From Trichosphaerium sp. ATCC 40318 (lineage: Eukaryota; Protista; Tubulinea), in assembly GCA_038496445.1 (NCBI GenBank), contig JALMLS010000256.1, positions 200,456 to 264,455 on the forward strand: a DNA stretch of 64,000 nt, in the 5' to 3' direction. The translations under genes were made by a program, and so were the position numbers. This document shows positions 1 to 64,000 of the stretch, in pieces (position 1 is the first letter of the stretch; each line of letters opens with the position of its first letter). The notes below the pieces were generated by a model that had not been told where the DNA came from, did not search any database, and was given only the letters and a program-made list of their open reading frames with translations.

Positions 1-1569
1 ATTTGTTTACCTTTTCCTGTATTCCAGTATCCTGACGAAACTCCGGTAAAAAGACCTGCAGAACCTGCACCTTCCTTCATTTCTAACCACGGACCTAAAA
101 CAAAACGGAAAAGTCAAACCAAATGGTAGCCATACAAAAAAACAAGAGCATACCGTTGTCAGAAGTAAACAACACAAGAGTGTTCTCTTCGATTCCTTTA
201 GCACGTATGGAAGTCATAATATTCTCGACCATCCTGAAAAAAACACGTGTCAAACATAAAAAAGTCACGATACCAATCATTATGCTTACCAGTCAACTTC
301 GTGTAATGCATCTCCGAATCTTCCTCGAGATGTTGTATTTATAAAAGGACAGCTAGCATATTGCGCAAAAGGTTGGATATCTACAGAGCGGTTTGTAAAT
401 TGCAGAGTTGTTGATGTTTCGTCATACCGTGTATAGTCACATGAACATGTGAAAAAGGGACATATAAAAAGAACGGATCGTCTGAATGTTCATCTAGAAA
501 ATCCATAGCAAACTAGAAAGGGAAGGTTAGTTCTCACGAAATAAACGATTCCCACTTTAACTAAAATGTCATGTTTTCTACACAAAATGAGTAGACTTTA
601 CCTTGTTATAATTGACGATAAGCTTGGTTAGATCCAATGGTTGTTCTCTTATGGTAGTTGTTCCTTTCATTTGTTGAACTAATGGGAGAGGAACTCCATC
701 CTAAGGAATTAATAAAAAATCAAGATAGATATTAAACCTACTGCTTCGATATTTCGTCTTTCTTCTTCACTAGTGATAGATGCGATTTCATGCTCTCCAT
801 TTAATGTAAAATAGTTGTCCTTTGTATCATTGCAAGAAGATTCTCGGGCTATTGTTCCCATATCAACTGAATAAGGGATACCAAGATAGTAATCTTAAAA
901 AAGGAAAACAGTCAACGACACAAGAGTAACGTACAAAAATATCATTACCGAATCCTCTGTTGCCTGGGAGGTATATATCACGCTGACCTAAATGCCACTT
1001 TCCAATAGCTCCAGTTGTATAATTGGCTGTCTTAAGATACGAAGCGATTGTAGTTTCGTTCAAAGGTAAACCGCCTTTGGCTGCAGGTCCAATTACTCCA
1101 GGCATTCCAGTACGCCCAACATATCTTCCAGTGAGAAGACTTGTTCTTGAAGCAGTACATACAGGATATGCAGAGTACCTAAACGTCATAAGTAAAAATA
1201 ATCACGTGTTCCAAATCAAAAACCAGAAAAGTAAGAAGAATTTTTTACCAGTTTGTTAGTTTTTTTCCTTGTTGACATAGGCTATCAATAAACGGTGTTT
1301 TAGTGGTTGGGTGACCCTACAAAAGTTTAATGGTTACTAAAGAAGGCCAATACGCTAATTTTTGTACCGTGAAACCCAAGTCTCCGTATCCTAGGTCGTC
1401 CTTAAAGAAGTTTTAGCGTTTTTGATAAAAACAGTGTCAAAAAGCCCAGTATATGTATACAAGCGCTTACCACAAAGAAAACAATGAAATTAGGTTTATC
1501 AGTAGCGCTACGAAGAGCATACGCAAAAATAGATACAACAGACAGTAATAGCAGCGCTTTTATCATCAT
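1..1569 (-). CDS. Secreted arylsulfatase (sulfatase family), multi-exon, 3' end runs off the window
   Basis: Signal peptide MMIKALLLLSVV; KPNFIVFFV|DDLGYGDLG; YSAYPVCTASRTSLLTGRY; GKWHLG; ENTLVLFTSDNG; GT-AG introns. Confidence 0.93.
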
Positions 1570-2256
1570 TGTCCCAGAAGACACGTGTGCCAAGTCACGT
1601 GGTGAAAAACTAATAATTTTTCTGACCAAACTTATTCTGGACCTGATTGCTTGGTTGTGCTTTGAACTGCACGAACCTGAAGTGGCGAACCTTTTGCTAT
1701 CGACTATCATGTGTACTCATCAAGAAATAACCACTTGATCAACACTAGGTTACATACATGGAGCAAACCTTTTTCAGAAACACATACGCTGTATGTTGAT
1801 GGCAAATGCCAGTTACTAAAGGTGTACAACAAGCAACAAAAAGCAACGCTACATTGACGGAATGTTAAAGGACGACTATGTTTAAAAGTTTGGGTATCTC
1901 ACTCGACCTTGTATTATGTACTTAGCTTTCACTGCATTGTTTTCGATGGTATGTGCACAGGTCACACTCCGTGAGCTCACTGTTCAGAGGAACTACTAAC
2001 CACTAATTGAGAGTTTAATTACAACGCAAATATTACAGTCGACATAAAACTGCAAGTGTTTCTCACTACAAAAGCAATTATGTGAGTTTTCTATGATAAA
2101 TCAGTTGACTTTAGTTCGATTGCATATATTGTAAGATTCCAACAAGCCTTTTGATCATGTTATCTAAAGTGGTACAAGTATAGAAAAGGAAAGTCCGTAA
2201 AATGAGGAACTCTAAGAAAGGATATAACTAGGAATGTATCATTACAATCAAAAAAG

Positions 2257-3624
2257 ATGAACAAAGCAACAGATCAAGAAATGGCGTTTCTACAAAGTAT
2301 TAGTGTAGGAGACCTAATAAGCGAAAAACAAAAGTTACACTTTTGCTACACAGGTAGGCGCTCATCGACATTAACTTTTTGTGGTTTTTTTTCCTTTTTT
2401 TTTTTAATGATTTTTTCGGCAGATACGCCAGCTGGTGATGTTTTACAGTTATTTAAAGATAAGAATATACTATCTTGCCCAGTTTTGGATGCACAAGCCA
2501 ACTATTGGAAAGGTTCGTTTTTGTTTCAATCAAACAAAAAGATTTTTATCTAGTCACGTTCTTCTGTTTGTTTTGTTACACTAAGGCTCTTAGTAGCTTT
2601 AAGCTGTTCATTTTTTCTTACCCTAAAGCTAGGTATGCTTCATTTAAGTGACATTCTTGGTCATGTGGCGTTTGATGAGGTAAGAAGAGATAGATATTTC
2701 CAAGCGAAAATAATTTTTGCTTTAGTGGTCTCCTACGTTTGCCTTCACAACACAAAACCCAAAATATAGTGGCCTAAAAACGCCTGCGTCAATGCTGATA
2801 GGTATTTTGTTCTGTAAATTAACCTATTTTCTCCTATTTTCTAAGACAATGACAGGACGTTCCAAAGAAGGTCATTTGCTTCATCTTTATGAGCCATCAA
2901 CACCACTCACAGCTATCATCAACGTACCCTATTAAATTTTCTGCTATACACATACTTACGTTGTACTAGGTAATGGCATCTGGTGTACATAGGATACTAG
3001 TCCATACAAATGACAACAAAAGTGAACATACCATTCGAATGTTCACACAATCAGATGTCATTATGTTCTTGCTTAAGAACACTCAAGTCTTCCAGAAAAC
3101 GTTCTCAAAACCTATTGCCGCTTTCAAGACTGGTACATACCATAAATATCGTACGTGACTACCAAAAAAAAAGCACATAAAACGCTCTAATGAAACCTTT
3201 AGTTGTGAAGATCAAAACTTCTGATACGGCCTTGTATGGGTTCCAAGCGATGTTTGCACGAGGTCTTCAAGCAGTAGCTATAGAAGATGATACAGGAGAA
3301 CTAGTTGGAACTCTTTCTGCGTCTGACTTGAGAGGCACTACTGAGATTAATCTTTACGATTTAAAGCTTCCTGTGATGAAGTATCTTGATGTTAGACAAA
3401 CAAGTATATCTCCTGTATTTGGTGCTGTTTCACCAAGGGAAGTTCTGGGAAAAGTCCTAGAAAGTGTTTGCAAGCATGGATTACATAGGTACGAAGATGC
3501 AATGCGAACAAAGCTGTATGTAAGAAAATACTGACTTTAAAAAATTAGGATGTGGGTTGTCAATGCTTTTGGTGTTGTAGAAGGTGTTATTACTCTTACA
3601 GACATATTGAATTGCTTTGCATGA
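2257..3624 (+). CDS. Multi-CBS-domain protein (AMPK-gamma/SDS23-like), multi-exon
   Basis: CBS-type segments NILSCPVLD, GVHRILV, GELVGTLSASDLRG, HR|MWVVNAFGVVEGVITLTDIL. Confidence 0.85.
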
Positions 3625-4036
3625 GCGTTGTACTTGAGAATAGAAATAAAATCTCGAATAGAAGTCATATTCCAATGTTTAACAGTTGTAACATATACTG
3701 TACACAAGTTAATTCTTCTTTTTTTCACAATGACGGAAGGTAATATAAAACGTAAGTCAGTTGCATAAGCTTCCTTTATTTCACTTTCACGACCTTGTCA
3801 CGTTTATAAGCTATTGTCATAGCCGTATACACCCTCATCAAGGTCGTGCATGATCTCTGTGCAGATTGTAGTGTCAGTTTTGGAAAACTTGACCTTGACT
3901 ATGTGGAAACGGTTGGACTGAAACTGGTACGTTTCCACATAGTCAAGGTCAAGCTTTCCAAAACTGCAACATTTCCATTTTTGTAACAAACATCTTTACA
4001 GAATAAATTAATGCTCATTCGCAAGTTACTTTAAAA

Positions 4037-5865
4037 AGTAAAGGAAATAGTTTTATTTACTTCAAATTTATAGTAGGGAACTCATGGACCAATAGCTTTA
4101 ACTGTTATTGATGCTGCCCCCAGCCTGTAATACATTCTACTGTAAAATCATTGCAATTAAATATGTAGACAGTATGAACATACTCTAATGCTTCTATACC
4201 CTCACGTGTAACATTGTTACCAACATGAATTGTATGAACACGTTTGAGTGCTTTGACTCCTTCATTTGTCACATCACAAAGCGTAATGTCAATCTCATGT
4301 ACTCCAGCAAGCGCTTTGATACCAATGTCAGTTACATTAGTGTAGGCCAGCTTAATTGTATGAACCCCTCTAAGTGCTATAATGCCTTCATCCGTCACTT
4401 GAGGACAGTTTGCAAGGTCTATATAATGAACTCCAGCAAGAGCTTTAATGCCTTCGTCTGTAACCTGATCGGAGCCTCTAAGAGTTATTGTATGCACTCC
4501 TGCAAGTGCTTTGATACCTATGTCTGTAACCTTAATGCAATCCTCAAGGTCAATTGTATGAACACCTGCAAGTACTTTTATACCTTCGTCTGTCACATGC
4601 TTACAACCCTCAAGGTCAATTGTATGAACCCCTGCAAGTGCTCTAATGCCTTCATCTGTAACATCAGAATAAGATAGATGAATAGTATGAACTCCTCCCA
4701 AAGCTGTAACACAATCATCTGCATTTTTCAATTGAGAAAGGTTAATTGTATGAACACCTGCAAGTGCTTTAATGCCTTCATCCGTCACCCAGTTACAAGC
4801 TTTAAGTGAAATGGTATGGACACCTTTGAGCGCTTTGACACCTTCATCTGTTATGTTATGACAATAACTAATATCAATGAAGCTAATTTGACAAGCACTT
4901 GCTAGTGCTTTCAGATCATTGTCATTAATGTGTACTTCTTCTATTTTTGGCTTTTTGATTTTGCGACATCCAGCTAATAATGAAAATATTGTGGCATCGT
5001 TGGTGTCTACTAGTTGAACAATACTATTATTCATCACACCATTGTACTGTCTTATCTTTAAGATATCCAGATATCGCTTGAGATAAACTCTTTTGTATCC
5101 AACAACATCATGAATGACATCAGCCATAAGACGACATGATTGAGCAACAGAAAACCTATCCTTATGGCCTGTGTACTCTAGAATACTCGAAATAACTTCA
5201 GGAGGGAAAGATATGATGTTTGATTCGTTGTGAAGTGATTTCAATTGGTCACTTTTGAAGGCAAAAAGTCAGATCAAAAGTATTATCAAGGCTTTTCAGG
5301 TTTTTTTTCAACGTACGTTTCTTGTTGTCTTCGTTTATGAGATACATACTTGCTTGACTGTATGCGGTCGTTAATTATTGTATTTGCTATTGTATCCACG
5401 TGTTCTTTGAGAAGTTCATCAAGTTGTTTTATGAGGCTTCCATTTACAATGTTAACAATGTCCTTGACTTGTTTTATGAATGGTTCGTGCTGGTTTTCTT
5501 TTATTTTGCCGTAAGCTTCCGTATGGTACTCGTGAAAGTAACTCAGAGCCTGGGATACTGTTAAACCGGAGAAATTCATTATTTGAAGGAGTGTGGAGAT
5601 ATTTTTTAAGTGGATTGAATGATTCCTCAAAACCTCCGACTGACATTGACTGGTCGCGTTCGTTTTTATACTGTCCAACTACTCATAGAAACCATATAAA
5701 AAACAAGGCTACACGGCTTTATTTCTTTGAGTACTTCAACGTTCAACAAGTGCCTAAAACAATAAAAAACAAAAATCAACAAAATTGTAGTCTTCACGGC
5801 ATTATGTCTCAAGGTACGCTAGAACTGAATTCTGAATGACTTAAACAATTGTAAATTAACCCTTC
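4037..5865 (-). repeat. Cassette C copy 1 (F-box-LRR gene plus upstream region)
   Basis: Near-identical inverted copy at ~17738-19200; more diverged direct copy at ~43160-44450. Confidence 0.92.
4105..5579 (-). CDS. N-terminal helical domain + F-box + LRR protein, two exons (intron 5252-5316)
   Basis: Exon 1 MNFSGL...QQE; GTACGT donor and CTGAC...AAG acceptor join in frame to F-box FPPEVISSILEY; about 11 LRRs of type VTDEGIKALAGVHTIDL; the intron sits at the same position in copy 3. Confidence 0.88.
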
Positions 5866-5879
5866 AACAAAACAGAAAT

Positions 5880-6790
5880 GGTATACAAACGTACAAATCA
5901 TGTAACCTTCAGGTCCAAGTTTTTTTGTACATGCTGTTTATTAACCGAGCTATCTTTAATGGAAGTGCTCGTTCTTTCCACTATAAACGGATATATGTAT
6001 CTAGAACTGTAATGACTATGGGTTATTATATCTTTAACCAAGACATTTGAATGATACAAAAAATGGTGAGTATAAATTTGCTTGCTATTGTTTTTTACCA
6101 TTGACACACATGTAATGATTCTTAACTTTACTATCTTCATACCATGAAGTGTAATCTCCTTCGAGTAAATCATTTACATAAGACTGCATTTGACCATTTT
6201 TATACCACATCATGTACTCTCCTTCTCGCTTTCCATTGACGTAGTGTGAATGAACAAATATTTGACCACTAATATACCAAAACTTACAGTCTCCTTCACA
6301 TTAACATAAAAATACTTTGACTTAAATCCACCACCTTTGTACCATTCATTGTACTCTCCTTGATATTCCTCATTTTTAACAAAATTACATTGTAGCTTTA
6401 ATTGACAATTTGAATGCCATTTTCATAACTTTCCTATATTTTTCCCATCTGTATAAGTACACTCCTTCTTCAAATTACCATTTTCATGCCACTCTTTTGT
6501 ACTTTCCTTCATACTCCCCATTGATAAAATAACAAACCTGCTTTAATTGCCATCGTTGTACCACAATTTAAACTCTCCATTACCTTTACCCTTATCCCAT
6601 ATGCTGTGTTCGACTAATTGACTATGGAAAAGCCAACGCTTATTTTAAGCCACTTGCCATGTTTTTTCAAGTCATAAGCAAATCTTGTTAGCTGTTTGTT
6701 TTGACAAAGAGGCTTTTAAGTATATTTCAAAGTCTAGATCAATTATATCATACTGTAGTTCTACTGGAAGGCATAATAGATGACACGTAT
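5880..6790 (-). pseudogene. F-box + MORN-variant (YwqK-like) repeat pseudogene
   Basis: LLCLPVELQYDIIDLD, NGEFKLWYNDGN, KEWHENGNLK and GEYNEWYKGG are interrupted by several stops and frameshifts; paralog of 16819-17660. Confidence 0.85.
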
Positions 6791-7259
6791 CTGATTTTAA
6801 AGTATTTATCTACTATTCGTTAGGTACTCTTTTAAGTACACTACTATACCTTTGGTTCCATTTGTGGGCGTAAATAACGAAGCTAGAGCGGATTAGCAGT
6901 CACGTGTTTTATTCCCTCAGCAGGTGAAAACTCGCACAAAATTGACTTTCTGAAATGCTTTGGCAGCTACTCGTGGACAGTTGTTGCAGTGAGTTTATTG
7001 AACGCACGTATTTTGATCTATTATCCTAAAATATCGTGAATGATAGAAGCAAGGTAGTGGCATGCTGTAAATCTTGCTTTAGTGTATGAAGTAACATGGG
7101 TTAAAATCTGTTGGAAGGTCATGCCTTTTCCCACTAGTGGTTAGGTTTATACTAATGCCAGTGCCTTAGGTATTTGGTGTTTAAGCCCTTTTGAAACAGT
7201 GAGCAAGGCTTTAATACTTGAGTATTAAAGGCAGAAAATTACGGTATTTTCTGTTGAAT

Positions 7260-8600
7260 GATCGTTTTTTTTTTTGATTGATTTGATAAAAGCCACTTAT
7301 TACCCAAGTCTAGACTTAACATCTTTATTTTATTTTATACAGTACACATACGTTGAGTTTACTTTGGAATACACATATGAGTGTTTCTTCATATACAACA
7401 GTACCTCTCAGTTTTCGTTTTTCGGCAACAGATCACATGAAAAACGCTTTAACTTCTCGCCAACAACCTCCACAACTCAATACGGAGTCAAATAATATAT
7501 TAGATAGGCAAACTCTGCACAGAAGTACGTTTCATTTAAACTACATATGAACGTAGTAGAATTCTAAACTGACTTTTTGTTAAGACGAGCCTTTTCATGA
7601 TACTGAGTACATGGTGAACGCAGATCAATCTCTTCAAGAACAACAAGAAGACTTTAAAGAGATGAAAGACTATGTCGGAAATAGACAGAAGTTGTATGGA
7701 GAAGCTATAAAGCCGGCACTCAAAACTAGTACTCCTCAAGTGACGTGCGTGAAAAAATATTTAAAAAAAAAACGCTTTAAAAAAACCGTTTAACTCTTTT
7801 TTTTGGCTAACCTTTTGCCTAGAAACAATAGAACGTGGTTTGAGTTCTTTACGGTATCTATTAGGGGTAATACTGTACCTGGTACTTTCAAATCTTATGA
7901 TCCCAAAAGCGAAAAAAGAACTTGTAAGTACCCTACTTTTTTACTTTGTTTTTATTTTGAAAGTTCAACTACACTTCATTGTTCTGATTATTATTTGTTG
8001 CTTTAGATTTACGTAAAAAGAGAAAGGTCAGTTTCAGAAAACGTGAGGCCTCTTTCATTAAGCGTAGAAAAACGGATAGTTCCTCAAAGGTTGATTCTTC
8101 CCCTGAAACTCCTAAACAGAGCGAACTTCATTTTGTCAATCAGAGCCAGGCCTCTCTTGAGGTATCTGAACAACAGAAGAATGATAAACAGAATAGTGAC
8201 GCTCTAGTGACAAATTCGTCTCCTTATTCCGATACTCTTACCGATTCTTGTCCTATTGCGCATCGTGAAACGTGTAAAACTGACAACAGAGTGAATCCTC
8301 CCTCTGATCAGGCTTCTCCTCTTGCTATGCCTGAACACGAAGATCAGTATCAAGAAAGCGCTCCTGTTGAAGACCGCAACGATGATGCAGGACCTACACC
8401 AATGGACCTAGAATGGCCTTCTTTGCCGGTTGATCCTTCCACGCCTCCACTATTACGAACAGATAGTCAAGAGATGTTCAATATACTCAGGCTTTCTCAA
8501 CACACGGATATTTTAACAGCTTGTGACAGTCCTCCTGGGTACCTAACGTTTTCTCAGTTTATGAGGAATGTCTAGAAAATCCGTCCTATAAGTTCATAAG
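7260..8600 (+). repeat. Cassette B copy 1
   Basis: Inverted diverged copy at ~41250-42612. Confidence 0.9.
7377..8575 (+). CDS. Orphan 4-exon protein with basic NLS-like block and acidic C-terminus
   Basis: Exons conserved in copy 2 with in-frame indels; RTWFEFF...PGTFKSYDPK; YLRKKRKVSFRKREASFIKRRK; probable 1-nt frameshift near 8560. Confidence 0.7.
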
Positions 8601-9195
8601 ACTCCAATGTGCAAAAAGCCTATACTTGTAATCGAAATAAACCTTACTTTTGAAAAATAGAGGAAAAGCAATTCACTAAGTAGTTACAAAGTATTCCCTT
8701 TGAACCTTCTCCTGCTAGCACCCGTTACACTAATAATGTGCTTGTGTATGGTTTAGGTTGTAAGGTATGCACGTGACAAACTAAAAATCAATAATCGTTT
8801 TGTGATCAACAAGACGGACAATTCCTATGTCCATGCATGTTGAAATTGTTAATTATCAAAATCTTGCCTTTGGGTTTGACCCAAAATAACACTACTAAGC
8901 CTGATTCACTTATTCTGAAACCCGTAAATGCCATAGTACTAATACAATTTTGGGGTTTACAACTACGAGATTCGGGTTTTGGGTTTGTGAATATTCGCTG
9001 ATCCGCGTCCCAAAATGGAATACTCGCTTCCCAACCCCTCCGTACACAGAAGTGTTGAAGAAGATTGTACAAGAAGGTTTATTTCTAACCCGTTAAAAGA
9101 AGTAGTCGCTTTCTTTTTGGAACTTTTCTGTGCAATGCCCGAAAATAGCCTCTGCTTAACCAAGACGTAATATAATACGACAAACAACACAAGCA

Positions 9196-11701
9196 ATGGC
9201 TGAAGCAAACTATACCGATACTGATAACCCTTATGATGAGAGTAGTGAAGATATCGCCACACCTCGATGTCCCAAGGCTGGTATTGTCGTATCTGGCGTG
9301 AATACAGTCTCAGAAAGCGTTTCATTTACTATTAGTGCTAGTGGAAGAGTAAGTTTGTTAATCTTAACTATTCCTCACTAACTGTTTACAAGACGCATAC
9401 AATTGAGCATAAAAAGGCGTCACTGTATCGTTTACACAAATGGGTACTAAAAAGCGTCTATTGCTTCTAAAATCCATCTAACTGTATTATAGATACACGC
9501 AACGTTCCCTAATGCGTCTCTATCATCATTTCCGTATACCTTAGAGCTTACACAAGAATGGATAGACTCAATTGTAAATGATAAGATTATTTCGAATTGT
9601 TTTGAAATTAGAACTTTTTTCGAATTTTACAAGTACGTCTTTTCTTTGTAGTCACGTGGTTTATTGAAGTTACTTTTTTAATAGAATAGAGTCTGTAGTA
9701 CCACGAAAAAATGGTGTACTTCATGTACATTTACTGAGAGTGTCAAAATTGCCAAAAGAAATGAACAGTACGCATGTTCTGTTTTTTCTTTTTAAATCGA
9801 AGAGTCATGTAGCTCACTTTCTTTGTAGAACTGCATTGTGAGCTTGAACAAATAGAACCTATTAACCCAAAAGAAGTTGATGTATGTTATAATAACGTTA
9901 TATCATGTCATACTGATTGATATTAGGACGCTTTTGGATTCATACCAAACAAAGTAAAGATTTTTACGAAAAAAACTGAAAGTGCAACAAACAGCCCAGA
10001 TTTCTTTACTAGTTTCAAGTTTGATATTGTCAATAGTGCAGTACCTGTAAGATAACTTCCTGAATTTAGGTTTCTTAATACTTTTAGATTCGATTGACAG
10101 TGTACTCAGGAAAGCAATCTTTGGGAAGCACAACACTTTGTGCAAACAATGCAATAAACAAATTAAAAAACTTCAAACTTCCTCTAAAGGTATACCTACA
10201 CAACGCCTAATATACGATATATTGGCGATACTTTGGTTTATTAACATGTTCAATAGGGTCATGGACCTCATGAGATTAGTGGTAGAGTTCAATTTAAACT
10301 CAAATTCTATCCAAACAATTCAATCAAAAAAAGCAGTTGTGACACATTAGAGCCAGTTGTTATGGCTCCTTCTAAGAAAGTTTACTATCCTGGACAACTG
10401 ATTAAAGGAAAAGTAACATTTAACCTTAATGAAGAGCACTTTAGAAAGATTAACAGAGTAATGATAGCTGTAAAAGGTACACAACCAAACAATTTAGCAT
10501 GTATTGACACTATCACTGGTTAGGTATGCAAATTGCAACTTCTAAAGAGAACCCATCGAAGTATGGTAACGGCAGAAGCATAGCCGAACATACGTCAACT
10601 AAGTAAGTGAATGTAAAATGCTTGATCAGTAAAGAAAACTGAGAAACTTATATCATTTTAGAAAAACATATACATTTATTTATGAAGCAGTACGAGCTTT
10701 TGACAATGCACAAAAAGTGTTAAAGGTATGAACCTCCCTTGTAGCTAGTTTTTAGAAACTATATAACTTGTAGTCTTCGTTTTTGCGGCTTATTGTGTAT
10801 AGGCTGGGTTTACAACAATACAATTTAATAGCGGATATCATATCCCGATTAATGCACCTCCTACTTCTGTAGTTCATGGTGTAAGAACGTATGAGAATAA
10901 AACCAAATATTTCATAGAAGTAAAGTGTTTTGACAGCAAAGAAAAGGAATGTGGCGTCTGTAAGTACCAATGTTGGAACTGTTTCTTTTCCTAACTTTTT
11001 CGTTCAGACTAACTTTTTTCTTTAAGACTCACAAGACTTTACTGTTCTTGCACCTACACCAAGAGATGAATTATTCCAAGATGCCACTTTCAGTAAGACT
11101 TGTGATAAAGGAAAAGTACTATTACATATTTCACAGCAATATATGACACCAGGGCAAACAATACAAGTAACAGTTGTAAGTCTTAGTTTATTAGTGAGTT
11201 TTCCTTCTTTTTTCTTATCTTGGTGTTTGTAGACAGCACCTCTGTTACTGAAATTGAAAGAACAATTCACCTGTAAGCTTAAGTGTTATAAGGGTGTGAA
11301 CGGAAAAAATATAAAGCAGGTTATTGGTTCTAAGAGAAGAATAGAAACAATGGATACAATTGAAATGAAATGGGAAGCAGCAAAAGAACACAACAAAGTG
11401 TACGTATTTTATCATGCTTTTCTTCACAATCTTACATTTGTTTCTTCCTCTAGTATGTCTGTATGCTTCCCTATCACGTTAAAAAATGGCAATGCTATGA
11501 TGAGTCATGGTGGTAACTTATCACCACTATGCAGTGTCTATTACATTGTAGAACTATCCATCCCAACAAAATCTGGGTACGTTTTTTAGCTATTGCCAAT
11601 TCTTCCTTCAACTTACTCTCGTATTCAGGAAGATAGAGTTCTCAGCGCCTGTAGAAGTATGTAATCCTTCATTTAAAACAGTGAAGAAAAACCACTCATG
11701 A
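9196..11701 (+). CDS. Arrestin-domain-containing protein with N-terminal extension, multi-exon
   Basis: KKVYYPGQLIKGKVTFNL...RVMIAVKG (arrestin_N); ISQQYMTPGQTIQVTV and SPLCSVYYIVEL (arrestin_C). Confidence 0.75.
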
Positions 11702-11976
11702 ATGCAGTCAAGACAACAAATACAAAATGTATACCACATGCGACACAGGCGAAATAAACACCAATAAATTATTTATACGTAAACCACCTCCACTCACAAG
11801 TCAACATAGCCAATGTATAAGAACCCACCCAAATTTACACATAACGGATTTTCAAAATCAATTGAAGAAGAGGCACTAGCGAGAAGCTAAAAAAATTTTG
11901 TGCGAGAACTACGAAAATTTTCAGAATAAGTCATACTTTTTTATTCAAAACAAACCAATGGTTTGTTAGAATTTTA

Positions 11977-14335
11977 TTACCAATTTAATTCATAAGTAAC
12001 TTTGAATTGTTGGTACAAATCAGGGTGGTTAACTCTAAAAAAAATCATAAGACTTGCATTCAATCAATAAAACAAAAAAAAAAAAGAAAGAGAAGAAAGA
12101 ACGTACTGCAAAGCAACATGATCTTCAGCGAAACAAACGAAAATAGTGGCTACACCAGAATCTACAATTTGTATGACTTGTGTCATAACAACAAATCCAA
12201 TAGCTAATCCAATAATAGCAAATGCAGCCCACCAGTATGTATCAGTAGTAAAGTTATCAAACAACATTAATCCCTAACATTAAACTATCAGCAAATTGAA
12301 AAAAAACTGCCTTTTATGTACCATGAATCCGCCAGTAATAGCTCCTACTATACCACCTAATAGGCAACCCATAGATAATACACCATCGATAATATTATCG
12401 TTCACAATGGCTTCTAAAGCGCAAAAAAGTTAAAAGAAAGAAAAAAATTCAAAAAAATAAAAGTAGAGTTTTAACAACGTACCAAGGCCGTCTGATTTAA
12501 ATAATCTCCATGTTGCTTTAGCTGCTTGACAGAATGAATGTCCATATATGGCCACTTGAGTAAACGCATAGTGCTAAAAGACAGTTAGTTTTTGGTCCAA
12601 ACCATACTCAAAAAATAAAAACCAAGTCATTACGTTAAAGTATTGGATTAGCCAATCTAAGCATCCAAGAATACAATCAGCGAAACAAGCAATAATAGCC
12701 AAAACGATGTTATTATTCTTTGCTCTGAAAAAGCGAACCTGTAGTGGAAGAGTAAGTAAGTGATTAAATGAAAAAAATAAAAAAAAACTTCTTGAAATCT
12801 AAGGAAAAAACAAAATTCGCGATCGCGATGTTTCTTATGTAACAAAAGTAATAAGCCTTACAATAGTACGAATAGTCTTCAAAATAGCTACAATCAAAGA
12901 TCCGAAGCAAATTGACCCAAAAGATGTTGTTAACGCTCTAAAAAAAAAAACCAATTAGTTACTTGTTTAATAACTTGTTTCAATAAAAAAATTAGAATAC
13001 CTCTTGAATGACGCAGCTGTTGGGTTTTTTGGCATACCGACAGAACCAGCCATGAAATACCATGAAGCATATAGTCCAGAAACACCAACATGGAGTGTGT
13101 TTTTAATAACTAAAAAAAGCACGTGTCAACAATCTTAAAAAAAACAACCAAAAAGCAGCTTACCTTGTGTGCAGTAGTAGAATGAGAAGATTAAGTAAAC
13201 AGCAACAACATAACTGACAACACCGCTTGGGAATCTTTGGCAAATAGCTACAGTCCAAACCCACAGGCAAATGTAAACAGCCTTTGAAAGAAATTAGACA
13301 TTTTACGTACAAAAAAAACATACCATTACACCAAGAGTGGCAAAAGCTGATAACTGTGTTGCAGGGTAAGCAGAAACTACGCCACATACTGTACGAAGTA
13401 CAGCAACAGCAAAAGGAATACGTGAACGCCATAACCAGTACATGAGTATCATGAATAAACCGATAAAAATCAAAATAGCGCCGACAATGTAACTTTCTAA
13501 GCAGAAAAGAAAAGTTACTAAGTGTTACACCACTAATAAAACTAAATGATCTCTCGTACTAATGATAAAGTTGTATGCAGCCATAGCAAAGAACAGAAGG
13601 CAGTTCACTGCGAAAACGTAAGGAGTAACCAAGTAATTCGAACAAAACGCGAGTGACAGCTGTCACTGAACTAGTTTTTCCAGGTAGATTATACGTACAG
13701 ACGATACCAGTGATAATCATCACATACGTGTACTTGCGAAGTAGATTAATGTAGAGAGCACTGAAACCAGCGACAACAAGCATAATCGCTACAGCACTAC
13801 CCAAAATACGCACTAGTTGCTTCTATTATGGCATTAACATAGATTGACCATACATTTACACGTACGCCATCAATTTTGACGCTTTCAATTAAGCCCGTGT
13901 CTTTACCGTCGTGAGCTAACGTATGACCATAGCCCAATAATCCGGCTTGGTTTTGTAAGTTTTGGGTACTTTGAGACTGTTTGGTTTGCGTACCGACAAT
14001 AACAATGTGAAGTGCGAAAACAATAGCCCAGACGATATCCCTGTAAGGTGGAGTGCCTGGAAACTTGTTTTGTAAATCTGGTTGCCAGCTACCTAAAACG
14101 AAATAAGATAAATTATGCGCAAGCTGTTACCTTGCTCGTAATCAACCGATTTAGTTGGTGCTCCATGCATCAAAGGTTGTTGCTGGTTATCGTTATACGG
14201 TGGTACAGGATTAGTATACTGCGGGTTGTACGGCGGAGGACCGCCCTACATGGTGTCATTCGTGTGTATTAATTAGAAACATACCTCCGTTGGTGGGTAC
14301 TGCATGTTTGGATTTGTACCGTACGTTTCCGTCAT
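11977..14335 (-). CDS. Choline transporter-like / PNS1 (SLC44) family protein, multi-exon
   Basis: P/Y/Q-rich N-terminus; RDIVWAIVFALH; RALTTSFGSICFGSLIVAI; YAFTQVAIYGHSFCQAAKATW; DSGVATIFVCFAED. Confidence 0.92.
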
Positions 14336-14709
14336 CTCCAGAGTTGTTGTTAAAAGAATTTAATCAAAGCGGTTAAGTTTTTAGTAGATTTGTGGGAAAA
14401 AAGGCTATGTTTGCCTGAAAGGCTTACTATCCTTTCTCGCCTTGCTTTTCTTGCTAAGCTGCTTGTCGCTTTGAAGGAAAAATACTTGTGCAACCAGCAC
14501 GCGCTCATGAGCAACAAGTCAGTAAACTAATATTAAATACACTTTACTAAAGTACAACGCTTACAAAATGGACAATGGATAATTTTTCTACATAATCCAC
14601 ACGCAACATGGACTTGATTTTCTTTAGCGTATGGAAGACAACCGACGTCGTTTATCGACATGCTTAGTTGGTAAATTACCACTTCGTTTGCCGCCTGTTT
14701 TTTGATTCT

Positions 14710-16536
14710 TATTTCTTTGTGTTGGACTCTTTCGCTTCTTTCGAATGATTATGACTTTACGCCTTTTGGTTTAATTTGATTAGAAATACATCTTGTTGGA
14801 CTGTTTGTACCGTCTTTTTGGTTTACTTACACCCTTAGAAGGTACAACTTGATTTGAGACATTTTCTTTATCATCTTCTTCATCTTTGATAGCAATAAGC
14901 TTCTTGGATTGTTTTGACTTGAGCTTTGGCTTTGGAGCATTACTGGACTAGTGTTAGTACAGGATAGAGCTTGCAATTGCATTACTATACCTTATCTCGG
15001 CTTTGTTAGTCAATGTTGATTTTTTCAGACGCCTTGAACGTCGTGGTGCCTCTGTGTAGTCAATAGGTTCTGTAGAAACCTCACCAAGTAACGGATCATT
15101 AATCCAGTTGTTTGATGGTTCAAATTTAAGTTTCGTTGCTACTGGTGACGGAGGTGGAAGGGATTTAATGTCCACTAATAAGATATAAGTAAGCCTCTAA
15201 CGAAAGACAGGTGTAACGTTGACTTACCACGGGGTTGCTTCAACTCATCGAAAAAAGGATCATCAAGTAGTAACAAGCAAGGTGTAGAACGTTCCATCTA
15301 AAACAAATCAGTTAGAGCAAATTCGTTATTAGTTAATCTATGTACCCTTGCGCGTAGGCTCCTTAGTAGCTTGAAGTCCTCAGCGCTTGGTGTGAAGTTA
15401 TCAGGCCAAGTTTTTTTCGCTGAAAAGAAAAAAACGGTTAGCGTGCTTCTGACTCTGAAAGAGGTGTGAAAAACAATACGTACACCGCAATTCACTAAGA
15501 AGACTATCAAGGTCACCAGTATAATCAAAAACGCTTGCACCTGCCATCTTCTCGTTGCAGACAACCTGGAAGTCCGTCAGTAAACAAGAAGGCCCATGCG
15601 TTCCAGAAATGAGAAGAGAGAACGTACTCTGTCCTCTACTTTAATGCGTGCGTGTCCAAAGTCTGTTATCTTTACCAATAAGCCAGAATCAGCGTACCAA
15701 CGTGAGTCTCCGTTACGAAATATACAAACACGAGATCCTACTTCTCGAAGCAGTACGTTCTACAATAACCGATGAGTACTTTGGATCGTTACTGTGATAT
15801 TGTAGATTGCTACCTTAGCATGTAAATCATTGTGATTGAATCCAAACTCCTTTTGAGCAACATGAAGCGCGAAAACAAGCTGGAAAAAGACTTCTTTGTA
15901 TTGTCTAAATGTCAGAGACCGACGTCGTTCTTGTAGAGTGAAATCAGCGCACTCAAGCACAAGATTCATGTATAATTCGTCGTCCTGGAGGCGTATAAGT
16001 GAAAAAAAAGCGAAAATAGCTGAAAGAGACTGGTCAAAAGAAAAAATCAAAGTCGTACCTTAGCTTTAAACCAATCAACCAAAGTTACAAAATTCGAGTC
16101 CTCAGGGCTACACGAAGCGTTAAACCAATTTGAGCGGTTTATTTTTCCTAGCATAAAAATATGCCCGTTGAAAGTCGTACTTTGGGTAATAGTGTCGCAT
16201 GTGGCGTAGTTTATTCAGTTGTTTGAGGATATAAAATTCTCTGTAAGGTTTGGCGGCTATATTTTTTGGTGACTTCAAATATTGTTTTTTAATAGCGTAT
16301 TGGACTGGAGACTGCTTTGTTTTGCCTTTTGGTTTCTGTCTAACGAATAGTATTTCTGCATCTCGTCCATTTGCGTACCGATCTCTTGTAACGATGTTAT
16401 AAGCTAAGTAGATGCGTTTTATAACGTACTCGCGAACTTGATACCGTCTTTGAGTTAAAAAAGAATCAGAGGTTTTTTTTGGTGTTACAAGTAGCGCAGT
16501 GCGTGTTGGGGATAGGTTCGGTGTGAATGGGTGCAT
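14710..16536 (-). CDS. Haspin-like atypical Ser/Thr kinase, multi-exon (3' end approximate)
   Basis: YAIKK, PYREFYIL, FQLVFALHVAQKEFGFNHNDLHAKNVLL, VKITDFGHARI; basic low-complexity tail. Confidence 0.8.
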
Positions 16537-16818
16537 TTGTATGGCTTACTTTCAGTGCATCAGTCAATGGCGGCAAAATTTTCGAATATCTCTCGTTAAG
16601 ATAGGCCTAACTTAATATCAAATTCCAGAGTACAATTGAACTTGACTGCGTTGCTCTCTCACCAAAAGCATTACGAGGCCGAAAGGTCGGAAAGCTGAAA
16701 TAAATTGTTATTACGTGAAGTACAACCCAAAAAACGGAACGACAACACCTCATGTGAGGTTATAAAACTACTGTATTTTGAGCCTAATCATTTACCAATG
16801 CCTGACATATATATTCGT

Positions 16819-17660
16819 TTACTGAACTATCCTACCGTCCACGTACATACGAAGAAAAGCAAGCTTTCCATCATCTGTCCAAACTTTATATTCACCATGT
16901 AATTCACCTTCAATGTAAGTACGTTGTGCGTGAATTTGTCCATTTTCATGCCATGAAGTGTACTCGCCAGTTTCTTCATCATCAACATAGGTGCAATGCG
17001 TGCGGAGCTGTCCGTTTTCATGCCATTGCTTATACTCACCATTTTTTTTATCATCAACTAAGCTGGTGTGCACATCGAGTTGTCCGTTCTTAAACCACGA
17101 CTTAAACTCTCCATTCCTCTTACCATCTACAATCGTACATACAACACCAAGATTTCCGTTCTCATACCACGATTGGTACTCACCCTCGAACTCTCCATCA
17201 ACCAATACTCCTTTTGATCCAAGTCTTCCATTCTCATGCCATGTTTTGAACTCTCCGTTTTTTTTCCCATTGCTGTAAGTACACTGCATTTTAGTCTGCC
17301 CGTTCTCATAAAACTGCTTGTATTCGCCATTCACCTCACCATCACTAAAAGTAAATTGGAGAGAAAGCTGTCCACTCTTATAAAACGTATTGTACTTGCC
17401 AGCTATTATACCATCAACCATATAGTATTGGGAAGCCACTTGACCATCACTGTACCATGTTATCCATTTTCCATTGCATTTTAGTTTGCTGTTGTAATGT
17501 GTACTTATTGCTGCTCTTTTAGACAACACGTGGAATTTATTGAATATTTCTTCGTCTAGCTCACAAATAAAACGTTGAATATCACATGGAATATCTAATA
17601 TTGTAGTAGGGATATCGTCAGGCACGTTGGCCAATGGTTCTGTCGACAATGAAATATCTA
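16819..17660 (-). CDS. F-box-like + MORN-variant repeat protein; open frame but no in-frame ATG at its 5' end
   Basis: ILDIPCDIQRFI followed by about 9 repeats of GEYKxWHENGQL; the frame begins after an AG acceptor with an in-frame TAA just upstream, so exon 1 is missing or unresolved. Confidence 0.85.
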
Positions 17661-17737
17661 CAAAATGTTAAACAATTTTTACCAGTATGAAGCTGGATTA
17701 GTTTTAACTTGCACAATACGCAAAACAGCGTGTTTCG

Positions 17738-19200
17738 TTAAGGGTTAATTTACAATCAATTGTATTGATTGTCTAAGTCATTCAGAAATTCAGTTCTAGC
17801 GTACCTTGAGACATAATGCCGTGAAAGACTAAAATTTTATTGATTTTTGTTTTTTTATTGTTCTACGCGCTTGTTGAACGTTGAAGTACTCAAAGAAATA
17901 AAGGCCGTGTAGTTTTTGTTTGTTTATCTGGTTTCTATGAGTAGTTGGACAGTGTAAAAACGAACGCGACCAGTCAATGTCAGTCGGAGGTTTTGAGGAA
18001 TCATTCAATCCACTTAAAAAATATCTCCACACTCCTTCAAATAATGAATTTCTCCGGTTTAACAGTATCCCAGGCTCTGAATTACTTTCACAAGTACCAT
18101 ACGGAAGCTTACAGCAAAATAAAAGAAAACCAGCACGAACCATTCATAAAACAAGTCAAGGACATTGTTAACATTGTAAATGGAAGCCTCATAAAACAAC
18201 TTGATGAACTTCTTAAAGAACACGTGGATACAAAAGAGTTTATCTCAAGCGATATCCGGATATCTTAAAGATAAGACAGTACAATGGCGTGATGAATAAT
18301 AGTATTGTTCAACTAGTAGACACCAAGGATACCACAATATTTTCATTATTAGCTGGATGTCGCAAAATCAAAAATCCAAAACTAGAAAAAGTTCATGTTA
18401 ATGACAATGATCTGAAAGCACTAGCAAGTGCTTGTCAAATTAGCTTCATTGATATTAGTTATTGTTATAACATAACAGATGAAGGTGTCAAAGCGCTCAA
18501 AGGTGTCCATAGAAAGGTTGATTGTATGAACACCTTTGAGTGCTTTAACACATTCGTGTGTAAGCTGTCCACAACCCTCAAGGTTGATTGTATGTACTCC
18601 AACAAGTGCTTTAATGCCTTCATCTGTCACCTGGTAACAAGATTTAAGTGAAATGCTCAATGGAACAATGTAGATGATTGTGTTAAAGCTTTGGGAGGAG
18701 TTCATACTATTCATCTATCTTATTCTGATGTTACAGATGACGGCATTAAAACTCTTGCTGGAGTTCATTTTATAGACCTTGAAGACTGTCCTCAAGTGAC
18801 GGATGAAGGCATTAAAGCTCTTGCTGGAGTTCATTATATAGACCTTGAGAACTGTCCTCAAGTGACGGATGAAGGCACTATAGCACTTAGAGGGTTCATA
18901 CAATTAAGCTGGCCCACACTAATGTAACTGACATTGGCATCAAAGCGCTTGCTGGAGTAGTTTTGTGATGTGACAAATGAAGTCAAAGCACTCAAACGTG
19001 TTCATACAATTCATGTTGGTAACAATGTTACACGTGAAGGTATAGAAGCATTAGAGTATGTTCATACAGTCTACACATTTAATTGCAATGGTTTTACACA
19101 AGAATGTATTAACAGGCTACAAGCAGCGTCAATAATATTTAAAGCTACTGGTACATGAGTTCCCAACTATAATTTGAAGTAAATAAAACTATTTCCTTAC
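17738..19200 (+). repeat. Cassette C copy 2 (inverted relative to copy 1)
   Basis: Reverse complement of 4037-5865; homology ends about 15 nt after AATAAA. Confidence 0.92.
18044..19158 (+). pseudogene. F-box-LRR pseudogene
   Basis: 297-bp deletion at 18225-18233 removes the intron and F-box; 18511-18655 is inverted; further frameshifts follow. Confidence 0.9.
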
Positions 19201-19360
19201 TTACCGATTTTATACCATTGCATCCATACACCATGTCGTTCAAGTTTGTCGTTGTAGTGTGTGTTGGTAGCAGCTTTTAGATAGTGTATCTTTTAGATAG
19301 AGTATGAAACATTTCACGTTAGCCTACGTTTGCAACTAATACGGTAACAATTGAGTTTTT
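19200..19360 (-). pseudogene. N-terminal relic of an F-box-MORN gene
   Basis: FHTLSK...AATNTHYNDKLERHGVWMQWYKIG matches FHVLSKRAAISTHYNSKLKCNGKWITWYSDG of 16819-17660; truncated at the cassette C boundary. Confidence 0.75.
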
Positions 19361-19628
19361 TTACGTAAACAGAAGTAGTCATGTGATTTATAAAATCGAT
19401 TAGAGTCAAATACCACAAAGTGCAATGCTTACTACTGGCCACAGTTTCTTTATTTAAAGGGAATCTTACCCGGCTGTGCCGTATATAAGCCTTGGTGTAC
19501 ATCAAGGTAAGATCGCGAATTTTATGCTATGTTACAGTTGTAGTACAATCATGATTACTCGAATCAAAATCACTTTCTAGTCGAAATAAAAGGACTACAA
19601 CATCTACATCAACATTAGTACGCTCACA

Positions 19629-22221
19629 TTAAAAATATTGCAGTGGGTAACCACAGGACTATTCAAGTTTAGTTTTAAAACAATATCATCAACAAATCAA
19701 TGTAGGTAAACACCTCGAAAAAACCCTAAAAGTATTGCCTTACCTGAAAGTTTAGCACACTCCTCTTAAGTCCATATTGATACATACATTCAGCCTTTAA
19801 GTAATCGCGTACATCTATAAATAAAGTTGTTATTACGTCAGAATTATTACTAACAGAGTGGATTATTTACCTTCTTCAACGTTTTTCAACTCTGGGAAAA
19901 AAGTAGTGAAAAAATCAAAGTCAGTATTACTACCAAGCATATGTGCTACACTTCTTTTTCTTCCATTTTTAGGTGGCTCCATACCATGTTCTTTATATTT
20001 CTTTGTTGTAATAAATAACTCATTTATCATCTGCCAAGTATCATCAACACTCTTTTTCCTCTTTATAAAAGCTTGAATACGTTCCTTATTTGTAACACAA
20101 CCCAAAACAATACCGACTTTAGTTAGTCTTAAATCAGCATTATTTGAGCGTATTGCATATCGGAATTCGGCGGATTTTGGCTTTGTAATGGAGTAAACGC
20201 CTTCAATTGTTCCTAGAACACAGGTTTAGATTTAATATTTTTTTTCGAATTCATAAGTTTCTATTTACCGTTACTCGTCAGCGAGTCTACCATGGACCAC
20301 ATATAAGAAGAGCTTCTAAACTTCTCCTTGAAACCTCGGTGCATCAATCCTGCAGAAATCCCAGCAAACATGCCCTAAATATCAGTCAGCTCTGTTTGAG
20401 TTTTTTTTAAAAAAGAGGATTAACTGTACCAACGAAGCAGCTTCTTCATAACTACTGATACCTATGACTTGACCAGCAAAATAAAGACCATTAATTCTAT
20501 TTGACTCGAGTGTACTATAGAGCTCTGAGGGAAAAGTTAATCATCTTCTATTGTTTTTTTTTAAAGCCTTTTAGCGTTTTATTACCTCTGCCTTCCAAGA
20601 CTGAGTACACTTTTGAGTATCCATATTTGAGAATTTCAGCCTTATTGAGTCCTCTTAGAGATTGCACAAACGCTCTTTGAGTGTCTGGATTTAAACTTGT
20701 AGCGAGTCCATTTAAGTAATATCCATTAGGAATATTTGATTGTTCAACAAATATTTTTCGTTGCATCTTTGGATCAGTGAGCTGTAGTTTAGCTTCTATT
20801 TGCGTTCCAGTTAGGTATATTACGTGTAACTAGTACCTATGCTCCTACAACTGGTAGGTCCTTGTAATGTCTGAAACCTAAGCATGGTTTAAAAAGAATT
20901 TGCAACAACTTGATTTTTTACGGTTTCTCGTGCAAGTGAGCTGCCACAATCTTCTTTGCTTCTTCGTTAAAACTAGTGCTATATACAGTATCACCTTTAT
21001 ACAGATTTTTCAAATCATTTGGTGTATGAAGAAACGATAGTGGAACAGGCTCATCCTTAAACTCTATTTCTCTATTGAAATAAAAAAAATCAGAAAAAAA
21101 ACCAGAAAAAACTAGTACCGTACGTCAGTTTATCTGGTTCAATCGTAGACTTGTCAATGATTGGCGGACTACCTAATAATTGGTGTTAATATAAAATATA
21201 CCTTATTGTTACTGTTGACTTACCAGTACGATGTAGTACCATTCTAAAGCCAAGTTTACGCAAATCGTTTAACATTTTCGTGTTCGTAATTTCTAGACAA
21301 AACAAGTCAAAAAAAAACCGTCTCATACACATAGTTATTGACTACATAAAGTTAAATTATGTACCTGGGTTTATAGTTTTCTACAAAGTAACAAAAAAAT
21401 CGAATTAGTCAAAAAGTTTGCTACAGAAATGGTGTTGCACGTGATCATCACGTGATAATATAAAAAGATCCTTGTACCTTTCCACGCGCTTTAAACCCTT
21501 CTAGGTAACTTCCAACAGTCATAATAACTTGCTTAGTGTTTATGACCTCTCCATTTGCTGAAAATCGTTAAAAAAACCCAATCTTACAAAAGAGGAACGC
21601 ACTCAATGTTACTCCTGTTACCTTACGGTCTTCTAGATTTACACTTTCAACTATTGACTTCTGTATAGTAAGGTTAGGTTGCTCTGAGAGCATTCTTCGA
21701 ATAGCTTTAGAGTACTTAACACGATCTACAACGCTCCTTTGACGATTTAGTTTACATTGAAAAGTTTCGTAGGTTCGTACCTTGTAGCTCTGTGTGCTGG
21801 GCCTTTTGAAGTAAATAGCGTAGCTGAATATATACAAGCCTCATCAGTAGCTCTACCCATGAGACCTACGAACTTTTGAGCGACTGGCAGTGTTATTTTG
21901 TTTCATCTGGTTTTTTACCATCCAGACTATCTATTTCGCGAACCAGAACGCTTCTTACGTTTCCACCAATCGAATTACCTCCAATCAAGTATCCTAAGCG
22001 TAATTAATCTTTTTGACTTCTTTTTACGCTATATTACCTATTTTCTCGGGGTCTGGGACGATCATTAGTGTTTTTAATTTCATTCGTGCTGTAACTGCTG
22101 CTGCCTCAATGCCAGCATGACCGCCACCAATGACAATGCAATCATACGCGCAATAACGCTTTTGGTTACTTATTTTTCTTAAACGAGTGGAAACTCCTTT
22201 TTTCAACCTGGAAAGTATCAT
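19629..22221 (-). CDS. Divergent MTO1/GidA (MnmG)-family FAD protein, mitochondrial-type presequence, multi-exon
   Basis: [17 protein letters not shown]; LVREIDSL; NGLATSL; [14 protein letters not shown]; [17 protein letters not shown]. Confidence 0.88.
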
Positions 22222-22594
22222 AATTGATACATATGGCCTGTTGGTAGCTGTTAAAGCAATGTTTGAAACTTAACGAATTTTGTGCAAGTCACTTTCCTAA
22301 AAACTGTTTTTCTGCACAAATGGTACTTACTCACACTGTAAGTTGTGTCAACTGTGCTCAAACAGTCAAACAAAAACAATCACGTGACTTTTCAAGCAAG
22401 TACTGGTAAAAAAAACGCAACAACTTTTGTGGACAATACTTTATTATAGGGTCTAATACTAGCGAACTTCTGATTCCTAGCTATAGGTATGGTACAATAT
22501 AGTTTGTATGGGATCGCAAGGGGTTCTCCCATAAGATATAGCTAAGCTGTAGTAGAGTCAATTTATAATACAAAGTGATTTTTATTTCACATTG

Positions 22595-24590
22595 TCAAAG
22601 TGTATCGAATTCTACATTTGTTGTTTCGCAATCATACAAATCGCTTCCTAATAATTCCATCTTCTCAATCACTTCTTCTGTAACCTTTTCATTCATTTCT
22701 TCTTTAAACGTTGTGACTGTAACATTATACTGTTTCTTTGTTACTTTAGCTTTCCACATGGCAACAACTCTTCCTTTTACAAGTATAACAGGGTGTACAA
22801 TAGCGTTTTTTGTCCTAAATAAAACAAAGTAAATAAAGGTCACAAGAAAAACTAACAAGTTAAAATCTGTTGCAAAAAATGACAACACAAGGCAGAAGAA
22901 AGTGCTTTTAAACAGGCTATAAGAAAAAGGAGTTGCCATTTCTGATTGCTAGAATAGACATATCACTTATTGATTGGCACGTACATCGTTCTTCTGAGAA
23001 AAAAAAGCAAAGGAAAAGAAAACTCACCAGATTGTCCGCCTGTAAGCTTCATCAATAAACCACAGCTTACTCTTATGCGCTAACACTGTCGCATCAAAAT
23101 GTCCTAGTACAATAACAGGCCAATCTTTTCTTGGTGGAATAGATTCATTATCATCTACTGAACCAGGTGCAACATACATTGACTCACCACAAGAAGATAC
23201 CTACAAGAAAGTTTACTACAAAGAAATACTCTTCTCGAAACATTTTAAAACATACTTGTTGTAGGTCATCCTCAACTAATGAAAACCATCTCTTCGTGTT
23301 TGTTAGTGTCGTCCCTCTCCAGTAAGCAAAATCATGAAGTGTAGCAGGTCCATAAGCATCGAAATACCTCTTCAGAATTTCGCTATTGGCTGTATCATAA
23401 TCTACCGGTTTCCAAGATAATGATGGCTTCCACTTCCCACGTGAAGTGTACAAAGTACCTAATTAATATCTCAATTATTAACACTAAGCTAATACTTCCT
23501 AACAATACCTTTTTTTGTGCCAGAATAGCAAGCTTGACCAGTCATGAGGAGCTCCATAACAAACCGGCCTAGCAAAAAATCACGATTGCTCTGGTTCACT
23601 GCACAGGTTCTTGTGTTTGTGGCTGTCCAAAAAAAAGACGTACGCCAAGCAGGAAACAACTTTTTATTGAATCCATACCCTTCAGCTTGGGCTACACCCT
23701 TTGAAATACTGTCACATTCCTCCAACTTATTCTTAAGTACTAACATATTTTCATCAAATTCTTCTTCAGTACAGTTCCTTAATAATGTCAAATTATGCGC
23801 TCAAATGCTTATCATTTCTTATAAGTTTTCGCTACTTTAGAAGCATCTTCGAAAAGAAAAAAAAATCACGTGGACAACACAAAAAAGGCAAGTGTAAAAA
23901 GGAGAAAATTGTTACGATTATCTATTGATAACGAGTTGAGGTACTTCTGAAAAAAGGGAACTGTTGCATTATGTACCATTTCTTCGGTACTTGTTCTCTT
24001 TGGCTGGCATCTGCTGTAAATGCGCTAGAATGTAAACACCAATCATTAATGTCCTTTACAAAAAGTCACAAAGGTGTTTGTTCAAACTGTGGCTTTTAGC
24101 GTACATAAACATGCCAAGTACCCCTTTGACCCCATAGCCTCACCTACAGGTAATGTTATGACACTCAACTAGAGTACGAGAAACATCGTCATTCCGCGTT
24201 TTAAACTTGCCAGAGTTTTGTTCGATAATAACTCGTCAGAGTACTCAGACATTGTTAGTCTACGCTCACATCTAACGAAAGAGGCAATAGGTTAAGCATT
24301 TATGAATTGACCCTTTTCCAACATTATAATCACCCAAAACGTATGAAAACGCTTACCTGTAGTCCAAAAAGCTTCTTAGAACATTCTTCCCAAGTTTTGT
24401 ACTTTTTTAGAAGCCCAGTGTTACGTAGACGAAGCCAAGCTACTTGATCGCGTGATACCTGTATAAACGTTACTTTCAACGGCGATTTTAGCTTTAACTG
24501 GGAAAAGCTAACCTCAATTATACCAGAAGTACGCTTAACACGCTTAGTTTTATCTGATCTCCCGTTTCGTGTAATCTTACGCTTTGACAT
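22595..24590 (-). CDS. AlkZ/YcaQ-like winged-helix DNA glycosylase (HTH_42 family), multi-exon
   Basis: GLQ|GQ (QxQ), LWGQRGT, RYFDAYGPATLHDFAYWRG, LGHFDATVLAHK, PVILVKGRVVAMWK. Confidence 0.85.
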
Positions 24591-24799
24591 GTGTTCACAA
24601 CTGATAAAATGAAAAAAATGAACAAATGCCTTTGCGAAAACTTGCCAACTTTTCAGTAAACTCAAAATTATTGACTTCATGTGTGAACGTCTTGTTCATA
24701 CAACTTTGTCAATGAGTGTCTATCTATTTCTTACCGCAACTACACCTAGGAGCACTATAGCTTACTATAATACATGAATACCCTTTAGTGCTAACTCGC

Positions 24800-25240
24800 T
24801 TTCTTTCTTATTCTTTGGTTGTCGGTTTCTGTACCAGAGTTGGTGTCATACCACCATCTTGTACCCTCCGTCAAGCTTACCATCGCATGATAATATTTGT
24901 CATATCATTGATCACTGTTACCAGCTCTTGTATTCTCCATGTCTACAAGAAACAAGGATTTTTGGAACAGACAAGTTCATTCAAAAAAAGATCCAATAGT
25001 AAATAATATGGCTCCTAACAAGTGTTGCCCATTCTATAATTGACGAATAGGACCAAAGTACACACCACTGAAGGTATAAAAAAATAAGGCTTTCACCAGA
25101 GTACCTCAACAGTCAGCTGTCACTAAAGTACTTGTATTTTTCGCATTTACTTTGAAGCAAAATAAATTTGTAGACTGAAACAAACATGGCGTCCACAGTT
25201 CGGCATCACCTCAATTAAAACTCACATTCATATTGATTAC
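24800..25240 (-). pseudogene. Heavily degraded MORN-repeat relic (partly duplicated at ~40850-41110, + strand)
   Basis: Fragments RHGEYKSW*, DGKLDGGYK, *NGQ and GDAELW; LIEGDDKLW and KYKYYP in the second copy. Confidence 0.55.
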
Positions 25241-25360
25241 TAGGTATACAAAAAGGGAGCAAGAAACTCTTGTTGCAAAGGATTTTCTTCTTGCAGCAAA
25301 ATTTTTTTTTTGTTTTTTTTTTTGTTTTTTTTTTTGTTTTTTTTTTTGTTTTTTTTTTTT

Positions 25361-25630
25361 TTACATTCTTGGGCTTCCGCCTTCGAATGCCATTTTTGCT
25401 AGATCAATGTCATAGCTGGATATCATTACGATATTTGATACGCCTGTAGGTGGGTAGTAGAGATCTTCTACCTGTGGGTCCCAAGTCAGAGCGTATGTGT
25501 AGTTTGGTCTGGTGTGAACCAGGATGCTTTTAGGGACTGTGACCGTGACTTTAATCACTAATGGTCTGCCCAGGAGAGAATTGTATTTTTTACGAGCGTA
25601 CTTTCGCACTGCTCGGAGTAGTCTTGACAT
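25361..25630 (-). CDS. 89-aa basic orphan protein (copy 1)
   Basis: Intact ATG-TAA ORF, one amino-acid difference from 40471-40740; more GC-rich than its flanks. Confidence 0.55.
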   Translation of the reverse strand: MSRLLRAVRKYARKKYNSLLGRPLVIKVTVTVPKSILVHTRPNYTYALTWDPQVEDLYYPPTGVSNIVMISSYDIDLAKMAFEGGSPRM

Positions 25631-25987
25631 GTCAAGCAGAAGTATAGATATTGTAGTTGTAGTATTCGTATGCTTCCACTAGACAAAAAAATCGATTTTG
25701 CTTTTAACCAAGTAATTTCTTGTTGCAAAAAAATTGTGGTTTTGCTACGGTTTTTGAGAAAACCGGTTCAATGCGTTGTACATGGTAATTGAAGCATAAC
25801 AAGTCCAATCGATGGTTGATAAGGGGATTTCTATGTTGGGTTTTAAGATATGGAGTTATGAAGTAAATCGGGATTGTAATGTTGAGAAACAAATGTGAAA
25901 AAAAGTGAAATTCGAAAAGAGAAATAAATGTAATTTACACCGGTTTCTACGTTCCCGTATGGTATCTTCCAGGCGTATTTTGATACT

Positions 25988-26500
25988 CATCTATATTTAA
26001 CAGTCAATACAAAATCGTTTGAATCTGAAGAACCAAGAACTTTGCGTAATCAACCTTTATTTACTAGTGGTACGTTATTGATGTTAAAATAAGATGTTTC
26101 CGTGTTGTTTTGATCCAAAACAAGGTTGATCTTTCTGTTGTAGCTTCCCTCAAGCTCTTGTCGCTCAAAATATCCCTCGATTTTATAACGTAAACAAATC
26201 ATAGCGTCGGTGACGGTTTGAACATGTAACGTGCCTTTTCGGTTTCAAAAAAACGTGATCGTACCGTTACCGATATTCTGCTGATTTTTGCTCTCAAACA
26301 AGCTTGTATGTAATGTGAGAGATAGCCGTATAAACTGTAACCTTGTTGGCGCTCTTTCAGTTCAAAATAGGATTTTTCTTTTCTTTTGTCGACTCTGACG
26401 CATTAACAAGAGCCACAATGCGTACTTCTTAGATTCACGATACTTTAAAGCTCTTGCAAGCTGTTTCTGCACCAACAACAGTGATCACTGTTGAAAACGC
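25988..26500 (-). CDS. Possible spliced gene of unknown function in cassette A (frameshifted in copy 2); limits uncertain
   Basis: Open segments YFELKERQQGYSLYGYLSHYIQA and GTLHVQTVTDAMICLRYKIEGYFERQELEG are separated by short GTAC...AG candidate introns. Confidence 0.35.
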
Positions 26501-27291
26501 GTAAGCACGGCTCATCAGCTTGTTGTGATCATAGAATATACAGCTACAATCGACAGACTTGCCATTCGATCGAATTCGAGGACTTTTACAGACTTTTCAA
26601 GAGATACGTTTATGTGCGTACCAATATTTAGAAGACACGACATTACCAATTCTACAGAAACCAGAACCATAAAGCAGACAAAACATTTTCTCCGTACTTT
26701 GAATGCCGAAAGAGTTATACTGTGTAGCTTTTAATTTCCATTTTCGTACTTTTAGAAACATTGTTTACTAAAATAGTATGGCAGATACAAAGCGTCATTG
26801 TACCCTTCAAAATTACCTACGGCGTTAGTGTATAGCGGCAACGTACAAACTTCTGTTTTTATCACACTAAATCAAACTTTGATTAAATCACGTTTTAGCA
26901 ACCGAAATACGCCCGAATATGCCGGAAACATCAAGATGCTGACCTCAGAACTGTATTTTATATATTTAACATGTTTCTTGAGCGATTAATGCGCTACTGT
27001 GTAAACAGCGTTCTGACTTTTGTTTGTGTGAAGTTCTTAGCTTTGTTTTGCTTTTTTCCCCAACAGACTTAAATAAACTAAAAATGCAACTTCAATTCGA
27101 TTCTTAACACGCTGCCACGTTAACCAGTAAAAGGGCATTGCTCTTAAGGATGGATTCATTGTTGTTTGCGTTTATCAACATTTCTCCTTGTACTCTACAT
27201 CGTAAATTATCGGCTCCAAACTGCACAGTATATACGTACGTAGCCATTAATATCTAAAACAAAATACAAGACGCAACTCTTCCTCTCAAAA

Positions 27292-27804
27292 ATGCCTTTT
27301 CGATCATCTCTCAACAACAAAACGAAACAACCTGCCTCCCAAAGCCTTTCTGAATTTGCGTGTAAAGGATTGAAGCATAAAACTGTTCTCATGGTTCTAA
27401 AATCTACGGTGATACAGCTCGACGCCTTGCATCAAGCAGGATATGGCTACATGCGCATCAACGGACAAAACATAAAAGTCCACAGGAAAGAACACTGCCT
27501 GATGCTCACTGGTTCGCGAAACAACGACAAAAATACTGGCTACGGCTCCTTATCACTTGAAGATACAAAAACTCACGATATTCACCAACTCGGATGCTTG
27601 GCAACCTGGCTTGCACTTGGAGGTGAATTTGATATTGTACAAACCATGGACAAGCAACAACAGCTTCATTCTCTAAAAAAAACTTCTGCTTCAACCACAT
27701 TGATTAACTTTGTATCTACGTGCTTCAATGCAACCACGACAACGCGAAACCTTTTAGACAAACTTGAAACTGTACAAGTAAGAAAGTTAAAGAGTAAAAA
27801 ATAG
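27292..27804 (+). CDS. Intronless truncated kinase-like (pseudokinase C-lobe) ORF
   Basis: QLDALHQAGYGYMRINGQNIKV resembles the catalytic loop region; DIHQLGCLATWL resembles the DxWSxG helix; HRD and DFG are absent. Confidence 0.55.
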   Translation: MPFRSSLNNKTKQPASQSLSEFACKGLKHKTVLMVLKSTVIQLDALHQAGYGYMRINGQNIKVHRKEHCLMLTGSRNNDKNTGYGSLSLEDTKTHDIHQLGCLATWLALGGEFDIVQTMDKQQQLHSLKKTSASTTLINFVSTCFNATTTTRNLLDKLETVQVRKLKSKK

Positions 27805-28342
27805 ATTTATGTAAACCTTGTTGTTCAATCTCTTTTTCATCATTTTCACTATGTTGTTCCCATCCGAGTATAATTGGTTTGGTACTACAATATTTAAAAC
27901 TTCCATAGTTCTAACTGTGTACGTTTTAACTTGAGTTCGTTGTTCTAGTTATTTTAAAACAGCTGTGCAATAATAAAACGTGTCTTCGCTGGCTCTTCAA
28001 ATGTGAGCTCATCTCAGGATACACCTTCGACAATGCCGCCACCTCAGCTGTGACTTTGAATAAAAGAGGTAGGTTAAGGCCAGCAATGCTCTATTACACT
28101 GATTCTTAGTTTATCATTCTCCCAAATTGCAAGCTATGCTTTGTATTGTCCAAAAGGTCACAATCACGTGATTTTTCCAAAAGCCATAAATTAATTCGTT
28201 TATTTTTTCCATACAGCAGTCTAGCCTTGGGTTTTTTTCTCTCGAGTAGTTGTATCGAGAGAAAAAAAATAAACACCAAGTTATTTTTTATCCAAAAAAA
28301 AATTGCACTTTTTCTTAGAGTGCTACTTCCTTCTCAATGCGT

Positions 28343-31300
28343 TCATGTGTTTTGTTATTCTTTAGTGTAGTAGGATGAACAAAAGCCAATGGAATTGTTA
28401 CAGACTAATAGTAGAATAAGCAAAGCAAGTAAGAACGAAAAAGAGAATTTCTACGTACTTGCTTATGTTGATGAACAAGTGCAAGTTTAGTGCCTTTAAG
28501 CTCTATGAAGTGATGTACACGTATATATTTACCACCCTGTTGAGTAGTAATAGTTTGTTGGTTATATTTACGTGGTAACGTAATATTATAATCCTTCTCA
28601 AACCTAAAACAAACCATGTAAGAAAAACGTTTAAAAACTCAAAAAAAAAAAAACAATCGCGTGAACTACGCAATTAACTTACGTTGTATCTGGATTACAA
28701 ACATTATGCAAAGACCTCTTAGCGAGAATACGTTCTGCGACATGAGGATGCTTAGACTATAGAAAAGTAAGCAAGTCAACAAAAAAGCTTCGGAACTTGT
28801 ATGTTTCCAAAAAAAAAGCCTAAAACAAACTGTGCTAGCCCAAAGGCCATCGGCGTACCTGATCATCATAAATCAATATCTGCTCTTTTACGGATATCTT
28901 TACTTTACCCAATACATGAGACGAGTGATTAACAATACGCTAAAAGCAATGTTTTAGAATAAATTGTTCTAAAGTTTTTTTTTCCCTTTGAGGAGTACCA
29001 GCGATAAGCGTATCTTATCTCCAAGTGCTACAATCCAGCGATTTACTCTTGCTTCTAATTTAATATGGTGTGCTCTAGATTCTCTAAAGCACTTATCCTT
29101 TGCAGCAGGACCACCATGATGATTAAATGGTGTTACAACTTTAATTGGTAGACCTTAAAAACGGTAAGCAAAGCGAAAGTCAAAAGAGACAAAAATAGGC
29201 AAGATTTCAATTGTGTGTTGGTCTTGTTTACGTCTAAATTAACCCAAGAAGGCTCTTGAGACACAAAAAAAACGGTTTTTTGATTACTTTCATGAATGCG
29301 TTTAATACGTACTGAAAACATTCTTGCTACCATCATCTATAGCTGCAACAAGTACATATCTGGTAAAACCATACTCGCTTGAGTAATTAGGAGGTATTTT
29401 CTCTGGTATATCAATAGAGAATGGCCAAGATTTTTTACCGTTAGGTCCACCAATACTCTACAAAATATGTTAAACCAAGGTACTATCGAGTACCTAAACG
29501 TAAAGATACATGAAGAAGAGTTGCTTACTTTTGATTTTTTGCTAATCTTCTCAAGCACTTTTACTGTATTTACAATAGTGCGTTGTGCTGATACGATCTT
29601 GGTGGAGTTAATTTCTTTTCCTGAAGTGCCGTTGACGTATTCCTTGTAACAAAAAATTAGTTTCGGACATTAAGGCATAGTTTTGACATAAGTGATTGTT
29701 AAATAGATAAAATCTGAGGGTTTTTTGGCGTGATAAATGCGTACTTCGCCTTGGAAACGTATAGTAACCGCTTTGAAGAATTTTGTAGGCAACTGAGAGT
29801 TAAATACAACTTTTCCCTCAAGTTTTGAACCAGCGAACGTTAGATCAGAATTTATCTTTACGACTAGGTGAGGAATTAATCTACAAAAAGGTTAGACCTC
29901 ATTTTAAATACCAAGTAAACAGCTTGACACTACACGCATTACCTCACACGAGAATTCTTATCCAAAGGATCACCAGTAGGTTGTAACCTTGAATTAGGAA
30001 CCCACTTTGCTCTTATTTTAATTTGAACGTTTGTATTAGGCACCTAGGGAGTTTTAGTGCTTTGATTGCCTCAAAAATAGTATAGATAACCACATACCCG
30101 TGTCCAGAGGACCTTACGTTCATCTGGTTTCATACTCTGTATATTAAACGCAACAGAACCTACATGAGTGCCAGTATCCTCCTAAACACCCAATCAACAC
30201 CAAAATAAATAACACCACAATCCTCTACCTCAATTCTGAGTGCGCAACGCTCTACTTCCTTGTCTTCAAAGTAAAGTTGGAATCTACATCCCCATTTTGG
30301 CTCTGCAGTTTCTGCAGAGGTTGTGAACGCCATTCCTTCATCTTCTTTGTTCTTAATGAAAACCTATAGCACAAAAATTAACAACGTCAAATGCAAAAGT
30401 AAAGAGAAAAAACCAAAACACATTTTGGACCATCCTTGATATTTACCTTGACACGATGTAATGACAGACCATTTAAGTTCTTTGCTTCAATGACATCAAG
30501 TTTTAGAATACCTAATGAAACGTAAATAAACAACTCAGCCAGCATTTAATTAAAAGGGCAAGAAATCAATAATAAAAAACAAATAAATAAGCGCTTTTTC
30601 GTATGTACCATTTTTCGCTCTCAAATCAGCCTTTGTAGCTTTAGATTGCGTCTTTGTCTTGCTTTCTTTGTCTCCTGTACTACGACTACTCTTTGCTCTC
30701 TTTTCCTTCTCTTTACTCCTAGTCTTTCCTTCTTTTGACCTGCTCTCCCTTGTTGAAGCTCTTGGTGCTTTTACTTCGCCACTCGTGTTTAAGTTTGTAT
30801 TGTTTCCTGTACTTCCTGTATTTCCGACGAGCTCATTTGTCAATACTAGGTGACCAAATTGATCTATCAAAGGAGCTTGACCAAGGTTCACAGAAATCGA
30901 GTGAGCACGCTCTCTACCTCCATCAACAGGCGCAAGAGTGTCAAAATAGCCAACGTCGAATGGATTACTTTGAGATCCGAGAGGAGCGTTATATCCGCTT
31001 GCTTGTTGTCCTCTTGCGCTAGTATTTAGTCCTCTTGGTGTTGTAGGAGCCTTTTAACAAGATTAGAGAGATTTAAGGTAATTTAAAAACAGCTACAATT
31101 TGCTTATTTTGTACTGTAAGTAGCGTACCGAGCGATATGAGTCTGTGGTTATAACGTTATATTGTAAAAAGGGGTTGTTAATAATAGTTGGGTCTTGTTG
31201 TGTTGAAAGATTAATTGACATTGAGGAGCTTGGAGACAAAGAATCTGTGGTATCGATGATATTGCCACCAGTGACAAAGGTTGGTTTACTGTTCTCATCT

Positions 31301-31655
31301 CGTGGGGAAGTTATCTGTACAGGTTGAAACTCCGTTAGGTTACCAGGCTGCTCTATTGCTACCAACAGGCTTGGTTGCTATATTGCGTACGTTAACTCGC
31401 GAAAAACTAAAGTACTAATTTGCCACCAAAAACGAGAATAACGTGCTGTGATTGCTTGCGTACCCTTTGTCTTTTCTGCACTCTGTGTTTAGTTGGGGTA
31501 CTAGTTTGTGGTGGATGATAGTACTCATCTGTTGCTGTTGGTTGTACTACTTCGCCATTCTCTGCTTTGTAAATATCAAACGCGTTAAACGATAATGAGT
31601 TGTTTAGGCTGATATTGTCCGTAAAAGGGTTATCTAACGATGTCGTAGCTGCCAT
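28343..31655 (-). CDS. C2-domain + arrestin-domain protein with disordered N-terminus, multi-exon
   Basis: LKLDVIEAKEL...TAEPKW (C2); AGSKLEGKVVFN...KAVTIRFQGEV (arrestin_N); IKLEARVNRWIVALGDKIRL (arrestin_C). Confidence 0.7.
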
Positions 31656-31954
31656 TATGTACACCAGAGCGCTGCAGTGGTATTATTAAGTCTGCTTGCC
31701 TAAAAAAACTGGACGAAAATGTTTTTCTGGTGTATTGTTTTTCCGCTATATCAACAAGCACCTACAGCTGACGCTAACTTGCATGCTTTCAAGCACTGTT
31801 CAAGTGTATTTCCTTGTTTGATAAAACGCCGTAAACCTCCGCAAAGCCATAGATCGTTAGGAATCGCAGTATTACAACGTATTAAAAATACGTATTAAAG
31901 TTTATTAGATATACACAAGTGTTAATTAGGTAACAGGCATTGTTACGCTCGCAT

Positions 31955-34900
31955 TCAAGCTGGAAGGCTAGAGGAGGTTAAAAGAAGGTCTTGCTTTTCA
32001 TTGTCCTTCAATTGGCCGTATTTTTTCTTCCACTGCGATTTCTCGTTCTCTAGTTGTGCTAGTTGCGCCTCAGCACTACAAAATCCGCATTAGCGACAAT
32101 TTGGAAGTGATTGGAATCGAGAATTCAGACAAAAACAACACGTACTATTGCAATTTCGTCTCTAAGTGGTCTAAAACCTGTTCCAAGTCTTCTCCTTCTC
32201 CTTTACCAGATTTAAGAGTTGTATCTTCAGGAACTCCTCCGGCAACACCACTAGAGTAAGCCCTGGATGTATTGACTACGCGAACATGTTAGCGCGTAAA
32301 TAGCAGAAAATGTCAACTTTTTTTGGGTTGAAAAAAATTTTTACGACACGTGCCATCAACGATTGTTTGTTTTGCGTTTGAGTTTGTTCTGACTTTTCCT
32401 CCTTTCTTTTTATTACGTGGACGATGTCGTTGAGGAGGCAGAATCTCTCTTCCACCAGTAGAAGATCCCTTTGACCCTGTAGATCCTGCTGACTCCGTTC
32501 CTTTCCTTACTGCGTGTAATAAGAGTAATTTTTGAGCGAATAGAGCAATAATTGTTAACACTAAAAGGAGATGTTAGCAAACAGTTGATATTTTTCATTG
32601 AATAGGAGAAGAAATCTTTGTTAGGCGTACCAGCTCCAAAAATTACAGCAAGAGAAACTAACGTGTATGAAATGAGACTTATTTCTCTTCCTCTGTCTTG
32701 AAGAGAAAGCAAAAGTACGTAGATTACAATAGTAAAGAGGGCGACATTGTATATTGAAAAAGCGATAACTTTGGACTCATCAAGGACTTGGAACTTAATC
32801 TTACGTACACGCCACGCAAGAATTGCGCCAAAGCAAAGGATACCGAGCTAATAATAAAGTTATTTTGAATAATACGTTTTTAGATAATAAAAGAAAATCA
32901 CGTGTGAGGAAGGAGCGCATTGTTCAACTTTAGATTTTTTTTGTTGGGCGTACTTTTTCGATTGCTAAGATTATCAGGAAAGCTAGCCCTGATCCTGGGT
33001 TTGCTTCGCATTTATTGTAAGCGATAGATAAGTCATAATCATCGTCGAATACAATTGTCTTGCTAGGCCTAGCAACAATACTATTCAAGGAAACTATAAT
33101 TAGATCACCAAGAAGCATCAAGCCAACAATAATAAGCAAGAAAGTATCACTACAAACATTAGGTTACTGTCAGTTTTCTTTCGGGGTTTGCAATGGCAAT
33201 ACGTACCTCACATTCACACGAACTAGTTCTTTCGAAGCTCTCATGATGAGCACTATACGGAGGGATTTGGCGAAAAGTGGTCTAGAGGTTTTATGAGTTT
33301 TTTTTTTTTTGTTTGTTTGAGGTAGGTACCCGAAGAGCACCACAAATCCTATATTTTGTGTGAACACTGCGAAGTGGCATGTGAAGTCATTCATAAATCC
33401 AGGAGACCAGAAAAAGTTGGTGGAACTGTATAGAATAAGAATCACAAAAAGCTGAAAGAATATAAATGTGTACAGAAAAATTATAGCTCCTGTTGCTACG
33501 AGGATTAGAAACACTGGTGATGACCATTTGACAACCTATGGTTTTTAGAGGGTAGTCACAGAATGAATAGGAAATAACAAGATTATACCTGTGTATCACG
33601 GAAGGCTATAACGAAACCAATAAAAGAAAGGCAAATTACAATTGATATGATTGTGAGAACCATTATAATGATTTCAACAAGAAGACCTGCATAGGTGTTA
33701 TTTTTTTCGCTCACGTGATTTGAGATATTGAGATATTTTGGTACAACGTACCCCAGTCCAAATTTAGGTTTCTGTTAGCCCATGGGGTTACTGGGTATAC
33801 AATTGCTGAGTTGGCGGCTAAACAGTTGTTAAATATTGTTAATTGTCACCGTGGTGTCACATACCCGCAAGCGGTCCAATTATTTTTACAGGTGGTCCAG
33901 TTTCTCTCGCTGATGTATTTTGAAGCTGTGAAAGAACATTGAGCAAAAATTGGTCGTACAGGAGAGTACACAAAGACATATTTTGATCTACTAAAAGAGA
34001 ATAGTTTTTTTTTTTCAAAAATTAAATCTCACCTGCATGAAATAAGGACTTCTTCTTTGGGTATGATCAATATCCCAACCGTAAATACCATTAAATGTCC
34101 TACATAATTATCAAAACGAAGAAAAACTTGAGGAAGCGAGATATGCGGTGTAAATTTGGTACAACACCATTATTTTCATAACAAACTGAAACAATAAAAA
34201 AAGAAAAAAAAAGTTCGTCGCTATGGCGTCATATAAGAGCTCCACGTACGAAAAGTCAGATCTTAGAACTGTTGATGCGATGTCACTACCAGTATCCGAT
34301 CTCTTGCTGATTTCCTACAGCAAATACAATGTCAACAAATGGCAAGAAAAAAAAATCCACTAAAACCAAAAAAGTCCAGAAAATCTGTTCAAACGCACCT
34401 GTATTGTCTTTATAACAAATCCAATACCAAGAAAGGTATTAAGTGTTATCTCGTCAAAAGGGATATCGTATTTCTTTTCAAATTCTCCCTCAAAGCGATC
34501 AACAATCAGCTGATAATTAGCGAAGAATATTTCTCCAGCAGGGAACATGACACCTGCTCTAAATCGTACAACACCGGTGTGCAGGTTAACTAAGAAACGA
34601 ACAATACTACTTAGCAAACACCGGAACAACAACGGAACGCATAGGCGTGTCCGTAGCTCTAAAATATACGTACACAAAGGAATATCATTTTCCCCTTCTA
34701 TTTCGTCCATATCGTGGTGTACAACAAGTTTAGGTGTCCTTTAAACAATACAATCAATCTCTTTATTTTCAGAAAAAAAGAAAAAAAAAGAAACCCTTCA
34801 ACACGTGTCCGTACCAGTCCAAGTCACGCATTGCATTCACTATACATGAAATGTCATCTCCTGATGCGAATATAAATAGGGCATCAAGATTGTTATTGGT

Positions 34901-36099
34901 CTGTGAGAATGTTAGAAAATAATAAAAAAGAGAAAGAAAATTCTTTAAAAAACCAAGCTAGTGCGGTTGCAACGTGTCTGTACCTTTTGAGCTTCTCTAA
35001 TACTTGCTTCGCATGCGGACTTATCACCTGGTAGAAATACGTAACTAGTAGCTGTAGCGGCTCCAAAGTCTGGAAGTAGTTTGTTCAAACTCTGCAGGTA
35101 AAGTAAGTGTGAATTAATTTTTTTTTTTGAAGAGCCAAAGAAGTTAAAACTTACATCTATCTTTGACTTGAAGTCTTCTGTGTCCTCGTAGATGACAAAA
35201 ACAGATGATACATTGTTTATACGAAAATAAGGAAGCACTTCGTCCCAGTAACTAAAAGAATAAGGGCAGGAATGTAGAAAACAGTCTCATAGAAAAGTGT
35301 ATTGAGTTCAAAGAGCGTCAAGAAAAATTGCGTACTGATCGTCAGCCAACGCCATAGGTATGACATTATCTGTAGAATTCCATATATTAGGATCATCAGC
35401 ACCGGGGTTAATCTTATAATGAAGTAAGAGTGGAGAAATTTCAATTATACGGCAAGTACTACCTATTATTTTTCTGGTTCAAAAAAGACAAAAAACAATC
35501 TTAATTTAGAAACAGATCTCCTAATAACGTACCCTGAAACATTCAGTCTTATTAACTGCCGCTGAAATACTTTTAGAATACTCATTAACTGCATCTTCTA
35601 TAAAAAACATATAGTCTTCAGTTGATTCAAGCGATACCATATCATTGTTACACCAAGACACGTAGTCCTATTTTCTATTATTACGACAAAAAAAAAAAAA
35701 AAAAGTTCTGCAGGTTTTTTTTGACGAAGTGCTTGGATACTTTACTACTAAAAAGCACGTGATTTATACTCCATATTATGTATAATCACGTGACGTTTGA
35801 TTTTAGAACGTGATTAAAAGACGTACTGATACTTTTGATGCTTCGTCTTCAGATGTATTTAAAATAGCGTTTATCGTGTATGTCTTGTTTGAAATAACGA
35901 TTGTGCCATACTCCTGCTCGCTCCAGTATTTGTAAAATAAAATACCATTAGCGATAGACTCTGCTTGAGATTTATATTCTACTGATGCCAAGTCAAGCGA
36001 AGCAGCTATAGTTATTGTAGGTTGACTTGCTGTTATCTGACAAAACGATAATAAGATTATTACCGCTAGGTAAAATAACATACAAGAGCTTCTGTACAT
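31955..36099 (-). CDS. Class C (GABA-B/Grl-like) GPCR with periplasmic-binding-protein ectodomain, multi-exon
   Basis: Signal peptide, ITIAASLDL; 7TM_3 motifs IGFVVLFG|PLFAKSLRI, AWRVRKI..LDESKVIAFSIYN, LVRLT; coiled-coil tail. Confidence 0.88.
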
Positions 36100-37626
36100 T
36101 TGTTTAAAAGCTATAATTGTTGTATGGATAATAATGAAGTAATAAACAAGACTTAAATTCAAAAGTAATTTAGTTACTTTTAGGAATGAAAAGCTCCGCG
36201 TTTTGAACCCGACTTTTTTGCGGTACCTTTTTTTTTCTGTCACGTGATTTTCGACAACTACAACAAATGTACATTTATCTAAATTGTTTGTAAACGTTTT
36301 GAGTTTAATTCGGAACAAGTTTTATTACTAGCTTTGTAGTTTTTGTACAAAATACGTTGTGATGCTTTGAAGCACGTGAACCCGCTTTCGTTCGTTTTTT
36401 ACGAAACTTTTCAAACTTACCCTCAAGAAATTTTATTTCTCGCAAACAAGACGATAGCTTATTCTCTTGCGCGGTAAACATTAGATTTTTATCACCAACC
36501 GTTTTTTATTTTGTTTGGACTTTCGGGATTAATCCACTTTGAAAAAAACTTCAAAAAAAAAGATCTTTGGATTTTTACAAAGCTTGTCTTCTCGCTTCTG
36601 TAAATCGTAGATCTTTACAAATACTCCGTTCCAACCAAAGAAATACCTGCTTTTAACCAGTTAATTATAGGCCTGTTGTGATTGATACTAATTACCAACA
36701 GCATCAGCGTAAGAACCTGTCACTGTTGTTTCGGAAAAGAACAGTCGGTTAGATCTTTTTTACTTGGTGCACATAGTATTGCAGTTTCATCAGCAACAAC
36801 ACAAACAGACACAAATTAAACACAATAATACCTATAAAAGCAACAGCAAGAGTGTGAAAAACTGGCCAGACGTATGTTGGTAGCGTTAATCAACCATCTC
36901 CCTAAAAGTAACGAGAGCCGAATTATTTTGTTGTTTAAAGATTGTTCGATGCCGCCCTACACGCTACTTACAGGTGGGGTCAATATCAAAGTACAACAGC
37001 ATAGCACAATGAAAGGTCTTGCAGGATCGACATTACTAAAAAACTTGGAAAACTATTTAGTTCCAATACGAAATCAACAAAAAAAAATGTGGTAATGTCT
37101 AAAACCAATCGATAAAGATAAGCGTGTTAAAAAAAGTTGATGGTTCAAGGAGTTAACCTAAAGCTTGAGTTGTGATGCTATTCAGACCTTCTTTTTTTGA
37201 CAGCCAATAGAGGAAAACCTCCAAACTAGAGTTATTAGTCACGGTAGATATGAATACGACGAAAATAAGTAAATGGCACGAAAAACAGTTTCAATGGATT
37301 GCAAACAGCTCTTTACTACTTCTTACGCGTAGAAAACACTATACGTAAAGCCAAATCAAGCATGAACGAGTTTTCGTTAACTTTTCACCTAACGGGAACG
37401 TATGACGTATATTCTTTGTGATAAAACTCGTGGGTCATAATACGGACACACTGCACGAAATGTTGGTTCGCAATGGCATGAACTGGTTTTGTTGATAGAA
37501 AGCTTGCTGTCTATAGCATTGTAAGGTTGTACGTATTGGTTTTAAACACAAACATCAAATCATGTGCCTACTTGGCAGTCGTTTGAAGTCAATTTATTTT
37601 TTTGAAAGCAACTATCTTACTTTACA

Positions 37627-38427
37627 ATGTTGCGTACGTCTATTCGTTTCGGTGGACTAGCTCGTGTGGAGAGACGACACAGAGGGAGGAGATACACTAA
37701 ATATGACGCTAAAAACTTGTATTGTGACACCACAAAAGTATTACTTGACGCAAAGAAGCACAAAGGTCTTACCTTTGCTGATCTGGGCAAAGTACTTTAA
37801 AAATAACTGTTCACTTTTTTTTTCCAACGAAACGGCGTCATCTCACGTTTTTTTATTTTGTACGTAGGCTATGGATAGGAGCGAGATGTTTGCAGCTTCT
37901 GTAGTTTATAGGCAAGCTAGTTGTACCCAAACAGATTCTGACAAGCTCCTTAAAGCGCTTGGTAAGGATAAACGACTAAAAAGCGAAACATTAAAATCAG
38001 ATTGATGTTAACGGTTTTTTTTGAAGGAATCTCTGAAGACCAACTTCCAGAATTTACCAATAGACTTACTGACTACCCTACAAAGGGACTGGCATCAACA
38101 GATTGCAATGATCCAGCAATCACGAGGTTTTTTGAGATGATAAAGGTTAGAGATCAAAAAAAAAAACCTAAGACATTTCTAACTGTTTGGTTTGGTTAGA
38201 TTTACGGGTTTCCTCTGAAAGCTGTAATGCATGAAAAGTTTGGTGATGGCATTATGAGCGCTATTGACTTTGAGGTTCACATGACAAAGGTAAAGTTCAC
38301 CATTCGTGAATTTTTTTCTCGTGTTGACTCGAACTTCTCATTGAAAGTGTTGTAGGAGAAGAACCCAAATGGTGATCGCGTGAAGATAACATTAGATGGT
38401 AAATTCCTTCCTTATAAAAAATTCTAG
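37627..38427 (+). CDS. cynS: Cyanate hydratase (cyanase), 5 exons
   Basis: [16 protein letters not shown]; DPAITRFFE; [23 protein letters not shown]; [15 protein letters not shown]. Confidence 0.96.
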
Positions 38428-39113
38428 TGTACATGTCAACAACTAGATACCAATAAACAAAATAACTTTATCTTGGCTTTAGCTTCATAGGTATTATGGT
38501 TTATCATTGACCAATTCTAACTCAATAATAGACTTCAATTTATCTAGCTTTGCCTTGTATTTCTTGATTGCACTTATCAAATGGTTGTTCGATCTCCTCA
38601 TCTTCTTCACTGCTAGCGTACTCTTCATCACGTCTTTCTAATTCTCGTGTGAAATAATCCAAGATTTACGTACTTGTGTTAAATTCCATGTAGACATTCA
38701 AAAAACTTAGATAGCAACTAAACCAAAAAAACATTATTATCTTTTTGCTTAAGAATGACTACTAATGCTGTACCTCTCGTAGCGTATACGTCACCATAAA
38801 AGCCATGCTTCACTTCACAATAGGAGTACTCGAAAGTGCCATTTGAATCCAGTGTGGTGTTTGCACTCTAGATGGAATTCCCACGTTTTGAACCGGAAAA
38901 CTGGACAGAGCATCGTGAGTAAGTGCCATTACGCTACATACTAGGTTAACTTATATTTAGCAACAGCAAGCCCCACACAAATCTATGGTGACTATAGATA
39001 CTATCAGCATTGACGTACGTGGGTGTTACAGTTGCTGTAATGCTAGGACACTAAAATTAATCACATTCCATTACAGGATTTGACGAACTCAAGTTAAGTG
39101 TACAATTAGAACC

Positions 39114-41115
39114 ATGATCGGAAAGGCATTTTTGAGAAGAAGACTTGCGTCTTGTATTTTGTTTTAGATATTAATGGCTACGTACGTATATACTGTGTAG
39201 TTTGGAGCCGATAATTTACGATGTAGAGTACGAGGAGAAATGTTGATCAACACATACAATAAGAATCCATCTTGAAAAGCAATGGCCTTTTACTGGTTGG
39301 CGTGGGCAGCATGTTAAGAATCTAATTGCATTTTTAGTTTATTTAAGTCTGTTTCTAAACGCAAAAATTGAAATTAAAAGCTACGCAGTATAACATTCTA
39401 CAATACAGTCACTTTACAAAGAGACAACTGCGTATTACAGCTTCTACAGTGCCTCACCAGTCTAACTACGTTACCCAATATCAAAGACGCACACTTATCA
39501 GACTTTGAAAGTCTTAAAAAGTTTGTTAATACCCAAAGGCGTAAACCAGTCACCATGTAGATCACGGAAAGCGCTTGTATATTCTATGTGGGCCATGCTT
39601 ACGCGTTTTCAACAGTGATCGGTGTTGTTGGTGCAGAACCAGCTCGAAAGAGCTTAAAAGTATCGTGAATCTAAGAAGTACGCATTGTGGCTCTTGTTAA
39701 TGCGTCAGAGTCGACAAAAGAACAGAAAAATGCTATTTTGAACTGAAAGAGCGCCAAAAAGGTTACAGTTTATACGGCTATCTCTCACATTACATACAAG
39801 CTTATTTGAGAGTAAAAATCAGTGGAAAATCGGTAACGGTATGATCACGTTTTTTTGAAACCGAAAAGGCACATTACATATTCAAACCGTCACCGACGCT
39901 ATGATTCTTTTACGTTATAAAATCAAGGCATATTTTGAGCGACGAGAGCTTAAGGAAGCTACAACAGAAAGATCAACCCTTTTTGGATCAAAACAACACG
40001 GAAAACATCTTATTTTAACATCAATAACGTACAAGTAGTAAATAAAGGTTGATTACGCAAAGTTCTTGGTCTTCAGATTCAAACGATTTTGTATTGACTG
40101 TTAAATATAGATGAGTATCAAAATACGCCTGGAACATCCCATACGGGAACGTAGAAACCGGTGTAAATTACATTTATTTCTCTTTTCGAATTTCACTTTT
40201 TTTCACATTTGTTTCTCAACATTACAATCCCGATTTACTTCATAACTCCATATCTTAAAACCCAACATCAAAATCCGTATATCTACTATCAATTGTCCAC
40301 GATATGCTTCAATTACCATGTACAACGCATTGAACCGGTTTTCTCAAAAACCGTAGCAAAACCACAATTTTTTTGCAACAAGAAATTACTTGGTTAAAAG
40401 CAAAATCGATTTTTTTGTCTAGTGGAAGCATACGAATACTACAACTACAATATCTATACTTCTGCTTGACATGTCAAGACTACTCCGAGCAGTGCGAAAG
40501 TACGCTCGTAAAAAATACAATTCTCTCCTGGGCAGACCACTAGTGATTAAAGTCACGGTCACAGTCCCTAAAAGCATCCTGGTTAACACCAGACCAAACT
40601 ACACATACGCTCTGACTTGGGACCCACAGGTAGAAGATCTCTACTACCCACCTACAGGCGTATCAAATATCGTAATGATATCCAGCTATGACATAGATCT
40701 AGCAAAAATGGCATTCGAAGGCGGAAGCCCAAGAATGTAAAAAAAAAAAAAACAAAAAAAAAAACAAAAAAAAAACAAAAAAAATTTTTGCTGCAAGAAG
40801 AAAATCCTTTGCAACAAGAGGTTGTTGCTCCCTTTTTTTATACCTAGTAATCAATATGAATGTGAGTTTTAATTGAGGGTGATGACAAACTGTGGACACC
40901 ATGTTTGCTTCAGTCAACAAATTTATTTTGCAGTAAATGCAAAACACAAAAATACAAGTACTACCCTTAGTGACAACTGACCGTTGAGGTACTCTGGTGA
41001 AGCCATTTTTTAGATTACTTCAGTGTGATGTACTATGGTCGTATTTGTCACAATTATAGAATGGGCAACACTTGTTAGGACCCATATTGTTTTAGTGTTG
41101 AATTTTTTTTGGATG
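39114..41115 (+). repeat. Cassette A copy 2 (inverted; 305-bp internal deletion)
   Basis: Reverse complement of 24975-27307; breaks 5 codons into the kinase-like ORF. Confidence 0.93.
40471..40740 (+). CDS. 89-aa basic orphan protein (copy 2)
   Basis: Intact ORF; 3 nucleotide differences from copy 1 seen, 2 of them synonymous. Confidence 0.55.
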   Translation: MSRLLRAVRKYARKKYNSLLGRPLVIKVTVTVPKSILVNTRPNYTYALTWDPQVEDLYYPPTGVSNIVMISSYDIDLAKMAFEGGSPRM

Positions 41116-41247
41116 GTCAAATACAAATAAAATGTAATTGAACACATGTGTTCATTGTTGTCAAGTTTATTGGTAATTAGGCTACACGATCAAAGAATTT
41201 TATTTTGATTGAGTACAACAGTGTTACAAGACCTGTGATTGGCTCTT

Positions 41248-42501
41248 TTACATTCTTCGGCGCCTGCGGATATTAATTTTAACCGTAGGATCGCTTAAAT
41301 GTTCTTCAATAAACTGGTCGCATGATAGATTTCTAGGAGCACTCTCACAAGGAGTACAAATATCCATCATGTCATCTTCACAGCCTCCTAGTATGTCCAA
41401 CACCTCTTGTCTCTCAACTGGTACCTCTAAAGGCGCTACTGGTTGTTCCAGAACACTGCCTTGCTCATCAAAGAGACCAAAAGGTAATTCTAGTTCCATG
41501 GAACTTGTGGGGTCTTTGCTATCAAGTGGATGCTGCTTTTCATCTTGATACTGACTATCTTCCTGTTCAGGCAAAACTAGAGGAGAATACTGATCAGTGG
41601 GATACACTCTGTTGTCAGTTTTAGACCGATGTGCAATAGGACAAGAATTTGTGAGAGCAGAAGAAGGATTTGTCTCTAGAGCGTTGCTATTCTGTTTGTC
41701 ATTCTTCTGTTCTTCAGATATCTCAAGAGAGGTCTGACTCTGATTGACAAAATGAAGCTCGTTGGTCGTCTTAGGAGTCTCTGTGGAGCTATCCGTTTTT
41801 CTGCGCTTTATGAAAGAGGCCTCGCGTTTTCTGAAACTGACCTTTCTCTTTTTACGTAAATCTAAAGCATAAAATAAGACACAAGTTTGAGAGCCACGTA
41901 AAAAACTTGATTGATCGATATTTTGTCGATTTTCGGAAATAGATTAAGTACGTACAAACTCTTTTCTCGCCTTTGGGGTCATGTGATTTGAAAGTGCCAG
42001 GTTTAACCTCAGCCTGAAAAGGATTGATAAAGAACTCAAACCAAGTTCTATTGGTACTAAGCAACAGTTAGCTAGATTGACGGTTCGAACCCTTTTTTTT
42101 TTTTGGTATTATTTCACGCACGTCACTTGAGGAGTACTTGTTTTGAGCGCTGGCTTTATAACTTCTCCATAGAACTTTGGTCTATTTTGTACAATGGTAT
42201 CTTTTTCATCTTTAACGTCTTCTTGTTGTTCTTGAAGAGATTGATCTGGGGTCACCACGTACTCTTCAGTATCAGGAGAAGGTTCGTCTTAACAAAAAGT
42301 CAGTTTAGAATTCTACTACGTTCATAGTGTAGTTTAAATGAACGTACTGTAGTGTTGATGTATCTGCTGGTTGTCTGGTTCGGTATCCAACTGCGGATAG
42401 AGGTGTGGAGGTTGTTGGCGCGAAGTTAAAGCGTTTTTCATGTTATCTGTTGCCGAAAAACGAAAACTGAGAGGTACTGTTGTATATGAAGGAACACTCA
42501 T
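41248..42501 (-). CDS. Orphan NLS/acidic protein, cassette B copy 2
   Basis: Same exon structure as 7377-8575; RTWFEFF, LRKKRKVSFRKREASFIKRRK. Confidence 0.7.
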
Positions 42502-43159
42502 ATGTATTCCGAAGTAAACTCAACGTATGTTTACTGTAGATAAAATAAAAAGAAGAGGTTAAGTCTAGTTTGGAATAAGTGGGCTTTTTTTGGTTATCAA
42601 TCATTAACGATTAGACTTTCATTGGCTGGTTTTACAATCATTATTTTCATTAAAATAGTATTTGACAAACAAGTAGTAACTATCTTTTTTACTGAGAGAA
42701 TGTAATGTGTTGTTGCGATTTAGTTAAGTGCAAGTTATGTAATGTTACACGTTTACATCGGATTTGACCCGAAAGTTCGCTATTTTGGGGAAGCTACAAG
42801 CCTGATTTTTCGGGATTGTCAACATAGGTAGCCTTTTGCAACTCTGCAAGCTAGTTATATCATTAGTGTACCTTATGGAGTACCTTATGGAATACTTTCC
42901 GTGAGCATAAGAACTGAAAGTCATGCACGTGCTGCTAATTGTGAGTAGGTTTAACGTTAAAATAGCATAGAATTATTACACATAGAGAATTAAATTACTA
43001 AACACTGGATTGTTCTCCAAAACCAGGCGAAAGCTGAGCTTTATTTCAGGCAGCTAGTTGTTACAAAAGTATACTCCATTCCCTATACTGGTGGTTGTTC
43101 TATATAAAATAACACTCTTATCACAACTATCATTACAAAGGTTTACCTAACATTTTACA

Positions 43160-44366
43160 CATTCACTGACGCTGCTCTTAGCCTTGTAACACTTTCCTAT
43201 GTAAAACTCTGTAGTAGATTGTACGTATGTACAATATGCACATACTCTAATGCTTCTATACCTTCACCTGTCACATTGTTACCAACATGAAGGGTGTGAA
43301 CACGTTTTAGTGCTTTGACTCCTTCATTTGTCACATTGCAATCAGTAATATCTATCTCGTGTACTCCAGCAAGTGCTTTAACACCTTCGTCTGTCACCTT
43401 ATTACACTTGGAAATATCAATTGTATGCACTCCTGCAAGCGCTTTAATGCCCTCATCTGTCACATTCTTACAATACTTAAGGTTGATTGTGTGAACTCCT
43501 GCAAGCGCTTTAATGCCCTCATCTGTCACGTGCTTACTAAAAGCAAGGTTGATTGTATGAACTCCTGCGAGTGTTTAATGCCTTTATCTGTTACTTGAGA
43601 ACAAGAGTCAAGATCGATTGTATGCACTCCTGCAAGTGCTTTAATGCCTTTATCAGTGATACGATGACAATAACTAAGATCAATGAATCTAACTTGACAA
43701 GCACTTGCTATTTCCTTAAGATCACTATCATTGATACCTAAACGCCTTGATGGTATTATTTTACGACATCCAGCAAGTAATGAAGATAATGTGTTATTTG
43801 TGTAGACCATATGAACCTTGCTGTTATTTATAATCCCTCTGTAGTGTCTTATCTTCCAGATATCTGCGTATCGCTTGAGATGAACTTTTTTGTATCCAAC
43901 AATATCATGAATAATATCAGCCATAAGATGACAAGATTGAGCAACAGAAAACCTATCTTTATGATCTGTGAACTGTAGAATATTCGAAATAACTTCTGTA
44001 GGGAACAATAGAATGTTTGATTGGCTGTACAGTAACGTTGATTGTGTTCTATTGTAAGAGTAAGTAAAAACAAAATGTTTTTTTTTTTTTTTTTTCAACG
44101 TACGTTTCTTGTTGCTTTAGTTTATGTGCCACAGACTCGTTAACTTGTAGTGCTCGGTTATTTTTCGTGTTAATTATTGTATCCACGTGTTTTGAAAGAA
44201 GTTGATCAAGTTGTTTTGTCAGGCTTTCGTTTACAACAGTAATGACACGCTCTACTTGTTTTAGGAATGTTTCGTTTCGTTTTGCCATTATTTTGCCAAA
44301 AGCACCTGTGTGGTGCTCACGAAAGTATGTTAGAGCCTGATCTACTGATAAACCTGAGAAATTCAT
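43160..44366 (-). pseudogene. F-box-LRR, cassette C copy 3 (frameshifts near 43570 and 43200; may be intact if these are assembly errors)
   Basis: MNFSGLSVDQAL exon, conserved intron, FPTEVISNILQF F-box, GVHTIDL LRRs. Confidence 0.85.
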
Positions 44367-44711
44367 GATTTGATGCTTAAATAATCTCGACGTTTTTTGT
44401 CTAAGTTATGACTGACCTTGACTGATTATGTGTAGGTTTTTTATACTGTGACAAGTTCTAATGTAACATAGCAGGTTCAATAACCTAAAGTACATTATCT
44501 AACAAAGCCACCTAAGTTTAAATCTTGCACAACCTTAAACTTGAATATGCACAAAATAATATCTTCTTAACTTGTTCAACAAGTAGAGTGGCTCCTTTAT
44601 GGTAAACTTGAACATTAAATAAACAAGTATAGTATGTTTCTAGCTATCAAGCATATTTATTTGTACAAAGGGGACATTGCAATTGATTAACTTGTGAGTT
44701 TGTCTCTTTTT

Positions 44712-45963
44712 TTAAGGGTTGTTTCCAATGGCCTTCCAAAAATGTGGATCTTTCCTTAATTTAGTGTCTACCTTGTTATACCAGTTATTCAGTACACTTG
44801 TAGGTATAATCGAATGCACTAGTAAAATAATAAGAAAGGAGGCTGGCAATTTTCAAAAAAAAGAGAAACGAGAAAAAGAAGAAGAAGAAAAAAAGATAGA
44901 AGTTGTTTGTTGATGTACTTTGACCCATGTTATCACGAATACTTGTTGTAAAGCTACCAGCATAATTGAAAAAATTAACCAACATTTTTTGACAAAAGTC
45001 AAGCATGACGGGTAGTTTAGGTGTATCCTTCTGTCCTATAGAAAACAAATAAGAAAAAAGCCAATAATATTAACTTGTTTTGGAGTTTTTTTGAATGTTC
45101 TGCAAATTCTCTGCACCTAAATCACGTGGGCAAAGATGCCTTTGTAGAAAATGACACAAAGAACTTGTGAAAAATAAAAAAAGTTATCAATCCGATTTTT
45201 CTGCAGACGTTGGTGGAGCAAACTTAAAGAAGAAGAAAGAACAATGTTTCTGGAGTTTCTGAAAAGTAAGACAAAAAAATATTAGTGCTGCGGCTATATC
45301 CTAACGTAGGCAGTATATTGGTGCACGCAAAGTTGTTGAAAAACGTAAAACCCGTGACGTAAAAGAAAGTAAAAAATAAAAAAAATGTACCAGTGTTGTA
45401 ATGGTTTTGAAGGGTGTCGAGATCCATTATCTCCACACCAATCTGAGCAACGACATTCTATGGTATAGTTAATAAACAAAGATACTTTGTGTAATCAATT
45501 TAGGTAAGTATCACGTGTTGGTGTCAAAAACTTCATTGAAATCTAGCTGAAATTTGGCGGGTTTTTGAATGAAATTAGCTTGTTTGGCGTTCGTACTTGT
45601 CCTTGAACTGTAAAACCGCTCTAAATCGCCATTAGATGTGTTATAATAACGTTTTTACCTGTCTATAGATTCGAAAAATGGCACTAGGCTTCGTATTCGT
45701 TACACCGCCCAAAAACGTCCAATTATCGTATGGAGGCCATGATATATGTACTGCAGCGCCTGCGCCATCAGGTAAAGGCGCACTACCTTCATTGGGTTAT
45801 TCAACGTTTAACTAAAGCGCTTCCGTGTCTAATACGCACCAGTCATGAACACAGCAAGGTGATTTACAGATGACGCATCTGGTAAAGCAAACACAAGCTT
45901 ATTTTGACTCACGGGCTTTCCCTCCGTATTAACTAAGCGTCCAGCGGCTAGAATAGCAAACAT
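44712..45963 (-). CDS. Hikeshi/OPI10 (DUF775) family protein, multi-exon
   Basis: MFAILAAGRLVNT; VNHLAVFMTG; PLPDGAGAAVHISWP..WTFLGGVTNTKPS; DFCQKMLVNFFNYAGSF; WYNKVDTKLRKDPHFWK. Confidence 0.92.
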
Positions 45964-46772
45964 AATATTTGTTTAACGAACAAAGAAAACAAACTTTTGT
46001 AACTTTTCTCATCGAAGTCAAGATTTTTGGCCAGAGAACAAACACCGCCTTCTGGGCTTCATTTTTTTCTTGACTTCGCTCATAACTAGAAGTGCGCGTG
46101 GTCCCATCCGGGCTATTTCTAAACGGTTTACTCGGCGATGAAGTTGGACCGAAACAGAATTTTTGAAAGTCTCTTTGTTTGTTTAGCCAGCAAACGCCCG
46201 CCTCTAGTCTCAACTTGTGATAGCAATCCTATTACACTACATCACATGCTCTTCCACAGTACTACCTTCTTTTTACCATTCTCACAAATTGGAGGCAGCA
46301 TCGCTGAGACAGTTTGAACTTTACGAAATTGTGATTTTTGATATTCACGAGATTTCGAGAATCTTTGAGACGTTTTTACTCACCTCAGAACCATCTTAAA
46401 CTTCAATTGTTAGTTCTAACATCTATCTAGGATTCTATACTTATAGCCACGAAAACAATTTTGCGATTTGTTTATGCTGTGCCGAGGAAAAGTACCGACA
46501 GTCAAAGCAATTGTTCAAAACACACTTTTTCAAAAAAATCTGCAACTGCCCAAAAGCGATGCTGCCCCTGGGTTAGCAATCACGAAAAACAGAGCTGCTG
46601 CGACACCAGTAACAACATTTCTGTCACTGGATCCGTCTTTGGTGCCTTGATTACAAAAGCAATTATTTGATGTTGCAAATAGTATTCACTTGCTTACTTC
46701 AGATAAATTCTCTTCTGGTAAAATTCCTGGCAAAAGCTCACTTAAAGTACAATTATACTTTATTACAACTTC

Positions 46773-48302
46773 ATGGCATTGAACAACACCACCTTTCCAA
46801 AGCAAATTAACAATTTAATAGCAAACTTTGCCTTAGACAACGGCTACCTGCTATGCCCTGAGTTTTTCGATACACAGGAGCTAGAAACAGCAAAAACATT
46901 GGTTGATAGTACCCTTAGTACCGTAGGCATACCACAAACTAGAGAAGAAGCTAAAAAGTGGGTTAGAGCAAAGTCCAAAATCCAAAGACAAAAAACTTTA
47001 TTGGATTTGGTGAATAAGTCAAAGTTACGTAGAGTTCTGGGTTGCCTTGTATCACAAGGCATCCAAGACGTATCAAGCTGTCAAATAGCGTACAGGTTTC
47101 CTGGAGAAAGAGTAAAGGAGTATGATAATGACGGTGAAAGGTTTTATATCAATGATTGGCATATAGATAACTACACAACAAAGGATATGACTCAACGGCA
47201 ACGTATTCCTCCAGATTTTACCATGCTTGTTGGTATTTACTTGGAAGATAATATATCACGTGATCAAGGAAACTTCGTTGTGTTTCCTGGTGGACACCAC
47301 CAAATGGAAAGCTATAGTTGCAGTAAAGGTGGCCAACCTTTTTTTGAAGAAGATGGTTTGGTATCATCACGAAAAGAGATTCCATTGAATGAACCTTTCC
47401 AAATTATGGCCAAAGCAGGGACAGTAATAGTTGCTCATCGCATGCTACCACACTCAACTGCACCTAACCGATCTGATAGCTATGTACGCCGCATTCTGTG
47501 GTTCAGAGTTAGATGTGCAAAACGGACAATCAATGTGAATGACCCGGAGACATTCCTTGACATATGGAAGGAATGGAAGCCTTTACTTTCTTGCACAAAG
47601 CGTAACTTGTATTACACAATTACCAACCCGGTTCTGAGGCAATACTACACTGACTGCTTGTCAAAAGTTCGACAACTTGGCTATGGACATGTGATGTCTA
47701 TCACACCAGATTTGATAGTCATTCGCTGTAGGCCGCTTATTGGAGAGCCAAAACTTTATGCCGGGATGGTAACCGTTAAATGTGAGTACCTAACTGGCGA
47801 GATTACAGTCCACACAGGTGGGTTTATTGCCAGATCTCATCACAAGAGAATGACCGTAGAAATACAATCAAAGACACAGAACACAATTGGTAAAGGGATT
47901 CCAGTTGTAGATTTGCTGCAAGTTGCAGAGTATATACGTACCTGTCATTACAGGGATATGATTGAGAGATGGTGTCCTAGAATACCTTGCACAAACGATA
48001 GTCCCCTTGAGAAGAGAGTTCTAAGATTTCATCACTTCAACTCCAAAACGAAAAGCACCTTTGTACAAGTTTGGGCACAACAGCTTGACCTGATGGGGCT
48101 ACTATGTAATGGAAAGCCTGGTTTCCTTGTTGTAGTAGGAAAATTAGAGAACGTACAGACATTCTTTACTCGATTTGAATGCTTCCACTGGCTGAAAGTA
48201 AAAAGTCTTAATGTTGACTTTGATCATACAAAACTTGAACCTGGCTTCCATCGTACAATGACTCCATTGATGCCAGAGTACCTTAAGACTATACTCCAAT
48301 AA
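46773..48302 (+). CDS. Intronless PhyH-type 2OG-Fe(II) dioxygenase fused to RWD-like and DUF1115-like domains
   Basis: WHID, GNFVVFPGGH, AGTVIVAHRMLPHSTAPN..RRILWFR; C-terminal FHHFNSKTKS..WAQQLDLMG...GKPGFLVVVG. Confidence 0.8.
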   Translation: MALNNTTFPKQINNLIANFALDNGYLLCPEFFDTQELETAKTLVDSTLSTVGIPQTREEAKKWVRAKSKIQRQKTLLDLVNKSKLRRVLGCLVSQGIQDVSSCQIAYRFPGERVKEYDNDGERFYINDWHIDNYTTKDMTQRQRIPPDFTMLVGIYLEDNISRDQGNFVVFPGGHHQMESYSCSKGGQPFFEEDGLVSSRKEIPLNEPFQIMAKAGTVIVAHRMLPHSTAPNRSDSYVRRILWFRVRCAKRTINVNDPETFLDIWKEWKPLLSCTKRNLYYTITNPVLRQYYTDCLSKVRQLGYGHVMSITPDLIVIRCRPLIGEPKLYAGMVTVKCEYLTGEITVHTGGFIARSHHKRMTVEIQSKTQNTIGKGIPVVDLLQVAEYIRTCHYRDMIERWCPRIPCTNDSPLEKRVLRFHHFNSKTKSTFVQVWAQQLDLMGLLCNGKPGFLVVVGKLENVQTFFTRFECFHWLKVKSLNVDFDHTKLEPGFHRTMTPLMPEYLKTILQ

Positions 48303-48679
48303 TCTTCATACACAACATCAATCTTATGTAGTAATATTTCACTATCAATAAACTCACTATGCCACGTGGTGGTAAAGTTCACTATCAACAATTGTATACT
48401 CTTTAATTTTTCTTACTACACTCCAAAACCACCGCCTGCTTACAGAGCTCATTTGGTCAGTTTAGCAGCTTTTTGTTTTACTAGAAACAGAAAATAATTC
48501 ATACTGTCAAGAAGGTTCAATCCCTATTTTTTCGCGGCTGACACTAGTCAGGTCTCCCTGGAGGTAATTGGACCTCAAAGGGCCCTTTGATGTTTAGTTT
48601 TGTAAAATCAAAAAAAATAAAATCAAAAATCACAACAAGAGAGTTGAAATGTGAGAGTGTTTTTTTTAGCGAAGGAAAT

Positions 48680-51600
48680 TTATTGTTTAGCTGTTTGTAC
48701 ACAAGGTTGCTGGCCTAAAAGTCATTCCTTATTTTTTCTGTTATTATTCACCTCCGTAAGGTGTTAAAATTGTTGCTATTGGTTGAGGTGGTACTTTAAC
48801 ACGCAGTCGCGGCCTAAAATAAGTAAGAAAATGAAGGTTTCAGAGTCAGGTTAATTTTCAAGTAAGTTAAAGGGAAAAAAAGAATTTTCTCAGGAATCTG
48901 CAAAAAATGCTCGAATTTCCAAGTAACAATAAAAGATTGACAAAAAAACATAATGTCTTTATATTGAATATATATTGATGAATATCAAATTCGTTCATAC
49001 AAGAAAAAAAACAACTGATTCAATAAACTGATAGAAGAAAAAGATAAAAAAATTGTAGGGAGAAAAAAACATGTTGGATCATCGTACTTGGCAGCATTAA
49101 CAGCATTAACAAATTGTTCCATGGATCCATCCCAACCAGTAGGTAACCGGATTACAGTTACACCTATAACACCATTTTAATACAAAGGAGTGATGGCCGT
49201 TAAACAAAGAAAACAAGATTCAATTCAATTAAGGTATTTTTTTTTGAAAAAAGTGTTTGACGCATCACAAAGAGTTGATTGAATATTTCGGTGTCTTTCT
49301 CTCTCTTACCATACTGGTTTTTTAGTATATTCTGTTTTTCATATCCCATTTGCTGTCCTAGCTGATATATAAATCCAATCTTTAACTCTGGTACATAAAC
49401 AGCAAAGTTTGCTGTAAAAAAATTGTTCTCAAGATCTTGGAACTCGAAGTCCTTGTAAGCCTCAAAATGAGGGTAAAGCTCCTTTATATAATTGTAAATT
49501 ATCCTAAAGATAACATTAAATTACTAAAATGCGAACCACAAACTGGGAAAGAAGAACACTCCAAGAGTAAAAAAAGTACAAGAAAAAAGTTGTTGTTCAT
49601 ACCTTTCTTTTGGCTTTACTTTTAAAGAAAACTGCATACTATCAAAAGGATAGCCTGGGTATAGAGTTTCCAGCATTTGAGGATAATACCTTAATGCGCC
49701 ATGCCCTGCAAAATTGGCAATAAACCTTCTTGGTACCGCATACCAATCCTCTGGTTTTGAAATACGAGCTTGACCCTGCAATACTAGAATAGTTGTTAGT
49801 AATGTTATGTCATTTTATTGAAGAGCACGTGCTCTACACGTTCTCATATAAACAGTTAACCCCTATAGGTTGAAGGAAGTTTTGTAGTATTGTAAACAGC
49901 GGCGCAAAAGAACGAGTTGAAAACAAATAGGAATGAAAAACGACTTGTTAACAAATGTTGTTAAATTTTTTTGAATTAGATCTATTAACATATTTTATAA
50001 CATACTATTTAGGTATCTCTTTATATTAGATTCTTGTTGCCAAAATCCTCTTGGCTTTATTTCTCTGGTAGACCTACACGCGAGATTACAAGTTAGTTTA
50101 AAAAGTTTTTTCACAAACTCAAGAATTATTAGGGTGTTGAGTTCAAACTAAAACATCACTAACTAGTCCGTACATTATTTTGTTCCAGGGATATTTAGGG
50201 TACACGTTCTTAAGTAGTTTTTTTACAGAAGGCCCGTACCTACACAGAACAATAAGCAACTGAGGAAGCAATACATTCACCAAGAATAAAAGAAATCATA
50301 GCCGACGTGTTTGATGTTCTTATGAAGGAAAAACGTACATTGTGTATACTCTAAACCCTCCATTCTCCATGATCATCTCTCTTGGTATGCCTATCCAGTC
50401 TTCCAATGTCGCAATACCTAATTTGGCGGCTATATTATTCATTATCTCACGTTCATCATCAACATCACTTAACGAAGATTTTTGTCGACTATTTTATAAA
50501 AACAAAGGGAGGTCAGTCTATCAGGTACTTGTATATTCTGAACGTGGTATTAAATACTGTACCTCTTGAATTTTAATGGGTCCCAATTATAATTTGGTAG
50601 CATTGCTCTTAGCATTGTCAAACGACATTCATTGAATCTATAAAACGAAAAAAATTAGCGAACACTTTACGACTACTTAAGTATTTAATAAAATATAAAA
50701 ATTTTGTAAAAATCTGCTGTACATTGTTGTTATACCGCTTTGAAAATAGAATAACAAAGTATTGGTGGTGGTTTAGATGAGAAAGGTGAACGAAAAAAAA
50801 TATTGGCGTGAAAAAAATACATACACATTAAAGAAAGCACGATCATTGCTATGAAAGGTTCTCATTGGAATCTTGTACCAATCAGAGCATATCTTAACAT
50901 CATATCCCTTACACATTTCACGAAATACCTTTTTTAATGTATCATAATCATACGTAGGAGGTCTATAAAGGCAACAATGTTAACCAATAATAAAAGAGTA
51001 GAAAAATTCTTCTCATACTCGTTGAAAGGTCTCCAATGGTGTAATGGATAAGCGTCTATAGCTGCACGGTGTAAACTATGACACCTTTTTGATATGTGAT
51101 TAGATAACCGCTAGACAATCCAAAAATGAAAAATGTGACATATTGCAATGTGTCAAGTTTAGATTTGACATTCACATGCCTGTAATCCGACGTACGTTGA
51201 AAAAAGCTTTTCTTTTCGCTCAGTATCACCTTCTGCGATGAGATAGTCGTAGAGAGGAACGTATACAAAGTCATCTAATATTTTAACGTCTAAAGCTTCC
51301 GCATTGTCTTCAAAGAATTCTCGTAGGTATGTAGGAGCATATACTTGAACGTTTTGTTAACTCGCAGATAAAATATTTAAAAACGGCTTGAATTATATTT
51401 TACGCACCTATTTCCTTCTTTAAGAGTTTTTTTTGTACTTTAGCGACCGTTGCTGTCGTTTCTTTCACTTTTTCTTCTATTTGCTCTACAAACGGTCCTT
51501 TGGCCTCTCGCACCACCTCTTTGGCAATTTGACCCAGTAAGAAGTCTTTTACATTGGATAGATTGTCGCCAAGTTTTTTGACACCGCTCAGAATGGCTGA

Positions 51601-51708
51601 AAAGTAGCCTGTGGCATACACACGTTGTCCATGCCTTGATGTTGCTCTGAATTTACATGAACACTCACATACAACCGTCCGGGTCGTTGTATACTTATGT
51701 AAGATCAT
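48680..51708 (-). CDS. Tandem WY-type helical-repeat protein with degenerate C-terminal restriction-like nuclease fold, multi-exon
   Basis: Repeats such as ICSDWYKIP, LEDWIGIP..GGFRV and KPEDWYAVP..LETLYPGYPF; C-terminal FAVYVPELKIGFIYQ...GVTVIRLPTGWD; ORF 51400-51708 splices in frame as exon 1. Confidence 0.65.
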
Positions 51709-51889
51709 TACAGTCGTTTATAGAGTTTTCAGCCCTGCTGATTTCATTGCAGCCTTAACTTTGTATTTGACGCCATCGAATCGTATAGAAGCGTATACCA
51801 CGCACGAACAAAGCAACAAACTGAAATTAACAGACAAAAAAGTCAAACCAAAAAAATCGTTACAACTTTCTTGGACTAGCACTGCAGCC

Positions 51890-52901
51890 ACTAGTTAAAT
51901 ACACTACGTAGTTTATTAGACGTCTTAGTTAATCGTAGAAACCCTCCTTTAGCCTTGGATCCTCCTAATACACCACATGAACACATTAGTACACTACCTA
52001 AGCTTACCTCCTCGCTTCCAATGCAAGAGAACTTGAAATATAAACGTTAGTAACGAAACAAGATGACAGTCACTTCTTACCATACAAAACGCTGCAAAAA
52101 ACGCCAAAATGTTGACTATAATTAAAACCAGTGCCGGGATCCATAACCACAGGTCGTCAACCTAAAGTTTGGTTGATATCAGGTTGCAAAAGCCAACCAA
52201 GCGTACCTCAGGGTCACAAGGACGATCAAAAAGACCTATTAAACTACTTTCTAGTTTTTGCTCATCTTGACACTCCTTAAACGCAGCGTAATAGCATACC
52301 TTTAATATACGTGAATATATTAACGCGTTTTAACGTATAATTAAGTACCAACTGAACATAACCAAACACCCACGAAATGATATTGGCTGCCCCAAAACAA
52401 ATTAACCATTGCTTTCCTTTTGTAATAGCGCCGTATATACCTATTGAAATAGTCACGACACAAAGTGTTGGCGTTAACACTTCAGCGGCTTGTCATCAAC
52501 GCGTCGGAGTACCTGCTGCGCCTAGCAGAAATAGGAGTACACCATTTAGTGACGCAATTACGTAATCCTCTACGTCGTTATCCCTAATGTTATTTTAGAA
52601 TTATGTATTAACTTTCGAAATATTTTAGTGTACCTGTTGTCTTCAGTAGCGATGAGGGCAATCAGAATCTATTATTAATAAGTGGTAATATGTACAGCAT
52701 CTAAACAACTAAAGACCAACACCGAAGAGCGCCTTTCAAAGCCAAGACTACCCCTGGAACCCCCCAAAAAACCCAAACAATAAAAACTACAAAATCACGT
52801 GCCCAGTAAGGTATTGATGTAGCAATAATCAACAGGCCCGATATAATGGTCAATATCATAAGAACTATGATACTCTTAGAAGTAGACTCCTTGTCTGGCA
52901 T
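51890..52901 (-). CDS. Multi-pass membrane protein of unknown function, multi-exon
   Basis: Hydrophobic exons separated by GT-AG introns. Confidence 0.55.
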
Positions 52902-53161
52902 GTTTGTTTGTGTAATTCGCGTTTAAAAAACAAGACGTGACGTAAAAAAACTTAACGTAAAATCGCTACTATTTTAGATTCTTCAACGCCAACAAAGTCC
53001 TTTTAAGTCTATTCTTAAAGGAGCCACACCAACGATAGTTTCAAGCGCTTATGTACGCAATTGTACCTGTTACATAATTTCGGCCTACTCCGTCTTTCCC
53101 CCAAAAAGATTATGCCCTAAACCACTATTTATTGACGTTTTAATAGCATTATCGAGGCCTG

Positions 53162-55503
53162 ATGCGCATTTTGTTGCTCACAGTATTAATATGTCTTGCA
53201 GTTGTCTTTTTCTGCTCTGCACACGCGTCTTCTAAAGGTATGCGATACCTAATACGCGTGGTGGTCTTCATATGAAGTTACAACAAATTCAGCTAACAAG
53301 GACTGTAGCAACGCACCACGCTAAGCTGTACTCCAGGATAAGACGAAGATCCTTGCAACAAACGCCTACATCGCCTGTAGCTCCTACAGACCCTGTAGCA
53401 CCAACACGAGCACTGACAAGGCCTATTGTGTACGATTTACTCGAGTTTGATTCACCATACTTCAAAGTACGTTGTCAATAATTCCTAATCCGCCTCTACG
53501 AGATTTTTAAACTCTACAAAGCACAAGCAGTATTTGGAAACCAAATACTACATTTTTATTGCTTGCCGTTTTTTTTATTGTTGACATTGTTCTTTTTAAG
53601 GAAGTTGCTGGTGTTACTGCTATTGGTATTGTCTTTATGATATTGAGTTTGCTTATACTCATATTTATTTGTATCTGTGGTATCTGTAACTTTAATTCTA
53701 ACTTGAAGGAGCATAAAAGCGGATCGGTACACATATATCTGGTTTTGTTTTTTGCAAAGTTCACAATCTTGACGTCACTAGTTACAGAAACTACAAATTT
53801 TTTTCTTTTTTTTTGCGTTTTTTTGGATTTGTTTACTCTTTACTTCGCTTGCGAACTTTTTTTTCTAAAGGGTGGTTTCACTTGGCGTCATAGAACATTC
53901 TGGAGAGGTATATTCTTGATTTTATGTCTTCTTATCTTGTACGTTTTGTAGCTTTTTGGGTTTTTTTTGGGCTTGAAGTTCTTTTTTTTTTTTGAACGCC
54001 TCTCACTGATGACGTAGTGTTGGATGTATTTTGATTTGGATACAAACAAATTTGGTATCCAGAAGAATCACTAGACCTCTAGAGAATCCTGTTGCAGATG
54101 TCAAGGGTGCGTTTGAACTTGAATGTTTTTTCAAGCTGGTTTGTTACTTACTTCTCTTTTCAGCTCTTCTCATTCGAGTTGAGGGTCAATTAAATCGGGT
54201 TGATGCTCTAGTTACTGCATTTAATACCCTTCAAGTACCAACCAGCACTGGATCAATACAACAAATTACTCTACCATCTGAAGTCGGCCAGATTACAAAC
54301 GATATTGTAAAAATTAGACGAAACATTGATGACGTAACTGAGAAATATATTGAATCAGGCAACAGGATCAGGAATATAGTACTATCAGTATTGATGGCTT
54401 TTGTTGGTATCACCGCTCTCATTGGTGTTGCAGCTTCACGAAGACCTTCTTCTTGTCTTATGATTATGTACGTCATCGTAATTTTTTTTTCTGTGATTTA
54501 CTTCTTTGATAACACTCTCATGTTGCGTACTTAGTTTCTGTGTTTTCTGTGCTATTTCGTTTATTATCCTTTGGATAGCATCTTCGTCACATACTCTCAT
54601 ATGGAAGGGTGTCTATGATACCTGTAATAAGGACAGTAAGTACAAACTTGTTTTTGACTATTTTTTTTCCTTTTCCGCTTTTTTATTTTCTTAACGTGTA
54701 ACTTAGATGAGTATGACAACTTGATTGAAACTGTTTGGGAGGCTTGCTCTATCGAAACTTTCAACAGATTTACAATTAAATTGAATGAAGCTTCTGATGA
54801 TGCTTTGATTGGTATAAGATCTATTTCGCCAAAATCTGCAGGCACATCAATAGATGATGTTATAGGTGTAGATGTTGATGTATGTTACCAGTTTATTGTA
54901 TTGTTGTAGTACTTATTTATCTGCTAGCAAATATTGGCTTCTATACCACAAGACGCCAAGGTTAGACCTGATGGTAATGCAACAACTATTGTAAGAGCGT
55001 TGGAGGTAAGTTGCTAGTTTAGTTTTTCTTTTCGCTTGTTTTTCAAGGTGTATGCTTACTAACTTGCTTTTAGGCCATTCGCCTTTTCCAAGAGTTCTTA
55101 GATTTAGTAGATGATGTCATTGCAACACGCCCATGTACTAATCTACGTCAAGCATGGCTTGGTATTAGAAAGAATAACATCTGCGGAGAGTTTGTGTAAG
55201 TATTTTTAAGAAGGATTATTGTTAGCTGACTCTTATCTTCTTTTTAGCGGTAGTATGGGATCTCTTGCTGTAGCATTAGGTTTATTAGCTGGAAGTCTTC
55301 TTGTAGCACTATTCTTTGGTTACTTTGCGTGGACAAGAGGTAAGCCTTCATTGAATAATTCTTGTATTGTTTTTTTCTTCTCATGCATGTTTTCAGGAGC
55401 CTTTTTCAAGCTAGATGATGCTTCAAGTGAAATGGATAACCATGAATATGATAGAGCAGCTGAAACGGCCGCAGAGACTAAGGAATTAGAGTCTGTATCG
55501 TAA
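53162..55503 (+). CDS. Signal-peptide multi-pass membrane protein, Tweety/prominin-like topology
   Basis: MRILLLTVLICLAVVFF; TM helices with Cys-rich ends alternating with long helical loops. Confidence 0.55.
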
Positions 55504-56778
55504 GGAGGTTATGAGAAAAGCCTTTCATGTGTTATTTAAAAAAAAACAATGTAAAACGAGTTTGAAAACAATAAACGTTGAACAATACCATTAAAAAGCA
55601 ACCACTAGTAATACTTGCAATTCTTTGTCTTTATTACAGTGAAAAACGGTTGTGTTGAACTGAGACCCTTCACTCAAAGGTCGAAAAACTAGTTTACTTT
55701 ACGCAAGTACAAAAGACCGCTCTTGACTGTACATGCTTTTTTTCGAATTTGATTTTGCGAACTTCCTCAATAAGCAACGTGGCTCACTATCCTCTTTCTT
55801 CGTTATGCCAAGTACGTCATGGCCGCTCAACGCTATCTACGTGTAAACAGCAAAAAACCTTCCAAAACCTCACTTCTGTACCATCAACAAAGATAACATC
55901 GCTTAGCTGTAAGTTTTTACCCAGCGAAACGTTTACGTGCTCGAACGAGCGAATCAAAATTCTCCAAAAACCATCTCACGTGATCACAACACTATTGGAT
56001 CTTATTAGAAGATAACCTAGCTGTTTGATGGCTTTTTAAAAATGATAACACAAAGGCGTTTGAGGTTTGTACTTTGTTTCATTGCTCAGCAAGCAAGTAA
56101 GTTGGTTTTTATTTTGTATGGCTCTTTTTTATTTTTCTTACAGCCTTCGACACTTTTTTGGAGTATAATCGAGATTTTGTATCTTGTCACGTGATTAACC
56201 ACGTGCGAAGACATTATAGAATACTAAGCCAAAACACTCCCCGATTGCATTCCGAGTATAACAGGTACCTCATAAAGAACGTAGGAGCATTTTACCTTAC
56301 TTCTGTGCAGGTAACGAAATTCAAAAAATGTTTCTTTAGGTTTGTTCACCTTCACTCTGGTGTACGTTAGTTATTTTTTAGAATGTATTTCCGTTACGCA
56401 CATTAGGTTTAATACGCACTAGATGGATTGAGAAAAAAAGGCTAACGAGTGAGTTTGCTGGCGTGGAATGCGCGAAAATAATAAAAAACCCTAGCTATTT
56501 CCGAAGGGCTCTACGGTTCATATAACAGTTACAGCAATGAATGTACACGATTCAACTACTGCTAATACTGCTGTCATATATGCGACCATTACATCAACGC
56601 TTACCGGAATACTACCATACACTATAAAAAGAGCTCCTATACAGGACACTATATAAAACTAAAACACCCAAAAAAACTACCACATTTTGCCGTGTTATGT
56701 GTATTAATTGTTAACAAACTATCAAGCGTGCGCAACGACTCAAAGGCACCAACGCTCGCTTCCGAATAACTACAAAAT

Positions 56779-59700
56779 ATGTCTCGCCTCACAGCGACAT
56801 ACCTGTTTATTGTCTTCGCACTAGTAACAATTGTGCCAGCGCACCTTCTCATCGATGACTTCAACGATGCTGCTGCCACAGAAGCAACTCCAATGAATAT
56901 AAGGTCTACAGTTGATACAGTAAATGCTCCTAACAGTACCATCATTGGAGGCGTAAGAAACCTTACAGCAGTGTTTCAAACGTCTGTTTTACCTGACGGG
57001 CGTATATCTTGTACAGTAACAGGAAGATCGGATTCAAGAGAAGGACTTTTTACGCTTAGTGCTGATGTCGGCTTTCAAGGTGACTGCGAGAGTGAATATC
57101 CTATTGATGCTATTGAGCCTTTGGACCTTGTGGAAGCACAATGTGGTAAGAGATTGTGATACCATTTTCTTCGTAGTTTTAAGTTTTTTTCTTGTATCTT
57201 TTTTAAAACAAGAGTGAGCGCTTTCACGTGTTTATACGCGCGTAGAAAATAGCGTCCTTCACTCTTAAAAATTAGCGTAGTTTTTTGGCAAAGGACAGCG
57301 TTGTGTTTCTGATTTTTAGTTTCTTTCACGTGTTCTACTGAAGTGACACAAAAAAAAAAGCCGTTTCACTACCACGTGGTTGTATACTCACTTAATCCTC
57401 TTAGATTGCTGGTATGCACAAGTTGAGCGTTCTGATGCTGATACCATTGTTTCATTTACTGCTACAAACACAAATGGAGATGATTTGACATCAACTGCTC
57501 AAATTGAAGATCTTCTCAATACTTTTACAGATAACAATGATCTTTGCGCTCCTTTTGTAGCACCAGTAGATCAGTACAGAATGATCAATAATATAAAAGT
57601 AACAGCCGATCCAATACGTGTTGGTGGTGATCTTGCTCTTGATTTTGTTTGCTGTGCACCTAGCTTATCATGGTACGTCAAATAACATTCTTTGTGATGT
57701 TTTTTTTTCTTGGTTAGGTCTTATCAAAAAAAATTACGTTTTTTGTTGTGTTGCTCTTGTCGAATCACATGCGTTTTATTTATCTTTAATTTTAGCTGGC
57801 ATAATATATCGGGTGTTAATGATCCTGCTCGACCAGGTACGAAGTTACTAAAAACTCATTCACATGTGCCTCATAATCTGCAGGAGATATTTTAAAAGTA
57901 GAGTTTTTTTGTCAGAATTATATATCGCTACCTCCGCAGATACAGACAGCAATGATGCGTTTCCCTTTCCCAGAAGCTATAGGCACATTACAAAATCCAA
58001 ACTGCAACCAGCCTGTACGTTTGACTTTTTATATCTAGCGAGGGTTGTGGGAGATTAGTTTTTAGGCGAAGAATTGTTTTGCTTATATTCTTTCTGTCAT
58101 TCGCTATCTAAACCTCTATTTAGCATTTCCTACAAATTGATGATAACGCTGCTTCTGTACGCGCTAATATTGCTGAAAATGAAACCGTAGCATGCATGTT
58201 CGAAATACTACTAACAGGTAAGAAAATGAATGAATTTTTTTACCTTGTTCGCAAGTTCGTTTCACACGTGTCACTTTAAACAAAATTCATAAATCCAGTT
58301 ATATTCTTTGAAATTTTTGTATTTTATTTCTACTCCCAACAGTTATTTATGGAGTTTTATATGTTATTTACAAACTCAAAAAATGTGCTATTTTGAAATC
58401 AAACTTGAAGTGTCTTTTGTAGATTATTCTCATTGAGATTTAGGCGGTGGTTTTGTGGACAATATTAAGCTGGATATTTTTAACGAAGTGTCAAAATTAA
58501 ACTTTACATCTGGCACCGGTGGCAACAGGTAAGAGCATGAAGAATAAAAAGAAACCAACCCATTTCCCTACTAACTTCTTTTTGTAGAGTGGGTAGTCTT
58601 GCTTTTTGCGAACAACCTCAACCAAGTAACCTGACTGTTATAGACCCACCAACAACTCTTCCACCAACTACAGAGCCACCAACAACCGAGCCTCCTACTA
58701 CGGAGCCACCAACAACGGAGCCTCCAACTACGGCGCCACCAACAACAGAGCCGCCTACTACGGAGCCACCAACAACGGAGCCACCAACAACAGCGCCACC
58801 TACCACAGCGCCGCCGACAACAGCGCCACCTACAACGGCACCACCTACAACGGAGCCACCAACAACACAGCCACCAACAACGGCACCACCTACAACGGCA
58901 CCACCAACAACACAGCCACCAACTACGCAACCGCCTACGACAGCACCGCCAACAACGGAACCACCAACCACGGAACCGCCAACCACGGCACCACCTACAA
59001 CAGCTCCACCTACGACGATGCCGCCAACAACACAGCCACCAACTACCGCACCACCTACAACAGCTCCACCTACGACACAACCACCAACAACAATGGTACC
59101 AACAACCTCTGCACCTACCACAGAGCCACCAACCACACAGCCACCAACTACAACTGTGCCAACTACAGCTCCACCAACGACACAGCCACCTACCACAATG
59201 GTACCAACGACCGCTCCTCCAACTACGGCTCCACCGACAACAGAACCACCAACGACGGCGCCGCCTACTACAGCTCCTCCTACAACACAGCCGCCTACTA
59301 CTCAACCTCCAACGACGGCGCCACCAACTACCGCTCCACCAACGACAGAGCCACCAACGACGGCACCTCCAACTACAGCTCCACCAACAACACAGCCACC
59401 GACCTCGTTGCCGCCAACTACGGCGCCACCAACAACTGCGCCTCCTACCACTGAACCTCCTACGACACAGCCTCCTACCACGGCTCCTCCTACGACGCAG
59501 CCACCAACAACAGAGCCACCAACCACAGCGCCTCCTACAACAGCGCCACCAACGACGGAGCCACCTACTACACAACCGCCAACAACAGGGCCACCAACAA
59601 CGGCGCCACCAACGACACAGCCGCCTACGACCCAGCCGCCAACTACAGCCCCACCTACTACTCAACCACCAACCACAGAACCGCCTACAACTGCTCCTCC

Positions 59701-62700
59701 AACTACGGCGCCACCAACCACAGAGCCACCTACAACTCAACCTCCAACTACAGGACCTCCAACAACCGCGCCACCAACAACGCAGCCTCCTACCACAGCG
59801 CCACCTACGACGGCTCCTCCTACCACTCAGCCACCAACAACACAGCCACCTACCACTGCGCCACCAACAACAGCCCCACCTACAACGGAGCCTCCAACAA
59901 CCGCGCCACCAACTACAGCGCCTCCAACGACGCAGCCGCCAACTACAGAACCACCTACTACACAGCCGCCTACAACGGCACCACCAACCACGCAGCCACC
60001 TACCACACAACCACCAACAACGGCGCCTCCTACAACAGCTCCTCCAACTACTGAGCCGCCTACAACAGCTCCTCCAACGACGGCTCCTCCAACAACACAG
60101 CCGCCTACAACGCAGCCGCCAACGACTGAACCACCAACAACACAGCCTCCAACAACCGAGCCGCCTACTACGCAACCACCAACCACGGCGCCTCCAACAA
60201 CAGCTCCACCTACTACACAACCTCCAACAACGGCTCCTCCAACAACAGCTCCGCCAACAACACAGCCGCCTACTACGCAACCGCCAACTACGGCTCCGCC
60301 AACAACAGCGCCTCCAACAACAGAGCCTCCAACGACGGAACCTCCAACAACGGAACCTCCAACCACACAGCCTCCAACCACGCAGCCACCAACAACAGCG
60401 CCCCCTACGACGGCTCCTCCAACAACAGAACCACCTACAACACAGCCGCCAACAACGGCTCCTCCAACAACACAACCACCTACAACGCAGCCGCCAACTA
60501 CACAGCCTCCAACAACAGCTCCACCTACAACAGCTCCACCAACAACAGAGCCTCCAACAACAGAGCCACCTACGACGCAGCCGCCCACCACAGAACCACC
60601 TACAACACAACCACCTACAACAGCGCCACCAACTACAGAACCTCCAACTACGGCGCCTCCAACTACAGAACCTCCTACAACTGCACCGCCAACAACGCAG
60701 CCGCCAACAACAGAGCCGCCAACAACAGCACCTCCAACCACGCAGCCTCCTACAACAGAGCCTCCAACAACGGAACCTCCGACTACGGCGCCTCCAACAA
60801 CAAGACCTCCAACTACGAACCCACCAACAACGGAGCCACCTACAACAAACCCTCCAACTACAGAGCCGCCAACTACAGAGGCGCCTACTACAGCACCACC
60901 CACCACAGAGCCTCCTACAACAGAACCGCCAACAACGAGGCCTCCAACAACAGAACCACCACAACACGTGCTCCAACAACAAATCCACCAACAACGGAAC
61001 CTCCAACAACACGTCCACCAACAACAGAACCTCCTACGACGCGTCCACCGACAACAGAGCCACCAACTACATTACCACCAACAACAAGCCCTCCAACAAC
61101 TGTCATACCTACTACGTTACCTCCTACTACTCTTCCTCCAACAAGAGTTTGTCCACCGTTCTCAACAACACCACCTATTATGAATACATACAGAGTATTG
61201 AACCATCCAGGTGGTATTCAAAGACCTCCAGATTACTGTCTACGTCTTGATGCTTTATCTCCTGGAAACGTACGTACTAATTTTTTTTGAAAACATGTGA
61301 CAGAACGTTTACAAAATGTTTGTTTTTTCTGATGCTGTTGTTCTTCGCTTACTAAAATTTACTAGGTTGTTACGTTCGATTGTGAGGCAGGACCAGAGCT
61401 ATACATTCGCATAGATAGTGAACAGAATATTGTTAGAATCGTTGGTAATGTTATGGGAGGTATAGATACAGGTACAGAAATACCTGTACCTCAAATGCTC
61501 GAGATTGATATCACATACACGTACGCTCTGAGAAAATACCTTTAACCCCTCTTCTCATGTTTAAACTTACCGTATGGGTTATTTATACCAAAAAATATAG
61601 TGGACTCCATTTTACGTTTGAAACAAAACAACCAAAGCTAATTGGTTTTTTTTCTTTCACGTTTTTTTTCACGTATCTATATGTATCATTTGCGGAGTTT
61701 TTGTTAATGTATTTATGTGTTTAGTGGCTTGACTTTTACTGGTGCTGCTCCAGAAATGGGTATAACAATAGCAACAGAAGGCATGGGTATAATGAGATTC
61801 AATGGTGAAGTATTTGTGGTCATGGGTAAAATGTCACAAGAATCATTGACCTCACTTGAAATTTTCAGACCTCATCTCGGCGTTGTTGATGTATTCTCAC
61901 TATTGTACGCTACCCATACACAAAACTTGAGAACTTTGAATTTAACGTTAAACAACACAACAAGAAGTATACTTCTTTGTGTTTCGTCTTTTTGTTTGTT
62001 GGTTTTTTTTTTACCACGTGCCGAATTCTTGGCTTACATTCTTGTTTAGCGGTTGGTTGAAGATTGCCAGACCGGGTGAAGCTTTCAACACACAATATGT
62101 TAACGATTGGCAAGCTACAATTGGTCCATGTGTATTCTGTGACCAAATCTTGGCAACACCAAGTGGTGGAAACATTGTCCCTACCACAGAGTCGCCTACA
62201 GTTACAACACCACAACCGACAAACTCACCAACAAGAGTACCAACACCAATGCCAACGGCAGCACCAACAGCAATACCAACTGCAGCACCAACGGCAGTGC
62301 CAACCAACTCACCTACAGACGCACCAACAATAGCTCCTGCTTCGGCGCCTGTTACAGCATCGCCAACGGCAATGCCAACAGCTACCCCAACGGCAACACC
62401 TACAGCAATGCCTACAGCAATGCCTACAGCTAGTCCAACAGCTACCCCAACAGCAACGCCTACAGCAACGCCAACAGCTACCCCAACGGCGGCACCAACG
62501 GCAACGCCGACTGTTGCTCCAACTGAACCACCTACAAACGTTGTTACACCAATAATGTCACCAGTATCAGATATGTTTGATGGCTGCGGACTACCTGCTT
62601 TATGCCCTGAGGATTGCCCATCATGTACTCAATGTGATTTCATGTGTCAATGCAATGGATGCGATTTTGAAAATCCTTCTTGTCTTTTCATTACAGCAAA

Positions 62701-63904
62701 CCAAGGTAAACACCACACTGTTTTTGCCATTGGCTTTTTATCAACTGCTTAAAATCTCCCCTAGGTGATGTTTCCGTACCTGATACTGTACCGAGATGTT
62801 TAGTCATTGGTCCTGGTGTTACAATCACGGGATCAGTACGCTTTTTTTTATAACCGTCACGTGCTAAAGGGTTTTTAGATCACTGGTACTACATCTATCG
62901 ATTGCGTATTACTTTCTGCTGGATCCACAGTTACAGGAAATATTAACTTGGGTGGAAACACTGATTGCTTACGTACAGAAGCAGCTACTGTCGAAGGAAC
63001 CATCAACGGCGGTATGTGTCAATTAATAAGAACTTCAGAAACAAAGAGGACCACTCAACAATAATCTCTAATAATCTTCTTTTTATAGGATCTCAAGGCG
63101 ATTGTATTGAACTTAATGCGTTATCTAATGTCCAAGATATTATTTTGGGTTCTGGAGACAACTGTGTTAAAGCAGTATCCGGAGCTACAACAGGACCAAT
63201 CACAGGTGGATCTGGAGATGATTGTATTCGTGCTTCAGGAGTATCTATACTATCCACAATTGACCTCGGAAGCGGTGACGATTCTGTTACCATAGATACA
63301 GCAACCACAGGATCTATCTCAAGTACGTAGTTAAAGAATACAAAAAAATCTTAGAGCACAATGACGAGATTTCTAATTTCTTACTTTAGCCGGTGACGAC
63401 ATGGATTGTGTATGGCTCACAAATGCCTTCACAGGAGAAGTTAGTGTCGGTGAAGATATGGATACTATCAGTATATTTGGAACAAATACTACAATAATTG
63501 ATGCTGGATCAGATGATAGTTGTGTAACAGTTAGGGACAGATCACTCGTAAATGGAATTGAAGGAAGTGCTGGATCTGATATTGTAAATGTTTTCAATTC
63601 ATTCGTATCTGGATCACTTAATACAAACTCTGGAAATGATTACATCACCGTCGCTGGAATAACAGGAGAATTAACCGGTGTCGGTGCTGGTATTAATGGA
63701 GGAGCTGGAGTCGATAATATTATCGTACAAGGCGCTTCTATTAACAGCATGTTCGGAGGAAGTGACAATGATTGTCTTGAAGGTAGAAGAAATACAGCAC
63801 CTCAAGGCGGTACCGTCAATATTTCTGGTAATGGTGGTACAGATGTATGCGCTTCTGATGGCACTGGTTCATTTGCAGAGTGCGAATCTACATTTTCACT
63901 TTAA
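56779..63904 (+). CDS. Giant secreted mucin-like protein: globular domains, xPPTT array, PTA array, Cys cluster and RTX-like GGxGxD repeats; 1-nt frameshift at ~60960
   Basis: Signal peptide; exons joined by GT-AG introns; the repeat register continues in the shifted frame after 60960; GSGDDCI, GGAGVDNI and GNGGTDVC repeats. Confidence 0.75.
58646..61145 (+). repeat. Coding 15-nt tandem array, roughly 165 units of (A/E/Q)PPTT
   Basis: Directly visible; third codon positions vary freely. Confidence 0.97.
62180..62540 (+). repeat. Coding 12-nt PTAx tandem array
   Basis: PTAM/PTAT/PTAA units. Confidence 0.9.
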
Positions 63905-64000
63905 ACAATATAAATTTGTAGAAAAGAAAAAGAGCTACTTACACTTATCCAATTTTATAAACAAACAGCCAGTAAAAAAACAATAAAATAGCTTTAGAAA

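Follow-up and report, generated by a model that had tools for sequence, protein, structure and literature searches.

The window analysed here, a 64,000-nucleotide stretch of Trichosphaerium sp. ATCC 40318 DNA, contains four gene-poor patches that lie between cellular genes and share copies of a few fast-evolving genes. We conclude that these islands are probably lineage-specific, fast-evolving host gene clusters under birth-and-death evolution, shaped by local segmental duplication, conversion and pseudogenisation. Divergence between copies ranges from dS 0.02 to 0.74, three copies (C2, C3 and MORN1) are broken, identity changes in steps along two of the families, and one family has paralogues in a transcriptome.

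Four islands share copies of a few gene families

Self-BLASTN and six-frame tblastn of the window recovered the copies of families A, B and C with E values down to 0.0. The shared kit of modules that a sequence-only reading had described in four intergenic islands consists of real repeats, and module order and orientation were as that reading gave them in all four. Its divergence classes also held: C1/C2 and A1/A2 are close, and B1/B2 and C1/C3 share 77% and 73% nucleotide identity (BLASTN). The window holds three copies of C, two each of B and A, and two MORN-repeat genes plus one relic, that is, two or three copies per family, all within 40 kb:

4036..5874 (-): C1 block, intact F-box/LRR gene (Pfam F-box, F-box-like and LRR_6; ends from the C2 alignment)
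6085..7140 (-): MORN1, decayed gene of MORN_2 repeats, its 5' end carrying the truncated remnant of a C-type F-box (tblastn, Pfam)
7310..8575 (+): B1, orphan gene of 305 codons in four exons, intact and encoding a basic NLS-like stretch (B2 alignment)
16822..17667 (-): MORN2, open frame of 282 codons that encodes seven motifs of MORN_2 type (Pfam MORN_2, E 1.6e-30)
17731..19202 (+): C2, recent broken copy of C1 (BLASTN; lesion counts)
19200..19292 (-): relic of a third MORN gene, N-terminal region (tblastn to MORN2, 48% amino-acid identity, E 2.6e-5)
24978..27307 (-): A1, about 2.3 kb, two homologous pieces with an unrelated spacer between them (alignment with A2)
27292..27804 (+): 170-codon ORF adjoining A1
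39114..41115 (+): A2, copy of A1, with an 89-codon ORF at 40471-40740 (+) (alignment, identity profile)
41248..42568 (-): B2, intact four-exon paralogue of B1 (alignment with B1; CDS 42441-41248)
43154..44405 (-): C3, lightly broken F-box/LRR_6 gene, an old paralogue of C1 (Pfam; lesion counts)

The cellular genes among the Pfam matches of the window are sulfatase, GIDA/MTO1, AlkZ-like, haspin, choline transporter, 7tm_3, Hikeshi and PhyH. In a scan of 245 stop-to-stop ORFs of at least 62 amino acids, covering 1-58 kb of the window, the only matches outside cellular genes fell in the C and MORN families. The gene identities first proposed fared unevenly. Pfam bore out the F-box-LRR label for C1 and C3; an F-box-MORN class and an 89-amino-acid protein did not stand, as described below. 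The ORF at 27292-27804 (+), which had been taken for a pseudokinase, has no Pfam or PDB match and a predicted structure with a pLDDT of 35; that identity has no support, and no family can be assigned. A supposed MORN relic in island 3, at 24819..24944 (-), was also dropped, its similarity being not significant (tblastn E 0.75-3.9).

We consider it extremely unlikely that the near-identical pairs are assembly artefacts, that is, collapsed or chimeric haplotypes or repeats. As assembled, the copies diverge by 3-13%, show numerous indels, internal rearrangements and an exchanged spacer, and each has unique flanks, whereas duplication through misassembly should yield identical copies. In addition, a transcript (L003) of MMETSP sample JGI 3300016894 matches the neighbouring region at 46778-48391 colinearly and at 99.9%, which also indicates that the window and this transcriptome come from the same organism.

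Family C is an F-box/LRR family with relatives in the transcriptome

C1 scores 21.4 bits against Pfam F-box (cut-off 20.5) and 24.3 against F-box-like (cut-off 24.3), and C3, with 24.7 and 24.3, likewise reaches the gathering score. Both have a C-terminal LRR array of 66-nt units (LRR_6, E 2e-28 for C1 and 7e-18 for C3). We presume that the family represents FBXL-type SCF substrate receptors; Skp1 binding and substrate recruitment are putative functions, read from domain content only. In the two-exon model of C1, with splice sites read from the sequence, exon 1 (5579-5317) and exon 2 (5251-4105) are separated by a 65-nt GT-AG intron. The block shared with C2 also takes in flanking sequence, about 290 nt before the gene and about 70 nt after it. 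It approximates one transcription unit, beginning about 290 nt 5' of the ATG and ending some 15-20 nt beyond an AATAAA.

C2 is 93-100% identical to C1 in most 60-nt windows (dS ~0.02, dN/dS ~1 or more) and keeps the last part of the F-box alone. C3 is 59-62% identical to C1 at the amino-acid level (dS ~0.74), and its dN/dS of ~0.31, together with the ~0.56 of B1/B2 (dS ~0.46), points to past selection on the old pairs. The proposal that SCF adaptors are seeded and destroyed in these islands agrees with what we found: F-box genes have been both made and lost, with C1 intact and C2, C3 and MORN1 broken.

At least four C-type paralogous proteins (P0001, P0002, P0003 and P0121) are present in the MMETSP transcriptome of the same organism; P0001 was traced to JGI 3300016894 and the other three bear the same source labels. 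They are 50-55% identical to C1, have the same layout of N-terminal region, F-box and LRRs, and align without a break through the C1 splice junction. C belongs to a host gene family. The window's own A, B and C genes are predicted genes, with none among the MMETSP transcriptome proteins.

Families A and B carry patches of raised identity

The two B copies share three GT-AG introns of 60-94 nt in consistent phases (60, 78 and 83 nt in B1, which has no internal stops). The CDS of B1 occupies 7437-8575, and the homologous block includes 127 nt upstream of it. B1 matches no Pfam family, and a search of 1.84 billion representatives with B2 returned no homologue except one low-complexity match. Mismatches between the copies are unevenly spread, with 7/184 positions in the 5'UTR and intron 1 against 53/148 in introns 2 and 3 (Fisher p 1.6e-14), a step that suggests a gene-conversion tract.

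Family A, about 2 kb long, is mostly non-coding and contains an 89-codon ORF, which in A1 lies at 25361-25630 (-) and is followed by an A-rich run. This ORF had been read as a protein module, but it has no homologue anywhere searched and its predicted structure reaches a pLDDT of 49. A1 and A2 are 92.7% identical over 1.5 kb (BLASTN). Here too a step in identity, from 3/431 mismatches in the core to 85/1037 in the rest (Fisher p 3e-10), suggests a conversion tract. The end of A falls a few codons inside the adjoining ORF, only a candidate gene: A1 overlaps the first codons and the upstream region of ORF 27292-27804, and at the left end of A2 that ORF is represented by its first few codons only, so that it runs on only at A1.

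Decay and loss among the MORN genes

MORN1 and MORN2 both match Pfam MORN_2 and share 30-37% amino-acid identity (tblastn). A profile built from the C family detected the F-box remnant in MORN1 (E 1.2e-4). Pfam detected no F-box in MORN2 or in 14 of its relatives, and a profile-profile comparison was likewise negative (hhalign probability 0.05%). The F-box-MORN class that had been supposed is not borne out; the decayed MORN1 alone has a C-type remnant.

In the upstream frames read, MORN2 lacks an in-frame ATG close to its 5' end. It flanks the C2 block on one side, and on the other the relic at 19200-19292 stops at the block edge. From this arrangement, C2 appears to occupy the former site of most of a MORN gene, and its arrival seems to have removed most of that gene and left the adjoining MORN2 without a start codon. 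Such a loss of host sequence would fit repair-mediated insertion rather than transposition.

Signatures of mobile elements and viruses are absent

The sequence-only reading had seen no transposase, reverse transcriptase, integrase, TIR or TSD, and it had proposed a non-autonomous, recombining system of mobile cargo or endogenous-virus fragments. The first observation held in the Pfam scan and the end alignments: the 245 ORFs contained no transposase, reverse transcriptase, integrase, helicase or capsid domain, and boundary alignments together with a scan for inverted repeats up to 400 nt apart found no TIR, TSD or LTR at the ends of A and C. Recombination is likewise evident in the identity steps of A and B. 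The mobile or viral part of the proposal was not supported, given the lack of hallmark domains and terminal structures, the introns, the flank-like GC content, the lack of IMG/VR relatives of A, B and C, and the transcriptome paralogues of C.

We regard it as improbable that the repeats are non-autonomous cassettes that lack terminal repeats and depend for their copying on machinery from another part of the genome. Such cassettes would account for gene-sized units that recur in varied order and orientation, and for a C1/C2 block approximating one promoter-to-poly(A)-signal unit; nor would an autonomous gene be expected inside a non-autonomous element. However, the ends of A and C do not resemble Helitron-type termini in the alignments, and the flanks of A1, A2, C1 and C2 have no common short direct repeat. 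The A-rich run is internal to A rather than terminal. Retrocopying is excluded by the introns in B and C: B copies retain all three, and the C block includes its upstream region and lacks an A-run at its end. In the old pairs, alignable sequence starts shortly before the ATG (127 nt before it in B) and ends with the stop codon. This is the pattern expected where similarity persists only under constraint, and it makes their edges coding limits and not common termini. The loss of host sequence at C2 and the small number of copies, all within 40 kb, also weigh against cassettes, and mobilisation in trans is improbable and unsupported. Candidates for such trans-acting machinery would be cellular or would come from a resident virus-like element.

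An origin from an integrated giant virus (Nucleocytoviricota) of which eroded fragments are left, or from genes recently acquired from one, also seems unlikely. An IMG/VR contig of 388 kb carries, besides a gene for an ATP-dependent DNA ligase, one for a MORN_2 protein with 39% identity to MORN2, and in Trichosphaerium sp. ATCC 40318 the genes scored as giant-virus transfers, about 40% of which have introns, contain F-box and MORN domains more often than any others (PMC10521059). Yet MORN2 is 30-45% identical to proteins on environmental contigs, some of them bacteria-like with Adhesin_E and MFS genes, and since these relatives are equally close the likeness may reflect the repeat type. None of the 245 ORFs encodes a viral hallmark (capsid, polymerase, packaging ATPase or primase-helicase), B and C have introns, and no relatives of A, B or C were found in IMG/VR, for C even with a family-alignment search. 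GC content is 36-37% in the islands and in the flanks alike. In tetranucleotide distance only islands 1 and 2 stand out (0.23-0.27, where the background does not exceed 0.22), and we attribute this to their internal LRR and MORN repeats. Ordinary cellular genes, moreover, separate the islands.

A model of local duplication, conversion and decay

The mechanism of duplication and the direction of copying can be inferred as follows. Under birth-and-death evolution, gene-sized segments of 1.3-2.3 kb would be duplicated at the DNA level, as ordinary segmental duplications joined non-homologously, all inside one 40-kb region. A B and C pair was probably copied in a single old event between islands 1 and 4, in one direction or the other, and two recent events would have produced C2 from C1 and A2 from A1, each copy inverted and 12-14 kb from its source. 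Redundant copies would then decay while gene conversion corrects them mutually in patches. The joints may sometimes fuse or destroy neighbours, as in the C-type F-box of MORN1 and the replacement of most of a MORN gene by C2.

Three observations sit less easily with duplication. The C block is a near-exact transcription unit, tidier than a random pair of breakpoints usually is; both young events are inverted over 12-14 kb, which could hint at a common mechanism; and the islands bring together three or four unrelated families. We think it very unlikely that whole transcription units are copied as DNA and dropped inverted into F-box/MORN islands, whether as trans-mobilised cassettes or by a programmed template switch that diversifies SCF adaptors. 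If true, this would be a new way of moving genes.

As a host gene cluster, the window would offer a clean, small-scale case of F-box substrate-receptor turnover in an amoeba-like protist, in which genes duplicate, convert in patches, swap domains and decay rapidly, all within 40 kb. Its main value is as a caution, since F-box and MORN genes in such genomes have been taken for imports from viruses or for mobile cargo. In this case the introns, host-like composition, transcriptome paralogues and lack of TIR or TSD at copy ends point to ordinary host gene-family dynamics.

Comparison with known systems

Pack-MULEs and Helitrons are gene-capturing, non-autonomous transposons that copy gene-sized pieces without an internal transposase. 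The window resembles them in that gene-sized pieces have been copied with no transposase inside, but their defining termini and target-site features were not found at the ends of A and C.

The genome of Trichosphaerium sp. ATCC 40318 has about 37.7% GC and introns of about 75 nt (PMC10521059), similar to the window. As with its virus-scored genes, the two domain types occur here one at a time between cellular genes, in many cases with introns; unlike them, family C has no viral relatives in our scans, and a direction of transfer cannot be inferred. Amoebal giant viruses show expansions of repeat-domain genes, and one account mentions both F-box and MORN repeats (PMC5753266). As in those viruses, repeat-domain families grow by duplication, but the copies described here lie in a cellular chromosome, between cellular genes, and have spliceosomal introns. 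Expanded F-box/LRR and other ubiquitination-related families also occur in Parachlamydiaceae, in an account that uses the term birth-and-death 20 times (PMC4209131); those genes are bacterial and intronless, whereas the window has no bacterial context.

A close likeness is to the F-box superfamilies of plants and mammals, which evolve by birth and death, or 'genomic drift' (PMC3030570, PMC3719486, PMC3984280). As there, lineage-specific receptors are duplicated locally, neighbours are of mixed age, pseudogenes are many and constraint is relaxed. The present case differs from those accounts in its amoeba-like protist host, in the two orphan families among the duplicated units, in the chimeric F-box-MORN relic, and in recent copies that lie inverted at distances of 12-14 kb instead of in tandem.

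Copies of four families between cellular genes

Islands 1–4, four patches between cellular genes, are built from copies of families A (a mostly non-coding block of ~2 kb with an 89-codon ORF), B (an intron-containing orphan gene with a basic, NLS-like stretch), C (an F-box and LRR gene) and MORN. We regard it as likely that this arrangement arose in a lineage-specific gene cluster by birth-and-death evolution. Family copies were located by self-BLASTN and six-frame tblastn of the window, which recovered the shared modules that the sequence-only reading had described in four islands, in the same order and orientation within each island:

4036–5874, minus strand, C1
6085–7140, minus strand, MORN gene (MORN1)
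7310–8575, plus strand, B1
16822–17667, minus strand, MORN gene (MORN2)
17731–19202, plus strand, C2
19200–19292, minus strand, MORN relic
24978–27307, minus strand, A1
39114–41115, plus strand, A2
41248–42568, minus strand, B2
43154–44405, minus strand, C3

Pfam likewise agreed with the F-box and LRR_6 assignments in C1 and C3 and with MORN_2 in both MORN genes. Two other labels fell away: the MORN relic placed in island 3 is not significant (E about 0.75), and the ‘pseudokinase’ ORF at 27292–27804 had no match of any kind in Pfam or PDB. One large palindrome behind all the pairs was ruled out, because the symmetry centres differ and C1 and C3 lie in direct orientation.

Gene content and source of the window

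The window is eukaryotic DNA of about 36–37% GC with short exons; for Trichosphaerium sp. ATCC 40318, the draft genome has a GC content of 37.7% and introns of 75 nt on average (PMC10521059). The same strain is present in MMETSP, and window positions 46778–48391 match a 1,615-nt transcript (L003) from the MMETSP transcriptome sample JGI 3300016894 at 99.9% identity, ungapped save for one indel, so that the window derives from this cultured protist or from a strain nearly identical to it. This transcript covers a PhyH locus that forms a single frame of 509 codons in the genome (46773–48302), while in L003 two overlapping ORFs, of 189 and 337 aa, were called instead; a one-base length error thus lies either in the genome or in the transcript.

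Our Pfam scan took in 245 stop-to-stop ORFs of at least 62 aa between 1 and 58 kb of the window, and the only matches were to the C and MORN families and to cellular genes, the latter being:

near 1 kb, sulfatase
15.8 kb, haspin-like
20.5–21.8 kb, GIDA/MTO1
22.6–22.9 kb, AlkZ-like
46.8–48.3 kb, PhyH
within 1–58 kb, choline transporter, 7tm_3 and Hikeshi-like

No Rfam family and no tRNA was found across the window. Two stretches stand out in composition. At 12001–14000 the AT skew reaches 0.25, far higher than elsewhere in the window, and the ORFs there have no Pfam match. At 58642–61100 and 62239–62508 a 15-nt unit, repeated ~164 times, reads Pro-Pro-Thr-Thr-Glu on the plus strand; it has ~50% GC and open frames on both strands, is followed by shorter 12/24-nt repeats of Thr/Ala/Pro type, and looks like a mucin-like coding repeat.

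A host family of F-box/LRR genes with copies of different age

C1 is an intact gene of two exons with a 65-nt GT-AG intron, and its product comprises a ~90-aa family-specific region, an F-box and then LRRs. The spliced models of C1, B1 and B2 were examined exon by exon. Four proteins of the organism's MMETSP transcriptome (P0001, P0002, P0003 and P0121) all have the C1 layout, at 50–55% identity to C1, and we therefore take C to be a dispersed host family. P0001 was traced to JGI 3300016894, and the other three bear the same source labels. P0048, an MMETSP protein of Trichosphaerium sp. ATCC 40318, has no close likeness to the C family. The window's own A, B and C genes were not found among the transcriptome's proteins; the neighbouring PhyH gene is represented there.

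C2 is 93–100% identical to C1 in most 60-nt windows, and the pair has a dS of about 0.02 with a dN/dS of about 1 or more, values that mark C2 as a recent copy of C1. The mosaic identity of 76–97% in our first BLASTN comparison was due to out-of-register repeats and rearrangement. C2 is heavily damaged: most of the F-box is gone through one internal deletion, and there are three in-frame stops and one short internal inversion. The comparison of C3 with C1 gave a dS of about 0.74 and a dN/dS of about 0.31; judged by these values, C3 is old and was held by selection through most of its history, and it now bears one frame change and one in-frame stop. MORN1 is broken too; within its repeats, the lesions are at least one frame change plus two in-frame stops. 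We agree with the earlier proposal that F-box genes both arise and perish at these loci: C1 is intact, and C2, C3 and MORN1 are broken.

Some features of the C genes are recorded here in their own right. The LRR arrays (4225–4677, plus strand, and the equivalents in C2 and C3) contain long antisense open frames of 150–160 codons, which are a by-product of repeat composition. An isolated hairpin (3875–3966), the sole long one of its kind detected in 3–45.5 kb, lies outside the C1 block, some 70 nt from its 3’ end; the arms of 37 nt are 97% complementary and enclose a loop of 18 nt. A Logan contig from SRR22923166 (10.6 kb, 33% GC, gene-dense and apparently intronless) encodes an LRR protein that has 34% identity with C1, and Peptidase_C1, SWIB and ankyrin genes are among those next to it.

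Recombination between the copies of A and B

Both B1 and B2 are intact genes of four exons that have three GT-AG introns in common, with consistent phases, a dS of about 0.46 and a dN/dS of about 0.56. Searches for B homologues gave one marginal low-complexity match in 1.84 billion representatives, nothing in IMG/VR and no Pfam family. A consists of two homologous pieces, and the spacers between them are unrelated and of different length in A1 and A2. The 89-codon ORF, described earlier as an 89-aa module, does occur in A1 and A2 alike, but as a protein it did not hold up: it had no homologue in 5.8 billion proteins, IMG/VR or PDB, and its predicted structure is of low confidence (pLDDT 49; ORF 27292–27804, at 35, is similarly low), so it may not be coding. 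One end of A falls a few codons into ORF 27292–27804, which runs on at A1 only, so that A2 would appear to be the copy and A1 its source. An A-rich run broken by single C residues, internal to A, comes immediately after the stop of the 89-codon ORF (25302–25362 and 40739–40784), and its lengths in A1 and A2 are one 12–14-nt unit apart.

Identity between copies changes in steps, which bears out the earlier suggestion that they recombine. A1 and A2 differ at 3 of 431 nt in the core around the ORF and at 85 of 1,037 nt in the rest of A (p 3e-10); for B, mismatches number 7 over the 184 nt of 5’UTR and intron 1 and 53 over the 148 nt of introns 2 and 3 (p 1.6e-14). At neutral sites the copies resemble each other far more closely than at the synonymous sites of that gene pair, which points to gene-conversion tracts between copies 14–34 kb apart. 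At 7437–7584 in B1 and 42441–42288 in B2, the end of exon 1 holds a strongly diverged patch of ~45 nt with a 6-nt length difference, set in an otherwise near-identical 5’ region between an identical intron and a 94%-identical 5’UTR.

Block boundaries and the question of mobility

In the old pairs, B1/B2 and C1/C3, the alignment begins a short way upstream of the ATG (by 127 nt in B) and extends to about the stop codon; as read from these alignments, the ‘cassette’ edge of an old pair is the limit of constraint. In the young pair C1/C2 the block takes in ~290 nt upstream of the ATG and ~70 nt after the stop, reaching just past an AATAAA. This tidy extent, from promoter to poly(A) signal, and the likeness of the C2 and A2 events in distance and inversion keep alive the idea of cassettes mobilised in trans. 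However, boundary alignments and an inverted-repeat scan found no terminal inverted or direct repeats, target duplications or Helitron-type termini at the A and C block ends, and none of the 245 ORFs carries a transposase, reverse transcriptase, integrase or helicase domain, in agreement with the first impression that no mobility gene is visible. We therefore consider mobile cassettes improbable.

Under birth-and-death evolution, the B and C pair was probably carried between islands 1 and 4 by an old duplication, and two recent DNA-level duplications would have given rise to C2 and A2, inverted and 12–14 kb from their sources; decay, conversion and occasional chimeras would have followed. On one side of the C2 block lies the 5’ end of MORN2; on the other, the remnant of a different MORN gene's N-terminal region breaks off at the block edge. 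Apparently, two MORN genes once stood in tandem, and the C2 copy took the place of most of one of them and removed the start of its neighbour. MORN2 has a long open frame in which the first in-frame ATG comes only at ~codon 82, the ~90 nt upstream contain no ATG on that strand, and the arrival of the C2 block seems to have cost the gene its start.

MORN genes and comparison with viral sequences

The ‘F-box-MORN’ class of the sequence-only reading dissolved on inspection. Neither MORN2 (Pfam at E up to 10, C-family profile, hhalign) nor 14 of its relatives (Pfam, C-family profile, hhalign) have an F-box, and the decayed MORN1 alone carries a remnant of one, truncated and of C type (E 1.2e-4 with the C-family profile).

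That reading had also proposed fragments of an endogenous virus, an origin we now think unlikely. The islands have 36–37% GC, equal to their flanks, and tetranucleotide distance rises, slightly, only where LRR and MORN repeats dominate. No capsid domain was found among the 245 ORFs, and A, B and C have no relatives in IMG/VR, C also when tried with a family alignment. In favour of a viral source, a 388-kb viral contig in IMG/VR encodes a MORN_2 protein with 39% identity to MORN2; a metagenome scan with MORN2 also gave proteins at 30–45% identity from other environmental contigs, some of them with bacterial-type neighbours. No match in that scan was above 45% identity, and none came from JGI 3300016894, a sample that the collection may not contain. 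Among the genes of Trichosphaerium sp. ATCC 40318 scored as giant-virus transfers, F-box and MORN are the commonest domains (PMC10521059).
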